Of a stretch of DNA of 64,000 nt, positions 1 to 64,000 are shown piece by piece (positions within the stretch are counted from its first letter, which is position 1; every line of letters starts with the position of its first letter). The notes beneath the pieces are model-generated. The model did no database searches and was not told where the DNA came from. It saw only the letters and a program-made list of their open reading frames with translations. The position numbers and the translations under genes were made by a program. Origin of the DNA: Eledone cirrhosa (taxonomy: Eukaryota). The stretch covers positions 15,252,001-15,316,000 of the forward strand of contig OZ024766.1 of NCBI GenBank assembly GCA_964016885.1. The letters run 5' to 3'.

Positions 1-2170
1 AATGATCAGCAAATGTGCATGTGGCAATCCTCTTTTTTGGAATTCAATTACGTATGTAAAAGCAACTATACTTCCAAAGATTCCCTCTTTTTCCACATCA
101 TCCATTATCTTTTTCAGATATCCTTTGAATACTCTTGCCACAATATCAGGACGGTCCTTTGGCTGTTGTCCTGGCAAAAGTGCATCCTTAATATCAGTCC
201 ATTCAGGATTGCATGTAACCGTTATAAACAAATCTGGCTTTCCAAACTTTCTGACAATAGCCATTGCATCCTGATAGCGAATGTTCATATATCTCGGGCC
301 GCCGATGAACGACGATGGAAAAATGATGCGTCGACCAATTTGCTTGTAATTGGCATCATTGGCTGTTATCGCATCCTGTATATTATTATACAATTCAGCT
401 CTGATATGTTGCTGATGTGTAGCTATATAATTTAGCCTTTGATTTTCGATCTTTGCGTATGCCATACAACAGTATTCCTGGAACAATCTGCTGGCTTGAA
501 ATAGCGCATTTCTCTGTTGATTCCTCTCGTTCAAATGGAACGCGTAAAAGTCGCGAATCGAATTATTGTGTCTATTGCCACCTCCCTGTTGATGCTGATT
601 CTCATGATCATCTAAATGAACAGACATGTTCCATCCATTTTCACCTTTTGGGAATAAAAGAACATAATGCAATGGATGGTATGTCCTATTTGACTCATTG
701 ATAGTTTTGAGACCACCATCTCTGCGATTGAGGGCGATATCTCTCGATCCAGGCTTATCGTCCATCAACACAGCAACTTCACGAAATCATTTAGGGGCAT
801 TATATCGCCGTTCGTGTTGATTCCTTGGCACTGCGTTAGCCTTAATCATCAATGTTTGTTGCTGAACATTCTGCAGTTCAGCCACCAACATGAAATCCAT
901 AACATAAGGATTACACTGTCTAAGCCATGATTGCAAATCATGGATCAAATCACTTAACCTTTGCCGTTCAAGTTCAGTTATATTTCCCAGCAACTTCATC
1001 CAACCGATCCTGATATCCTCCTCCGATTCACTATAATCTGGATCGTTAACGTAAATTTGAGCGAATCAAGGCCTCTCTCCTGGGGTAACTTCTAAATTAC
1101 CGATACAATGATACAAACGGCATTGAATGACGACATTCGGTTGCCATGCTCCACTCTCAAACATCTAACTCTCTGCGATGCTAAAGCTAATAAATTGTTA
1201 ATTTGCCGCGAATATTTGCGCAGTAATCTACCTCGGTCTCATTGATCACCCCACATACTTAGTATTTTAAACTTCGGTGACTCCCCATCATCCGGCATTC
1301 GCAAAGGTTCTAGTTGAACTGCTCCTTTGTGACAGCACATTGTGGTCCACGTCTTTTCGTGCCACCAAAGCAATGCTCCACAATGTGGAGACCCTGCTCG
1401 TCCACCAATCTGACAGTGACACGGTTGCCATGATCCATTTTTGATATCATTCGTTCGCCTTCTAGCCTCTTTACTGGAATGAGGAGCACTTTGCGACACA
1501 TTCCCTGAACTTCTGTATTGCGCTGGTGCTGTTCAGCCAGCTCCTCTTCATCCATCGGAGCACGCCATTGCTGCTGAATTCTGGCCACCTGCTGATGATG
1601 CTCAGCCAGTTCGTTTTTCAACCATCGCAGCACTCCGTCGCCGCTGTAGTTCACTGTTTGATAAAGTCGAATTGCTTTTCTTATCAGTATTCATTTGGAG
1701 CAATTGTAAAAAAAAATGACACAATAATAAATATAAAAGATGTCCGTCAATGTAAAGAAAGGTCCCTATTTACTCCCTTCACAACTCTGTGTATGACAGA
1801 CAGGCACACAGACAGATAAACTGCGCGGCGATTGTGGAACGTCACACACATACACGCATGGAAACGCGCACACGCCCGCAAACTTACACACGCACACACT
1901 CACACATGTTGATAGTTTTTACTTTCTGTGGAACACTGCACGCACGCACACACACATAAACATACGCGCACATACATACACACGCATACATGTTAATAGT
2001 TATTGAACACAGCGTTCACACTCTCCCCTCTCACTCCCTCATTGGCATTATGCATATTAATTTCAGTTTGGCGTCGTTGGGGTGGGCGGAGTCGTTTGAA
2101 ACCTATGAACCAATGATAATCGAGAATTGTGACACACGGAATACTGACGTTCTTCAAATTAATATATAGA
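1..2170 (-). mobile_element. Helitron, 5' part (runs off the window start), with degenerate RepHel coding sequence
   Basis: The minus strand of 1-340 reads GRRIIFPSSFIGGPRYM..YQDAMAIVRKFGKPDLFITVTCNP..RPDIVARVF..YVIEFQKRGLPHAHLLII, i.e. Helitron Rep HUH motifs 1 and 2. Further RepHel-like fragments lie at 787-1400 with frameshifts and stops. A 5' terminus A|TCTATATATT begins at 2170. Confidence 0.9.
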
Positions 2171-2940
2171 TATATATATATCATCATCATCATCATCATT
2201 TTACGTCCACTTTTCTCTGCTTGCAAGCCATGTGCCTCTTCCTATATATACATATATACTATATACATATACACACATATACATATATATATATGTATGT
2301 ATATATATATATGTATATATATATATACGTACTTAATACATGCATACATTTATTTTTTTAAAATTAATTGAGTTCTTAACACGCAGGATTAAAATTGTTT
2401 TTAAAAAAACTAATTAACCCACGTGTATATTATTTTACTTTCTTATGTTTCGCGATTGCCTCCCTTTTCCGCTTCGTGACGCTGTGAAATTCCTCAGTCT
2501 AGGACTGCTGGAATTTCAAATTTGGCGGTCATTATGATGCGTGAAGGGACGACTTAGCTGACACAAAAATAATTGCGGTAAGAAATTTTTTCTTATATCA
2601 ATGTTTGAAGGGCATCCACTGATGATTTATAAGTGCCCACCTGCATATGTTCTTACAGAAAAATATGTAGGCTTCTACATAAACAAGAAACATTCTCCCA
2701 ACTTGTAGAAAACTTATAATGAAACAATTGTTTGGAAAGAGAGATATATTTTAATTTTAATTATATCTCATATAAAATAATACAACTGGCTTTCCACAAA
2801 ATACATATAGTTAGCACCCCAAACACAAAATTGGGATTATACTAAGGTATATCCTAATGTTTGTTGAGTGAGATGGTAGCCAGTCAGAGTTTAGCTTAAA
2901 GCTTTCTCTGTTACTGTATTAAATATATGTATCTATATAT

Positions 2941-5930
2941 ATCACCTTGACCGACCAGTCTGTCGGGCGTCCATTCGGCGCCGCTGGTCACAGCACGCCG
3001 TCCATTCCTCTCTGGATTGTGCTTTCCTCATCCATGTAGTCCCAATCATATTCCTAAAATGATCTGCCACCTTCATGGAGGCCTTCCGAGTGGTCGCTTC
3101 CACTCGCACGGGTACCACTCCGCAACTGCGCAGGTCCAGCGATTATCGGTGAACCGGGCGACGTGTCCAGCCCATCTGAACTTGCTGCGTATATATTGCG
3201 CGATGACGTCCCTCACGTCGGACTTCTGTCTGATGACTTCGCTCCTGATGTGCTCTCTCAACGAGATTCCTAGCATTGATCTCTCCATGGCTCTTTGAGC
3301 CGTTACCAGCCTCTGCTCTTCTCTCTTCGTTGTAGCCCAAGTTTCACTGCCATATAACTTTGTAGGTAAAACTGTGCTATTGAAGAAGTTGGCTTGGGCG
3401 ATCTTGTCTAACCTCCCCTTGAGCACATCCCTTATGCCGCTGAACACCTTCCATCCGGCCTTTACTCTCTGCGAGATCAGCCTCTCAATGTCTCAGCGCA
3501 TGTTCACTTCTTGTCCTAGGTAGACGTATTCCTCCACCTCCTCTATTTCATCACCACCAACCACCATTCGACCTGTTGGTATGTTGTCGGACCGCATGAA
3601 GTTCATTTTCATGCTGTTCATCTTGAGGCCTACTGCAGAGCTTTTGATGTCGAGCTCCGTCAGCATGGTCTGAAGCCGATCCGTGGTTTCAGCGATGAGT
3701 ACGATGTCATCAGCGAAACGGAGGTGGGTAAGTATCTCCCCATTGATGGTGACACCGCCTTGCCAGTCAATGCCTCTGATGATCTGCTCGAGACACGCGG
3801 TGAAAACTTTTGGAGAGATCGTATCTCCTTGCTTCACTCCCTTCTCGACCGGCACTCGTACGGGTGATGACAGCAGAGCTGTGTCGGTGGTGCATCCGGA
3901 ATTCGCCTCCTTGAGCAGTTGAACGTATTGCGCCTCGACTCCTTGCCTCTGCAGCGAGTTCAGCACTGCGTTGATTTCGACGCTGTCGAAGGCCTTCTTG
4001 TAGTCTACGAACGCGACGCAAAGAGGCATCTTGTACTCTTTTGCTTGCTCAAGCAGTTGTGTCAGAGTAAATATGTGGTCCATCGTGCTGTAGTTCTTCT
4101 GGAAGCCGGCTTGCTCTTTCGGTTGCGGTTCGTCCAGATGATGTGATAACCTGTTCAGGATTATCTTCGTGAACAGCTTGTACACGTGAGACAGCAGGAA
4201 TATGGGTCAGTAGTTCTTCAGATCTTCTCTATCGCCCTTCTTTTATAGCAGGATGGTATTCGACTCTTTCCACTGCGAGGGTATTCTTCCCTCGTCCAGA
4301 TCGTGTGTGAATCGCTCGGCGAGGATTTCCAGAGCTGCTCTCCGCCTGACTTCAACACCTCCGATGTTATTCCGTCTTTCCCTGGCGCCTTTCCGCTTTT
4401 CATTACACCTACGGCTCTTTCGACCTCACCGACAAGGATGGGTGGCACATTTTCTTCCTGTTGGAGTGACGGCAACGGCTGCACATTCCCGGCAGACTTG
4501 AAGAGCTTGGTGTAGAAGTCTTCGTAAATCTTTTCCATCTCATTCTTGTCGCTGACCGGTACTCCAGCTGTGTTCTTCAGGGTCGTCACCTTCGATCTGT
4601 ACATTGCCATGTCCGTCTCGCATTTCTTGAGGCTCTTCTTTTCCTCTGCGGCCTTCAGGAGCTTCCCCATCCGGTATGCCTCGAAGTCTCTCTTCAGTTG
4701 ACGTATCACTCTGCTGAGAAGGGAATATTCGAGGTGATTTTCAGGTGTCCTCTTCATAATCTTCCTCTTCTCAAGCAACTTCATAGTTTCCTCCCAGACT
4801 CTTCCCTTCCGCTCCTTCGGGAACACACCCTTAGCCTTCCTCAAGCACTCCTTCAGTTTCCTTACCAGTGAGTCGTAGTCAGCGTCTATGCCGTCTCCTT
4901 TACACCACTTTTCCTGCATGATGGCTTCCTGCTGCTGCGCCTCGTTGAAGACCCAGACGCATTCTCCCCTTGCCGCCAAATGCAGCGCCTTCTTCTCCCT
5001 CGTCCGATCGATGACGACCTTCGCCCTCACCAGACGATGATCACTGCCAGTGTTAAATGGCGTTATGACGGAGACGTCCTGCAGTATACGTGGCTTGTCG
5101 ACCAGGATGTAGTCGATCTCGTTTCCGTGCTCAGAATTTAGCGATACCCAGGTCCATCTTTTCTCCTCCTTCTTCCTGAATAGGCTGTTTCCGATGTAGA
5201 GCCGTCTCATCTCCGCCATGGTGACCAGACACTCTCCTCTCATTTCGATATCCCAGGCCGAATTTTCCTACATACTCTTCCCCTTGCCGTCCCTGTCCGA
5301 CCTTTGCGTTGAAGTCTCACATCACGACGGTGTAAGTGGACTTCACAGTTAGCACTTTGTCTAGCTGGCGATAGAATTCTTCCACTTCCTCGTCGTCGCT
5401 GGCATTTGTGGGAGCGTAGGTCTGGATGATCTTGAGGGTGGCCTTCCCTGAGAGGTTTACGTTCAGTACACCAATCCGTGACGATATGAACTGGCAAGAA
5501 GCGACCTTCGAAGCCCATTCCTTGCTTACGATAAACCCTATACCAATCTGGCATCCTCTGCTTTCCCGAGTCTCACGGCGCATCCATCTTGCCATCGGGA
5601 ATTCTCCTCCTTCTTCTGGCGGGTCTCGCACAGCCCTAACACGTCCCACCTGATCTTCTTCTTCTCCTCCATTAGGTGGTTCAGTCCTTGCCCCCCCCCC
5701 CTGCCAAAGACCTGGAGTTGTATGTGCATATGGCAAGGTTAGTCCTGTTCCATGGCGGCCTTCGGGAACCTGTGATTTTTAGCAGCCTCTCGTCGCTCGG
5801 GTCGCACTCCGCCGTCATGGAGCAGCCCGATTGACTCGCAGGGTACTGAGGCCCTTTTCTTCGTGCTGTTTTAACCATAAGATGACGCCATCCCATTGGC
5901 TGGGCGGGCAGGCCGGTACCTCTTCAGTTT
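2941..5930 (-). mobile_element. RTE-clade non-LTR retrotransposon (family A), near full length, frameshifted APE endonuclease + reverse transcriptase
   Basis: APE motifs (ICTYNSRSL, GLCETR, IIQTYAPT, NEIDYIL, GSDHRLV), RT motifs (QAGF, FVDYKKAFDS, KGVKQGDTISP, LRFADDIVL) and an RTE C-terminus (YGSETW..RWAGHVAR..RPLGRPP), split across several frames. Confidence 0.92.
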
Positions 5931-6002
5931 AGCTAGCTTTTGAACTCTAGAAGATGATGAATCATCTCTAGGACCCAATTCGGGTCAAACAAATAAAAAA
6001 AA

Positions 6003-6053
<51 letters not shown>

Positions 6054-6057
6054 CATA

Positions 6058-6193
6058 TACTTGGGGAGGTTCATATTGCTGTAATAATATTGCCAGAAAT
6101 AATAACAGAACACACTCACTGTTTGGTTGGTTTTCGCTTCTGTATCTTTTATATCTCCATAGTTAATTTATTTGGCAATCAAAGAACTTTGTT

Positions 6194-6251
<58 letters not shown>

Positions 6252-6396
6252 TATATATATCTGTATATTTAACCATTGGTCAATCAATGCCAAATAAATT
6301 AACTATGGAGATATAAAAGATACAGAAGCGAAAACCAACCAAACAGTGTTATTATTTCTGTCAATATTATTACAACAATATGACCCACTCCAAGTA
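6058..6396. repeat. Foldback element: ~110-120 bp inverted arms around a (TA)n spacer
   Basis: 6058-6177 (…tttggttggttttcgcttctgtatcttttatatctccatagttaatttatttggca) is the reverse complement of 6288-6396 (tgccaaataaattaactatggagatataaaagatacagaagcgaaaaccaaccaaac…). Confidence 0.85.
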
Positions 6397-6431
6397 TAAC
6401 AATATATATATATATATATATATACATATAT

Positions 6432-9400
6432 ATCATCATCATCATCATCATCATTTAACGTCCGTGTTCCATGCTTGCATGGGTTTGGACGGGAGTTTTC
6501 CCACTTGAGGCAAGAGTGGTTGTCTTGCTCGCATAGGACTGTCTGGCGGGTTTTCTACGGCTGGATGCCCTTCCTAACACCAACCACATTTACAGTGTGG
6601 ACTGGGAGGTTTTTACCGTGTTGCCTACACGGCCACATTACAGTGTGGACTGTCTGGCAGGTTTTCTACAGCTGGATGCCCTTCCTAACACCAACCACAT
6701 TTACAGTGTGGGACTGGGAGGTTTTTACCGTGTTGCCTACACGGTCACATTACAGCGTCGATTGTGTTTTTTTTGTCGTGACACCTACACGATCTCATTT
6801 GTTTCGGCTTGGATTTTGTGGCACCAACATAACTTTACATTGAAAGGGGCGGTGTGGATGGGTGGGGGTGGTGGGACGGGGGTGTATTTTGTTAGAGATG
6901 CCTACTGATTGTAGTAGGTTTTACTTTGTATTTAGGTAACGCGGGTCTTCTCTATTACTGAGTACCGCCAAAGCTCTCGGTCCAGTGACATTGTCTTGGA
7001 GAGGTGTAAGTGTGTGAGGTCGGAATTTATCAGCTCGTCCCAGGTTTTTCTGGGTCTGCCTACTCCGTGGCTACCGTCTATCTTTATTGCCCTGCACTTT
7101 GCTATACAGCTGTCGTCTTTCATGCGCATCACGTGACCATACCAACGTAGCCTTCTCTCGAGTAAACAACATCTGATCCCTCTTATTTCTAATTTTTTCC
7201 TTAGTTGGTTTATGCTTTGCCGTTCGAGTATATTACTATTACACATCCAGCGGAGCATACAAGCTTCGTTCCTCTCTAGTCTGCGTATATCCTCTGCACA
7301 CAATGCCCAGGTCTCACTGCCATGCAACATTGCTGTTTGTATGCAGGCATCATACAACCTGCCTTTTATTTTTAGGGAGAACCCTTTAGCGGCTAATAGT
7401 GGTATAAGCTCTCTGAACTTTTTCCATCCAGTTCTGACACTAGCTACTGTACTTTCGGAGCACCCTCCCCCACTGCTGATTTTGTCACCCAGGTAACGGA
7501 AGCTGTCCACTATTTCTATAGAACCCTCTGCGCAGTTGAAAGAGCTAGTATTTTGTGGGCACTTGCTGCTACTTATTGCACCAAATTACCGGCCACATGT
7601 AAAATCTGTGTTCTTAGTTAGCTTACCTGTGATCCCACTACATCTTTTATGCACCCATACTTTGCATTTGGGACATAAAATGGAGTTTCTACCTACGCCT
7701 TTCCTACACACTGAGCATGGCCATTTCCCGGAAGGGACCGGCGCCTTATTTTCTTTCCTACAAACTAGAACTTTAGTCTTAGCCATGTTAATTTTAAGGC
7801 CTTTTGATTCTAGGCCGTGCTTCCATGTTTGGAATTTCTTCTCTAGCTCGGCCATTGATTCAGCTATGAGCGTTAGGTCATCTGCGTATAGGAGTTCCCA
7901 TGGGCAGCCGGTCTTGAACTCCTCTGTTATAGCCTGAAGAGCAATAATGAATAGTAGGGGGCTAAGAACAGAGCCCTGATGGACACCAACTTTTACGCTA
8001 AACTCTTCACTATATTCGTTGTTAATTCTAACCTTGCTCACTGTTTCTTTATACATGGCTTGTATAGCTCTCACAAGCCATTCATCAACACCTAGTTTTC
8101 TAAGAGCCCACCATATAATGGAACGGGGGACTCTGTCGAAGGCTTTCTCCAAGTCGACAAAGGCTAAGTATAGGGGTTTACTTTTAGCTAGGTACTTCTC
8201 CTGTAGTTGTCGTACAATGAAAAGAGCGTCTGTGGTACATTTGCCTGACATAAACCCGAACTGCATTTCATCTAGATCGATTCTCTCTCTCATTAGTTGC
8301 ACTATTACTTTTTCCGTGACCTTCATGACCTGGTCGATTAATTTAATCCCTCTATAGTTACTCCTATCTAGGGCGTCTCCTTTACCCTTGTAACAGTTAA
8401 TGATGATGCTGCTACGCCAGTCCTTCGGAACAACCCCATTCTGTATGACTTGGTTTACTATCCGGGTGACCATGGTGTGTCCCACCGTTCCAGAGGCCTT
8501 CAGCATCTCAGCAAATATTTCCGAAGGCCCAGCCGCCTTACCCGTCTTCATATCTTTGATTGCCTTACTTATTATACTACCTTCAACTAACACTGCTGGT
8601 CCCTCTATTGGATCGATCTGGGGGAGACTATCCTTCTCCCATTTATTCTCCTCATTTAGTAGCCTCTCGTAGTGACACTTCCAAGCTACCTTCTTTTCAG
8701 CGTCAGTGATGGCGAGTACGCCATCATCATTTAGTACACACTTCTCCCCAACAATATCATGGTTTTCCTTGACACATTGCCTAGCAATCCTGAACACCTC
8801 ACGTTTTTGGTCCTCGCGTTGTAGAACATGCTTGAACTTTCTTTCCTCTGCTTCCCTTCTTGCGAAGTACACTTGTCTCCTAGCTTCCCTCCTGGCCACT
8901 TGATAGTTTTCTCTACTTCCCCCATCCCGCCATACTTTCCAAGCCTGCTTTTTGGCCTTAATCGACTCCTCCACCTTACTGTTCCACCACCATGTTACTC
9001 TCCTCCTGCCTATAGGCCTGCTCCGGCCACAGACTTCGTCTGCCGCCAGCAGCAGGTTTGCTTTCAGGAATTCCCACTGTCCCTCTATATTGTCCGACTC
9101 TAAATGCTCTTCCTTACTGTCGAAAGCATCAAGTAATATACTTTGAAATTTATTTCTGGCTGTGGGGTCCTTTAGCTTCCATATTTTTCTCTTGAGGATA
9201 GTCCTCTTCTGCTGTCGAGTACGTCTCGTCCTGACTATGAGGTCGCTAATTATCAGTCTATGTTGGGAGGTGCATTCTTCATGGGGGAGGGATTTAGTGT
9301 TTACAACAGACACTCTGTCACGTCTTCTGGTAAGGATATAATCTACCTGGCTGGTATGTTCCCCTGATCTGTAGGTGATCAAGCGATTGTCTCGTTTTTT

Positions 9401-9940
9401 GAAGTTAGTGTTACAGATATATTTCTTTTAAAGTCTTATTTTAATTATTCTGTCGTTTACTCTATTTACGTCTATTATCTTATCCACCCATTTTTCTGCT
9501 AACATGATTCCTACCCAACCCAGCCCATTGTCATTTCCCAGCCCATTGTCATTTCCCAGCCAGAAAAGCTTATAGCATCGTTTTTACCCACAATGAATCT
9601 AGCAGACCCGCCCCTCCATCTGGTCTCTTGGATACAGCAAACATCAACCTCCTTACGTTCAAGCATTTCTACAACCTCGTTAGAGCGGCCTTTTAAGGTG
9701 CCTACATTCTTGGTACCAACTCTGAAGTTTTGGATTGCGTTTGGTGGGTAGGGCGCAGGGAGGGGTGAGGGGGATGGGGTTGGGGTTATGTTGGTTATCC
9801 GCGGCCGCAACAAAGAGGAGGAGGCCTTGCCCTTTCGTCCGGCAGCATGACGTGAATTTGTCGTTATCTTTGGCATTGTCTTCGAGTGTCCAGATTCTTC
9901 AGACTCTCCAGAAATTACTTAGTCCATCCATCATATCGAA
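6432..9940 (-). mobile_element. RTE-clade LINE (family B, with PHD-like finger), near full length but disrupted
   Basis: APE start (RVGTKNVGTL..CCIQETRW), internal APE deletion near 9420, RT (FVDLEKAFDRV, GVHQGSVLSP, LLYADDL), CxxC..CxxC..HxxC..CxxC insert, C-terminus with RWYGHV..GRPRKTW, 3' UTR with a ~110 bp duplication, and a (CAT)n tail at 6432-6453. Confidence 0.93.
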
Positions 9941-10190
9941 AAGTAACCAGAAGTGATAGCATAGGCCGTTGACTTGTGATTGGTCCAAATAATAAAGCTG
10001 GAGAATGGGGGGGGGGGTATGGGGTAGTTAGCGAGGAGAAGATTATTTAGAACAGTCAGACAGAATTATAGAATAGCAATTATGAAGTAGGATTTGGATT
10101 CTGGGCGATTATAGATATATGGATGAATGAACTGAAGGGTGGGAGACAAGAAGAAAATGTTATTTATACATTACATTTCATATGTATATT

Positions 10191-10244
<54 letters not shown>

Positions 10245-10245
<1 letters not shown>

Positions 10246-10722
10246 CGGAAAAGATGAAACGATATTTCATTTCCCACTCTTAGTACGGCTGTTACTTAAA
10301 TATAAGTATGTACACGTACACACATATATGCATACCGACGTACAGTAGTATGTATATATATATATACATACATGCACACATATATATATGCATGTATGGA
10401 TTCACCGAATATTTATTATAATGCTCGGTGTGTTTGTAAACAAACATCCCGTATTAAGCCGTAGTGTCTAGCAACCACCGTTGCTCGTTTGTAGCCCGTT
10501 AATATGCATAAGGTAAGTATATACGTTCAACAATCTGGCAGGAAGGTATACGTTGCTGACGATAGCTAACAAGCTTGAAACTAGTACAGCGTTCCTTTGT
10601 CAGTGTTGAACAAACGAGCAACGGTGGTTGCTAGACACTACGGCTTAATACGGGATGTTTGTTTACAAACATTATAATAAATATTATAATAAATATTCGG
10701 TGAATCCATACGTGCATATATA
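10245..10722. mobile_element. Non-coding hammerhead-bearing element (family A) with ~100 bp inverted arms; Penelope pLTR/retrozyme-like
   Basis: 10398-10492 is the reverse complement of 10611-10707 (small indels), and the spacer contains a hammerhead motif. Related sequence recurs at 20400-20810 and 37970-38095. Confidence 0.65.
10550..10592 (+). ncRNA. Type I minimal hammerhead ribozyme motif (family A)
   Basis: ACGTTG-CTGACGA-TAGCtaacaaGCTT-GAAA-C-ta-GTA-CAGCGT. Stem I is ACGTTG/CAGCGT, the core is CUGANGA..GAAA, stem III is palindromic (ACTAGT) and the cleavage triplet is GUA. Confidence 0.8.
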
Positions 10723-11282
10723 TATTAATCTGTTATTTTAATAAATATTTTCTCTACAGTTCTTATATATTTGATATATATTTATCCTTATTGAGCCCTC
10801 TTTGGATTTTAGTCTTCAATTTTATTATTATTACTATATATATATATATATATACACATATAATTGTGTATTCACACATTATCTTAGTAATGATATAATA
10901 ATTTTAGTAAATTGTTCAAAATTCTTCATTAACCATTTTGGTAGAAACCCAGCCAAAATAGGTTCTCGTTATATGGAAATGGTTCCTATCTAAATTAAAG
11001 TCTTCCAACGAAATTCTATATAACAACCATATGTTATGTTACTATGTTAGTAATTAACTAACAATTGTGATAAATAGCCCAAATTATTCATAATTAATTG
11101 AAATACGAGGTTCATAATTATAATAAAATCTTCGAACAGGCTACGAAGCCGGTAAACCTTAAAGGTACGCAACACACACATCGCTATAGCGTTTCACCTG
11201 CCAATTCATTCCTCAATCATTACATAGATGTGTGTGTATGTAATAAATATTTTGTATTGTGTCTATTTATGAATATGTATGA

Positions 11283-13340
11283 GTAGATGTGTGTGTGTGT
11301 GTGTGTGTGTCCCAGTAGATGGGTGTGTATGTAACACAGTAGATGTGTGTGTATATAACACAGTAGATGTGTGTGTATATCACACAGTACATGTGTGTGT
11401 ATGTAACTCAGTAGATGTGTGTGTATGTAACCCAGTAGATGTATGTGTATGTAACTCAGTAGATGTGTGTGTATGTAATACAGTAGATGTGGGTATGTAA
11501 CACAGTAGATGTGTGTGTATGCAACATAGTAGATGTGTGTATGTAACACAGTAGATGTGTGTGTATATAACACAGTAGATGTTTGTGTATGTAACACAGT
11601 AGATGTGTGTAACACAGTAGATGTGTGTGTATGTAACACAATAGATGTGTGTGTATATAACACAGATGTGTGTGTATGTAACACAGTAGATGTGTGTGTA
11701 TGTAACACAGTAGATGTGTGTGTATGTAACACAGTAGATGTGTGTGTATGTAACATAGTAGATGTGTGTATGTAACACAGTAGATGTGTGTATTGTAACA
11801 CAATAGATGTGTGTGTATGTAACACTGTAGATCTCTGTATATGTAACACAGTAGATGTGTGTATGTAACACAGTAGATGTGTGTGTATGTAATACAGTAG
11901 GTGTGTGTGTATGTAACACAGTAGATGTGTGTGTATGTAACACAGTAGATGTGTGTGTATGTAACACAATAGATGTGTGTGTATATAACACAGTAGATGT
12001 ATATGTATGTAACTCAGTAGATGTGTGTGTATGTAACACAGTAGATGTGTGTGTATGTAACACAGTAGATGTGAGTGTATGTAACTCAGTAGATGTGAGT
12101 GTATGTAACCCAGTAGATGTGTGTAACACAATAGATGTGTGTGTATATAACACAATAGATGTGTGTGTATGTCACACAGTAGATGTGTGTGTATGTAACA
12201 CAGTAGATGTGTTTGTATGTAACACAGTAGATGTGTGTGTATGTAACACATTAGATGTGTGTGTCTGTAACACAGTAGATGTGTGTGTATGTAACACAAT
12301 AGATGTGTGTGTATATAACACAGATGTGTGTGTATGTAACACAGTAGATGTGTGTGTATGTAACACAGTAGATGTGTGTGTATGTAACACAGTAGATGTG
12401 TGTGTATGTAACATAGTAGATGTGTGTATGTAACACAGTAGATGTGTGTATTGTAACACAATAGATGTGTGTGTATGTAACACAGTAGATGTGTGTATGT
12501 AACACAGTAGATGTGTGTGTATGTAATACAGTAGGTGTGTGTGTATGTAACACAGTAGATGTGTGTGTATGTAACACAGTAGATGTGTGTGTATGTAACA
12601 CAATAGATGTGTGTGTATATAACACAGTAGATGTATGTGTATGTAACTCAGTAGATGTGTGTGTATGTAACACAGTAGATGTGTGTGTATGTAACACAGT
12701 AGATGTGAGTGTATGTAACTCAGTAGATGTGAGTGTATGTAACCCAGTAGATGTGTGTAACACAATAGATGTGTGTGTATATAACACAATAGATGTGTGT
12801 GTATGTAACACAGTAGATGTGTGTGTATGTAACACAGTAGATGTGTTTGTATGTAACACAGTAGATGTGTGTGTAACACAGTAGATGTGTGTGTATGTAA
12901 CACAATAGATGTGTGTGTATATAACACAGTAGATGTGTGTTTATGTAACACAGTAGATGTGTGTGTATGTAACCCAGTAGATGTGTGCGTATATAACCCA
13001 GTAGATGTGTGTATGTAACACAGTAGATGTATGTGTATGTAACCCAGTAGATGTGTGTGTATGTAAGACAGTAGATGTGTGTGTATCTAAGACAGTAGAT
13101 GTGTGCATGTAACACAGTAGATGTGTGTGTATGTAACACAATAGATGTGTGTGTATGTAACACTGTAGATCTCTGTATATGTAACACAGTAGATGTGTGT
13201 ATGTAACACAGTAGATGTGTGTGTATGTAACACAGTAGGTGTGTGTGTATGTAACACAGTAGATGTGTGTGTATGTAACACAGTAGATGTGTGTGTATGT
13301 AAGACAGTAGATGTGTGTGTATGTAACACAGTAGATGTAT
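11283..13340. repeat. 24-bp minisatellite (GTAGATGTGTGTGTATGTAACACA)n with higher-order block duplication
   Basis: Direct tandem unit visible throughout; the 8-aa periodic ORFs reflect it. A run of variant units at ~11855 recurs at ~12489. Confidence 0.97.
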
Positions 13341-14182
13341 ATATAACTAAAGTGTAACGTAAGTTAAAATGGACGACAAAATGACTTTAACTTGTTTTTT
13401 AACAATTGATGGTGGAAAAGATTTTAAATTGTCTTAACTCAGACCATAAAGGGCTGCAACACATGGTGTTTGACACTCTTACCGGCTACATAGCCAGGGA
13501 TTCTATTTTACGGGGTCCGGTTACATAGCTTCTTCTTAAAAATCTTCCAACATAATTTTATACAAGAACCACATGTTAAGTTACTAATAAAATAATTAAT
13601 AATTAAAAACTTCAGTAAATCCTTCAAATGATATCTCAGTAATGAAATAATTAATAATTGTTATAAATACCTCAAAATTCCTCATTAATTAAACCCCAGA
13701 CAGGTAAAAACTCCAGAGTCTTTCAGTCGGACATGAAACAAATTCATTTCTAATGGAAAAAGTAAAGATTGTAAAGTCAGCCAAGGGAGATCACTCTCAG
13801 CGACTTATTGTAAATCTTGTTCGTGAATTAATCCGGATTAAATTATTCTGGTGTATTTTGTGTGGAGGAAACCGGGTTTACGCGGTGATAGCGCGTAATT
13901 CAAGAACGTATGGTTCGTGAGACCGGGTGGTCTGTGCGTTGGCCCCTTGAACAAAACATTTCTCCCAGCTGGCAAAACTAATAAGTTGTACCAGTAATTA
14001 TAGGGTAACGTTGTTACATAGAATTGTCACACTGAATCTCTCTGAGAACAATGTCAACGGTACACGTGTCAATGAAATACCCAGACGCATTATAATATAA
14101 GATGGATTCTATATGTATTTAAAAAGGAAGGCATGTCACACGTTTTGTCTCGCTGAATCTCCCTGTGAACTATGTAAATACT

Positions 14183-15458
14183 AGTGACTATCAGACATAG
14201 TGTATCTCGGACTACATTATCTAATGTACAGTACAGTAGTTAGTATTAGTGGTTATCAGACATAGTATATCTAGGACTACATTATCTAATGTACAGTACA
14301 GTAGTCAGTATTACTGGCTATCAGACATAGTGTATCTAGGACTACATTATCTAATGTACAGTACAGTAGTTAGTATTAGTGGCTATCAGACATAGTGTAT
14401 CTAGGACTACATTATCTAATGTACAATACAGTAGTTAGTATCAGTGGCTATCAGACATAGTGTATCTAGGAATACATTATCTAATGTACAGTACAGTAGT
14501 TAGTATTAGTGGCTATCAGACATAGTGTATCTAGGACTACATTACCTAATGTACAGTACAGTAGTTAGTATTAGTGGCTATCAGACATAGTATATCTAGG
14601 ACTACATTATCTAATGTACAGTACAGTAGTTAGTATTAGTGGCTATCAGACATAGTATCTCTAGGACTACATTATCTAATGTACAGTACAGTAGTTAGTA
14701 TTAGTGACTATCAGACATAGTGTATCTAGGACTACATTATCTAATGGACAGTATAGAAGTTAGTATTAGTGGTTATCAGACATAGTATATCTTGGACTAC
14801 ATTATCTAATGTACAGTATAGTAGTTAGTATTAGTGGCTATCAGACATAGTGTATCTAGGACTACATTATCTAATGTACAGTATAGTAGTTAGTATTAGT
14901 GGCTATCAGACATAGTGTATCTAGGACTACATTATCTAATGTACAGTACAGTAGTTAGTATTAGTGGCTATCAGACATAGTGTATCTAGGACTACATTAC
15001 CTAATGTACAGTACAGTAGTTAGTATTAGTGGCTATCAGACATAGTGTATCTAAGACTACCTTATCTAATGTACAATATAGTAGTTAGTATTACTGGCTA
15101 TCAGACATAGTGTATCTAGGAATACATTATCTAATGTACAATATAGTAGTTAGTATTACTGGCTATCAGGCATAGTGTATCTAGGAATACATTACCTATT
15201 GTACAGTGTAGTAGTTAGTATTAGTGGCTACCAGACATAGTGTATCTAGGACTACATTACATAATGTACAGTACAGTAATCAGTATTAGAGGCTATCAGA
15301 GATAGTGTATCTAGGACTGCATTATCTAATGTACAGTACAGTAGTTAGTATTAGTGGCTATCAGGCATAGTGTATCTAGGACTACATTATCTAATATACA
15401 GTACAGTAGTTAGTATTAGTGGCTATCAGGCATAGTGTATCTAAGACTACATTATCTT
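14183..15458. repeat. 65-bp tandem repeat, ~19-20 copies
   Basis: Unit TAGTGGCTATCAGACATAGTGTATCTAGGACTACATTATCTAATGTACAGTACAGTAGTTAGTAT; period 65 (actacattat at 14341 and 14406). Confidence 0.97.
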
Positions 15459-15963
15459 AACTGCACATAGCATCCAACCCTGACAGTATGGTGTCCTGGA
15501 AATATGTACATTCAAAGCAGAGACCTCACTCTTCTCTTCACAATCTCCACACAAGCCAGGTTACTGACGACCCAAGAAATGCACAGAATTCATTGCTGAA
15601 AGAAATGGAGGCATTTTCACTGTTGAAGACCAAAATGTACCATCTCCACCACCTCTGACATCAGATTCTATTACAACTATGGAATTTAGACCTGCAATGC
15701 CACCTTACAAAACCTCTACGTAGTCTTTCTAACTGCTAGAAATAGCAGCGATATTATCCATTACAACTTCGTTTTTTTGTTTAAAATATCCAAAGTTTAG
15801 TTATGAAATCAACAGCAAGTCCTTTGCACAGACTTCGGAATAAACTCGAAGACCGTCAAAATATCATTCTCCTTCTCTCTCTCTTTAAACAAAGAATAGC
15901 TGCTTTCAACCTTAACGAGATCTTCTGAAACTCATTATTTTAATCAATAGTTGCTCTACGGCT

Positions 15964-16023
<60 letters not shown>

Positions 16024-16116
16024 GTAATTCCGTCGGAAAAGTGCAGGAAAAAAGAGTGCTCTATGTAGGCAACAGAGCTTAATTATTATTATGTAATAAA
16101 CAACATAAGGCAATTA

Positions 16117-16176
16117 TTCCATTTACCAGTGGTTTCTTAAAAGCAAAAGGTTTTGCTTTCAATCCTCAGAATGAAA
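16117..16176 (-). ncRNA. Type I hammerhead ribozyme motif (family B)
   Basis: Minus strand: TTTCATT-CTGAGGA-TTGAAAGCAAAAccTTTTGCTTTTAA-GAAA-CCACTGG-TA-AATGGAA; same sequence as the copy at 19585. Confidence 0.8.
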
Positions 16177-16331
16177 AAATCCTGGTTTGTTTATTGAATT
16201 TGGATTTTAAAAAACAAAAATGCAAACTATATGAAAGTGAGGCTGGAGAAGGGAGAAGGAAAGGAAAAATAAAATAAAACTACACATGCAAACACACACA
16301 CAAAAACACAAAAGCATACATACACACACAC

Positions 16332-16396
<65 letters not shown>

Positions 16397-16639
16397 CACA
16401 TATATATAAAAAAAAACATTGACACTCCTATGATAAATCAACCGCCTTGAAATCCTTCCCTGCTCTTTACTTCTGCTACGGTTTTTATTTTGCTGATTCT
16501 ACGTTCTGTACTCTTGTATATTTACTTATTTTTTTCTCCCTTACCTCCCCTTATATTTTACCTTTTCTTATGCCCCCCCCCCCATATATTCTTTTTGCCT
16601 TGCCCTTCACATACCTATGTGTATGTGTATGTATATTTG

Positions 16640-16712
<73 letters not shown>

Positions 16713-16789
16713 GTGTGTGTATGTGTATGTGTGTATATATATGTATATATTTGTGTGTGTGTATGTATATGTGGATAAACCAGGGTTTT

Positions 16790-16849
16790 TTTCATTCTGA
16801 AGATTGAAGGAAAAATTTTTTGCTTTTAAGAAACCACTGGTGAATGGAA
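16790..16849 (+). ncRNA. Hammerhead motif (family B), probably inactive variant
   Basis: TTTCATT-CTGAAGA-(weakened stem II)-GAAA-CCACTGG-TG-AATGGAA. The cleavage triplet is GUG, which violates the NUH rule. Confidence 0.65.
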
Positions 16850-17050
16850 TAATTGCCTTATGTTGCTTTATTACTTTACTACTATATATACGTATATGTA
16901 AGGTTCATATGAATTATCTAAGACTGAGTCTTACACATACACACATGTATGTGTGTGTGTATGTGTATGCATGTGTATATATATGTATGTATATGTATGT
17001 ATGTATATATATATATATATATATGTGTATATATATATATGTATATATAT

Positions 17051-18629
17051 GCCTTCGACAGAGTCCTCCGCTCCATTATCTGGTGGGCTCTTAGAAAACT
17101 AGGCGTTGACGAATGGCTTGTGAGGGCTATACAAGCCATGTATAAAGAAACAGTCAGCAAGGTTAGAATTAACAACGAATATAGTGAAGAGTTTAGCGTA
17201 AAAGTTGGCGTCCATCAGGGCTCTGTTCTCAGCCCACTACTATTTATTATTGCCCTTCAGGCTATAACAGAGGAGTTCAAGACAGGCTGCCCATGGGAAC
17301 TCCTATACGCAGACGACCTGACACTCATAGCGGAATCAATGGCCGAGCTAGAGAAGAAATTCCAAACATGGAAGCACGGCCTAGAGTCAAAAAGACTTAA
17401 AATTAACCTGGCTAAGACCAAAGTTCTAGTTTGTAGGAAAGAAAACAAGGCGGTGGTCCCTTCTGGGAAATGGTCGTGCTCGGTGTGTAGGAAAGGCGTA
17501 GGTAGAAACTCCATTTTATGTCCTAAATGCAAAGTATGGGTGCATAAAAGATGTAGTGGGATCACAGGTAAGCTAACGAAGAACACAGATTTTACATGTG
17601 GCCGGTGCTCTGGTGCAATAAGTAGCAGCAAGTGCCCACAAAATACTAGCTCTTTCAATTGCGCAGAGGGTTCTATAGAAATAGTGGACAGCTTCCGTTA
17701 CCTGGGCGATAAAATCAGCAGTGGGGGAGGGTGCTCTGAAAGTACTGTAGCTAGAGTCAGAACTGGTTGGAAAAAGTTCAGAGAGCTTATACCACTATTA
17801 GCTGCTAAAGGGTTCTCCCTAAAAATGAAAGGCAGGTTGTACGATGCCTGCATACGAACAGCAATGTTGCATGGCAGTGAGACCTGGGCATTGTGTGCAG
17901 AGGATATACGCAGACTAGAGAGGAACGAAGCTTGCATGCTCCGCTGGATGTGTAACAGTAATATACGTGAACGGCAAAGCATAAACGAACTAAGGAAAAA
18001 ATTAGAGATAAGAGGGATCAGATGTTGTTTACTCGAGAGAAGGCTACGTTGGTATGGACACGTGATGCGCATGAAAGTCGATAGCTGTATAACAAAGTGC
18101 AGGGCAATAAAGATAGACGGTAGCCACGGAATAGGCAGACCTAGAAAAACCTGGGACGAGCTGATAAACTCCGACCTCACACACTTACACCTCTCCAAGA
18201 CAATGTCACTGGACCGAGACCTTTGGCGGTACTCAGTAACAGAGAAGACCCGCCTAGCCAGTAGGCATCTCTAACAAAATACACCCCGTCCCGCCACCAC
18301 CCCCACCCATCCACACCACCCCGTCCTATGTAAAGTTATGTTGGTGCCGCGCCATCCAGGCCGAAACAAATGAGATCGTGTAGGTGTTACGACAAAAAAA
18401 CACACAGTCCACGCTGTAATGTGGCCGTGTAGGCAACACGGTAAAAACCTCCCAGACCCACACTGTAAATGTGGTTGGTGTTAGGAAGGGCATCCAACTG
18501 TAGAAAACCTGCCAGACAGTCCTATGCGAGCAAGACAATCACTCTTGCCTCAAGTGGGACTACCCCCGTCCAAACCCATGCAAGCGTGGAACACGGACGT
18601 TAAATGTTGATGATGATGATGATGATGAT
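17051..18629 (+). mobile_element. 5'-truncated RTE LINE family B inserted in a (TA)n tract
   Basis: Open frame from AFDRV through the RT, PHD-like finger and C-terminus, then 3' UTR and (GAT)n tail; closely matches the copy at 35801-37960. Confidence 0.95.
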
Positions 18630-19252
18630 ATATGTGTGTATATGTATGCGTGTGTATGTATATATGTATGTGTGTCTGTGTTTGTGTTTGTATTTGGTTG
18701 TGCGTGTTTATGATATGTACGTATTTGTATGTGTATAATTGTTTAGCTATGTATGTATATGTGTGTGTATGTATACGTATGTGTGTGTGTGTGCGTTTAT
18801 ATTTATGTATATATATGTATATATATATATATATGTGTGTGTGTATATAATTACATATACATATGTGTGTGTATATATTGTATACGTGTGCGTATTTGTG
18901 CATGTATGTGCATGTATGTGTTTATGTATTTGTATATGTATATTTATGTGTGAGAGTGTGTGTATGTGTTTACGATTTCGTACGTATGTATACGTGCATT
19001 TGTGTGTATTACTTACCACGCGTGTCTGTCCAGTTAGCTGCCTTATGTAACGGTGTCAAAAAATTTTTTTAATATATATATATATTTTTTCTTATATTTA
19101 TTTGCGTGTGTGAATATGTAGAGGAGTGCATTTATGTATGTGTATGTACGTATGTATATATGTATGATTGTGTGAATGTATGTATGCATATATGTGTGTG
19201 TGTATGGCTATGTTTGTGTATGTGTATGCTTGTACACACATATATATATGTA

Positions 19253-19307
<55 letters not shown>

Positions 19308-19406
19308 ATATGTGTGTGTGTATGTGTATGTATGCGTGTATGTATGTGTATATGTGTATGTATGTGCATGTGTATATTTGTGTATGTATATATATATGTA
19401 TATATG

Positions 19407-19437
<31 letters not shown>

Positions 19438-19584
19438 ATGTATGCTTTTGTGTTTTTTTGTGTGTGTGTTTGCATGTGTAGTTTTATTTTATTTTTCCTT
19501 TCCTTCTTCCTTCTCCAGCCTCACTTTCATATAGATTGCATTTTTGTTTTTTAAAATCCAAATTCAATAAACAAACCAGGATTT

Positions 19585-19644
19585 TTTCATTCTGAGGATT
19601 GAAAGCAAAACCTTTTGCTTTTAAGAAACCACTGGTAAATGGAA
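19585..19644 (+). ncRNA. Type I hammerhead ribozyme motif (family B)
   Basis: Stem I TTTCATT/AATGGAA, core CTGAGGA, 11-12 bp stem II, GAAA, near-palindromic stem III ACCACTGGT, GUA triplet (predicted cleavage after 19637). Confidence 0.8.
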
Positions 19645-20164
19645 TAATTGCCTTATCTTGTTTATTACATAATAATATTTTACATGGTAGACATTATTTG
19701 AATTTTGAAAATGTGAGACCAGAGAAATTGCTTCATGTGACACTGTAAGAAAACATTAAAAAATGAAATGCATATCTTCTTCTTTATCATTAAGTATGTC
19801 AGCAGCAGCAGCACCACACACACACACATATATATATACAGAGAGAGAGAGAGAGAAGAGAGAGAGTAGTTAATAATAAATACAAAGACCAAAATCTAGA
19901 GAGGGCTCAATAAGATAAGAGTTTTATGTATATATATATATATACATATATATGTATCATCATCATCATCATCATCATTTTACGTCCACTTTTCCCTGCT
20001 TGCGAGGGTGGGACGGAAACTGATTCTGGTTTGATTTCTACAGCTGGATGCCCTTCCTACCACCAACCTTATTTACAGTGAGTGCTGGGTGCTTTTTTGC
20101 TGTGGCACCTCCACGACCACTTTGCAGTGGAATGATAGAGGCCCAAGTCCCTATCATCTCATTT

Positions 20165-20291
20165 CTACAGCTGAGTAAACTGGAGCAATGTGAAATAAAG
20201 TGTCTTGCTCAAGGAAACAACACATCACCCGGTTTGAGAATTGAACTCACAACCTTTCGATTGCAAGGCCAATGCTCTAACCACTAAGCCA
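20165..20291 (-). mobile_element. tRNA-derived SINE, family 1 (CORE-like body)
   Basis: Minus strand ATGGCTTAGTGGTTAGAGC (A box) ..GAGTTCAATTCTC (B box) ..TCCTTGAGCAAGACACTTTATTTCAC. Other copies lie near 23080, 26640, 27100, 27470, 29545, 31890 and 46830. Confidence 0.8.
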
Positions 20292-20515
20292 TAGAGAGAG
20301 AGAGAAGTGAGAGAGTAGTTAATAATAAATAGAAACACCAAAATCTGGAGAGGGCTCAATAAGATAAGAGTTATATATATATATATGTATATATATATAA
20401 GTTGAAAAAAATGAAAACGAAATTTCATTTCTCACTCTTAGTATGGCACTTACTTAAATGTAAGTATGTATGTATACGTACATACATATATGTATACGGA
20501 CGTACAGTAGCATGC

Positions 20516-20546
<31 letters not shown>

Positions 20547-20698
20547 TACAGGTACACATACATATATGCACGCATCAGTTTAGCGGACGCTTATTATAAC
20601 GCCGCTTTGTTCGTTTGTCAACAAACTGAACAGCCTGAATTTATGCCATACGGTGTTAAGGCAACCACGTCACCTTTTTGTTCAACACTGACACAGGA

Positions 20699-20741
20699 AC
20701 GATGTACTAGTTTCAAGCTTGTTAGCTATCATCAGCACCGT
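20699..20741 (-). ncRNA. Type I minimal hammerhead ribozyme motif (family A, second copy)
   Basis: Minus strand: ACGGTG-CTGATGA-TAGCtaacaaGCTT-GAAA-C-ta-GTA-CATCGT; stem I ACGGTG/CATCGT. Confidence 0.8.
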
Positions 20742-21296
20742 TTACCCATCTGCCAGATAGTTGAACGTTCGAAAGTATATTCTTTCCTTATCAAAATTAA
20801 CGGCTGAGCAGCCTAATTTGCATATTGAGTGAGTTAAATCGGTCAGGCATCAAATTTGTGTTCTTTTATTTTGTTTTTGATATGCTACCAAGGATTGGGG
20901 GTTAGAGTTGTGTTTGCATTCCTGTCCAGTTGTTATATGGTTTGGATGGCTATTCTAGTAGGCAGATATGAAGCAGGAGGTGCTATTGTTGCTGACATAC
21001 TAGGGATGGTAAGTAGGTTAAGGTATCAAATTACCAGAGGGGTCAGTCATCACCCCACCCCCCGTTCATATATGTTAAAGAATTTGTTTATTTTTTTGTT
21101 TATTTGAACTTTGTTTATTTGTTTGAACTACATAGCTATATATCCAGGCTGTGTATTATTAGAGAAGGTGATTCTTGTGTAACTATGTAAGGATGCATTT
21201 AGTCATTATGTTCAGCTCTAGGTGGAAGTTAGCATGGAATGTGTTAACTATCTAATCTAAGGAAAGTTTTAGATATTTTATGCATACAAGTATTAA

Positions 21297-21509
21297 CTCT
21301 TTAGCATTTACATTACTCTGTAATGTATTTTCTCTGTAAAGTCTTTACCTCACATAATAATCTCACATAATATCAAATCAACAAGATTTTGATATTATTT
21401 ATTTTGAGAACAATACCTTAACATAAGTATGAGCAGCCAGTTACGGCTGGTTTGAACAGAAAAAGGTGAGAGAATTCTGGCCGGATATGGCCGGTTTAAA
21501 TGCTAAAGG
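21297..21509. mobile_element. piggyBac-like MITE (TTAA-flanked), slightly degenerate termini
   Basis: ttaa-CTCTTTAGCATTTA…TAAATGCTAAAGG-ttaa; same family as 29745-29965. Confidence 0.8.
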
Positions 21510-22392
21510 TTAAAGTGGTCAGAGCCTTTGTTAATTACTTCCTGTCTCCTATTAATAATGTGTTGAGCTTCCGTTGTACAGAGATCACAGCCACATGAAA
21601 AAGGATTCGCATAAATATGGAAATGCATTTGTGAGAATACGCCAAGAAAACGAGTACTGTACCTGGTTCTGTTTTAGCCTCCTTATGATTTAGCATAATT
21701 TCAGATAGCGCTGTGCTTCTTCTTCTGTCTATCCAGTTAAATGAGTGCTGATTGTACCATTTAACATACATACATATGTACATGGTGGCTGCCAACTCGT
21801 TTTCGAGTACGGCCACTACTTTATATCCATGTAGGAGAACCCCTACCGATGCGCTGAACAATAGTGACTTTTTAGTCCAGCCAGCGACTTGAAAATTCCT
21901 GTACAGAGAGATCTCCAGATATAAAGCAATGCCTGTGCCGTGAAGCTTTTATAGTGAGCAAAGGCACTGCACAAAGCCAGTCCCACTCTCTTAACTAAGA
22001 TGATATTTACCAAAAGGAAGAACAAGTCAACATCATTGGATACCATCAGGGTTGCAGGTGTAATATTAGAGTTTTCCTTCTCCTAGAATTCTGCCTTGAG
22101 AAAGGCTAAGGGGTCATCTCTCCCGGTGATTTTGGATGGCCATTGACACTTAAAAGCTCCGTTGCCCTTTCACAGGTTTTGTTTTTAGTCCTGCAGGATG
22201 TCCAAAGTCACCCTCCTCACCAAGAAACCTTGGTGGGGTTACCATTTCAGTCGCCAACGACCCGACCATGAGACAGGTTGTACTGGGATACATGTTACCA
22301 GTAGCACCAACTGGTGACCTGACATATGTACATATGTACATATATACATACATACATAACCACTTTAAACTAAACAATTTTGTACCCTAGAA

Positions 22393-22711
22393 CAGGGGTG
22401 TGCAACATATTCCATTGGCGGGCCACTTTTGAACATTGGAACAATTATTAGGGCTATTATTATTTATTAAGCACTATTCCGAAGATTCACCACAACTTCT
22501 TTCCATAACATGGAACTGGGAAAGTATAACACACATAACCCTATCAGTGAAGCCCTTTAGTATAGGTCAACTAACAGAAAATTGTATTACGGTTATGAAA
22601 AAAATTGTAAATAGGCCTACAAGGTAAACATTTAAAATGGTCACCGCGGGCCACTTTGACTGGTCTGGCAGGGCGGATTGTGGCCCACGGGCCGCCTGCT
22701 ACATGCCCCTG
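22393..22711. mobile_element. hAT (Charlie-like) MITE
   Basis: Termini CAGGGGTG…TGCCCCTG, 8-bp TSD ccctagaa/acctagaa, GGGCC/GGCCC subterminal motifs. Confidence 0.8.
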
Positions 22712-22846
22712 ACCTAGAAGCAGGGGCAGTCTTATGTGGTTTGATGTAAAAAAAATTAAGGACTCATTGATTCTCAACATTTAAATAGTGTTGTTGTATG
22801 AAGGGATGGTTGTGTAAACAACGCTATCTGGTGGTAGGTTACTAAC

Positions 22847-22984
22847 CTGTCTGGCAGTTACTTCCCTTGTAACCAACTGCACATCCTCCACTTGAACATA
22901 TCCCTGACACTATATTACATTTACTGTTGTCTGCACAGTGGCACATATACTTGCAGTTAGGACCAAATGAACCAGATGCACACA
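22847..22984 (-). CDS. EGF-like exon (CASGSFGPNCKYMCHCADNSKCNIVSGICSSGGCAVGYKGSNCQT)
   Basis: ttgcag| … |gttagt; 138 nt; MEGF-type cysteine spacing. Confidence 0.88.
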
Positions 22985-23381
22985 CTGCAATGGAATAAAG
23001 CAACAACAACAGAAAACATGAGGATGAAGAAGAAGAAGAAGAAGAGACAATTATACAGACAGATGCACATGCATGGTGGAGGTGTGTGGCCTAGTGGTAA
23101 GGGTGTTGGACTTACAATCATAATGTCATGGGTTCGATTCCTGGGCTGAGTTGTGTGTTGTATTCTTGAGCAAAACACTTCATTTCACGCTGCTCCAGTA
23201 TACTCAGCTGAAAACGATTACCAGCAATAGCTGGGGTTTTGACCCCACGATGGATTGGCGTCCTGTCCAGGGAGGAGTCTTGTACTCTCAGTCATTTCAC
23301 ACCATAAAAATGGGATAAGCACCTACTATTGTCTGGACACAATATATTATGTTACAAAAAAAGCTATACTACACCACTTAC

Positions 23382-23519
23382 CTGTCTGACAGTTGCTACC
23401 TTCATAACCAGCAGCACATCCTCCACTTGAACACACACCTGTCTGTTTGTTACACCTGCTGTTGTCAGCACAGTGGCATGTGTTGCCACAGTTTGGTCCA
23501 AATTTCCCCTCTGGTCATT
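23382..23519 (-). CDS. EGF-like exon with TGA at the first Cys position (E*PEGKFGPNCGNTCHCADNSRCNKQTGVCSSGGCAAGYEGSNCQT)
   Basis: ttgtag| … |gtaagt; 138 nt; paralogous to the exon at 22847-22984. Confidence 0.82.
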
Positions 23520-23629
23520 CTACAATGAAAGATCATGAGAAAACCTCTGCTCTTTTATCTCACTAAACATTTGTAAAAAAAATGAGGTTCAACTGAGTAA
23601 GAATACAAAGGATTAATAGGATTAATCAA

Positions 23630-23850
23630 CCCTTACAATACTAAGGACCTTTGTTAAGTTATGTTCCAAATACCATCTTAACCGTTTCGATACCAAACTG
23701 CCAGATGTGGACCTTGTTCTAACAATACTAACAACCTTTGTTAAGTTATGTTCCAAATACCATCTTAACCCTTTTGATACCAAACTGCCAGATGTGGACC
23801 TTGTTCTTACAATACTAACAACCTTTGTTAAGTTATGTTCCAAGCACCAT
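23630..23850. repeat. 87-bp tandem repeat, ~2.5 copies
   Basis: tgttaagttatgttccaaataccatcttaacc…ccagatgtggaccttgttct repeated; gives a 29-aa periodic ORF. Confidence 0.85.
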
Positions 23851-23899
23851 CTGAGACCACTCTTGGCAGGTCTGTTGGATGTTGGCTTACCTGGGGCTA

Positions 23900-24668
23900 A
23901 ACAACATCAACAATACCTACTACAATATGCAATACCACCACCACTACCACTATCACCAGCAGCAGCAGCAGCAGCACCACCACCACACCAACAACAACAA
24001 AACCAGCATCCTCCTCACCACCACCACCACAACTACCTCCACTCCACCACCACCATCACCACCTACACTCCACCAACACCATCACCAACACCAACATCAT
24101 CCTCACCACCACCAACACCTCCACTCCACCACCACCAACACCATCACCAACACCAACATCATCCTCACCACCACCAACACCTCCACTCCACCACCACCTA
24201 CACTCCACTCCCACTAAAACCACGACAGCCACCTACACTCCACCAACACTATCCTCACCACCACCAGCACAACTACCTACACTCCACCACCACCACCAAC
24301 ACCTCCACTCCACCACCACCTACACTCCCCTCCCACTATAACCACGACAGCCACCTACACTCCACCAACACCATCCTCACCACCACAACTACCTACACTC
24401 CACCACCACCGTCACCACCACCTCCTACACCCCACTCCCACTAAAACCACAACAGCCACCTACACTCCACCACCATCACAACTACCTACACTCCAGCACC
24501 ACCAACACCTCCACTCCAGCACCACCTACACTCCACTCCCACTATAACCATGACAGCCACCTCCACTCCACCACCACCTCCACTCCACTCCCACTATAAC
24601 CACGACAGCCACCAACACTCCACTCCCACTATAACCATGACAACCACCTACACTCCACCACCACCACT
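23900..24668. repeat. (CAC/CCA)-rich low-complexity intronic tract
   Basis: Degenerate trinucleotide and short composite repeats running up to the donor site of the exon at 24672. Confidence 0.9.
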
Positions 24669-24671
24669 CAC

Positions 24672-24806
24672 CTTTACAAGTGTTATTCACATCAATATAT
24701 CCATCTTTACATCCAGTCACACATTTGCCAGTCAATTGATCACATGTCTTTCTGCAGTTGTTGCACTCTTCTTTACAATTTCTTCCATAGAATCCAGGGA
24801 GACATT
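24672..24806 (-). CDS. EGF-like exon (CLPGFYGRNCKEECNNCRKTCDQLTGKCVTGCKDGYIDVNNTCK)
   Basis: ttctag| … |gtgagt; 135 nt. Confidence 0.9.
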
Positions 24807-24844
24807 CTAGAAAGACAAACAATCTTAGTCATTATTTCAATCTA

Positions 24845-25270
24845 GGGCAGTGGATTGGCAGAATCGGTGGAGCATCGAACACCATGCTTTGCGGCATAAA
24901 GTTATGGCCCTTTATGATCTGAGTTCAAATCCCGCCGAGGTTAACTTTGCCTTTCATCCTTACGGGGTCGATAAAATAAAGTACCAGTAATGCACTGGGT
25001 AATTGCTGGCCTTGTGCCTAAAGTAGAAACAATTATTTTAATCAAGGTTGGTGGATTGGCAGTATCGTTAGAGTGTCGAACACCATGCTTTGCGGTATTG
25101 AGTTACGACCCTTTCCATTCTGAGTTCAAAACCCGCCAAAGTTAGCTTGGCCTTTCATCCTTACTGGGTCGATAAAATAAAGTACCAGTCATACACTGGG
25201 GTCATTTGAATCGACTTTCCCCCTTCCCTTCAAATTGCTGGCCTTGTGCCAACAGTAGAAACAATTATTT
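24845..25270 (+). mobile_element. Two tandem copies of SINE family 2
   Basis: GGTGGATTGGCAG..GAGTTCAAATCCCGCC..GCCTTTCATCCTTACGGGGTCGATAAAATAAAGTACCAG..GGCCTTGTGCC..AGAAACAATTATT. Further copies at 28440-28655, 30480-30640, 32560-33450 and 35555-35742. Confidence 0.8.
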
Positions 25271-25303
25271 CAATCTGCACTTTGACAATGCTGTTTATTT
25301 TAA

Positions 25304-26171
25304 CCCTTTAGCATTTACATTACCCTGTATTTACTATTGTATTTTCATGGTAAAGGCTTTACCTCACATAATTATCTCACATAACATTTACATTACCCTG
25401 TATTTACTATTGTATTTTCATGGTAAAGGCTTTACCTCACATAATTATCTCACATAGCATTTACATTACTCTGTATTTACTATTGTATTTTCATGGTAAA
25501 GGCTTTACCTCACATAATTATCTCATAACATTTACATTACTCTGTATTTACTATTGTATTTTCATGGTAAAGGCTTTACCTCACATAATTATCTCATAAC
25601 ATTTACCTTACTCTGTATTTACTATTGTATTTTCATGGTAAAGGCTTTACCTCACATAATTATCTCACATAGCATTTACATTACTCTGTATTTACTATTG
25701 TATTTTCATGGTAAAGGCTTTACCTCACATAATTATCTCATAACATTTACATTACTCTGTATTTACTATTGTATTTTCATGGTAAAGGCTTTACCTCACA
25801 TAATTATCTCACATAACATTTACATTACTCTATATATACTATTGTATTTTCATGGTAAAGGCTTTACTTCACATAATTATCTCACATAACATTTACATTA
25901 CTCTGTATTTACTATTGTATTTTCATGGTAAAGGCTTTACCTCACATAATTATCTCACATAACATTTACCTTACTCTGTATTTACTATTGTATTTTCATG
26001 GTAAAGGCTTTACCTCACATAATTATCTCACATAATATTGAATCTACAAGATTTTAATATTATTTATTTTGAGAAGAAAACCTTAACATCAGTATGAGTG
26101 GCCAGTTGCAGCTGATTTGAACAGAGGTTAGAGAATTCTGGCCGGATATGGCCAGTTTAAATGCTAAAGGG
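25304..26171. mobile_element. piggyBac-like MITE expanded by an internal 71-73 bp tandem array (~10 copies)
   Basis: TTAA-CCCTTTAGCATTTA … TAAATGCTAAAGGG-TTAA; array at ~25312-26035. Confidence 0.88.
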
Positions 26172-27844
26172 TTAAACTGTTTACATTCCATTATAATTTC
26201 ATGTAAGAACCTTTGTTAAGTTATATTCCAAACCACCTGAACTGCCCCAGGTTCTATGCTACAAAATTGTTTATTCCAAAGCCTTTATATTATCTAAAAA
26301 TCTTCCATCTAATTTCATGTAAGAACCTTTGTTAAGTTACATTCCAAACCACCTGAAACTGCCCTTATTCCACTTTAAGTTTACGGTTCATTTCTTTTTC
26401 ATTTAGAATTGTCTCCTGCAAGAACATAGATGAAAATGGATGAAAATGCACAAAAATTCAAACTGGTTATAATCAACAAGTAAAATCTTTTTCATTTTTT
26501 TTTTTTTTGGCATGGCATTGGAAAAGCATCACACTGTCTAAAAAAGTCTGTCTTAAACCAGAAGGCTTGTTAGGCCAATGCTTATCTCGGTTTCATGGCA
26601 TGAAGCAACTTGAAGTACAAGACACCTTGCTGTGACAGCACATGGCTTAGTGGTTAGAGCATTGGGTTTGCAATCGAAAGGTTGTGAGTTCAATTCTCGA
26701 ACCAGGTGATGTGTTGTTTCCTTGAGCAAGACACTTTATTTCACATTGCTCCAGTTTACTCAGCTGTAGAAATGAAATGATAGGACTGGGGTCCCTATCA
26801 TTAAATTACCCTAGACACCTCCAACGAGATATACCTTGGAGGAGGCCAGCTAAACCTGCATATGTGTGAGCTGTAACAACAACAACCTCCCTGGACAGGA
26901 CACCAGTCCATCACAGTGTTAAACCTCCAGCTATTACTGGTACTCATTTTCAGCTATATAATACAATATATTTTTCGTTAGGCTGGTGCTTATCTCTGTT
27001 TCATGGCGTGAAGCGACTGGGAGTACAAGATTCCCTTCTGGACAGGACACCAGTCCATCACAGGGTTAAACCTCCAGCTATTACTGGTACTCATTTTCAG
27101 CTGAGTATACTGGAGCAATGTGAAGTGAAGTGTTTTGCTCAAGAACACAACATGTAACCCAGCTCAGGAATCGAACCCATGACATTATGATTCTAAGTCC
27201 AACACCCTTACCACTAGGCAATGCACCAAACTGTGCAACTCCTAAATATTTTTGTATCTCCTCGTGTTTGTGTTTTTGTAGTTTTTATGTCAAATGAATT
27301 CAGAGCATAATCGACATGAAATGATTTCAACTAAAACCTGTTTCCTTATAAATATGAAACACCCTAATATATATGTATATATGTTAAAGGTATATTATAA
27401 AGAGAAAGGACCTGCTGGCTGAGCTCTTGCTCTTTATAAAATAGCCATGCTCTACTACCGCAGGCTTTGTGTTGTGTTCTTGAGCAAGACACTTTATTTC
27501 ACGTTGCTCCAGTTCACTCAGCTGTGGAAATGGGTTGCGATGTCACTGGTGCCAAGCTGTATCGGCCATTGCCTTTCCCTTGGAAAATATCAGTGGCATA
27601 GAGAGGGGAGGCTGTTATGCATGGGCTACTGCTGGTCTTCCACAAAACAACCTTGCCCAGACTTGTGCCTTGGAGGGGAACTTTCTAGACTCAAATTCTA
27701 TGGTCATTCGTGACCGAAGGATCTCTTTACCTTTTACCCTTACTAACCCATGTATCGAATACTCTGTTCAGTAATGGTCTAACTAGTTTTAAACTGGTTC
27801 TATCCTGATTTATGTTAAAGGTATAAAGGTATCTATATACTTAC

Positions 27845-28045
27845 GAAAGACCTCCACTTCACACATGCTAAGGCTAGGTCCTGACAGCAGAATTATTGTG
27901 ATTTTGTTGCCCTTAACAGGACTAGAACATTGCACATCAATAACTTTTGTCTTCTCTAGATTGGAAATCTTCTCACATATTCTGTGTTTTTTGTCATTTG
28001 ATACCAACACTATTATTGAGAATTTATTTTGTGCTGCAGAAAAAC
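27845..28045 (-). CDS. Fucolectin-like domain, C-terminal exon (…VQCSSPVKGNKITIILLSGPSLSMCEVEVF)
   Basis: taccag| … |gtaagt; 201 nt; the LxxCEVEVF ending is typical of F-type lectin-like domains. Confidence 0.88.
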
Positions 28046-28280
28046 CTGGTAAGAAAGTTAAAACAAAAAACAAATAGCAATGGTATTTGGTGGTGGTGGT
28101 GGTGGTGATGGTGGTGAGGAGGAGGGAGGTTTGGGTAAAGTTTAGTCAAAAACTGATTGGCAAACATGGGCTTGGACCAGTGCAAGATTTAGGGCACATG
28201 AAGCCCTGTGCTAGTTACGTTATGAGGCCTCTTACTCGTAAAAAATTCATCATAAAAAATTGTGCCAAATTTAGAATTAA

Positions 28281-29454
28281 CCCTTTAGCATTTAAACCGG
28301 TTGTATTCGGCCAGAATTTTCTCAACTCTTTCTATTCAAACTGGCTGTAACTGGACACTCATACTTATATTAAGGTATTGTTCTCAAAATAAATAACATC
28401 AAAATCTCATAGATTCGATATTATGTGAGATAATTATGAGGGCGGTGGTTTGGCAGTATCGGTAGAGGGTCGGACGCCATGCTTTGCTGCATAGAGTTAC
28501 GGCCCTTTATGATTTTAGTTCAATCCCGCCGAGGTTAACTTTGCCTTTCATCCTTATGGGGTTGATAAAATAAAGTACCAGTCACTCACTGGGGTCGATT
28601 TAATCGACGTTCACCTACCCCAAAATTGCTGGCCTTGTGCCTATATAAAAAACCATTATGTGAGATAATTATGAGGTAAAGCCTTTACTGTGTCAATACA
28701 ATAGTATATATAGAGTAATGTAAATGTTATGTGAGATATTATGTGAGGTAAAGCCTTTACTGTGACAATACAATAGTATATATAGAGTAGTGTAAATGTT
28801 ATGTGAGATATTATGTGAGGTAAAGCCTTTACTGTGTAAATACAATAGTATATATAGAGTAATGTAAATGTTATGTGAGATATTATGTGAGGTAAAGCCT
28901 TTACTGTGACAATACAATAGTATATATAGAGTAATGTAAATGTTATGTGAGGTATTATGTGAGGTAAAGCCTTTACTGTGACAATACAATAGTATATATA
29001 GAGTAATGTAAATGTTATGTGAGATATTATGTGAGGTAAAGCCTTTACTGTGACAATACAATAGTATATATAGAGTAATGTAAATGTTATGTGAGATATT
29101 ATGTGAGGTAAAGCCTTTACTGTGACAATACAATAGTATATATAGAGTAATGTAAATGTTATGTGAGGTATTATGTGAGGTAAAGCCTTTACTGTGACAA
29201 TACAATAGTATATATAGAGTAATGTAAATGTTATGTGAGATATTATGTGAGGTAAAGCCTTTACTGTGACAATACAATAGTATATATAGAGTAATGTAAA
29301 TGTTATGTGAGGTATTATGTGAGGTAAAGCCTTTACTGTGAAAATACAATAGTATATATAGAGTAATGTAAATGTTATGTGAGATATTATGTGAGGTAAA
29401 GCCTTTACTGTGAAAATACAATAGTATATATAGAGTAATGTAAATGCTAAAGAG
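28281..29454. mobile_element. piggyBac-like MITE with a nested SINE and an internal 72-bp tandem array (~10.5 copies)
   Basis: TTAA-CCCTTTAGCATTTA … TAAATGCTAAAGAG-TTAA; gcctttactg recurs at 28681, 28753, 29041 and 29401. Confidence 0.88.
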
Positions 29455-29744
29455 TTAAAACATAACTTAACAAATGTTCTTACATAAAGTTAGGATAGAA
29501 GGTTTTAAGATAGTTATAAACATTTTATCATAAACTAAGATGCGTGGCTCTGTTTAGAGTATTCGCCTCACAATCGTAAGGTCATGAGTTTGTTTACCAG
29601 CGGAGTGTTGTGTCCTTGAGCAAGACACTTTATTTCATATTGTTCCAGTTCACTCAGCTGGCAAAAATGAGTTGTACCTGTAATTCAAAGGGTCAGCCTT
29701 GTCACACTCTGTGTCATGCTGAATCTCCCTGAGAGCTATGTTAA

Positions 29745-29965
29745 CCCTTTAGCATTTAAACTGGCCATATCCGGCCAGAATTCTCTCACATCTTTCTGTT
29801 CAAACCAGCCATAACTGGCTGCTCATACTTATGTGAAGTTATTGTTCTCAAAATATATAATATCAAAATCTCATAGATTTGATATTATGTGAGATAATTA
29901 TGTAAGATAAAGCCTTTACCACAAAAATGTAATATTAGATATGGAGTAATGTAAATGCTAAAGGG
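29745..29965. mobile_element. piggyBac-like MITE, unexpanded 221-bp form, inserted in a SINE
   Basis: TTAA on both sides and perfect 14-bp TIRs CCCTTTAGCATTTA/TAAATGCTAAAGGG. Confidence 0.9.
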
Positions 29966-30202
29966 TTAAGGGTATGCATGTCTGTGGAATACTCAGCCAC
30001 TTGCACGTTAATTTCATGAGCAGGCTGTTCCAGTAATAGTGTCAACTGGAACACTCATTGTTGTAACCGACAGTGCCAGTTCAAGTTCAAGAGGTAGAGT
30101 TGATTCAGACAGTTTGGTATCCAAACAGTTAAACAATTAGGAACATGTGTGTTTCATGCCATTTATAAATAAATGTCTTTAGTAAATGGTGACATTCTAG
30201 AA

Positions 30203-31377
30203 CAGAGGTTCTCAAACTTTTTGGGGCCATCGCCCCCCACACGGCCTTGTAATACTATCTAAAACACCACACCTATTTCCAGAGAGACCTACCTACAAGC
30301 AAATTGTAAATATAAAAAAAAGGAACGATTGACTTTCGTCAAATCGGACCGAGGAAACAATGTTTCCGTTGGTCTTTCCAATTGCTAATACTATCTATCG
30401 GTCGCAACTCCAGGTCGAAGGAGCAACGTGAAATAAAGTAAATAATATATAATACATAAAATGGTTGATATATAATAAATAATTCTTTCTACTTTTGGCA
30501 CAAGGCCAGCAATTACTCCAGTGTATTACTGGTACTGTATTTTATCGACCCAGTAAAGGTGAAAGGCAAAATTAACCTAGGAGGGATTTAAAGTCAGATA
30601 ATAAAGGGCCGTAACTCTATGCTGCAAAACATGGTGTCCTACCTTCTATAATATATCGACAGTCGATCAACTTCCATCAAATTGGACCACGGAATCAATG
30701 CTTCCATTGGTCTTTCCAATTGCTAATACTATCTATCAGTTGCAACTCCAGGTAGAAAGAACAACCTCACAACCTCACGATTGCAAATCCGATTCTCTAA
30801 TCACTCAGCCTTCACTATCATCATCATTATCATCATTTTACATCCGCTTTTCCCTGCTTGTAAGGGTGGGACAGGTCTTATTAAACACAGCATCTCTCCA
30901 TTTGTCACGGTTCCTTGTCATCTCCTCCATGAGCCTCAGTGATCTGAGGTCTGCTCTCACCACCTCTGCCCATGTTTTTCGTGATCTTCCTCTACTGTGT
31001 CTTCCTTCTACTGTGATTTCTTGGCAGTTCTTTACCTAGCTGTCATCCACCATGCGCATCACATGTCCATACCAACAGTCTTCTCTCCCACACACTACAA
31101 CTTATCCCTCTTATACACAGTTTCTCTCTCAACTCGTCTATACTTTGTCGTTCACACACATTGACATCACACATGCAACAGCATATACTTGCTTCATTTC
31201 TATCCACTATATAATATATACTATGTATCAATAAATATCATATACTTTTTTTATTTTACTATATTTATATATAAAATTTATCATTTGATATTTGATATAC
31301 TATTATATCCTCTCCACCCCCATCCTTAAGCCCCAGCACCCCTCTTGGGGCAGTAGCACCCACTTTGAGAACCTCTG
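30203..31377. mobile_element. hAT (Charlie-like) non-autonomous element with nested SINE and RTE fragments
   Basis: TIRs CAGAGGTTCTCAAA/TTTGAGAACCTCTG; 8-bp TSD ttctagaa/ttctagag. Confidence 0.85.
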
Positions 31378-31456
31378 TTCTAGAGGGAAGTGAAATTGTA
31401 AAGTGTAACAGGCAAGAAGACAACATTTTTCCAAACAAACAAAAAAACCAACTTAC

Positions 31457-31714
31457 TATCAATATAGTTATAATATATCCTTAGTTGGGAAATATCGTAT
31501 GTTTGTCTGAGTTCAAGAGTCTACAATGATGTTGGAAAGCTCATTGTATGAGAACAAGATCTGTGTTGTGGGTTTTGATCGAAGTTACCATCTACAGCCA
31601 GGTTAGCTGACATTGAGTACATTTCATTGCGACAAACATTGTTTTTCATTAGAATTACACTGCTTGTTTTGTCTGTCGTGGTTTGTGTAGCTACTTCACC
31701 AATAGCTATATTTC
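31457..31714 (-). CDS. Fucolectin-like domain, N-terminal exon with in-frame TAG (NIAIGEVATQTT…ANLAVDGNFDQNPQHRSCSHT…PTSL*TLELRQTYDISQLRIY)
   Basis: tgtcag| … |gtaagt; 258 nt. The NxA..A.Q, AVDGN and CSHT motifs are present, and the frame stays domain-like after the stop. Confidence 0.85.
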
Positions 31715-32345
31715 CTGACAAAGAATGAAAGAAAATTTAATGAAAGTCAATTACTATGAAATGAAATGGATCTCAGTCAGTTGAAATGATGATTGATCCA
31801 GTGGGAAAAGACAAATGGTTTTCTATATACTAAACTTTTGAAATATCTTTTACGTTATCTCTAAATTATTCCATATTTCCAGTAGAGGCATGTGGCCTAG
31901 TGTTAAGTGTGTTGGACTTACAATCATAATGTCATGGGTTCGATTTCTGGGGTGGGTTGTGTGTTGTGTTCTTGAGCAAAACACTTCATTTCACGTTGCT
32001 CCAGTATACTCTGCTGAAAATGAGCACCAGCAATAGCTGTGGAGGGTGTAACCCTGCAATGGACTGATGTCCTGTCCAGGAGGAAGTCTTGTACTCACAG
32101 TCGCTTTATGCCATGAAACCAGGATAAGCATTGGCCTAATGAGCCTTCAGGCTTGAGACAGTATAGTCCTATACGAACGAGACACGGTCACCCGACCAAT
32201 CTTGCCTCAATTGGGACAACTCCCGACTAACCCATGCTAGCATGGAAGATAGATGTAAACGATGATGAGGATGATGATGATATAGCAACCTCGGCCTCAA
32301 CAGTGACAGCAACAACAACGGCATGATAATTAGAAATCTACTTAC

Positions 32346-32489
32346 TATAGGTTTTTACTTGGCAATCCGGTCCAGTCCATCCTTCTTCACAGCCATATGG
32401 GCAAGCCCCAGTTTGTTGATGGCAGTCAGCATCGTTTAAACAATGGCATTGCTTGTTACAAGTATATCCATACCATTGAGATGCACAAC
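32346..32489 (-). CDS. EGF-like exon (CASQWYGYTCNKQCHCLNDADCHQQTGACPYGCEEGWTGPDCQ)
   Basis: acatag| … |gtaagt; 144 nt; not in the supplied ORF track. Confidence 0.9.
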
Positions 32490-33606
32490 CTATGTTAAAA
32501 GTTAGAATTTATCACACTGATGGACTACATTTCCACAGTTCTCTCTCATCTACAGTTAATTGTTTCTACTATTTGGCACAAGGTACCAGTAATACACAGG
32601 GGTAATTGCTGAATTACCTCAGTGCATTACTGGAACTTTATTTTATTGACCCCCCCATAAGAATGAAAGGCAAACCTTGGCGGGTTTGAAATCAGAACGT
32701 AAAGGTCCATAACTCTATGCTGCAAAGCATGGTGTCTGACACTCTACGGATTACTGCCAATCCAATAATAATAATTGTTTCTACTTTTGGCACAAGGCCA
32801 GCCAGCAATTACCCCCAGTGCATTACTGGTACTTTATTTTATCGACCTCCGTAAGAATGAAAGGCAAAGCTAACTTCAGCAGGATTTGAACTCAGAACGT
32901 AAAGGGCCATAATTCTATGCTGCAAAACATGGTGTCTGATGCTCTACGGATTACTGCCAGTCCAATCCAGCAATTACCCCCAGTGCATTACTGGTACTTT
33001 ATTTTATCGACCCCTGTAAGGATGAAAGGCAAAGTTAACCTCGGCGGGATTTGAACTCAGAACATAAAGGGCCGTAAACATGATGTCTGACACTCTACCG
33101 ATTACTGCCAGTCTCACATAATTATCTCACCTAATATTATGGTCTGAGTTCAAATCCCGTCGAGGATAACTTTACCATTCATCCTTACGGGGTCGATAAA
33201 ATAAAGTACCAGTAATACACTAGGGTAATTGCTGGCCTTGTGCCCCCAAAAGTAGAAACATAATATTGAATATATTAGATTTTGATATTATCTATTTTGA
33301 GAACATTATCTTAACATTAATAAGGGCGGTGGGTTGGCAGTATCAGTGGAGGGTCGGACGCCATGCTTTCCAGCATAGAGTTACGGCCCTTTACGATCTG
33401 AGTAATGCACTGGGTAATTGCTGGCCTTGTGCCCAAAGTAGAAACAATTATCTTAACATTAATATGAACGGCTGGTTACAGCCAGTTTGAACAGAAAGAG
33501 GTGAGAGAATTCTGGCCAGATACAGTCGCTTTAAATGCTAAAGGGTTAACAGTCACAGTTTGTAGAGATTAACAACTAAAGTTTGAATGAATAAAGATCA
33601 ACAGAC

Positions 33607-33756
33607 CTGATAATGATAATGTTTTGATACAGGTACCCTCTCCTTTTATAGAAATAGACCAAGCGTTTACATCCCCTGAACAGCTCAAAGGTCTGGTTGT
33701 ACATATTGATTTACAAAAGGGTTCCTTAGATTTGTCAAAAAATACCAAAACAGTCT
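33607..33756 (-). CDS. Probable upstream exon of the same gene (TVLVFFDKSKEPFCKSICTTRPLSCSGDVNAWSISIKGEGTCIKTLSLS)
   Basis: tttcag| … |gtctgt; 150 nt, open, phase 1-1 like the other exons; weaker donor, and no domain recognised. Confidence 0.65.
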
Positions 33757-33771
33757 CTGAAATGAGAAGTG

Positions 33772-33826
<55 letters not shown>

Positions 33827-34195
33827 TCATCATCAACGTTTAACGTCCGTGTTCCACGCTTGCATGGGTTTGGACGGGGGTATTGCCACTTGAGGCAAGA
33901 GTGATTGTCTTGCTCGCATAGGACTGTCTGGCAGGTTTTCTACAGTTGGATGCCCTTCCTAATACCAACCACATTTACAGTGTGGGACTGGGAGGTTTTT
34001 ACCGTAATATACATATATAATATATATATAATATATATATATAATATACATATATAATATATATATATAATATATATATATATAATATACATATATAATA
34101 TATATATAATATATATATATAATATATATATATATAATATACATATATAATATATATATAATATATATATATAATAGATATATAATATATATATA

Positions 34196-35517
34196 TCTAT
34201 ACTATAAAGCTGATGGCCGTATGTAGGTACAAACTTTCTGCCAAACGGCTAGACCAAACAGCACCAAATTTGCTCCATAGATGTAACTTTTTCCAAGTAA
34301 AAAAGTGAGGGTATTTTTGTCTACTGAATGATTAAAGACATTATTTAAATATTCACTTCTTTAAAATTTCAAACATCAACACTTCCGGTTATACGTCATT
34401 CCTCACTTTTCTTATGACGTCACACAACATTCCCCTCTTTTTCTTAGTCTGTATGTCTGGCTGTCTGCATTAGATAACGTTTTTCGAAATATTTACTTCT
34501 GCGTTCACAGACTGATATTTTTAGTTTCAGAAGATCCCGTTAAGGGTGAAAGCAGCGATTCTTTGCTTAAACTTTAATCTGTTATTTTAATATATATATT
34601 CGTGTACAGATATTTTTGCATACACAAAAACAAAAACCTATTTATTTCATGAAAGCACAGACAGCTTATCGTCATTGTTACTGTTCGAGGTTAGAGGACC
34701 ACAGTCTTTCCAAGATCTGAGAACCATCAATGGCCATCAATGTTCCACTTACTGTTAGGCTTGCCAGATGCGTGGTATGTTACATGATGACAGCCATTGA
34801 CACCTCACCCTGCTAAATAGCTAAAGTCCCTTCTCAGCTGCGAAAACCTTTTGCTATTATGCTGCACAACTGCGATATCGCCGAGCCTCTCGCACTGTGG
34901 AACAACCACTGCGAAAGTCTAGCTGAGGACATCCTCCACCGCACACGCAGACACAATCCAAACCTAACATACAATGTCGTTTTCAATGAGGCGCTCATTT
35001 GTCTTGAAAACAGAGTCCTGGAGAATGGTGGTCGGCCTCTAGGCCACTACAGCTTACCTGCTCCTGACAGGAGTATCCAGAGGTCAACGTCTACAGAGCT
35101 TCTCTGCGAGACGAGCTACGAAATCAGTGATTCTCCCATGGTCAATTGTATGTAGGATGCTCTAGGGTTAGCTTACCAAACAATCTTTGCTCCGGAGGGC
35201 TGAACAAAAAATATTTTATACTCTGAGGCTCTAACAATGTAATTTAAATATTTTCTGTTAATTAGAATTTCCATTATGGTTGTACAAATTATTGTTTGTT
35301 AAAAAATGTGTTCTCTGTTCAGCCTTTATTGTTGTAACTATCAATTTTCTTTAACGTACTGGCTGCTGAAGTGGGGAATCTTAAAAACTATTGAAACCCA
35401 ACACCAGAGCACATTAACCCCCAAGCCCTCGCTTACTTGAGAGGGTATGCGGTATCTTTCCTGAAAAGATAAAATGCCGGTATACTTAGCCAGGCACCAG
35501 CCGGAAAGGCCAGCTAG
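34196..35517 (+). mobile_element. Non-autonomous Helitron with both termini and an internal RepHel remnant
   Basis: A|TCTATACTATAAAG at 34196; GC-rich imperfect hairpin followed by CTAG|T at 35517; internal RGPQSFQDLRTING..LWNNHCESLAEDILH fragment at 34680-35140. Confidence 0.85.
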
Positions 35518-35739
35518 TAATATATATATATAATAAATATATAATATATATATAATTGTTTCTACTTTTGGCACAAGGCCAGCAATTACACAGTTCATTA
35601 CTGGTACTTTATTTTATCGACCCGCTAAGGATGAAAGGCAAAGTTAACCTTGACGGGATTTGAACTCAGGCCGTAAAGGGACATAGCTATGCTGGAAAGC
35701 ATGGCGTCCGACCCTCTACCGATACTGCCAATTCACCGC

Positions 35740-35800
<61 letters not shown>

Positions 35801-35803
<3 letters not shown>

Positions 35804-37960
35804 TCATCATCATCATCATCAACGTTTAACGTCCGTGTTCCACGCTTGCATGGGTTTGGACGGGGGTAGTCCCACTTGAGGCAAGAGTGATTGTCTTGCT
35901 CGCATAGGACTGTCTGGCAGGTTTTCTACAGTTGGATGCCCTTCCTAACACCAACCACATTTACAGTGTGGGTCTGGGAGGTTTTTACCGTGTTGCCTAC
36001 ACGGCCACATTACAGCGTGGACTGTGTGTTTTTTTGTCGTGACACCTACACGATCTCATTTGTTTCGGCCTGGATGGCGCGGCACCAACATAACTTTACA
36101 TAGAATGGGGTGGTGTGGATGGGGTGGGGGTGGTGGTGGTGGGACGGGGTGTATTATGTTAGAGATGCCTACTGGCTGGAGTAGGTTTTACTATATATTT
36201 AGGTAAGGCGGGTCTTCTCTGTTACTGAGTACCGCCAAAGGTCTCGGTCCAGTGACATTGTCTTGGAGAGGTGTAAGTGTGTGATGTCGGAGTTTATCAG
36301 CTCGTCCCAGGTTTTTCTAGGTCTGCCTATTCCGTGACTACCATCTATCTTTATTGCCCTGCACTTTGTTATACAGCTATCGACTTTCATGCGCATCACG
36401 TGTCCATACCAACGTAGCCTTCTCTCGAGTAAACAACATCTGATCCCTCTTATCTCTAATTTTTTCCTTAGTTCGTTTATGCTTTGCCGTTCACGTATAT
36501 TACTGTTACACATCCAGCGGAGCATGCAAGCTTCGTTCCTCTCTAGTCTGCGTATATCCTCTGCACACAATGCCCAGGTCTCACTGCCATGCAACATTGC
36601 TGTTCGTATGCAGGCATCGTACAACCTGCCTTTCATTTTTAGGGAGAACCCTTTAGCAGCTAATAGTGGTATAAGCTCTCTGAACTTTTTCCAACCAGTT
36701 CTGACTCTAGCTACAGTACTTTCAGAGCACCCTCCCCCACTGCTGATTTTATCGCCCAGGTAACGGAAGCTGTCCACTATTTCTATAGAACCCTCTGCGC
36801 AATTGAAAGAGCTAGTATTTTGTGGGCACTTGCTGCTACTTATTGCACCAGAACACCGGCCACATGTAAAATCTATGTTCTTAGTTAGCTTACCTGTGAT
36901 CCCACTACATCTTTTATGCACCCATACTTTGCATTTAGGACATAAAATGGAGTTTCTACCTACGCCTTTCCTACACACCGAGCACGACCATTTCCCAGAA
37001 GGGACTGCCGCCTTGTTTTCTTTCCTACAAACTAGAACTTTGGTCTTAGCCAGGTTAATTTTAAGTCCTTTTGACTCTAGGCCGTGCTTCCATGTTTGGA
37101 ATTTCTTCTCTAGCTCAGCCATTGATTCCGCTATGAGTGTCAGGTCGTCTGCGTATAGGAGTTCCCATGGGCAGCCTGTCTTGAACTCCTCTGTTATAGC
37201 CTGAAGGGCAATAATAAATAGTAGGGGGCTGAGAACAGAGCCCTGATGGACGCCAACTTTTACGCTAAACTCTTCACTATATTCGTTGTTAATTCTAACC
37301 TTGCTGACTGTTTCTTTATACATGGCTTGTATAGCCCTCACAAGCCATTCGTCAACGCCTAGTTTTCTAAGAGCCCACCAGATAATGGAGCGGGGGACTC
37401 TGTCGAAGGCTTTCTCCAAGTCGACAAAAGCTAAGTAGAGCGGTTTACCTTTAGCTAGGTACTTCTCCTGTAGTTGTCGTACTATGAAAAGAGCGTCTGT
37501 AGTACCTTTGCCTGACACAAACCCGAACTGCATTTCATCTAGGTCAATTCTCTCTCTGATTAGTTGCGCTATTACTTTTTCCGTGACCTTCATGACCTGG
37601 TCGATTAATTTAATGCCTCTATAGTTACTCCTATCTAGGGCGTCTCCTTTATCCTTATAACAGTTAACGATGATGCTGCTATGCCAGTCCTTCGGAACAA
37701 CCCCATTCTGTACGACTTGGTTAACTATGCAGGTGACCATGGTGTGTCCCACCGTGCCAGATGCCTTCAGCATCTCAGCAACTATTTCCGAAGGCCCAGC
37801 CGCCTTACCCGTCTTCATATCCTTGATTGCCTTACTTATTATACTCCCCTCGACTAACACTGCTGGTCCCTCTATTGGGTCGATATGGGGGAGACTGTCT
37901 TTCTCCCATTTATTCTCCTCATTTAGTAGCCTTTCATAGTGACACTTCCAAGCTACCTTC
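35801..37960 (-). mobile_element. 5'-truncated RTE LINE family B with uninterrupted RT to C-terminus frame
   Basis: The 587-aa ORF at 36199-37962 has no stop; (CAT)n tail; (TA)n on both flanks. Confidence 0.95.
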
Positions 37961-38099
37961 ATATATATATATATTTCTCACTCTTAGTGCGGCTGTTACT
38001 TAAATATAAGTATGTATACGTACATACATATATGTATACAGGCGTACAGTAGTATGTATATATATATACATACATGCACACATATATATATGTACGTAT

Positions 38100-41000
38100 G
38101 GCACTCAATGACAATGTCACAGATAAAGACAAATTCACCTCCTGCTGCAAGACAAGAATACAAGGACCCCTCTTTATTTCAGACACAGATGACCAACAAA
38201 ATCCCGTCTCCCACACCCCTCCCTGTCCCTCCAACCCATCCATCCCACCCTCCCAACTTCAGAGTTGGTACCATGAACGTAGGCACATTGAAAGGTCGCT
38301 CAAATGAGGTTGTAGAGATGCTTGAACGTAAAGAAGTTGATGTTTGTTGTATTCAAGAGGCTAGGTGAGGAGGGGGATCTGCCAGATTCATCGTGGGTAA
38401 AAAACGATGCTATAAACTTTTCTGGGTGGGAAATGACAACAGACAGGGTAGTGTAGGAATTATGTTAGCTGAAAAATGGGTAGATAAGGTAATGACGTAA
38501 ATATAGTGAATGACAGAATAATTGAATTAAGACTAGTTCTAAATAGAATTACTGTGACAATAATATCTCCTTATGCACCCCAATCTGGTCTACCTGATGT
38601 TATAAAGGACAGGTTCTATTAGATGCTAATGCACACTACCTCCCAAATAACCGAAAGTGACTACTTAATTATTGCTAGCGATCTAAACAGTCACGTTGGA
38701 CAACATAGTGATGGCTATGATGGAATCCATGGAGGCTATGGGATTGGAAATAGAAATGAAGAGGGTTTCAGAATCCTAGAATTCAGTGATGCAAATAGCC
38801 TAACTATATGTAACACAAACTTAAAAAAACGTGAATACCATTTAATCACCTATAGATCAGGGGAACACGCCAGCCAGATAGATTATATCCTTACTAGAAG
38901 ACGGGACAAAATGTCTGTTGTAAACTCTAAATCCCTCCCCCGTGAAGAATGCACCTCGCAACATCGCTTAGTAGTTAGTGACCTCATAGTCAGGAATAGA
39001 CGTACTCGACGACAGAAGAGGCCTACCTTGAGGAGAAGAATATGGAAGTTGAAGGACCCCATAGCCAGTGACAAATTTAAAAGCTTATTATTTGTTGCCT
39101 TTGACAATAAGGAAGAGCAATTAGAGACGTGCAATAGAGAGGAACAGTGGCAATTCTTGAAAGTGAACCTGCTGAAAGCAACGGATGAAATCTGTGGCTG
39201 GAGTAGACCTATTGGCAGGAGGAGAGTAACTTGGTGGTGGAACAGTGAGGTGGAAGAGACAATCAAGGCCAAAAAGCAGGCTTGGAAAGAATGGCAGGAC
39301 GGGGGAAGTAGAGAGCACTATCAAGTGGCCAGGAGAGAAGCTAGGAGACAAGTGTACCTTGCAAAAAGGGTAGCAGAGGATAGAAAGTTCAAGCATGTTC
39401 TGCAACGTGAGGACCAAAAACGTGAGGTGTTCAGGATTGCTAGACAATGTGTCAAGGAAAACCGTGATATTGTCGGGGAGAAGTGTGTCCGTAATGATAA
39501 TGGTGTACTTGCGCTCACTGATACTGATAAGCCTGGAAGTGGCACTACGAGAGACTATTAAATGAGAAGAATAAATGGGAAAAAGATAGTCTGCCCCAAA
39601 TCGATCCAATGGTGCAAGGTAAAGGTAGTATAAGTAAGGCAATCAAAGATATGAAGACAGGCAAGGCAGCTGGGCCTTCGGAGGTAGTTGCTAAGATGTT
39701 GAAGGCATCTGGTATGGCGGGACACACTATGGTCACCCGTATAGTTAACCAAGTAATACAGAATGGGGTCATACCGAAAGACTGGCGTAGCAGCATCATC
39801 ATTAACTGCTACAAGGGTAAAGGGGATGCTCTAGATAGGGGAAACTATAGAGGCATTAAGTTAGTTGACCAGGTCATGAAGGTCACAGAAAGAGTAATAG
39901 CGCAACTAATCAGAGAGCGAATTGATCTAGATGAAATGCAGTTTGGGTTTGTGTCAGGTAAAAGTACCACAGACGCTCTTTTCCTTGTACGACAACTACA
40001 AGAGAAGTACCTAGCTAAAAGAAAACCCCTCTACTTAGCTTTTGTAGACCTGGAGGAAGCTTTTGACAGAGTCCCCCGCTCCATTATCTGGTGGGCTCTT
40101 AGAAAACTAGATGTAGATGAATGGCTGGTGAGAGCTATACAAGCTATGTATAATGAAACAGTCAGTAAGGTTAGAATTAACAATGAATATTGTGAAGAAT
40201 TTAGTGTAAAAGTTGGCGTTCATCAAGGCTCTGTCCTTAGCCCCCTCTTATTTATTATTGCCCTTCAGGCTATAACAGAGGAGTTCAAGACCCGCTGCCC
40301 ATGGGAACTCCTATACGCATATGATCTAACGCTCATAGTTGAATCAATGGCTGAACTAGAGAAGAAATTCGAAACATGGAAGCATGGCCTAGAATCAAAA
40401 GGCCATAAAGTTAACTTGTCTAAGACTAAAGTTCTAGTTTGTAGAAAGGAAAATAGGGCACAGGTGCCCTCAAGGAAATGGCCATGCTCAGTGTGTAGGA
40501 AAGGAGTAGGCAGAAATTCCATTTTATGTCCCAAATGCAAAGTATGGGTGCATAAAAGATGTAGTGGGATCACAGGTAAACTATCTAAGAACGTAGACTT
40601 TATATGTGGCCAATGCTCAGGTGCAATAAGTAGCAAGTGTCCAAAGGATACTAGCTCCTTCCATTGCCCAGATGGTTCTATAGAAATAGCAGACACTTTC
40701 CGTTACCTGAGTGACGAAATCAACAGTGGTGGAGGGTGTTCTGAAAGTACAGTAGCCAGAGTCAGAACAGGATGGAAAAAGTTCAGAGCGCTTATACTGC
40801 TGTTGGCCACAAAAGGTTTCTCTCTAAAAATGAAAGGCAGATTGTATGATGCCTGTATACAAACAGCAATGCTACATGGCAGTGAGGCATGGGCATTACC
40901 TGCAGAGGACCTGTGTAGGCTGGAAAGGAACGAAGCATGCATGCTCCGTTGGATGTGTAATAGTAATATACGTGAACGACAAAGCATAAATGAACTAAGT

Positions 41001-41631
41001 TAGAAATTAGGAATAAGAGGGATCAGATGCTGTTTACTTGAGAGAAGACTACATTGGTATGGCCATGTGATGCGCATGAAAGACGACAGTTGTATAAAAA
41101 AGTGCAGGGCGATCAAAATTGATGGTAGTTACGGAGTAGGTAGACCCAGAAAAACCTGGGATGATCTGATAAATTCTGACCTCACACACTTACATCTCTC
41201 TAAGACAATGTCTCTGGGCCGAGATCTTTGGTGCTATGCAGTAATACAGAAGACCCGCCTTGCCTATGCACAAAGCGAAACCTACAGTCAGTAGGCACCT
41301 CTTAACCAAATATACACCCCAATCTACTACCCCTACCCTATCCTCCCACTCCCACCAACAGCATGAGAAAATGAAATCGAGTTTGTGTAGGTGTCACGGA
41401 AAAAAAACACACACACAGTCCACGCTGTAATGTGGTCGTGTAGGTAACACGGTAAAAAGTTCCCAGTTCCACACTGTAAATGTGGTTGGTGTTAGGAAGG
41501 GCATCCAGCCGTAGAAAAAGTTAGTTCTATATGAGTGAGACACGGTCACCCGACCAGCCTTGCCTCAACTCCCGTCTAACCCATGCTAGCGTGGGAAATG
41601 GACGTTAAACGAAGATGATGATGATGATGAT
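38100..41631 (+). mobile_element. Near full-length, more diverged RTE LINE family B copy (APE + RT, stops and frameshifts)
   Basis: ORF pieces 38012-38368, 38623-39561, 39609-41003 and 41067-41294; YADD mutated to YAYD; (GAT)n tail at ~41614-41631. Confidence 0.93.
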
Positions 41632-42165
41632 ATATATAGGAAAATGTATGACCTCGACAGTAGAGCTCAAGCCGTTTCGACGGCTATTTCTGGACTAAAT
41701 TAGAATTTTTAGCCTGGTAAATAAATAGCCGAACTTTTCAAGGGGTACTTCCTTATATGGGAAGATTGTAGCTGTCAAGAGGATTGGTCAAAAATTCCTG
41801 GTAAACACAATTAAGTCAATCATGGCAGTGGGTGGGAGGTGGGGATGGCTGAACTTGCCTGTAGAGCAATGAGGGAGTGGTGGAGCCGGTCAAGCGTTGA
41901 AAGTGAAATCTAAACAGCAAATTCTAAGGATTGTGTATGAAAGTAGGCCAACTTTCATACTTTCCGCCATGGCGATTGGACTGCATACCCTGCTTTCCAG
42001 GTTACTCTTTGCCACTGATATATATATATTTATATATTGAGTACTCTGGTGCATTATGGTCCTTCTGGTTCCTTACCACACCTCCTTTGTTATATATATA
42101 CAACGGCGGCAAAGATTGGAAACCGAATCTGAGCTTTCCCGCCTCTGGGACAAGCCGTGGTAAGT

Positions 42166-45100
42166 TGTTTACGCTCAAGAGACTAACCCCTTGGGAGAGG
42201 CTAAACACAGGTCAGAGGTGTTTACGCCTGACAGAAAAGGTCAGAGAATATATCCATCTTCCTGAGTTGTTTACGCTTGGCAAACTAATCCCTTGGGAGA
42301 CTCTAACCAAAGTTCAGAGGATATATCTATCCTTCTAACTTCAACTCTTATAAATACAGGGGTTGTTTACGCCCCGACAGAAAAGAAGTGATATACAGAC
42401 AACACAAGTGGCCTTTACAAGCTCTCGTCACGAAATACACCAGTCCGTCACTAATTTCCTCTCCTGCCTGGCTGATCGATACAACCACATATTCCGTTAC
42501 AACTGGTGACCCCGTAAAACAGACACACAACTTCTGATCATCCACTACAAACGATGTCTCTAGCACACGACGATTCATCTACGGCAGAAATGGCAGTGAG
42601 GGCGGCATTTACATTAAGAATTCCACCATTCTGGGTGCACGATCTAACACTGTGGTTCGCGCACATCCAAGCGCAGTTCGCATAATAACACACGGCCCAC
42701 CTGTCGCTGCACGACCTAGAAGGCTACCACCAGACCGGCTGAAGTCCGTCAAACAAGAATTTTAGCACATGCTGGATCTCGGCATCATACGTCCGTCCAG
42801 CAGCAACTGGTCCTCACCCATACACTGTGTACCCAAGAAGTCGTCGAACGACTGGCGAATCTGTGGCGACTACCGTGCACTGAACAACTGCACCGTTCCT
42901 AACTCTTATCCAGTGCCTCATCTACAGGACTTCTCTAGCTCGCTGCACGGGGCTCGCATATTTTCGAAGATCGATCTTGTGCGAGCTTACAATCAGATAC
43001 CCGTTGAGCCCGCAGATATTCCAAAGACCGCCGTCACAACACCCTTTGGAATGTTCGAATTTCTGCGTATGCCTTTCGGTTTGCGAAATGCAGCGCAGAC
43101 ATTCCAGCGATTCATCGATACAGTCACCAGGGGTCTACCTTTTGTATACGCATACATTGACGACTTAAAGGTGGCCAGCAGCTCCGATGAAGCACATGAG
43201 AAACACCTGGATCTCCTATTCACACGTTTGCGTGAATATGGAATTGTTATCAACCCCAGCAAATGTGAGTTCGGAGTTGCGTCCCTTCATTTTCTGGGAC
43301 ACATCATTGACAAAGATGGTATTCGCCCACTTAAGGAGAAATTCAAATCCATCATTGATTTTCCACAACCTATATCTCTCCGCAAACTGCGAGAATTTCT
43401 TGGCCTGGTAAACTTCTACAGAAGATGTATACCCCACTGTGCAGAGACAGCCCAACCACTCACAGATTTGCTGCGGCAGCATACAACCAAAAACGCAAAC
43501 ATCAAGCTCAGCGAAAAAGAATATACCGCTTTCGCTGAGTTGAAGAAAATGTTGTCCGAGGCTACAATGCTGAGTTACCCCAAACCTGACGCCCCAATGT
43601 GTTTATTGACTGATGCATCCGATTTCGGAGTTGGAGGTGTGCTTCAACAACTCTCTGGCGATATTTGGCGACCTGTATCTTTTTTCTCTAAGCAATTAAA
43701 ACCCGCCGAAACTAAGTATAGCACATTTAGTCGTGAATTATTGGCAGCATACCTTGCTGTCAAGCATTTTCGACACATGCTAAAAGGTCGTGTGTTCTCT
43801 ATATACACCGACCACAAACCACTAGTGTACGCGTTCAATGCCAAGCCTGACCGACACTCACCCAGGGAGGTCCGACATCTGGACTTCATTTCTCAGTACA
43901 CTACTGATATTCGGTACATTAAGGGTGCCACCAACTCAGCAGCTTATGCCCTATCGCGCATGGAGCTTAACGCAATCCACACCACTGCCACTATCGACCA
44001 CCAGAAGATTGCAGCGGATCAACAGAATGACGAGGAACTGCTGCAACTCCGGAAATCATCCTTGAAATTGAAGGAATGCCTGCTGCCCTCTTCTTCGGGT
44101 TATATTTGGTGTGACATCTCCACAGGCCGCGAGCGCCCATACGTGCCCCGGAAACATCGACGCGACGTTTTCTCGACACTGCATGCTCTGGTACATCCTG
44201 GCGTCCGCGCCACGCAGAAACTGATGGTTGCCCGCTTTGTGTGGCCCAACATCAACAAGGACACCCGCGAATGGGCTAGGAACTGCATCGCGTGCCAGAA
44301 GGCGAAAATTCACCGGCACATCAAAGCCCCGATCGCTTCTTTCGCAACACCTGATGCACGGTTCCAACATGTGCATATAGACATAGTTGGACCTTTGCCT
44401 CCTTCTCAAAACTACACTCATCTTCTCACCTGTGTCGACCGATTTTCTCGCTGGCCAGAAGCTTTTCCCCTGACGGATATTACTGCGGAAACTGTCGCCA
44501 AAACGTTAGTGTTTCACTGGGTTTCACGTTTCGGCACACCCGCGACCATCACTACGGATAGAGGACGTCAGTTCGATTCGAATCTATTTACCGAGCTGAC
44601 TCGTCTCCTCGGGTGCAAACACATCCGTACAACAGCGTATCACCCTGCCGCTAACGGCATGGTAGAACGCTTACACCGCCAGCTAAAATCATCTATCAAG
44701 GCTTACGAAGACTCCACTAACTGGTTCGAATACCTCCCACTCATTCTTCTTGGTATTCGTTCCACTGTTAAAGAGGGAGTCGGACATTCTCCGGCTGAAA
44801 TGGTGTATGGCACCGTACTCACTCTACCCGGACAAATGATCACTCCTGTTTCGCCACAAGAACTTCCAGACCCTACAAAATATGTGCACCGTTTACGGTC
44901 ATCAATGTCGCATCTGTCTCCTTCAGCCCCTAAACAGCACGTTACTTCACACATACCAAAAGACATCGATACATGGACGCATGTTTTCGTTAGAAATGAC
45001 GGTATTCCATCGCAACTTCGTCCGCCGTATTCCGTCCGGGCCCTACAAGGTGATACAGAAATGCCCTAAGTATTTCGTCCTCGACTTGAACGGGAAGCGA

Positions 45101-46326
45101 AATACCGTCTCCATTGATCGTTTAAAAAAAGCGTTCATAGAACAGGAATTGCCACCAGTACCCACCGTTTCTCCAGCAGACTCACCAACAATTTTGCCCG
45201 ACACAAACACGGAAAATTCTGCACACCAAATCCGGAAGAACAGTCCGATGGCCCACGCCATGGGATACGTACAAGTTTATCGGGTAAGTACAAATTATGC
45301 ATCTGGTCGACATTTTGGCTAATTTGTACATTTCAACGAATCGGCCAATTTCTGTGGTCATGAACTATTGCTACACACAAATCAATTAACTCTGTGCATC
45401 ACCCACATCAAAAGAACAGACAAAAGAACATTTTTCTGTTTCTATGAAATGAACAAACTTTTAATCAACAAACTTTTCGTACGAACATTTTCAATATTAT
45501 GTAACATCACAGTACATTTTCCTGAATGTAAATTTCTTTTGCTTTGCATGTTTTCTTCCATGTCTCCTGTTTGTAAATGACTTTCGTGTGTTTTTTTATT
45601 TTTACTGATTTTCTTCAACAACACACCTAGTCATACCTATCTTTATTTCACATGCACCTAGATCGTTCAATCTTAACTTGTTTACGCTCAAGAGACTAAT
45701 CCCTTGGGAGAGGCTAAACGCAGATCAGAGGTGTTTACGCCTGACAGAAAATAGGTCAGAGGATATATCCATCTTTATGACTTGTTTACGCTTGTCAAAC
45801 TAATCCCTTGGGAGAGTAACCAAAGTTTAGAGGATATATCTATCCTTCTAAATTCTACTCTTATAAAGACAGGGATTGTTTACGCCAAAAACAGAAAAGA
45901 AGTGGGATACAGACAAGACAAGACGTTTTACAAGCTCTCGTCACGAAAAACCAGTCTATCACTTATTCTCACCTTCCTGGCTGATCGCTGACTCCTGCAA
46001 TACAAATAAGTAAATATACTGATACGCCGCACACACGCATTCATAGTGAGTCCAGCATTTGTACACGTATCATTCATTTCTGTTTACACGTATTATAATC
46101 GTATTCTGTGATATTTGAATTTACGTGGCTCGAAGAGCCACCAAATTATTGTATGAATATTTTGTGTCAATTATTTTATCATTCAATATTCAAATTGAAT
46201 ATTGTTGTAATAAAATAAACTTTGTAACAACACTCCTGGTATTTTTCTTTACACCGAAACCACCATACCAACAGTTACATCCATCCATCCACTTGTCGTT
46301 ACAACCACACATAATATTCCGTTACA
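42166..46326 (+). mobile_element. Ty3/Gypsy LTR retrotransposon with gag-protease deletion and unequal LTRs
   Basis: Direct repeats 42166-42501 and 45679-46326 both end in ATTCCGTTACA; PBS-like TGGTGACCCCG at 42504; gag start (RIPPFW..LWFAHIQAQF) at ~42590 joined directly to pre-RT sequence. The true LTR 5' edge, PPT and TSD were not resolved. Confidence 0.85.
42769..45069 (+). CDS. Gypsy pol: RT, RNase H, integrase (frameshift near the C-terminus)
   Basis: [49 protein letters not shown] zinc finger, HIDIVGP, TDRGRQF, NGMVER; the integrase tail (YKVI..VSIDRLK) continues in another frame. Confidence 0.92.
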
Positions 46327-46465
46327 CCTCCGTCTATATTTCAACCACTGGAACAACCTCACACAAGAAACAGTTGTCGCACCCTCAGTCAACATTTTAA
46401 TGTCAAACATCGAAATAAATGTTATGAGTGTATATAGATAGATGTATATTGTGTGTGTATATATA

Positions 46466-46620
46466 CAGTAATCCCCCGCTATATTGCGGTTCACTTTTCG
46501 CGGTCCCGTTACATCGCGGATATTTCTTTGGAACGTATCTAATTTCCTATCGCGGTAATCCTCGCCACATCGCGGATTATTCGTTAGAACATATCTATTT
46601 TCTTATCGCGGTACGTCTGA
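46466..46620 (+). mobile_element. Tigger/pogo-like DNA transposon end fragment
   Basis: TA|CAGTAATCCCCCGCTATATTGCGG with repeated TCGCGG subterminal motifs; second TIR not found. Confidence 0.55.
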
Positions 46621-47061
46621 GTAAAAAGTGTTTAAAATTTAAACTTATTAAATAAGTTTCGATGTTATTAAAGAGTATATCGTAAGGAAGGGACATCTTA
46701 AGGCTTTAATTATGAACAAATTTTTATATTTTCATTCCATTATTGTTTTACTGATTGTGTTTTGCTCTAATCTACTACAAACAATTCATAGATTGGTCTC
46801 TCTGTAACATGGTTGTTTCTGGAACGTATCATGGCTTAGTGGTTAAAGCATTGGGCTTGCAATCTAAAGGTTGTGAGTTCGATTCTCGGACAGGGTGTTG
46901 TGTTGTGTCCTTGAGCAAGACACTTTATTTCACGTTACTCCAGTTTACTCAGCTGTAGAAATGAGTTGTGATGTCACTGGTGCCAAGCTATATCAGTCAT
47001 AACCTTTCTCTTGGACGTATATATAGTGTATATATACTGTACACAGTGTATATATATCTAT

Positions 47062-48690
47062 ATCATCATCACTGTTTTACGTCCCTTCTTCCATGGTAGT
47101 ATGGGTTAGACAGGTTGTCCTGTTGTGGGCAGTGCCAGATAGGGTGACCTTGTCTTGCTCAGATGGGAACCGATTTTGGCTTGATTTCTACAGCTGGATG
47201 CCCTTCCTAACACCAACCTCACAGTGAGTGATGGGTGTTTTTTTGTTGTGACACCTCCACGGCCACTTTACAGTGGGAGGGGGTGGGGCATATTGTCTAT
47301 GTGCTTCAGCTTGTACCCAGGGGCTACAACACAACCTCCTCTGCTGCACGCAGCATTTGATTCCTCTTATGTTCAGTCTCTCTCTCAATTTGTTAATGCT
47401 TTACCGTTCGCGTATATTACTATTACACGTCCATCGGAGCATGCAAGCTTCGTTTCTTTCTAATCTACGCAAGTCTTCTACAGACAGTGCCCAGGTCTCA
47501 CTACCATGTAGCATTGCTGTTCGTATGCACGTATCATACTGTCTGCCTTTCATTTTGAGGGAAAAGCCTTTTGCAGCTAGCAGTGGCAGTAGCTCCCTAA
47601 ACTTCTTCAATCCTGTTACTGTACTTTCAGAACACCCACCTCCGCTGCTCCTTTCGTCACCTAGGTAGCAAAAGCAGTCTACTGTTTCTACAGATCTCTC
47701 CCAGAGTTTGGTGGTGCTTGTTTCTTTAGTTCTGCCATAGATTCAGCTATAAGTGTAAGATCATCCGCATATAGGAGTTCCTATGGGCATCAGGTCTTAA
47801 ACTCCTCTGTTATAGCCTGCAATACTATTATAAACAGAAGAAGGTTAAGAACAGAGCCCTGGTGGACACCGACCTGTATGCTAGATTCCTCGCTATAGTA
47901 ATTGTTAACTCTAACTTTGCTGACTGCTCCCCTATACATGGCTTGTACAGCTTTCACAAGCCACTAATCTACTCTTAGTTTTCTAAGAGCCCACCAGATT
48001 ATAGCACGGAGCACTCTGTTGAAGAATTTTTCCATATCGACAAGAGCCAGGTAGAGCGGCTTGCTTTTAGCTAGGTACTTTACCTGTAACTGCCTCACAA
48101 GGAAGAGAGCATCAGTGGTGCTTTTTCCTGGCACAAGCCCAAACTGCATCTCACCTAGTTTTACCCACTCCCTGATCAACTGTGCTATGACTCTTTCCAT
48201 TACTTTCATGACCTGGTCCATCAGCTTTATATCTCTATAGTTTATTCTATCTAGTGCATCTACTTTACCCTTGTAGCAGTTGACGATGATGCTGCTGCAC
48301 CAATCCTTTGGTATGACACCCTCTAGTATTACCTGGTTAACAATATGTGTGGTTATTACTTTATCTACCGATTTGTCAGCTAATAGTATACCTACACCAC
48401 CCATCCCATTGTCATTTCCCACCCAGAAAAATTTATAGCACTAACTTTTGCCTACAAGGACTCTAGCGAACTCTCCTCTCCACCTAGTCTCTTGCACACA
48501 GCATACGTCAATATCCTTTCACTCTAGCATGTCTATAATTTCTCCTTCCCTTCCTTTCATTGTGCTTATGTTGATGCTGCCGACTCAGAGTTTTGGACAT
48601 TTGCCATCATTTGTGGGAAAAGGTGAATTTTTGCAGGGGAGTGTGTATGCTTCCTGTCTCTGAATTAAAGCTTTGCATGGGTGCTTGGTA
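47062..48690 (-). mobile_element. Multiply deleted older RTE LINE (family B relative)
   Basis: Colinear pieces of 3' UTR, C-terminus (HGSETW), RT (ALVDMEK, QGSV) and APE start with large internal deletions. Confidence 0.85.
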
Positions 48691-48783
48691 ACTCGCAGAT
48701 TCATATTCATTTATTTATTCGGGGTTGTTCCATTTATCCTTCGCTCCTCCATACATAACAGTAATCAAGTATACTTTGGTGCA

Positions 48784-48975
48784 GGGCTAGAAGGACAGTA
48801 GTAATAATGGCAGAGTTTGTTGGGGCTGGTAAGGGCTAGAAGGACAGTAGTAGTAATGGCAGAGTTTGTTGGGGCTGGTAAGGGCTAGAAGGACAGTAGT
48901 AGTAATGGCAGAGTTTGTTGGGGCTGGTAACGGCTAGAAGGACAGTAGTAATAATGGCAAAGTTTGTTGGGGATG
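48784..48975. repeat. 49-bp tandem repeat, ~4 copies
   Basis: GGGCTAGAAGGACAGTAGTAATAATGGCAGAGTTTGTTGGGGCTGGTAA repeated. Confidence 0.9.
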
Positions 48976-49874
48976 GTAATGGGTAAGGACATGTTGCTGT
49001 GGTTTGATTGGTCAAATAGCCAATGGTGGTGAGTGGGAAATTGTGAGATAGGTAGCCATCATGACATATATCATCACAGGAGATTCGGGGGAAATAAGCA
49101 GATATAAGTAGGCATATTAGACAAGGCAGATATGCAAGAATTTCGAAGATTGTCACCTAGCTTTGAGAGAAAGGAGAGGTAATTGCAGGGGTTAGGGATG
49201 AGTTTGTAGAGAAAGACACAATGTCCAACATGGTTTATATCAAAAACAAGGTCGAAGTATATACATTGTGGAAACAAGTCAATGATAATAATAATAATAA
49301 TGTAAACAGAACATTTTGAAATTGGGGAAGAGAGATAGCTGTAGAATAGAAATAATCTATGGAAGTCTGGGATATAAGTTATATATATATATGTTGTGAT
49401 GTCACTGGTGCCAAGCTGTATCAGCCATTGCCTTTCCCTTGGACAACATATATAGCGTATAATATATATTGTACACATCGTATATATAATATATATATTG
49501 TGTATATATACTGTAGACAGTGTATATATGATATATATATAGTATATATATATGTAGTGATGTTACTGGTACCAAGCTGTATCAGCCATTACCTTTCCCA
49601 ACATCGGTGGCGTGGAGAGGGTAGACTGGTATACTTGGGTGACTGCTGGTCTTCCTCAAACAACTGGACTTGTGCCTCAGAGGGGAACTTTCTAGTTGCA
49701 AATCACATGGTCATTCTTGACCGACAGAGGTCTTCGATATGTTAGGTTTGTATATATAGATGTGTATTGATGTCCATGTGGGAGTCATTGATACCAATAC
49801 TAGGGATGGCTGGTCTTCTATATTACTGTATAACACCAAAGATCTCGATCCTGTGTCATTGTCTTTGAGAAGTG

Positions 49875-50915
49875 CAATTGTGTGAGGTCAGCTTTTATCA
49901 CCTCATCCCAGGTCTTCCTACTCTATAGCTTCCATCAATTGTGTGAAGTCAGCTTTTATCACCTCATCCCAGGTCTTCCTACTCCATAGCTTCCATCAAT
50001 TGTGTCAGGTCAGCTTTTATCACCTCATCCCAGGTCTTCCTACTCTATAGCTTCCATCAATTGTGTCAGGTTAGCTATTATCACCTCATCCCAGGTCTTC
50101 CTACTTCATAGCTTCCATCAATTGTGTCAGGTCAGCTGTTATCACCACATCCTAGGTCTTCCTACTCTATAGCTTCCATCAATTGTGTGAGCTCAACTTT
50201 TATCACCTCATCCTAGGTCTTCCTACTTCATGGCTTCCATCAATTGTGTGAAGTCAGCTTTTATCACCTCATCCCAGGTCTTCCTACTTCATAGCTTCCA
50301 TCAATTGTGTGAGGTCAGCTTTTATCACCTCAAACTAGGTCTTCCTACTTCATAGCTTCCATCAATTGTGTCAGGTCAGCTTTTTCACCTCATCCCAGGT
50401 CTTCCTACTTCATAGCTTCCATCAATTGTGTGAAGTCAGCTTTTATCACCTCAGACTAGGTCTTCCTACTCTATAGCTTCCATCAATTGTGTGAGATCAG
50501 CTTTTATCACCTCATCCCAGGTCTTCCTACTCCATAGCTTCCATCAATTGTGTGAGGTCAGCTTTTATCACCTCATCCCAGGTCTTCCTACTTCATAGCT
50601 TCCATCAATTGTGTCAGGTCACCTTTTATCACCTCATCCCAGGTCTTCCTACTTCATAGCTTCCATCAATTGTGTCAGGTCACCTTTTATCACCTCATCC
50701 TAGGTCTTCCTACTCTATAGCTTCCATCAATTGTGTGAGGTCAGCTATTATCACCTCATCCCAGGTCTTCCTACTTCATAGCTTCCATAAATTGTGTCAG
50801 GTCACCTTTTATCACCTCATCCCAGGTCTTCCTACTTCATAGCTTCCATCAATTGTGTCAGGTCACCTTTTATCACCTCATCCCAGGTCTTCCTACTTCA
50901 TAGCTTCCATCAATT
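49875..50915 (-). repeat. 61-bp tandem array (17 copies) derived from the C-terminal coding region of an RTE LINE
   Basis: The unit on the minus strand corresponds to IDGSY.VGR/KTWDEVIKADLTQ. The flank 49805-49875 continues as LHFSKTMTQDRDLWCY. Units are joined at CAATT. Confidence 0.9.
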
Positions 50916-51016
50916 TTATAAAATACTTGAAAAAAACTTAGAAAAAATGTTAATCAAAATCAAAATTTAATCCCAAAGAGAGGAAATTGGAACATTATCC
51001 ACTGAAAGTTGCTTAA

Positions 51017-51605
51017 CCCTTTAGTGTCCAAACCAGCCAAAACCGGCCAGAATTCTCTACCTCTTTCTGTTGAAACTGGCTGTAACTGGTCGCTCAGACT
51101 GATGTTAAGGTATTGTTCTCAAAATAAATACTTTCAAAATCTGATAGATTCAATATTATGTGAGATAAAGCCTTTACCATGAAAATATAATAGTATATAT
51201 AAAATAATGTGAATGCTAAAGGGTTAACCCTTTAACATTTAAACCGGCAATAACTGGCCAGAGTTCTGTCCTCTTTTTCTTTTTAAACCACCCGTAACTG
51301 GCCACTCATACTGATGTTAAAGTATTGTTCTCAATATAAATAATATCAGATTCGATATTATGTGAGGTAAAGACTTTACCATGGAAATATAATAGTATAT
51401 ATAGAGTAATGTAAATGTTATGTGAGATAAAGACATTACCATGGAAATATAATAGTATATATAGAGTAATGTAAATGTTATGTGAGATAAAGACATTACC
51501 ATGGAAATATAATAGTATATATAGAGTAATGTAAATGTTATGTGAGATAAAGACATTACCATGGAAATATAATAGTATATATAGAGTAATGTAAATGTTA
51601 AAGGG
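51017..51605. mobile_element. Two adjacent piggyBac-like MITEs sharing a TTAA; the second carries a 60-bp x4 array
   Basis: TTAA-CCCTTTAG…AAAGGG-TTAA-CCCTTTAA…AAAGGG-TTAA (51017-51223 and 51228-51605). Confidence 0.85.
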
Positions 51606-52236
51606 TTAAACCCTGAAGTAAGGACTTTTAGGTCCCGAAATATTGGACAGATAAAAGAACAACAACAAAAAAACAAAACAAAGATTACCAGGTAACTTTT
51701 ACTTTTCCTTACCTCATCTTATTGTCCATTTTGCATTGTTTAGCCTTCTATCTCTTTCAACGTTATATTTTATATAGAATGCTTCAAACAAACTACAACA
51801 TTTAATTATATATCATCATCATCATCTTCAATTAACGTCCATCTTCCACACTAGCATGGGTTAGACGGGTCCCATTTAGAGGCAAGTGTGGGCTGGATGC
51901 TTTTTTGCTGTCTTCTACACGTCCAGTGTGGGTGAGATATATATATATGTATGTATATATCATCACCATTTAGCGTCCATTTTTCCATTCTTGCATGGGA
52001 TAGACGCTCTAGCGTAACTAGCGGGGGGGGGGGGGGGGGGGCGACCCCCCCCGCCCCCCGGCTTTCCTCTCGGTCTAGGTGGGCCCCCTAGGCTATAATT
52101 CTAAACACATAACTTATTACACATGTAATTACGAATCCTTAACTACAACAACTTAAAGAAAACCCTTAATCTCTAATAAGACTAGAAGTTAAGACCAATT
52201 TCTTGTTTATTTAAAGAATATAATATTTCGGATAAA

Positions 52237-52472
52237 ATGGCAACTGCATCTAAAAAATGTGTGGAGAATATTCAGTGGAATGTTACATTTTATTTGCTTT
52301 CTCCACATCTTATTTAGTTGAGTCAGGTTTCAGTCGGGTTATGCATCTGCTTTCAAAAAGTGGAAATCGCCTTGATATAGAAAGAAGAGGTGGTTTACGA
52401 CTCTCTCTAACGGCTTTGACACCAAACATTGACAAATTAGTAGCCTTGCCTCAATCACAGGGATCTCATTAA
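52237..52472 (+). pseudogene. Internally deleted remnant of a second (Charlie/Buster-type) hAT transposase
   Basis: N-terminal-like MATASKK..EYSVE abuts C-terminal FSTSYLVESGFS..RLDI..RGGLRLSLT..PNIDKLV..QGSH*. Confidence 0.7.
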
Positions 52473-53417
52473 AAACCGATTGTTATATTCTTTGATTTGT
52501 AAATATATATAAATGATTTGATATCTAAATTCTATATTATTCTATTTGTTTGAAATGTTGTAATACATGCTTATGTTATTCTCGATACTCAGGTTTTTAA
52601 CCTAATATTTAATTAAAAGTATAATTATGCATGAGTATATACACACAAATATATATTTAGTTGGAATAAAATATAATGAACTTTCTAAAGTTGTAACTTG
52701 GTATCTGACATTCTGCTGTCCTTAAATATTCTGTCCAGAACTTTGACCTAATTGTCTTCCTCTATTGTAACACCCCTCCTCATCCTCTAACTGCTTTCCA
52801 TTGAATTTCATCTTTTATCTCCTTTTCAGCCGATGGATTTTGTTGATTTAGAAACCAGCCAATGAATACCATCGGTCAATATTCCTTTATATTTTGATAT
52901 GTTTTTTATTCTTGTAATAAAATTAGTTTTCATTCAACACTGACGATAGAGAGCGGATGGAGGTATGTTGTATTTTCTTTGTATAATTTGTAAAATATAA
53001 AATATATATATATATATCTTAATGAAAATACACATGCCAATATCTGATCCCTTGAAACGATCGTCTGTTAAAGTGTAAATCAATATTAATAGGAAGAACA
53101 TGTTCTTTGTTTAATTTTTCATTGTTTTTCAATGTCTTATTTTGACTCTGTCTTCCAATTGTTTTACATTATTAATTAACTACATGTATTTTTTATGATT
53201 TTTCCACATTTGGATTACATTGAGTTCTCTATACGGATTCGACACTACCGTTTACTCCGGTAGATTAATCTGTTATATATATATATATATTTCCTGGACT
53301 TTTGCTCTATGTTTTGTTTTTCGTCGATTATTTGACGTGTTTTACATTCTTCGGTGTTGAATATCAAATCAAGCGAATTGCATTATTCCAACTGTGTCAA
53401 TATAGTGCTCATTAAGA

Positions 53418-56135
53418 ATGTTGCCTAAAAAAAATTACAAGACTGGAGCAACAAAGAGGAAAGAAGCTAGACAAGCTGCCAGGGAAGAATCTGCAAAGAA
53501 ATGTCATCTAATCACAAGTTTTCTGAAAAGTCAACAGTCTTCGTCAACAAGTAGTGACGCATCCCAAACCAATGTAACTGCCGGAATTTCCGGCGAGTCG
53601 GTCTGGTCAGATGAACTGGAGAAACAGAAAAGCACTGGAGAGTCGCGAGAACCTGACGTCGAAGATGCCTCAGGTCCATCGACTATCTCAACAACCGTCG
53701 TAGTCACTGAAGATATAGTTCCAAATGGGGATCCAAACTCAATAGAGGGAAAAATGGCTGTATCGGAATCTGAAAATGAAAATGATTCAGAGGAAACTAC
53801 ATCGGCAAAACAAATCCCAGAGCATGGGCCAGTAGAGTGCATGTTGAATTTACAAGAGAAGTATCCAAGCGACCCGAAACATTTCGAAGACAGACCATTG
53901 ACGACACCTCTAATTCGTGCCCTCATGACTTTTGGTCCTTGTCAGCCAGGATTGAAAGATCATTTTGCTGATTTCCCTCTCGACTCGAACCACAGAAAAT
54001 TCAACATCAGTTGGTACAAGAGAAAGTGTGCTGGAATCCATGAAGTTGACCGACACTGGTTAGTATACTCTCCTGAATCCAACAGACTATATTGCTTTTG
54101 TTGTTGGCTGTTTGCTGATAAAAATGCCGAATCTTACTCGAAGACTTGGGGTAATCCAGAGTGTGGGATGGCAAACTTCAAAAAGGGAATCGAAAAAATT
54201 GCCAATCATGAGAAAAGTACCATTCACATCAATGCACAAAAGCAATACTTCATGACAAAATATCGTTTGGACGCAAATAAAACGGTGATCGATAACCTCA
54301 TCCATGAAGAGAAGCGAATTGAACGAAATCGCCAGATATTGGGGCGATTGCTTGATTGTACGTTATTTCTCACAAAACAAGGCTTGGCCTTCAGAGGTCA
54401 CAGGGAATATGCTGGACTTGGCGCCAAATCAGAAAATGAAGGAAACTTTATTGAATTGTTGAAATTGATAGCCAAGTGTGATACGATCTTGGAAAGCCAT
54501 TTCTTCTCACCTGGGCACACTAAAAGACAGCCTATGTACTTAAGTCCAAAATTACAAAACGAATTCATAGAATGCCTGGCGAACGAATGTACTCAACAAA
54601 TAATCACGGAAGTGAAAGCGGCAAAATACTATTCAGTCATTGTCGATTCCACAATAGACATTTCGCATCAGGATCAATGCTCTGTGTCACTCCGATATGT
54701 ATCGAAAAGTGGCCACGCACAGGAGCGTTTCCTGTCATTTTGTGAACTAAAATCAGCAGCCGCTGAATCATTTTTCAATACGCTTGTGAAAGTTCTTTTC
54801 CAGGATCTTTCTTTGGATGCTCAATATATTAGAGGACAAGCTTACGACGGAGCGTCAAATATGTCCGGCCATATTTCTGGGCTTCAGGCTAGAGTTAAAG
54901 AGGGATGCTCTTCGAAAGCTGTTTACGTCCATTGTTGTGCTCATAACCTGAACCTGGTGTTAATCGATGCTAGCCAATCGTCAATGGATGGTAAATTATT
55001 TTTTGGTACATTGGAGAGCCTGTATGTTTTCTTAACATCAAGCTTGCCAAGGCTGAAAATCCTCGAAGAAGAACAAGAAAAACTATTGATTTCAACGGTA
55101 TTAACATTAAAACGACTCTCAGATACCCGCTGGTTTAGTCACATTCAGGCTGTAGAGGCTACCATTAACAACTTACCGGCAGTAATGAGTGCACTAGAGA
55201 GGATAGTAAGTGGGGATGTTCGCAACACTGCTCCGAAAGTATTAGCTGAGGCCAGAGGTTTGCTACTAAATGTGAGCAAGTTTGAATTCATTTTCATGTT
55301 GAAGTTTTTTCAGAATTTACTTAAAAAGCTGCATTCTGTTTCACAATATTTGCAGAAGGAGGCTATCGACTTATATTCCGCGGACGTCATGATTAAAAAT
55401 GTAGTAAAAGAAATTGAAGAAATCCGCTCAAATGAATATTTTGACCGAACATTATCAGACACTAAAAATCTCGCCGAGCAATGTCAAGTTGAACCAGAGT
55501 TTACAACAGAAAAACGGAAAAGAAAAAAGAAGCGTTTTCATGACGAAAATGCCAGTGACGAACCTCATGAGACGATGAGTCAGCATTTTAAACGGGACGT
55601 TTATTTCACTATCCTAGATAGAATCATTAGTAGCTTTAACGAACGTTTTGCCGACTTGCACGGTCTAGTGAAGGATTTTTCGTGCTTGATACCGGCGCAC
55701 TTCGACGACGACGACACATGCAATAAAGAGAGAATCGATAATCTTGCGAAATTCTACGAGGGTGACATCGAAAATGACACTATCTTCGATGAATATTTAT
55801 CATTCAAAGATTTTTACAAGGAAGTGTGTTTAGATAAATCCATATCGAGTTCTGAGATCGTTCCGTTTATGATTTCTAAGGACTTAGATAGAGCCTATCT
55901 GAACGTGTTTGCCTTATACAAAATGTTCATAACTATTCCAGTTAGCTCGGCGCAGGCTGAGCGAACCTTCAGCAGGCTCAAACTGATAAAGAATTATTTG
56001 CATAGTACCATGAGTGAAGAGCGGTTGAATGCTCTGGCAATGATGTACATAGAGCGAGAACTGGCTGAAAAAATTGACTTCAGCATCGTGATTGAAAAAT
56101 TTTCTAAAGTAAAACATCGCAAATTAGAACTGTAG
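53418..56135 (+). CDS. hAT transposase, 905 aa, intact (TTF-type zinc finger, DUF4371-like region, DDE core, hAT dimerisation domain)
   Basis: WLVYS..YCFCCWLF, LAFRGHRE, GNFIELL, IVDSTID, QAYDGASNMSG, HCCAHNLNL, DTRW, SSAQAERTFSRLKLIK..RLNALA. Confidence 0.95.
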   Translation: MLPKKNYKTGATKRKEARQAAREESAKKCHLITSFLKSQQSSSTSSDASQTNVTAGISGESVWSDELEKQKSTGESREPDVEDASGPSTISTTVVVTEDIVPNGDPNSIEGKMAVSESENENDSEETTSAKQIPEHGPVECMLNLQEKYPSDPKHFEDRPLTTPLIRALMTFGPCQPGLKDHFADFPLDSNHRKFNISWYKRKCAGIHEVDRHWLVYSPESNRLYCFCCWLFADKNAESYSKTWGNPECGMANFKKGIEKIANHEKSTIHINAQKQYFMTKYRLDANKTVIDNLIHEEKRIERNRQILGRLLDCTLFLTKQGLAFRGHREYAGLGAKSENEGNFIELLKLIAKCDTILESHFFSPGHTKRQPMYLSPKLQNEFIECLANECTQQIITEVKAAKYYSVIVDSTIDISHQDQCSVSLRYVSKSGHAQERFLSFCELKSAAAESFFNTLVKVLFQDLSLDAQYIRGQAYDGASNMSGHISGLQARVKEGCSSKAVYVHCCAHNLNLVLIDASQSSMDGKLFFGTLESLYVFLTSSLPRLKILEEEQEKLLISTVLTLKRLSDTRWFSHIQAVEATINNLPAVMSALERIVSGDVRNTAPKVLAEARGLLLNVSKFEFIFMLKFFQNLLKKLHSVSQYLQKEAIDLYSADVMIKNVVKEIEEIRSNEYFDRTLSDTKNLAEQCQVEPEFTTEKRKRKKKRFHDENASDEPHETMSQHFKRDVYFTILDRIISSFNERFADLHGLVKDFSCLIPAHFDDDDTCNKERIDNLAKFYEGDIENDTIFDEYLSFKDFYKEVCLDKSISSSEIVPFMISKDLDRAYLNVFALYKMFITIPVSSAQAERTFSRLKLIKNYLHSTMSEERLNALAMMYIERELAEKIDFSIVIEKFSKVKHRKLEL

Positions 56136-57563
56136 AACAAGTGATATGCTCGAATGTGAAAGTAAAGTTTTAGATGGACGATTTGTTGCACATACGAATT
56201 TTTGTTTGTGAATAATCGATTGCAAGACTAGTTTTACTGGATATTGTTTTTTTTTCTGAAGATAGACCACCGTCTTTGCAGTTAATAAAGTTTTCACGGA
56301 ACATGCTAACTCTGTAATCTATGATGTATTCTACTCTATTATAAATTATCTATTCTAGACGCCCGTATGAACATATTTTCTTGCAGCTGATGGAAATGAG
56401 CGTATGGAATTGGTGGGCCCCCTTTAGATCGGATTTTTCCCGCCTGGCTTTAAAAGCTAGTTACGCCACTGGTTAGACGGGTCATCCACGCCAGGAGGCA
56501 AGTCTGGCCAGGGTTGGCCATGTGTCGCACCTTGCTCAGGTGAGGTCTGTAAATTTGGTGGGGTATTTTACAGCTGGATTCCCTTCCTAACATCAACCAT
56601 GTTTACAGTGTGGAACTGGATGGCTCTGTTATGAGGAGGGACAGGCCAGTTGGCTGCACTGAACTCATCTCACAGTGGAACTATAATTTAGGGGGGCCTG
56701 GTACTGGGTGGCACCACTGTGAGGAGGGGTAGCCAGTCAGCTGCTCCAAACTCATCTCACGAGGTTACCACAGTTTTGGGGACCTGTACTAGATGATCCC
56801 GCTATAGTGATGGTGTAGCTAGTTTATATGAATAAGTAAATCTGACGCAGGTATATTTCTACAGTTTACCAATGTACCGTACATACTGGCGCCAATGACG
56901 ACCAATTTTTGAAAAAAAATAATAATCAACATTCGGCCTCCAGGACATATGGTAGATATTTTGGACTTATATTAGGGAAAAAGTAATGTCTTCGATGCTA
57001 GGAAATATGGTGAAAATGTAAAATTTCCACTGTTAAATCTATCCCTGCATTTTAAGTATTCTCTATTATCTCATACTGTTACTTTCTTATAAGTCCTATA
57101 AGAATGCATTTTTTGCTAAACTGCCATAGAGCAGACCTCTGAAGTGATAGAAGGATATAATTTATAGAGCATGCTGGAATACCACTGCTTACATTGGAGA
57201 GAATTTCTCTGGACAGAATGTTGATATCTACAGTTTACCAATATAGAAATATAACATTTCCACTGTTAAATCTATCTCTGCTTCTAAAGTATTCTCTATT
57301 ATCTCATACTGTTTCTTTCTTATTTCAGAATATCAGATGACATTGGGATAAATTATTATTTTCAATCTTGGATACATCACCTCTATTTATCATCATTTGA
57401 AGACTAAAACCTTCTAAACAGAACTTATATAACACTGTTTATATAAATCTATAGTTCAATTACTGTGAAATATTTCCTCAAAACTGAGTTTATTTTCTTC
57501 ACTATAAGATGGTTTTGTATTTTAACTAAACTTGGATGAAACAGAAGTTTGTGTTATCTTCAG

Positions 57564-58550
57564 ATATTAACTGAAATCACAGTTGAGGGAAATATAGAAG
57601 AATATTTTATAAGAAATATAATATAAAAAATATTACAAGAAAAACATCTGTATATTCTGTTGAAGAAGAAATCATTATGCCAAATAAATTGACAAAGAAG
57701 ATTAAATGTGAAACACAATCTAAAGTGTTTAGTATTGCTGGTGAGATGACAAAGGTTAGAGAACAGAAGCCATATCACTGTGATATCTGTGGTATATCAT
57801 TCTCTCAAAGAGGTACCTTAACTACTCACAAACGTATACATACAGGTGATAAGCCATATCACTGTGATATCTGTGGTAAATCATTCTCTGGGAAAAGTAG
57901 CCTAACTACTCACAAATGTATACATGCAGAAGAGAAATCATAATGCATTGATATCAGTGATAAATCATTCTCTCAAATTTGTGAATTAATGAGAATACAA
58001 ATACATATCATTGTAACATCTTAGGGAAAGCATTCTCTTTGAATGTTACATTAACTACACACACACATATACATACAGCTGGGAAGCCATATCACTTTGA
58101 TATATTTGGTACATCATTCTCTAAATGTTGTGGCTTCACTAGACACTAACATCTACAGGAGAGGAACCATATCACTGTGATGTCTGTGATAAATCCTTCT
58201 GTAAATGTGGTTTCACTAGACACCAACATATACATACAGGAGAGGAACGATATCACTGTGATGTCTGTGATAAATCCTTCTCTAAATGTTGTGGTTTCAC
58301 TAGACACCAACATATACAGGAGATGAACCATATCACTGATGTCTGTGATAAATCCTTCTCTAAATGTTGTGGTTTCACTAGACACTAACATATACATACA
58401 GAAGAGGAACCATATCACTGATGTCTGTGATAAATCCTTCTCTAAATGTTGTGGTTTAATTAGACACTAACATATACAGGAGAGGAACTATATCACTGTG
58501 ATGTCTGTGGTACATCTTTCTCTTATAAAGATTACTTAATGCAACACAAT
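57564..58550 (+). pseudogene. C2H2 zinc-finger array exon; two intact fingers, then degenerate fingers
   Basis: Acceptor ttcag|atatt at ~57563; [41 protein letters not shown]; stop at 57941-57943, followed by frameshifted finger repeats up to ~58550. Confidence 0.85.
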
Positions 58551-58639
58551 TAGATAAAAACCATGTCACTCACCTAAAATAGTGCCATCAATGTTGTTAA
58601 TATTTTGAATAAACCTGTTTTACTAAGAAATTCTCCTTT

Positions 58640-59760
58640 CATTTTATGTCTGTACAAACACAGTCTTCTCTCTTACACACCACTTCAGCTCACTCTTAAA
58701 CCCAGCTTCTTCTTGAACTTGTCCAAGCTCTCCCTTTCTCTCACACTTACACAACATATCCTACAAAGCATGGTTGTTTCATATCTCTCCAGTCTACATA
58801 ACCTCTGCAGTCACAGCCCTTATTTTGTTACCATGCATCATTGCATATCACCCACATGTGTCATACAGTTGTCCTTTTGTACAGAGAGAGAGAAACCTTT
58901 TGTGGTCAACTGTTGCAGTAGCTCTCTAAACTTTTTCCATCCTATCCTTATTCTAGCTATACATCTTTCAGAGCAGCCCCCTCCACTTCTAATTAACTCA
59001 CCTAGATTGCAAAATATATTTGTCAGCATACTTTATGAAGGGTCTGTTTGGAAGTGCCTCGCCTAATAAACAATGGTGCCATAACTGGACTCAGAAACCA
59101 ATGGTCACACATACATGGTAAGTTAGCTAAGAATGTAGGTTTTACATTGGTTCACTGCGCTGCAGAAGTAAGCAGCAATCACGTTTAGGAGACAAGCTCT
59201 ATCAAATATTTAAAGGGTTCCATAGAAGCAGTTGACAGTTTCTGTTACCTGGGGTATCAAATAAGCAGTGGAGGTAGGTGTTCTGAAAGTACAGTAACAA
59301 GAGTAAGAACAAGATGGCAGAGGTTTAGGGTGTTACTACTGCTGCTAGCTACAAAAGGTTGTTTCACCAAATTGATGTGAGCATATGAACAGCAATGCTG
59401 CATTGCAGTGAGGACCTCAGAAGATTGGATAGAAATGAAGCTTGAATTCTCCGATGGATGTGTAATATTAATATACATGAAGGGGAAAGTGTTAATAAAC
59501 TGAGAGAGAACCTGGGCATGAGAGGGAAAAGATACAGTATGCAGGAGAGGAGATTGCTGTGGTATGGACATGTGATGTGTATGAAGGTAGAGATGCTGTA
59601 TAAAAGGTTGACCACTTGAAATTGATGGAAGGGGAAGACCTAGGTATGCTTGGGATGTGGAGGTAAAAACTGACCTGACACCATTGTACCTCTCAAAGGT
59701 GATGACACAGGATTGAAATCTCTGGCATTATACATTACTGCAGGAGACCTGCATTCCCAT
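58640..59760. mobile_element. Two old RTE C-terminal fragments in opposite orientations
   Basis: Minus strand SGGGCSE..RIGWKKFRELL (58838-59029); plus-strand equivalent region at 59100-59750 with WYGHV. Confidence 0.75.
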
Positions 59761-61319
59761 GTCCACAGGTTGACACAACATTTAGTGGTTTGAAGTATGC
59801 TCCAATTTTATTCCCCTTCACATCTTAACACTCCACCCCCTTACCAGCTAAGTACACCACCCTGACACACCTCTCCAATCCCCACCCTACATACACACAA
59901 CCCCACCCCCACTTTCACATCTGATACACCTCTCTTGACCAACCCATGTATACAAGTATGGAAAGCTTAACATGCTCTCCTCCAATGCTGCTGAAATGGC
60001 TAAACCCTCAGGCAACCCTGTAAGGTGGTCATGCAGGTGTCATGACAAAAGAGCACCAAGTCCTCTCTGTTAGGTAACATGACAAAAGAACACCTAACCC
60101 TCCCTGCAAGGTAGTCATGCTGATGACATGACAAATAAGCACCCAGTCCACCCTGTGAGGTAGACATGACAGAAGGCCCCTAGCCCACTCTGTAAAGTAG
60201 TCATGCTAGTGCTAGTGACAAGACTGAAGGGACCCGAAGCACCCTTCAAAGTGATCAAATTGGTGACATGACTTGACACCATTTTTTAGTTTACTTCTAA
60301 AATATCTCATTTTTATTTTACTTCTAAACTATCTCATATATTTAAAAATTACTTATTTTAAAAAATTATTATTTATTTCTTAAAAAAATTACTTTTTAAA
60401 GATTATTTAAAATTTTTTAATATTTTTTAAATATTTTTAAACATTTTAAATAGTTTAAGTACTTTTTAAGTATTTTATTTTGTTAAAAGGGTTTTTTGAG
60501 TATCTTCTGAGATTAAAAAAAATTTTTTTTTTTATTTTTCCAGAAATTTTTTCCAGAACTTTTAATATTTTAATATTTTTAATATTTTTTAATTATTTAA
60601 TATTAGAGTTATAACCAATAACTAATTCTGGCTATATATATCTTTCAACATTTATATCTTCGTCAAAATGGTCTCATACTAACTAATAAATAAACAAAGC
60701 TGGGTTTTTCAGTATCTTCCTAATTTAAAACATTAAAAACATATAAATAATCTTATTAACTCAGTTAATTTAATTACTTACACTAAATATAAACCAGTAT
60801 CCCTCATAACTTATTAAAACAATTATCTATAACATGATATAGCCATTTATCCACTCATATATCTATTCTTCTATCTATTGATTCTCCTATTTTCTACTTT
60901 ATATCTATTTATTTTCAATTTATTATTCAATGTCTTTATATATATTTATTTTTTCTATATATCTATTTTTCTATATACTTATAATAGTAAATATTATATT
61001 GTATTATATTAGAATTCTAACAATAATTAGTAAATATACGTAACATTAATATAAACGTAATACTTATTTACGTTACATGAGTTCATCCTCTATAAATGTC
61101 TTTCTTCTCTCTATCTCTCTATCTATCTCATAACAGTAATTTTTTTCTCTCTCTTTCTTCTCTTTCTTCCCTATCTTTCCCCAGCGTAATTTAAATAAAC
61201 GGTTGTTTTTTTCAATTTTTCATACATTCATTTGCATATTCACACATAACTTTGAATTACCCCTAATAAGTTTCCCCTATCCAGCGAATTTCCGACCGTT
61301 ATTTATAAAACAAATTTTG

Positions 61320-61384
61320 TATTTTATCTGATGAAAGAGCACCAAGATTGACTTGGTCGCCCTTGAAATATATATAATAAAATA
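61320..61384 (+). ncRNA. Type I hammerhead ribozyme motif (family C)
   Basis: TATTTTAT-CTGATGA-AAGaGCACCAAGattgaCTTGGTcGCcCTT-GAAA-TATATATA-ATAAAATA: 8-bp stem I, long stem II, palindromic TA stem III, AUA triplet. Confidence 0.78.
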
Positions 61385-62541
61385 AATATGCAAAAGTCTA
61401 TTTAAATTGTTGGGATACAACAAGCAAATATGTTTATAACTGATATAAAGCACTCAACAAGTATTTGGAATAAACATACGATATTAACAATCCTTTTGTA
61501 TTTTATGTACTCAATTATATTATGTACTATATTGATTTATACTTCTCCCTATATGTGAGTATATATGTATATGTGTATATTGACATACATGTACATGCGT
61601 TCTATGCATTTTTATGAATATATTGACATACATGTACATGCGTTCTATGCATTTTTATGAATATATGTCTGTCTGTATGTATGCATGCGTGACGCGTATC
61701 TACCAATTGGCTGAGGATGCACACACATGTATATATATGTATATGTAAGAATTGTGTGTGTACATGTACATGTATACCCATACAATTTGATTGCAGATAG
61801 ACATTACTAACAGCCATAAATGCATACCAGCTAATCTTATATATTTATATATATATATTAAAAACATTTTTTATAAAAAATATTTTATTTAATGACACAA
61901 AGGATGGATAACATTAAATTAAAAATTCATTTATGCTTTGTATGTATATATTATATACGTGGTTAGATATGGTGTGTATTTTGTGAGTGTGTGTGTATAT
62001 ATATATATTTATGTGTATTTTTGCGTGTGTGTACGTGTTATATGATATGTAGTTCTCTAGCAATATATAGATTTCTTAATGTTTAGATTCCAAGTTTTAA
62101 TATATTGATCTCAATTTTTAAACTAAATATCTAATCATAGTTAAACAATGATTAATTTCTCATATTATGTATGTATATTCCATTCATGATTATTAATATT
62201 TCTAATTTTATTTATTCATTTCATCTCAATTGTTAAGTTAACTTAATATGACATGACTTAATGTGTTCATTCTTTCCCCCTCTCTCTATCTCTCTATTTT
62301 TCTCTCTGTCTGGTGTTTTGATATATCTCTCTCGTTTTTCTCTCGTTTTTCTTTTTTCTTGTTTTCTTTCTTTCTTTCTCCCTTTTCTCTCTCTCCGTCC
62401 TTTTCCTTATCTGTAACACTACGACTTATTTTAAAAATACTAATATAAGTAAACAACTCCACTATCCCTGAGTCTTCCAAAAGTAACGGTTGCATTTTGT
62501 AAGGGTATGTCAATATTTATTTATAAAACTGTTATATATTG

Positions 62542-62606
62542 TATTTTGTCTGATGAAAGCATACCATAATTTAACATGGTATCCTTGAAATATGTATAAT
62601 AAAATA
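62542..62606 (+). ncRNA. Type I hammerhead ribozyme motif (family C, second copy)
   Basis: TATTTTGT-CTGATGA-AAGcATACCATaatttaacATGGTATcCTT-GAAA-TATGTATA-ATAAAATA. Confidence 0.78.
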
Positions 62607-63293
62607 GATATGGTTTTATAAATATAGTTTCCATTTGTTAATATCGTATAATAAAATAAATATAGTTTTACGTCCGTTCTTCCATGCTAGCATGGGTTAG
62701 ACGGGTTGTCCTGTTGTGGGCAGTGTCTGGTCGGCTGACCATGCCTTGCTCATACAGGAACTGATTTTGGCTTTTCTATAGCCGGATGCCCTTCCTAACA
62801 CCAACCTCATTTACAGTGAGTGTTGCGTGCTTTTTTCCGTGGCGCCTATACGTCCACTTTACAGTGTGGGCTGGGTGCTTTTTTTATGTGGCACCTCCAC
62901 GACCACTTTGCAGTGGGAGGGTGTGGGGGCATATTGTCTATATGCTTCAGCTTGAACCCATGGGAGGTCGGGTACTCTGTATTACTGCGTGACGCCAGAG
63001 GTCACGGTCGTGTGTCATCGCCTTTGAGAGGTGTGTGTTTATATATATATATATACAAATAAATTATCGAGAATCGGAATCTCGGCCCATGAAATAATGA
63101 AACACAATCAAAGTGCTCAATAGTTTGGATAAACCAGAGCTATAACTAACGTTTAAATACCAACACACTGAGATAATGCTTAAAATCATTCGCACAGCCG
63201 AAAAAAACGACCAAGAAAATTCGGGTCAGACAAATAATAAATATATATATATATATTTTTTCTTTTAACATATATGTGTATATAAAATATATA

Positions 63294-63368
63294 CAGGGTC
63301 TCCCCAAAAATGTATACACACTTCAACTACAGTCTATGTAAGTGTGTATACATTTTGGGGGGACACTG
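63294..63368. mobile_element. Tc1/mariner-type miniature element (75 bp)
   Basis: TA|CAGGGTCTCCCCAAAAATGTATACACACTT … AAGTGTGTATACATTTTGGGGGACACTG|TA. Confidence 0.8.
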
Positions 63369-63825
63369 TAATATACATATCATTAAACGTATCTCCTACA
63401 TGTGTATAAATAAATATACATGTATTTTATTAACAATTTTCTGTAGAATCTGTTAAACATGGAAGAAAATGTGGAGACTAAATAAAATTAACGTGTTGGT
63501 CACATTAACTTAATAATATAACTATATATTAATGAAATATGTCGAAATAAAAGTTGTAATTGTGACAAAAATATTGATTCGGTAGTTTATTATGACCAAG
63601 ACTACTCATTATCCCACTACATCTTTTGTATACTATATATATACTGTATATATACTGTTTATATATATATATACACACACACATATAATTGCGTATTCAC
63701 ACATTATCTTAGTAATGAAATAATAATTTTAGTAAATTGTTCAAAAGGCAATTCCTTCCTCAATCATTACATAGATGTGTGTATGTAATAATTATTTTGT
63801 ATTGTGTGTCTATTTAGGAATATGT

Positions 63826-64000
63826 GTAGATGTGTGTGTGTGTAACACAGTAGATGTGTGTGTATGTAACACAATAGATGTGTGTGTATGTAACCCAGTA
63901 GATGTGTGTGTATGTAACTCAGCAGATGTGTGTGTGTAACACAGTAGATGTGTGTGTATGTAACTCAGCAGATGTGTGTGTATGTAACACAGTAGATGTG
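63826..64000. repeat. Second array of the 24-bp minisatellite (runs off the window end)
   Basis: Same unit and same left flank as 11283-13340. Confidence 0.95.

Follow-up and report, generated by a model that had tools for sequence, protein, structure and literature searches.

Hammerhead motifs of an Eledone cirrhosa genome: ends of Hydra-clade Penelope-like elements and a retrozyme likely inserted by a Penelope enzyme

The hammerhead motifs of the window (the whole 64,000-nt stretch of Eledone cirrhosa DNA analysed here) belong to two kinds of mobile element. Those of families B and C are best explained as the 3′-terminal hammerheads of Penelope-like elements (PLEs) of the Hydra clade and those of family A as parts of an ORF-less retrozyme likely inserted in trans by a PLE RT/GIY-YIG enzyme, and we hold this reading with good confidence. 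Both kinds of element are already known, an octopus Hydra element with a hammerhead having been published (PMC8557442 supplement); what is new is the scale, plus an insertion footprint that ties retrozymes to PLE enzymes. The movement of animal retrozymes, and whether a circle is its template, are still argued from co-occurrence and homology. In this genome retrozyme insertions bear the PLE two-start-site footprint and intact candidate helper ORFs coexist with them, so that, with an in vitro PLE assay in existence, the question of retrozyme mobility becomes directly testable with mapped start sites.

Hammerhead motifs of the window

A preliminary description reported seven CUGANGA…GAAA cores, and all seven are where it placed them, with the core C3 at 10556+, 20735−, 16169−, 16797+, 19592+, 61328+ and 62550+ and the predicted cleavage nucleotides, in the same order, at 10586, 20705, 16124, 16842, 19637, 61376 and 62598. 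They had been taken for type I hammerheads with a palindromic stem III. The palindrome is present in all seven, and a type I descriptor (CUGANGA, GAAA, an NUH site and three stems closed by stem I) is passed by six; the sole failure is the motif at 16797, where G at position 17 makes the triplet GUG, outside the NUH rule. The proposed comparison with dinucleotide-shuffled sequence came out in favour of the motifs, with six real matches against one in 300 block-wise shuffles of the window. At the five of the seven sites computed, monomer hairpins of stem III are predicted to be unstable (+0.4 to +6.0 kcal/mol) and its dimer duplexes favourable (−2.2 to −8.2 kcal/mol). The seven motifs are genuine hammerhead-ribozyme folds, whose self-cutting is only predicted. 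All are of type I, and the layout of plant LTR retrozymes (type III hammerheads in two LTRs, 4-bp TSD) was not found.

The seven motifs represent five insertions, since the three of family B belong to a single PLE insertion. The preliminary description lacks two more hammerhead-like motifs, at 34528+ and 15927−, whose core is CAGAAGA. They are the window's two members of a fourth family, G, which is of Hydra type with a fixed U4A core and has 16,564 matches; a search based on CUGANGA misses it. The literature searched holds no report of a U4A-core hammerhead. Family G often lies close to family A because both share the (TA)n target. The window is AT-rich, and its copies are microsatellite-rich and nearly ORF-less; the statement that it holds no PLE ORF was nearly right, the exception being the last 10 residues and stop of the family B protein at 16418–16450. 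The features, in order, are as follows.

10244..10492, −: family A1 retrozyme, inverted arm, unit positions 24–272 from the cleavage site, without ribozyme core; its distal 3′ site borders (TA)n
10496..10725, +: forward arm of the family A1 retrozyme, covering unit 332 via the ribozyme to 136 and broken off at the TA run within the unit
10550..10592, +: type I hammerhead A1; 6-bp proximal stem I, U.U plus 4-bp stem II, AACA loop, 6-nt palindromic stem III, GUA at 10586
10726..10850, +: 3′ tail fragment of a Hydra-PLE of family G, abutting the A1 arm
15880..15984, −: decayed family G end; CAGAAGA-core motif (C3 15927) and inverted tail piece 15935–15984
16017..16419, −: family B PLE, inverted arm; hammerhead C3 16169, GUA 16124; tail of ~64 nt ending in (TA)n (distal end)
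16418..16450, +: family B RT+GIY-YIG ORF, last 10 codons and stop; 5′-truncation point of the forward arm
16790..16849, +: family B internal hammerhead copy, GUG triplet, predicted non-cleavable; fixed in the master element
17051..18627, +: RTE-type LINE, 5′-truncated, inserted into the family B 3′ UTR and no part of the PLE
18628..19680, +: family B 3′ UTR, TG/TA microsatellite-rich; terminal hammerhead 19585–19644 (C3 19592, GUA 19637); proximal 3′ end near 19676
20397..20850, −: family A2 retrozyme of very nearly one unit's length (321 to 310); C3 20735, GUA 20705; its distal 3′ end borders (TA)n
34523..34573, +: family G hammerhead-like motif, U4A core (CAGAAGA); 5-bp stem III, CUU site 34568
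37973..38101, −: family A fragment without ribozyme
60520..61389, +: C1, older C-type PLE 3′ end; hammerhead 61320–61384 (C3 61328, AUA 61376), distal stem I split by C2
61390..62646, +: C2, 5′-truncated family C PLE insertion; inverted tail arm 61390–61490, forward arm 61489–62646, hammerhead 62542–62606 (C3 62550, AUA 62598)

C2 is flanked by a 17-bp duplication (61373–61389 and 62647–62663).

Coding Penelope-like elements

On the strength of sequence, the five motifs of families B and C are shown to be 3′ ends of 5′-truncated Hydra-clade PLEs: the ends of both families sit downstream of Hydra-type RT+EN frames. The hammerheads had been linked to PLEs in advance, and the search beside PLE ORFs bears this out, the B and C ends joining RT/GIY-YIG frames. 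That all families are non-autonomous and ORF-less had also been supposed, which stands for A, a tandem unit without an ORF, and falls for B and C as coding PLE 3′ ends. Single frames of 713–718 codons, RT with C-terminal GIY-YIG, are intact in all six long family B copies examined, chosen from 14 with frames of at least 711 codons among 150 matches listed. The protein has RWK, DKT, YRDD, CxCx5C, CxxC and CxH and lacks DKG; CCHH is judged by eye to be absent, as the stretch from the GIY to the YIG strand has no cysteine (elsewhere a loose regular expression gave a match). This is the motif set of the Hydra definition (PMC8557442 section 11). For family C, RT and EN were found in broken frames. 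A Hydra-type frame ends ~0.5 kb upstream of the window-matching UTR in two loci (L122, L121), and sister subfamilies likewise have such a frame upstream in two unbiased loci (L141, L153); CxCx5C and YRDD are present in L122, and RWR and DKT in L054, which overlaps it at 91%. Atlas neighbours carry HTH_animal, GIY-YIG and RVT_1. Pfam gave no significant match for B and C ORF fragments, nor did a PDB sequence search with Hydra ORF fragments give recognition; assignment to the clade is by motifs and visual likeness to the supplement alignment of PMC8557442.

Further likeness to the Hydra-clade PLEs of PMC8557442 lies in the single ~700 aa ORF with RT and C-terminal GIY-YIG, RWK, DKT and the CxCx5C linker, in the lack of a cysteine pair between the GIY and YIG strands, and in (TA)n targets, a 3′ hammerhead, an inverted 5′-truncated copy and a tail at one end only. 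The insertion traits seen for B and C are (TA)n targets, partial tandems, an inverted 5′ copy and a tail at one end. The window's own B proximal end and C2 have AT-rich surroundings rather than a pure TA run. One published Hydra-clade PLE with a hammerhead is Hydra-1_Obim of Octopus bimaculoides (Craig et al. 2021, PMC8557442), whose stem III, ACCA-N-UGGU, is also that of family B. B, C and G are nevertheless other families: their hammerheads look unlike that of Hydra-1_Obim by eye, and the B protein is 58% identical to its best relative in the database. Tails are ~64–90 nt in B, C and G compared with 30–40 in the Hydra-clade PLEs of that study, which also differ from the present families in that 3′ UTRs here are long (1.8–2.3 kb in B) and microsatellite-rich, B has a second, internal GUG hammerhead, and G a fixed U4A core.

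Minimal PLE hammerheads have a palindromic stem III with predicted dimer cleavage (Cervera and de la Pena 2014, PMC4209133) and are mostly single or in opposite-strand pairs 100–700 bp apart, from truncated PLEs. Compared with these, B and C have a longer palindrome (8–9 nt) and an extended stem I, whereas the hammerheads of A and of the related non-coding family D look canonical, with conserved loop II and stem I bulge. The internal GUG hammerhead of B shares a 98-nt module alone, at 90%, with too few changes to test selection. Among 21 B 5′ junctions one is at the cleavage site (about chance) and 12 read through it; with no pile-up there, cleavage would leave no visible trace in the DNA.

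Non-coding retrozymes and the two-ended footprint

Family A, with two motifs in the window, is by its sequence a non-autonomous non-LTR retrozyme. Its ORF-less tandem units of 420–540 bp hold one type I hammerhead each; being AT-rich and head-to-tail, they are on that basis low-GC elements without LTR/PBS/PPT organisation. A pattern search gave 13,392 exact core matches in the genome and none in the control. Across 50 Mb the first 100 group into 49 clusters; direct tandems occur in 18 of these, a head-to-head flip in 18 and a tail-to-tail arrangement in none. Of the 100 matches, 52 stand in direct tandems, and the two window copies are monomer-sized. Metazoan non-LTR retrozymes (Cervera and de la Pena 2020, PMC7229834) have units of 220–240 bp in coral, 350–390 bp in mussel and 330/350 bp in axolotl. 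Family A resembles those described there: its tandem units are short, low in GC and free of ORFs, and each contains one type I hammerhead. It shares with axolotl HHR_Amex2 a U.U mismatch at the stem II base; its units, with their internal TA microsatellite, are longer.

The footprint is where the two kinds of element meet. A, D and the coding PLEs alike are inserted in (TA)n as head-to-head arms with one proximal and one distal fixed end. This holds for 14 of 14 scored A pairs, all four D pairs fully seen and 26 of 27 pairs of B, C and G, and PMC11167929 describes the tail as a sign, specific to PLEs, that the RT starts at two sites. In family A the fixed 3′ ends lie ~60 nt apart in the unit, at 216/275 (A1) and about 250/310 (A2); the mapped unit positions in D are about 129/163. 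(Among the contigs of four sequencing runs of unrecorded kind, those of X1, maybe the assembly's own sample, have loose ends in (TA)n where A1 has its distal end.) The sharing of this footprint suggests that A insertions were likely copied by a Penelope enzyme. PLE mobilisation is proposed in the available part of PMC7229834 from shared features only, whereas family A has mapped ends with the PLE two-end signature at the DNA level. Vertebrate retrozymes have been presented as PLE-dependent, non-autonomous PLE derivatives (Li, Clavereau and Pollet 2026 preprint, 10.64898/2026.07.22.740005); the conclusion there is the same, drawn from vertebrate co-occurrence and pLTR homology, with no mollusc sampled. 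For A and D no homology to the PLE ends tested (B, C, G) was found, the link being the integration footprint. Nor was an ORF joined upstream in nine single A copies; among these copies and ends no autonomous PLE turned up that has sequence in common with A or D, and it is insertion anatomy that links the two families to a helper. The shared (TA)n target prompts the guess that the helper is a Hydra family PLE.

Covariation of stems across genomic copies, named in the preliminary description as a check, is seen twice. Between A and D, 8 of 13 stem pairs have changed on both sides (nine hand-picked rows, resting largely on one divergence), and among C subfamilies 8 of 22 (14 rows); none of 500 shuffles was as high in either case. 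The core, loop II and the bulge of stem I do not vary from A to D, the stems covary and the remaining sequence shows no likeness, a combination that points to selection on the fold.

Alternatives, proposed mechanism and abundance

That the motifs are chance matches in AT-rich repetitive sequence might be thought from the window's composition and from an Rfam scan of it (E<=10) that gave no hammerhead match. (The scan's only matches were microsatellite-driven miRNA ones below gathering score.) The probability is practically nil, the idea being already refuted by the window shuffles and the covariation, and by an unbiased 540-kb sample with 25 descriptor matches compared with none in reversed sequence and one in 20 shuffles. 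The earlier supposition that all three families are non-autonomous ORF-less elements accords with the almost ORF-less, microsatellite-rich window copies and is true of A. As an account of all three it is highly improbable: B runs upstream into intact RT+EN frames, which refutes it there, C runs into a Hydra-type frame with ORF–UTR continuity in L121 and L122, and the B C-terminus is encoded within the window. Family A might also be a minisatellite to which a PLE end gave rise and which unequal crossover then enlarged in place, without its being mobilised as a unit, a scenario discussed in the 2026 preprint. Its tandem organisation would suit this, as would the greater likeness of units within arrays than between them (complete units diverge by 0.34% versus 1.28% in A1 and by 3.6% versus 6.4% in A2). 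We consider it improbable, the arrays being dispersed and having haplotypes common across the inversion; moreover their ends next to (TA)n fall at two fixed positions of the unit, which unequal crossover would not set.

A more serious possibility, though one we doubt, is that PLE machinery inserted the A and D arrays from linear, uncleaved multimeric transcripts of arrays already present, the ribozymes being weak or silent passengers and no circle being needed. A arms continue across the ribozyme site, in keeping with a circular or an uncleaved template, and about 1 of roughly 50 A junctions, read by eye, is at the cleavage site. Unit types alternate in two A loci (L135, L136), so that these arrays are not homogeneous and, like the A2 divergence, fit linear multimer templates or later decay. 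In vitro, anole PLE insertion proceeds without need of hammerhead cleavage and unprocessed RNA is the main substrate (PMC11167929), and in a published test only one of nine Xenopus retrozyme dimers was cleaved, eight being without cleavage. Against this, each of the four D arrays that hold several complete units shows a single haplotype of its own, and in both arrays whose two arms contain complete units this uniformity extends over the inversion (no differences in 120 comparisons within arrays, 46 of these spanning the inversion, versus 1.3% between arrays). Such uniformity needs a recent single-unit bottleneck. The invariant core, loop II and bulge also speak against mere passengers, and coral, mussel and axolotl retrozymes accumulate as circles (PMC7229834).

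On the preferred reading, of PLE ends and a retrozyme inserted in trans, the PLE enzyme would nick a (TA)n target and cDNA would be primed on both strands from two RNA start sites about 35–90 nt apart, after which two 5′-truncated cDNAs would join as an inverted pair. Read-through A and D transcripts may self-cleave as double hammerheads via the palindromic stem III, and the monomers may be ligated into circles; reverse transcription round a circle could then write arms of several identical units. A bolder version, which we offer tentatively as the less probable side of the matter, is that more than 100,000 hammerheads form a young PLE–retrozyme community, in which the arrays might directly preserve a rolling-circle copying of circular RNAs into cDNA by a PLE enzyme of Hydra type with two start sites. 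The most abundant autonomous family would then use a working U4A-core hammerhead, and the internal non-cleavable hammerhead of B might be a built-in partner, such that the transcript cuts at a single site.

Many copies genome-wide had been anticipated, as the count of A cores confirms, at a density of one motif per ~10 kb, which was too high: unbiased sampling gives ~46 per Mb, about one per 22 kb, or ~1.4 × 10⁵ genome-wide by extrapolation. About 10⁵ hammerhead motifs can thus escape Rfam and CUGANGA descriptors in a cephalopod genome.

Hammerhead motifs in the window and across the genome

All seven CUGANGA…GAAA cores of the preliminary description are present at the positions it gave, and by their sequence they are real hammerhead folds, with cleavage predicted for six. 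These six are picked up by a type I descriptor, which gave one match in 300 local dinucleotide shuffles; the motif it misses, at 16797, has an intact core and GUG as its cleavage triplet. Stem III is palindromic and, at the five sites computed, its hairpin is predicted to be unstable and an intermolecular duplex favourable. An Rfam scan of the window gave no hammerhead at E<=10.

The many genomic copies suggested earlier were borne out in an unbiased sample of 54 10-kb stretches placed at round-number coordinates. Descriptor matches (25, in 16 of the 54 stretches; reversed control 0, shuffles 1 in 20) amount to ~46 per Mb which, extrapolated to the 3.0 Gb genome, is 1.4e5 motifs (bootstrap 0.7-2.2e5). 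Genome-wide, exact patterns match 13,392 family-A cores, 6,822 of C type and 3,852 of B (internal and terminal motifs pooled), and a relaxed A/D-type pattern has 39,153 matches, the reversed-pattern control being 0 for each. Passages of PMC7229834 give over 6,000 hammerheads for coral, about 5,000 for mussel and up to 120,000 for axolotl, and a passage of PMC6962438 gives 235 Rfam hammerhead matches for giant squid.

Penelope-like elements of families B, C and G

The elements belong to two known kinds, Penelope-like elements (PLEs) with hammerheads, and retrozymes. The preliminary description took all the families to be non-autonomous. Of the seven motifs this is true for the two of family A; it fails for the other five, as families B and C are, judged from their sequences, the ends of coding PLEs: in other copies their motifs lie downstream of reverse transcriptase plus endonuclease (RT+EN) or Hydra-type frames. 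Past window position 16418 in the upstream direction, B copies elsewhere lead into an ORF, and 16418-16450 codes for its final residues. A search with its C-terminus gave, among the 150 matches listed, 14 with a frame open for 711 codons or more, and in 6/6 loci picked from those 14 and examined the RT+EN frame is 713-718 codons; in four of these six a hammerhead and tail (the stretch between two fixed 3′ ends, proximal and distal, of the arms) precede the frame, a partial-tandem form. The protein has RWK, DKT, YRDD, CxCx5C, CxxC and CxH and lacks DKG, a set matching the Hydra-clade diagnostics in section 11 of PMC8557442. Its closest database relatives (41-58% identity) are unnamed, many with PF26215.

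The three B motifs of the window come from a single insertion: one sits in the inverted arm, one is internal with GUG and one terminal with GUA, an RTE fragment lying between. The block recurs at about ten other places and, because its flanks are repeated with it, these are duplications rather than new insertions. In flank-distinct copies, many of them duplicates of one block, the internal hammerhead is GUG in 30/30 and the terminal one GUA in 40/40; the internal one could act as a non-cleavable partner in a double hammerhead, or be a relic. Among 21 junctions located 5′ of the B start codon, 12 run through the hammerhead and 1 is at it, so that cleavage in vivo stays a prediction.

Features of family B (L, other loci; C, other contigs of the genome)
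15900-20860: duplicated block with the B insertion and motif A2; copies on contigs C16, C19, C20, C23, C27 (L002-L011, L092-L100)
16790-16849; also L211-L216: internal GUG hammerhead module of the B master, downstream of the ORF; 98 nt long, matching the terminal module at 90%

In family C, loci L122 and L121 have a Hydra-type frame (37% identity to B) that stops ~0.5 kb upstream of a window-matching C UTR; unbiased loci L141 and L153 show this layout in sister subfamilies. The C1 subfamily itself gave no linked ORF and was placed in C by hammerhead and UTR likeness. The C2 insertion lies in the distal stem I of C1, with a duplication of 17 bp. Window 61005-62640 recurs on contig C16 (L031).

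Family G is another Hydra PLE, 39% identical to B, with a hammerhead-shaped motif at its 3′ terminus in which CAGAAGA replaces CUGANGA, making it invisible to CUGANGA descriptors. Its stem III is 5 bp long, and CUU is the candidate cleavage site. The core has 16,564 exact matches, position 4 being A in 100/100 among the matches listed, and the unbiased sample holds 13 matches of the motif in 6/54 stretches. Passages of PMC3088659 mention U4C as a tolerated hammerhead variant and not U4A.

Family G motifs with fixed U4A core
34523-34573 (+)
15880-15932 (-)
L136, L162, L183: further copies

Retrozyme units, their insertion footprint and their template

A single hammerhead, a TA microsatellite inside the unit and the lack of an ORF mark the units of family A (420-426 bp for A1, 456-556 bp for A2), which on these features is classed as a retrozyme. 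Its first 100 matches form 49 clusters, of which 18 contain direct tandems, 18 contain a head-to-head flip and none is tail-to-tail. Family D, with a 310-bp unit, is a second tandem retrozyme family, of which the window has none.

Family D
L136:6270-8500, L154, L228, L229, L230: as many as 14 identical units per array; an inversion, and a tail of 34 nt

The A and D units have no BLAST similarity to each other, yet their hammerheads align gap-free, and stem covariation, which the preliminary description left to be sought, is found: both sides changed in 8/13 pairs, with no change in the core, loop II or the stem I bulge (nine hand-picked rows, largely one divergence). Among C subfamilies it is 8/22 pairs, all in stem II.

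Family A arms have 3′ ends at two unit positions ~60 nt apart, against (TA)n, and variable 5′ junctions. Inverted pairs join one proximal to one distal end in 14/14 cases for A (13 independent, two being a local duplicate) and in 26/27 for B, C and G, counting pairs with both ends anchor-scored and leaving out those with an interrupted or unmatched end; for D it is 4/4 fully seen pairs. PLEs have a tail at one end (a passage of PMC8557442), which in vitro work attributed to two start sites of reverse transcription and which is called unique to PLEs (PMC11167929). From this two-end footprint shared by A and D, with its PLE-specific tail, we infer integration by a PLE enzyme of a putative helper family. 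Other PLE-like ORFs are candidate helpers (L130:5843-8176, L225:445-3012, L045, L012), with open frames of 778 and 856 codons bearing RT and C-terminal GIY-YIG features. There are further hammerhead families with stem III palindromes AUGCGCAU, AGUACU, AUGCACAU and ACAUGU (L131:2700-3000, L147, L172, L186, L174, L226), several showing the same tail pattern.

In A, the distance from the cleavage site down to the start sites is 216-310 nt. Arms nevertheless continue past the cleavage site over several units, which rules out a cleaved linear monomer as the usual template. Units within D arrays are identical, across the inversion too, and every array carries its own haplotype; A1 divergence is 0.34% within arrays versus 1.28% between, and the nearest neighbour is in the same array for 13/17 A1 and 22/25 A2 units. 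Such uniformity and within-array likeness favour a single-unit, probably circular template, though a uniform linear multimer would give the same picture. Some A arrays in L135 and L136 switch between two unit types (differing in length and one SNP), a misfit with a pure monomer circle hinting at a dimeric or multimeric template there.

Published counterparts and other features of the window

Hydra-1_Obim and its hammerhead are already in the PMC8557442 supplement. The genome's size, its TA microsatellites, RTE LINEs and C2H2 genes, and likeness to a published octopus element make an octopod cephalopod the probable source. The literature searches, which took in papers but not the Repbase and Dfam libraries, listed no account of cephalopod retrozymes, end-mapped retrozyme insertions or a U4A family; a term search of PMC13282606 found neither 'ribozyme' nor 'hammerhead'. 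The analysis adds the scale of the motifs, an integration footprint that connects retrozymes with PLE enzymes, and a family with a U4A core.

Other features of the window
53406-56135 (+): hAT-type transposase-like frame, uninterrupted, 909 codons (by eye)
42766-45069 (+): Ty3/gypsy pol-like frame (RT, RNase H, integrase), 767 codons (by eye)
23600-28150 (-), 57587-58523 (-): fragments resembling exons of a host gene (EGF/laminin-type and lectin-like) next to a Thr/Pro-rich repeat; C2H2 zinc-finger repeats (by eye)
20131-20292, 26642-26802, 46831-46968 and others: SINE-like repeats derived from tRNA, with weak matches to Rfam tRNA
25312-26039, 28656-29446, 51358-51600, 11296-13338, 14182-15457, 49875-50915: minisatellites

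The 60-73-bp minisatellites are mutually related and present in both orientations. The window also has several RTE-type LINE copies, and TA microsatellites.

Follow-up and report, generated by a model that had tools for sequence, protein, structure and literature searches.

Three hammerhead ribozyme motifs and a field of TA/TG microsatellites share one locus of Eledone cirrhosa. The question is whether the microsatellites form the body of a self-cleaving retroelement, as a sequence-only reading had proposed, or the ground on which retroelement ends have landed. All positions refer to the window, which is the whole stretch of 64,000 nucleotides that was analysed. The favoured explanation, with a probability of about one half, is a non-coding insertion of the 3′ ends (pseudo-LTR pieces, pLTRs) of a Hydra-type Penelope-like retroelement (PLE) carrying an interior. 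The PLE origin of these ends is very probable, and their assignment to the Hydra type is likely. PLE ends around non-coding DNA are known; the locus would add a new example rather than a new self-cutting 1.2-kb element.

Ribozymes

A descriptor scan of the window detected three type I hammerheads, which were called with our own descriptor and by comparison with published motifs:

16117..16176, minus strand: left hammerhead, triplet GUA, predicted cleavage after 16124
16790..16849, plus strand: middle hammerhead, triplet GUG
19585..19644, plus strand: right hammerhead, triplet GUA, predicted cleavage after 19637

Strict stem thresholds gave exactly these three and none in each of 100 dinucleotide shuffles, while loose thresholds gave seven matches against a shuffle mean of 0.03. 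The hammerheads were not detected by Rfam at the gathering score, nor among its 92 matches at E up to 10. Rfam matches to miRNAs lay far under the gathering scores and were discarded as microsatellite artefacts.

Stem III of the right hammerhead is palindromic, with 4 bp and a 1-nt loop. The form of the ribozyme agrees with the table of Hydra-clade ribozymes (Craig et al. 2021, PMC8557442). In this table, inspected by eye, stem III is of the form AC...GT in all 26 rows and has 4 bp with a 1-nt loop in 17 of them; ACCA-N-TGGT is found in one row of the 26, that of the Octopus bimaculoides family, Hydra-1_Obim. Stems I and II, likewise compared by eye, are unlike those of Hydra-1_Obim, so the locus would represent another family.

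Folded as single strands, the outer ribozymes were weakly better than shuffles (z -1.9) and the middle one gave z +0.5; since a weak result is expected for dimer-dependent motifs, these scores were not counted as evidence. When paired, two intact copies favour a double hammerhead (-31.2/-31.4 kcal/mol), whereas for the middle and right copies the double hammerhead (-24.3 kcal/mol) is not the best structure (MFE -28.0 kcal/mol). The intact ribozymes are predicted to be dimer-dependent, and the copy at this locus would be unable to excise a unit-length RNA.

Inverted arms, tail and junctions

The outer hammerheads are embedded in the following features:

15974..16019, no strand: perfect (TA)23 to which the left arm is joined by its 3′ end, probably the target site
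16021..16083, minus strand: 63-nt "tail", on the left arm only
16055..16078, minus strand: 7-bp GCTC...GAGC hairpin followed by ACT, within the left tail
16084..16325, minus strand: left inverted arm, a PLE 3′ end, with TG repeat, T-rich tract and ribozyme, then 40 nt to the common end
16343..16390, no strand: perfect (TA)24, placed at the left arm's inner junction
19434..19677, plus strand: right arm, a PLE 3′ end, ending 40 nt past cleavage without a tail

In their non-microsatellite part, the arms agree in 239 of 245 columns (97.6%); their divergence was estimated at 1.2% (95% CI 0.3-3.6). With the microsatellite included, 350 nt align at 89% identity. Scan and arm alignment together confirm that the outer hammerheads face outward in inverted arms. 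The further claim that the inverted units end at the same nucleotide holds for the inversion and fails for the shared end, because the match breaks off at 16084/19677 and the left arm alone runs 63 nt further. As this extension reaches the (TA)23 tract, the element starts near 16021 and not at 16083, as had been stated. A second copy of the tail was not found within the window, nor were copies of the arms in its other 60 kb; a scan of genome contigs, in a collection that holds no animal genomes, gave no match to the arm family.

A TG-rich repeat of about 50 nt is common to both arms and would therefore have travelled with the element. Arm homology ends at the inner TG/TA boundary, which counts against the favoured explanation, and the interruptions of the right microsatellite are missing on the left.

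Published PLE insertions have an inverted 5′ copy, an optional tail on one end and ribozymes in the pLTRs. Of this layout, the inverted copy adjoining the insert, the outward ends and the one-arm tail are found here. Both arms share an end 40 nt past cleavage, compared with 36, 46 and 47 nt in three tail-less Hydra consensi inspected by eye (PMC8557442). At 63 nt, the tail exceeds the 30-40 bp given in the literature, which weighs against the favoured explanation, yet it is like the Hydra consensi. Target site duplications (TSDs) of PLEs measure 8-10 bp and are frequently missing or masked by microsatellite. The target of Hydra-clade PLEs is (TA)n (PMC8557442), which is present at the left end and beside the middle stub. 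No TSD of 8-10 bp was found, the outer junctions showing no more than 4 nt, and on the right flank TA extends over 4 nt at the most, without a (TA)n tract; both points speak against the favoured explanation.

Long, near-identical inverted arms around a non-coding interior could also be produced by a DNA transposon of the foldback or MITE type whose inverted repeats are long, or by a local inverted duplication, the ribozyme then being incidental. Such an origin is very improbable, given the asymmetric ends with their one-sided 63-nt extension, the lack of a fixed TSD, a ribozyme, end position and hairpin that match PLE ends by eye, and the presence of a third copy of this end, a stub in direct orientation.

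Downstream hairpin

The hairpin starts 46 nt past the left cleavage site and is followed by GCACT at 65 nt. Its motif gives two matches in the window against 0.09 expected and is absent from the middle and right copies. By eye, a similar arrangement is seen at the 3′ ends of three of six Hydra consensi (39-48/60-70 nt); a fourth has the hairpin at its 5′ start, and 14 identical nt are shared with each sea-cucumber family (PMC8557442). A hairpin 39-48 nt past cleavage would be present in Hydra-type ends of four phyla, at the boundary between tail-less and tailed ends. This positional relation is our own comparison and not a published criterion, and it covers Hydra-type ends. A description of such a hairpin was not found in the accessible parts of the literature searched. 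The hairpin is a candidate RT binding or start signal, and in this respect goes slightly past what was found in print.

Middle stub and 1.2-kb spacing

16777..16874, plus strand: middle stub, 98 nt, same family at about 90% identity, whose hammerhead (16790-16849) carries GUG and has a disrupted pair in stem II, without a tail, running into TATATA

According to the sequence-only reading, the locus (family B) belongs to a non-autonomous family whose conserved unit, about 1.2 kb long, lies between two direct ribozymes; the unit would have a microsatellite body, be cut out by self-cleavage and possibly spread TA/TG repeats. Its description of a third, more diverged hammerhead with GUG in the orientation of the right one is correct. 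Its spacing is close as well: once the retrotransposon insert is taken out, the middle-to-right distance is 2795 - 1579 = 1216 nt, and the hammerhead cores of family C are 1222 nt apart. The chance of an agreement within 6 nt is 0.4% for a range of 200-3000 and 2% for 900-1500, in a comparison that was chosen post hoc with n=2. In favour of such a family are also the spacers of 0.9-1.5 kb in Pen1_Av (Arkhipova et al. 2013, PMC3846280) and, in family C, the weaker hairpin that follows the first ribozyme at 74 nt. A further point is the composition of the B body, the most microsatellite-rich 1.1 kb of the window (none of 233 other segments reaches its 65%), in which the TG polarity agrees with the strand of the ribozyme.

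These points are set against the state of the middle copy, which is short, tail-less and evidently older, as it differs from the right copy at 8 of 96 sites where the outer arms differ at 1 of 96 (Fisher p=0.035). It also lacks 127 nt upstream, and 390 nt upstream of it are found inside the arms as well. Hammerheads cleave according to the NUH rule, which GUG violates; the middle ribozyme is therefore predicted to be uncleavable. Two near-identical direct pLTRs were thus not found. Between the B and C bodies no common sequence was detected (34 of 200 shuffles score equally well), and microsatellite makes up 65% of the former and 19% of the latter. Ten comparisons of B and C bodies and ends gave nothing above shuffles except a weak pyrimidine-tract match inside C (8/200), and a 23-nt look-alike island was not recovered as best alignment. 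The two C ribozymes are themselves 79% alike and diverge 15 nt past cleavage. With a defective 98-nt stub and unrelated bodies, the 1.2-kb self-cleaving unit is unsupported, and a family of this kind is improbable. What survives of the idea that microsatellites sit within a self-cleaving retroelement is the association of retroelement-derived ribozyme sequence with TA/TG repeats.

Interior

Between the arms, the following components were distinguished in addition to the stub:

16409..16613, no strand: pyrimidine-rich unique spacer without a relative in the window
16614..16776, plus strand: TG/TA microsatellite block (TG 30, CA 0)
16875..17050, plus strand: microsatellite field, first part
17051..18629, plus strand: unrelated 5′-truncated non-LTR retrotransposon with RT, PHD finger and (GAT)n tail
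18630..19445, plus strand: microsatellite field, main part, 72% alternating purine-pyrimidine (TG 160, CA 14), without PLE coding trace

The retrotransposon insert, which had been recognised as such beforehand, we take to be an RTE on the basis of its motifs and its (GAT)n tail; a 96.3% identical relative lies at 35760-37410.

After removal of the RTE, 12 frames of the interior gave no match to a PLE coding motif. An autonomous partner was likewise not seen in the window, where no PLE domain was found in 20 long and 144 short ORFs (144 of 158 listed were searched), and this counts against the favoured explanation. A 37-codon frame before the outer ribozymes had been considered as a GIY-YIG C-terminus from its motif and was rejected: it gave no Pfam or PHROG match at E up to 10 and, read through its stop, no match among 8 candidates in a protein database. 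The single match among 1.84 billion representatives (E 4.7e-4) was a five-fold repeat protein without a nuclease domain, its score being summed over the repeats. Hydra-type ORFs, inspected by eye, end differently and farther upstream (PMC8557442).

Instead of being carried, the interior might be resident host microsatellite DNA that gathers (TA)n-targeted insertions, with the stub, the RTE and two young PLE ends arriving separately, or with the ends coupled at two nicks. The left arm lies between (TA)23 and (TA)24, as if a lone insertion had divided a single tract of the host, and TG/TA repeat is found on both sides of the middle stub. The region holds 10 of the 42 (TA)6+ tracts of the window, for which reason a (TA)n-targeting family would cluster here anyway, and four of five inspected RTE 3′ ends in the window adjoin (TA)4 or longer. 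Interior pieces have no second copy in the window. A short motif at 16425, the left arm's inner end, recurs in the body at 19053 and nowhere else in the window; it was judged weak, since its T-run and TA edges recur elsewhere. The flanking of the left arm, the clustering and the single-copy interior all count against the favoured explanation; a resident interior is further in line with the lack of a TSD around the whole and with a report (Frangieh et al. 2024, PMC11167929) that nicks can be made by a PLE protein close to its own pLTR. On the other hand, it requires two copies that are 1.2% apart to have arrived within 3.3 kb and nowhere else in the other 60 kb, and to have reproduced the exact head-to-head, one-tail layout of single PLE events. 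In Octopus vulgaris, young PLE copies are sparse (336 in 31 families), a figure that serves as an order-of-magnitude guide for the present host; together with the small divergence of the arms, this makes two independent young insertions unlikely. A resident interior is somewhat unlikely and is the main rival. For the microsatellites, a landing field seems a better description than a dedicated body, and (TA)n targeting accounts for their association with the ribozymes at least as well as microsatellite spreading does.

Proposed origin and meaning

Most likely, both arms derive from one insertion that was mobilised in trans and carried microsatellite-rich DNA. While the anatomy, identities, motif positions, (TA)n junction and lack of an ORF are observed, the route proposed for this insertion, with its protein partner, single-event origin and movement of the interior, draws on that anatomy and on published PLE biochemistry. 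The protein of Poseidon PAc cuts and extends both strands at AT-rich DNA in vitro; the tail is defined by two sites at which RT begins, both within a stem-loop downstream of the ribozyme, and ribozyme cleavage is dispensable for insertion (PMC11167929). At the present locus, an RT/GIY-YIG protein encoded elsewhere would bind an RNA with ribozyme and downstream hairpin, make nicks in both strands where a (TA)n tract has its edge, and prime reverse transcription twice. cDNA from the outer site would give the short left arm with its 63-nt tail; cDNA from the inner site would give the long tail-less right copy and continue through about 1.7 kb of microsatellite-rich DNA with the older stub. The two cDNAs would meet in head-to-head orientation within a (TA)n palindrome, and the RTE would be a separate insertion into the same TA/TG field.

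A carried and a resident interior predict opposite empty sites, which bears on how inverted PLE structures form and likewise goes slightly past what was found in print. A much wider proposal, with little probability on the present data, is that octopod Hydra-type PLEs spawned non-coding elements in the form of a length-constrained module of about 1.2 kb, with two direct ribozyme ends and an exchangeable microsatellite-rich spacer (B and C being independent cases). These would be moved in trans by a hairpin conserved in cnidarians, echinoderms, crustaceans and cephalopods, and would carry and seed TA/TG microsatellites. If true, such a module would help to explain the repeat-rich cephalopod genome; if real genome-wide, it would place ribozyme-bounded elements in a size class not known before and give microsatellites a route by which to spread. 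A paper on repeats in the octopod lineage makes no mention of ribozymes.

Comparison with known systems

Plant LTR retrozymes carry a type III ribozyme in two LTRs, whereas all three ribozymes described here are of type I. Animal non-LTR retrozymes (Cervera and de la Peña 2020, PMC7229834; Li et al. 2026, 10.64898/2026.07.22.740005) are alike in being non-coding and PLE-derived with a type I ribozyme; their units measure about 300 bp (51-972 bp) and are arrayed head to tail, at least two successive ones having a complete ribozyme. Here, in contrast, there is no tandem unit, the spacing is 1216 nt and the second ribozyme is defective (GUG).

The metazoan minimal PLE hammerheads (Cervera and de la Peña 2014, PMC4209133) share a long helix II, an extra base after the core, a short palindromic helix III needing a dimer, and high diversity within a genome. 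Pairs on opposite strands 100-700 bp apart are reported from metazoans; a cephalopod case was not found in the accessible part of that paper.

In Adineta vaga, non-coding DNA has been captured between solo pLTRs, and in Pen1_Av unrelated spacers precede the last pLTR (PMC3846280). Pen1_Av and Pen2a_Av resemble the locus in having two direct and one inverted repeat, a one-arm tail and a non-coding, host-like interior. They differ from it by full pLTRs and TSDs of 8-10 bp, as the inner direct copy is here a stub of 98 nt that has diverged, and a TSD of that length was not seen.

Poseidon PAc belongs to another clade and has its RT starts 85-92 nt past cleavage (PMC11167929), compared with about 40 and 103 nt proposed here. 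With Hydra-clade PLEs (PMC8557442), the locus shares a sense-strand type I ribozyme near the 3′ end, a T-rich upstream region and, by eye, the form of stem III, an end at about 40 nt past cleavage and the downstream hairpin; a (TA)n junction is found at its left end. Their single ORF, comprising an RT (DKT) together with GIY-YIG at the C-terminus, has no counterpart at the locus, which is thus best described as derived ends of such an element.

Hammerhead Ribozymes and Arms of Family B

Judged from its sequence, family B (the three-hammerhead assembly at about 16083-19677) most likely represents ends of a Hydra-type Penelope-like element (PLE) in the canonical inverted layout, with a microsatellite field between them. 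The hammerheads located by a type I descriptor scan are the following:

16176..16117, minus strand, left type I hammerhead
16790-16849, plus strand, middle type I hammerhead
19585-19644, plus strand, right type I hammerhead

With strict stems (minima of 6, 6 and 2 bp) the whole window has no match besides these 3 (0 in 100 shuffles), and looser stems give 7 matches versus a shuffle mean of 0.03. The inverted plus direct arrangement proposed in the sequence-only reading is thus borne out by one minus-strand and two plus-strand motifs. An Rfam search did not detect the family B hammerheads at the gathering score or at E values up to 10.

The inverted outer arms, i.e., the left and right copies, are identical in 239 of 245 columns (substitutions 1.2%, 95% CI 0.3-3.6), and a read-through RNA would form a 240-bp duplex between them. 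Their match ends 40 nt beyond the cleavage site, at 16084/19677; the claim that the outer units end at the same nucleotide holds for this common end, but the left arm goes on for 63 nt (16021-16083) and reaches a perfect (TA)23 at 15974-16019. The middle copy (16777-16874) has 98 nt in common with the arms at about 90% identity. It carries 8/96 substitutions, whereas the arms differ from each other at 1/96 of these sites (p=0.035), which agrees with the earlier description of a more diverged third copy with a GUG triplet, in direct orientation with the right one.

Tail and Conserved Hairpin

A predicted 7-bp hairpin (GCTC...GAGC, then ACT) begins in the left-arm extension 46 nt beyond cleavage and is absent after the middle and right ribozymes; the window has two such patterns, with 0.09 expected. 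Among the six new Hydra-clade consensi in Craig et al. 2021 (PMC8557442), three stop 36-47 nt past cleavage, and the other three are longer and contain this hairpin at 39-48 nt. One of the short-ended consensi starts with the hairpin, the Octopus bimaculoides consensus starts with a weaker look-alike, and the family B tail shares 14 identical bases with each of two sea-cucumber families of that clade; this comparison was made by eye and covers Hydra-clade ends. Since published ends stop short of the hairpin or pass through it, the common end 16084/19677 is the tail-less PLE end and the 63-nt extension the PLE tail. The conserved hairpin, of which no description was found in the literature searched, is the most useful by-product of the family B analysis.

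A second hairpin motif lies at 63112-63140, inside 63056-63240 (minus strand), between two (TA)n tracts and without a clean ribozyme upstream; this segment is probably the decayed end of another Hydra-type family. A 107-bp repeat (19844-19950, 20293-20399, 10782-10830) adjoins (TA)n, carries a variant hairpin-end motif and may comprise solo tails or 5' starts of some PLE family.

Origin of the Interior

No PLE coding sequence was found in the interior (16391-19433, between the arms) or among the window ORFs scanned, so that family B is classed as derived ends rather than as an autonomous member. The interior is interrupted by a 5'-truncated RTE-like insert at 17051-18629, which has a (GAT)n end and 96.3% identity to a copy at 35760-37410. 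The body between the middle and right ribozymes is 65% alternating purine-pyrimidine, a level matched by 0 of 233 other windows, and its main block (18630-19445) has TG 160 versus CA 14. A TG-rich repeat of about 50 nt is common to both arms, so some repeat travels with the element; wholesale microsatellite spreading would go beyond this. A motif of a 7-mer, T-run and TA occurs only at 16425 (minus strand, inner end of the left arm) and 19053 (plus strand, body), either by chance or as a trace of older homology.

A single event that carried the interior along is given a probability of about one half. Two cDNAs would be made off one RNA, a short tailed one primed from the (TA)n side and a long tail-less one primed from the opposite side, and both would be joined within the (TA)24 at 16343-16390. 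In vitro, PLE protein is described to cut and extend both strands at AT-rich DNA, with two internal start sites setting the tail; ribozyme cleavage is dispensable for insertion there and seen only with protein (Frangieh et al. 2024, PMC11167929). One event is favored by the layout of family B, which is the canonical PLE one, and by the reported sparseness of young PLE copies in O. vulgaris (336 in 31 families). Against it, no target site duplication of 8-10 bp was found around family B, the longest being 4 nt.

That the interior is resident host DNA around which insertions landed is less probable in view of this layout and sparseness, but several features point to it. The left arm is flanked by two long perfect TA tracts, like one host tract with a lone insertion, arm homology stops at the inner TG/TA boundary, as expected of a lone insertion, and no interior piece has a second copy within the window. 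Furthermore, the family B region has 10 of the window's 42 (TA)6+ tracts, and 4/5 RTE ends adjoin TA too, which makes independent landings plausible.

Five of the six longest perfect (TA)n tracts (at least 21 units) lie at mobile-element junctions, which suggests that insertion lengthens or splits such tracts:

10203-10244, (TA)n tract at element junction
15974-16019, (TA)n tract at element junction
16343-16390, (TA)n tract at element junction
33776-33823, (TA)n tract at element junction
35743-35800, (TA)n tract at element junction

The 1.2-kb Spacing and Family C

Removal of the insert leaves 1216 nt between the direct sites, as anticipated (about 1.2 kb). The further proposal of a self-cleaving unit of this length had drawn on a second ribozyme pair:

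61320-62606, family C, pair of type I ribozymes (AUA) in direct orientation, spaced 1222 nt

The agreement of 1216 and 1222 nt has a chance of 0.4-2%, picked after the fact, and of the two family C ribozymes only the first is followed by a hairpin, a weaker one at 74 nt beyond cleavage. Against a common unit, the bodies of the two families are unrelated, that of family C being 19% microsatellite, its two ribozymes are 79% alike, and the retrozyme definition (tandem units, complete ribozymes) fits neither family. Co-folding of two intact copies predicts a double hammerhead (-31.4 kcal/mol versus -22.2 for two monomers), and the family B ribozyme would thus be of the dimer type; for the middle and right pair another fold is preferred. 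Hammerheads as a rule cleave at NUH triplets. Given the middle GUG, no more than one cut would be possible in plus-strand RNA of family B, and this copy cannot yield a monomer or circle of 1.2 kb. With two cases, the 1.2-kb unit is a lead, and an improbable one.

Sequence Context

Two further type I ribozymes of another family are found at 10556 (plus) and 20735 (minus), in 73% identical inverted stretches (10496-10725, 20558-20803), the former within a local palindrome. The window is repeat-rich animal DNA, probably of an octopod, with several RT-bearing non-LTR elements and many TA tracts, which the (GAT)n tails of the RTE-like elements adjoin. A PHD finger directly follows the RT in all four RTE-like ORFs and is common in their marine relatives. 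Named relatives of the insert RT are from Octopus bimaculoides (65% identity), Hydractinia (53-54%) and Branchiostoma (45-47%); a 72% match labelled bacterial MAG is probably contamination.

7589-9427, 17051-18271, 36202-37977, 39531-41000, RTE-like ORFs with PHD finger
42766-45069, gypsy-type pol ORF (RT, RNase H, integrase)
53406-56135, hAT transposase ORF, 909 codons
23350-23514, 32341-32508, minus strand, EGF-like and DSL-like exons, probably parts of a host gene with much of the window in its introns
57587-58523, decayed tandem C2H2 zinc-finger repeats
46832-46889, 20131-20292 and further copies, probable SINE (tRNA-related dispersed repeat)
11296-13338, 14182-15457, 25312-26039, 28656-29446, 49875-50915, minisatellite arrays (24, 65, 72-73, 61 bp)

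Comparison with Known Elements

A scan of a genome-contig collection without animal genomes gave 0 matches. The retrozyme sample in Li et al. 2026 (bioRxiv 10.64898/2026.07.22.740005) lists no mollusc, and the giant squid paper counts 235 Rfam hammerhead matches, with no structure given alongside. According to Craig et al. 2021 (PMC8557442), PLE insertions take the form of partial tandems, to which an inverted 5' copy and, at one end, a tail are often added, and their ribozymes sit in pseudo-LTRs (pLTRs); the Hydra clade, with one family from O. bimaculoides, targets (TA)n. In the Hydra-clade ribozyme table of that paper, counted by eye, an AC...GT stem III is present in 26/26 rows, 4 bp with a 1-nt loop, as in family B, in 17/26, and the ACCA-N-TGGT stem in 1/26, the octopus family. 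Opposite-strand ribozyme pairs 100-700 bp apart are described by Cervera and de la Pena 2014 (PMC4209133). Two direct pLTRs and one inverted around host DNA, non-coding cases included, are reported by Arkhipova et al. 2013 (PMC3846280), with unrelated spacers of 0.9-1.5 kb in Pen1_Av. Family B adds another example of an already known kind of structure.

Follow-up and report, generated by a model that had tools for sequence, protein, structure and literature searches.

Genomic Setting of the Locus

The window, i.e., the whole 64-kb stretch of DNA that was analyzed, consists of animal DNA rich in repeats, for which Pfam detected LINE-type reverse transcriptase (RT) frames with a PHD-like finger, a Gypsy pol, an hAT transposase, and a Helitron piece. 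The copies of this LINE, whose RT frame carries the PHD-like finger, are located at 7586–9427, 16928–18274, 36199–37977, and 38623–41003, and are 82–96% alike. The Gypsy-type pol frame of 767 aa (RT, RNase H, and integrase) occupies 42766–45069, and the hAT-type transposase frame (DUF4371 and hAT dimerisation) runs uninterrupted over 909 aa at 53406–56135. At 52940–52990, CUGACGA is followed by a 15-nt identity (52956–52970) to the 3′ end of two Octopus Naiad consensi and then by a TA run, which is possibly a Naiad-related end. On the plus strand, a C2H2 zinc-finger array (57587–58560) begins with two intact fingers, followed by a stop and then by frameshifted repeats of 78–84 nt, and is likely a pseudogene or a truncated gene. 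The window is probably octopus-like, as judged from the features of the zinc-finger repeat, the LINE content, and the 15-nt Naiad identity.

The region of interest starts with an AT-rich, G-poor stretch (60270–61095; 5% G and 47% T on the plus strand), which contains degenerate short tandem repeats and abundant stops in all frames. This stretch gave neither a Pfam match in the frames tested nor a coding signal, and translation in the mitochondrial code yielded no internal frame longer than 67 aa. The base composition of its minus strand resembles that of Naiad 3′ UTRs by eye, and five 12-mers showed no exact match in Octopus Naiad 3′ ends. The region is bounded downstream by a SINE-like repeat (62665–63034), which has many copies in the window and lies outside the element, directly 3′ of a 17-nt repeat described below. 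The SINE is followed by a short MITE-like inverted-repeat hairpin (63287–63380). Six of ten sequencing runs, derived from two studies, contained the stretch or a part of it as judged from sampled words, and none of the six is listed as RNA. The share of these words was 0.45–0.63 in the runs of organism A and 0.39 in one run of organism B. Run X4, consisting of 88 million letters, held 0.45 and so nearly matched data sets 16 times larger, which could reflect a multi-copy or transcribed part.

Two Direct Type I Hammerhead Motifs

The first-pass annotation reported two direct hammerheads 1222 nt apart, and a descriptor scan located both of them on the plus strand at 61320–61384 and 62542–62606, with predicted cleavage after 61376 and 62598, respectively. 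This family is denoted family C below. In copy 1, stem I is formed by 61320–61327 and 61377–61384, followed by the core (61328–61334), stem II (61335–61364), GAAA (61365–61368), and a palindrome (61368–61375). The corresponding parts of copy 2 are stem I at 62542–62549/62599–62606, the core at 62550–62556, stem II at 62557–62586, GAAA at 62587–62590, and the palindrome at 62590–62597. In both copies, a stem I of 8 bp leads into CUGAUGA, followed by a 30-nt stem II that AAG/CUU closes, then by GAAA, a loop of 6 nt, and UA at the cleavage site; stem III is one A–U pair closing the palindrome. They possess all the features by which PMC3088659 recognizes a type I hammerhead, namely the CUGANGA core, GAAA, UH, and base pairs next to the core in all three stems. 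The upper stem II helices are as described in the annotation, and the A–U to G–U change in stem I was confirmed by comparing 61326 with 62548.

Stem I of copy 2 can be extended (62518–62624, plus strand) by pairing of 62518–62532 with 62610–62624, of which the 5′ arm is also kept in copy 1 at 61300–61311. The energy of this extended stem is −9.5 kcal/mol in copy 1 versus −14.7 kcal/mol in copy 2. A CT-rich tract had been noted ahead of each copy, and such tracts do exist on the plus strand at 61101–61184 and 62266–62415 (82% and 87% pyrimidine), but they do not adjoin the motifs and end approximately 135–145 nt before the cores. The first tract terminates in a strong splice-acceptor-like CAG located 144 nt before core 1, while the second ends approximately 135 nt before core 2 with no strong acceptor AG after it. 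The motif AACGGTTG is common to both copies (61198–61205 and 62485–62492, plus strand), and AACGGTT has two plus-strand occurrences in the window, each of them ahead of one copy; these likenesses were noticed post hoc and are weak. The 1222-nt stretch between the predicted cuts (61377–62598, plus strand) is AT-rich and ORF-less as annotated, with 26.6% GC, approximately 27% simple sequence, no coding remnant, and no overlapping stop-to-stop frame longer than 80 aa. It includes a perfect 43-bp tandem duplication in a region rich in TA/TG microsatellites (61576–61666). Within the same stretch, a donor-like GTAAGA comes after CCAAT-like and TGACG words (61698–61750), perhaps what is left of an internal promoter and the start of an intron.

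A descriptor requiring at least 6 bp for stem I, at least 3 bp for stem II, and at most 12 nt for loop III detected two motifs in 60300–62700 versus none in 3000 dinucleotide shuffles, and four motifs in the whole window, for which 100 blockwise shuffles averaged 0.02. Both hammerhead motifs are real and not chance occurrences. The Rfam hammerhead models gave no match to family C even at E-values up to 10. At the gathering level, Rfam returned a single tRNA-like match for the whole window, and none of its 26 sub-threshold matches in 60500–63500 came from a hammerhead family. A covariance model constructed from both copies identified no third copy in the window, where its one other match below E = 1 came from the hairpin of copy 2 itself, read on the reverse strand.

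A scan of viral contigs for the motif gave zero matches. Two metagenome matches (L001 and L002, one repeat-rich locus) were rejected as chance, showing no stem I (1 bp) and E = 1.8 with the covariance model, and six near-identical coding-dense loci obtained from an ORF scan for Penelope-like elements (PLEs) were also rejected, as no hammerhead stem I was seen by eye. Classical minimal hammerheads with a bulged base are present in L001 (2611 on the plus strand, and 4190 on the minus with 4338 on the plus strand) and L002 (2437, plus strand); they include an inverted pair, lie in repeat-rich host-like DNA in metagenome contigs, and are unrelated to family C. Neither family C nor a retrozyme from a cephalopod was described in the literature covered, though such a description may exist in subscription papers, Repbase, or further supplements.

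Divergence of the Two Copies and Selection on Structure

The copies are alike over a single stretch, 61299–61390 versus 62517–62612 on the plus strand, with 79% over 97 columns. Outside it, the local alignment score was equalled by 110 of 500 local shuffles for the flanks between tract and core, by 422 of 500 for the flanks upstream of the tracts, and by 481 of 500 for the downstream flanks. The CT tracts aligned better, at a score that 2 of 500 local shuffles reached, although simple sequence underlies this alignment. Apart from the CT tracts, flank alignment did not exceed the shuffle level in any of the three tests, and the flanks are largely unrelated, an outcome that the first-pass annotation had set against its own proposal. 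A resumption of the copy 1 tail near 61426, which gives a plausible fold, was discarded because 481 of 500 shuffles aligned as well.

Within the shared stretch, the differing columns are concentrated in upper stem II (11 of 25), compared with 2 of 41 in the core, stem I, stem II base, and loop III (Fisher p = 1.9 × 10−4). Both single changes outside upper stem II keep a G–U pair, one in stem I and the other in the loop III palindrome when it is paired across the copies. When 9 or 11 bases were randomly substituted in copy 1, the stem II stability of the partner was attained in 446 and 318 of 10,000 trials, respectively, and the same substitutions in copy 2 attained it in 24 and 21 of 10,000. 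A looser threshold of stability was reached in 6–23% of such trials. The hammerhead fold has been selected at some time since the copies diverged, a statement that refers to two sequences only and is not dated to this locus. The annotation had regarded the retained pairing as its strongest internal evidence for selection on structure; the fold is indeed retained despite the change of stem II, but this is not evidence that the pair cooperates now. Selection in two diverged copies is expected of any one retroelement lineage, so a present joint function of the pair is not shown by it. Extreme within-genome variability with compensatory changes is described as typical of PLE hammerheads (PMC4209133).

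Dimer-Type Design and Folding Energies

Since stem III consists of one pair plus a palindrome, both motifs are of the dimer type. At 37 °C, an energy penalty of 5.0 and 6.0 kcal/mol is attached to forcing the two monomers into the active fold. For the segment 61290–62635 at 37 °C, the double hammerhead was evaluated at −272.4 kcal/mol, two single hammerheads at −263.4 kcal/mol, and the free minimum at −276.3 kcal/mol; the values at 20 °C were −418.6, −408.6, and −424.4, respectively. In the modelled double hammerhead, an 8-bp stem III including one U–G is swapped, and each 5′ arm of stem I pairs with the 3′ arm of the other copy, for which the model leaves out tertiary contacts and folding order. 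This fold speaks for feasibility only, since any two related copies could swap arms. If the plus strand is transcribed, the pair could fold as a double hammerhead with weak cutting, for which the 1222-nt piece would be a by-product and not an evolved circle. Dimer dependence and low activity are described for PLE motifs (PMC4209133), one PLE hammerhead required its protein for cleavage (PMC11167929), and eight of nine predicted Xenopus dimers did not cleave (10.64898/2026.07.22.740005).

A 17-nt Repeat and a Possible Nested Insertion

A direct repeat of 17 nt is found on the plus strand at 61373–61389, where it spans cleavage site 1, and at 62647–62663 (17/17 to the left copy). The right copy also matches copy 2's own segment 62595–62611 at 16 of 17 positions. 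An exact 17-mer was reached in 1 of 1000 shuffles, and a 19-nt version with two mismatches in 0 of 20,000. The left copy ends where the similarity between the two hammerhead copies stops (61390), and the repeat may be a target-site duplication generated when the second copy was inserted just behind the first cleavage site. The candidate insertion would then extend over 61390–62646 (approximately 1257 bp, plus strand), which places hammerhead 2 at 48 nt from its end, the ends being estimated from two copies. Target-primed reverse transcription would then have placed the second copy within the AT-rich stem I/loop III of copy 1, at a point 13 nt behind the cleavage site of the latter, with 17 bp duplicated. 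Insertion of PLEs into or beside earlier copies is reported (PMC6765202), and AT-rich DNA of its own pseudo-LTR is a substrate for a PLE endonuclease (PMC11167929). Nesting would also account for the fact that, of the extended stem I, copy 1 has preserved the 5′ arm alone.

Several observations argue against nesting. The 17-nt repeat is AT-rich, other copies of the adjoining SINE follow TA-rich runs, and the repeat could be a local duplication of copy 2's tail. A duplication of this kind, 52 nt in length, would predict identity with copy 2 at the nucleotide preceding the right copy, which is observed. The SINE starts directly behind the right repeat, so that a displaced tail of copy 1 is not visible, and its continuation at 62664 was rejected because the letters there are the usual SINE start. 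Within the PLE reading described next, we regard a nested insertion as about equally probable as its alternative, in which both copies would have landed side by side in an AT-rich patch.

Probable Relation to the 3′ Ends of Penelope-Like Elements

Both motifs are likely the ribozyme-bearing 3′ ends (parts of pseudo-LTRs) of two related, long-diverged PLE copies or non-autonomous derivatives, which are 5′-truncated and have the same orientation. Family C resembles a PLE end in its mode of action and most likely originated from one, and is not claimed as a Hydra-clade element. In the parent elements, the motifs would have worked as dimer-type (double) hammerheads on tandem transcripts, on which the changes in stems II and I would have been selected. 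The layout of family C comprises a pyrimidine tract, a hammerhead with an 8-nt palindrome, a short tail, and an AT-rich setting, an anatomy that fits PLE 3′ ends and is closest to the published Hydra-clade motifs. The latter have a U-rich 5′ side, a palindromic stem III of 8–10 nt, and often A at the cut (PMC8557442, File S2); they are located near the 3′ end of elements whose targets are (TA)n (PMC8557442). At the protein level, the clade is defined by the motifs RWK, DKT, and CxCX5C and by having no CCHH (PMC8557442). Seven short TA runs are present in 60000–63200, one of which is loop III of copy 1. In the consensus 3′ UTRs of Hydra-1_Crog and Hydra-2_Amil, pyrimidine/U-rich tracts are visible by eye 5′ of the hammerhead (PMC8557442). 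The annotation had raised the A–U closing of stem II as a caveat, which has a published parallel, because an A–U pair closes the 7-bp stem II of Hydra-1_oBim from Octopus bimaculoides (PMC8557442, File S2). Penelope elements belong to the abundant families of coleoid genomes (PMC8967140).

A strict acceptor-like pattern occurs at four sites on both strands of the 64 kb, three of which (61184, 19518, and 16243 on the minus strand) lie 74–144 nt upstream of hammerheads. Those at 19518 and 16243 represent copies of one family, and the remaining site is a poly-C run. In Drosophila Penelope, an intron described in PMC2377424 ends at the hammerhead (PMC4209133). The two sites of one family belong to a second hammerhead family, located at 16081–16419 (minus strand), 16777–16874 (plus strand), and 19344–19680 (plus strand) with motifs at 16169 (minus strand), 16797, and 19592. 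It has an 11–12-bp stem II closed by U–A, a 3-bp palindromic stem III, and a strong acceptor-like CAG 74 nt upstream. Its layout is as in family C. It further has a microsatellite at the 5′ end, tails of approximately 43 nt, and two inverted copies separated by 630 bp, the latter being an arrangement described for PLEs (PMC4209133, PMC8557442). Its stem III is almost identical to that of Hydra-1_oBim. The copy at 16797 has G at the cleavage position, from which it is probably dead. Rfam likewise missed this family at the gathering threshold. One of the LINE copies is located between the second-family hammerheads.

No remnant of a PLE RT or GIY-YIG was identified in the window, as Pfam gave zero PLE-type matches in 20 + 26 + 150 + 44 frames and the RT matches fall in LINE-type and Gypsy-type frames; a search for PLE protein motifs also gave no convincing match. 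Since RT and GIY-YIG are expected to be missing in short truncated ends, their absence lowers the case for membership and not the resemblance. Against the PLE reading, the 1.15 kb upstream of copy 2 is non-coding, although the stop codon of the Hydra consensi lies approximately 100–250 nt before the hammerhead (PMC8557442). Family C also has neither the bulged base after A9 nor the G10.1–C11.1 pair of the metazoan min-HHR consensus, and instead has A–U directly after A9. Three family C motifs gave zero matches in the Naiad, Chlamys, and Hydra consensi printed in the supplement of PMC8557442, where line breaks can hide matches. Octopus Naiad 3′ ends were examined as a source and rejected, showing no match to the family C motifs.

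Alternative Explanations

The two motifs might instead be dispersed SINE-like elements of approximately 100–300 nt, which bear hammerheads, have no direct PLE parent, and were inserted independently 1.2 kb apart with host DNA as the spacer. The shortness of the shared block, the absence of a coding remnant, and the host-like microsatellites of the spacer are consistent with this, and such elements exist in Schistosoma (PMC6765202). However, the dimer-type palindrome, the upstream pyrimidine tract, and the short tail match PLE ends, the presence of two copies 1.2 kb apart and none in the other 62 kb suggests targeting, and the spacer is bracketed by the 17-nt repeat, with which we consider this origin unlikely.

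It is doubtful that an old duplication or nested pair was kept by the host as a double hammerhead maintained in place to trim a host transcript of the plus strand, for example, an extended 3′ portion of the zinc-finger gene whose C2H2 remnant lies 2.8 kb upstream. Conservation of the ribozyme positions between unalignable flanks would agree with such retention, as would the 5′ arm of the extended stem I, which is identical over 13 nt and can pair across the copies; the zinc-finger frame is on the same strand, and the runs of the second organism hold 0.39 of the sampled words. Selection in the parent elements gives the same pattern, though, and swapping of stems is possible for any two related copies. 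The zinc-finger array is broken after two fingers, and copy 1's own extended stem is the weaker one.

A retrozyme at its birth is a similarly slim prospect. Here, a non-autonomous PLE derivative would have homed into the ribozyme of a diverged older relative, and the resulting heterologous double hammerhead would release and circularise a 1.2-kb RNA. Its components would be the swapped 8-bp stem III, the cross-paired stems I, the A–U-closed variant with a long stem II, and a cephalopod-like host, a combination to which we assign the same low probability.

The first-pass proposal of a retrozyme monomer, in which the 1222 nt between the cuts would be excised, circularised, and retrotransposed, is very improbable. 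Two type I hammerheads on the same strand, an ORF-less AT-rich spacer, a double-hammerhead fold within 4 kcal/mol of the free minimum, and a circular fold with z = −2.9 (30 shuffles) are in its favor. Against it, 58% of that circular fold is paired versus 60% in the shuffles, and its energy per base is the weakest of seven windows (−0.199 versus −0.206 to −0.355 for six controls). With eight shuffles each, the circle gave z = −5.2 versus −3.7 to −19.3 for the controls, which is weaker than five of the six. The two ends are alike over the 97-nt block only, beyond which the flanks are at the shuffle level. TRF detected no such tandem period, for which its period limit is 500, so that the self-similarity result carries this point. 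Animal non-LTR retrozymes are described as tandem units of 150–450 bp that yield small, highly self-paired circles (PMC7229834), and vertebrate units as 51–972 bp (10.64898/2026.07.22.740005); 1222 nt exceeds these published unit lengths. Finally, chance motifs in AT-rich DNA, to which the AU-rich stems and the failure of the Rfam hammerhead models might point, are refuted by the absence of any motif from the 3000 shuffles and opposed by the homology of the two copies, in which the cores are conserved and the pairing is retained, leaving a negligible probability.

Significance and Comparison with Known Systems

PLE-end hammerheads number in the thousands in animal genomes. The most likely reading makes family C one more family of this known kind, which is of small value by itself. 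The variant found here (30-nt bulged stem II, A–U closing, and no extra base after A9) was missed by Rfam and by short-spacer descriptors, a hint that counts of hammerheads in such genomes are too low. If both nesting and cleavage were true, the locus would give a direct view of a PLE end yielding a retrozyme-like unit, so far argued from phylogeny, and would tell if a working dimer can be assembled from hammerheads of different subfamilies.

Among the known systems, the plant LTR retrozymes (PMC7229834; 10.64898/2026.07.22.740005) similarly have two hammerheads flanking a non-coding region, but these are type III motifs in long terminal repeats accompanied by a PBS, a PPT, and 4-bp duplications, whereas family C is type I and has no long repeats. 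The metazoan non-LTR retrozymes (PMC7229834; Li et al. 2026, 10.64898/2026.07.22.740005) share with family C the direct type I hammerheads, the lack of an ORF, and the low GC content. In the same sources, a derivation of non-LTR retrozymes from PLE ends is proposed and target-site duplications longer than 4 bp are described. Unlike them, family C has no tandem conserved unit, and its unit is longer than any reported there and not highly self-paired. Abundant monomer RNA in linear and circular form is a further hallmark of non-LTR retrozymes.

The min-HHR of metazoan PLE pseudo-LTRs described by Cervera and de la Pena (2014, PMC4209133) is similar to family C in its dimer-type design, long helix II, and high variability between copies. 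These are also mostly single motifs from truncated PLEs, and an intron acceptor lies nearby in Drosophila Penelope. Family C differs from the min-HHR in having no bulged base between 9 and 10.1, no G10.1–C11.1, and a longer helix I. Compared with the Hydra-clade PLE hammerheads (PMC8557442), family C is without an ORF and without the extra base after A9, its stem II is longer and bulged (30 nt), its stem I consists of 8 bp plus an extension, its palindrome is purely A/U, and it has no sequence identity with the published consensi compared. It nevertheless shares with Hydra-1_oBim, Penelope-17_HM, and Penelope-15_HM (PMC8557442) the type I architecture, the U-rich 5′ side, and the palindromic stem III, and further resembles the Hydra-clade hammerheads of the same source in the frequent cut after A, the short tail, and the TA-rich setting. 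AACGGTT 5′ of the motif, present in both copies here, is also found in Hydra-1_oBim and Penelope-15_HM, a likeness noticed post hoc, and the A–U closing of stem II is shared with Hydra-1_oBim (PMC8557442).
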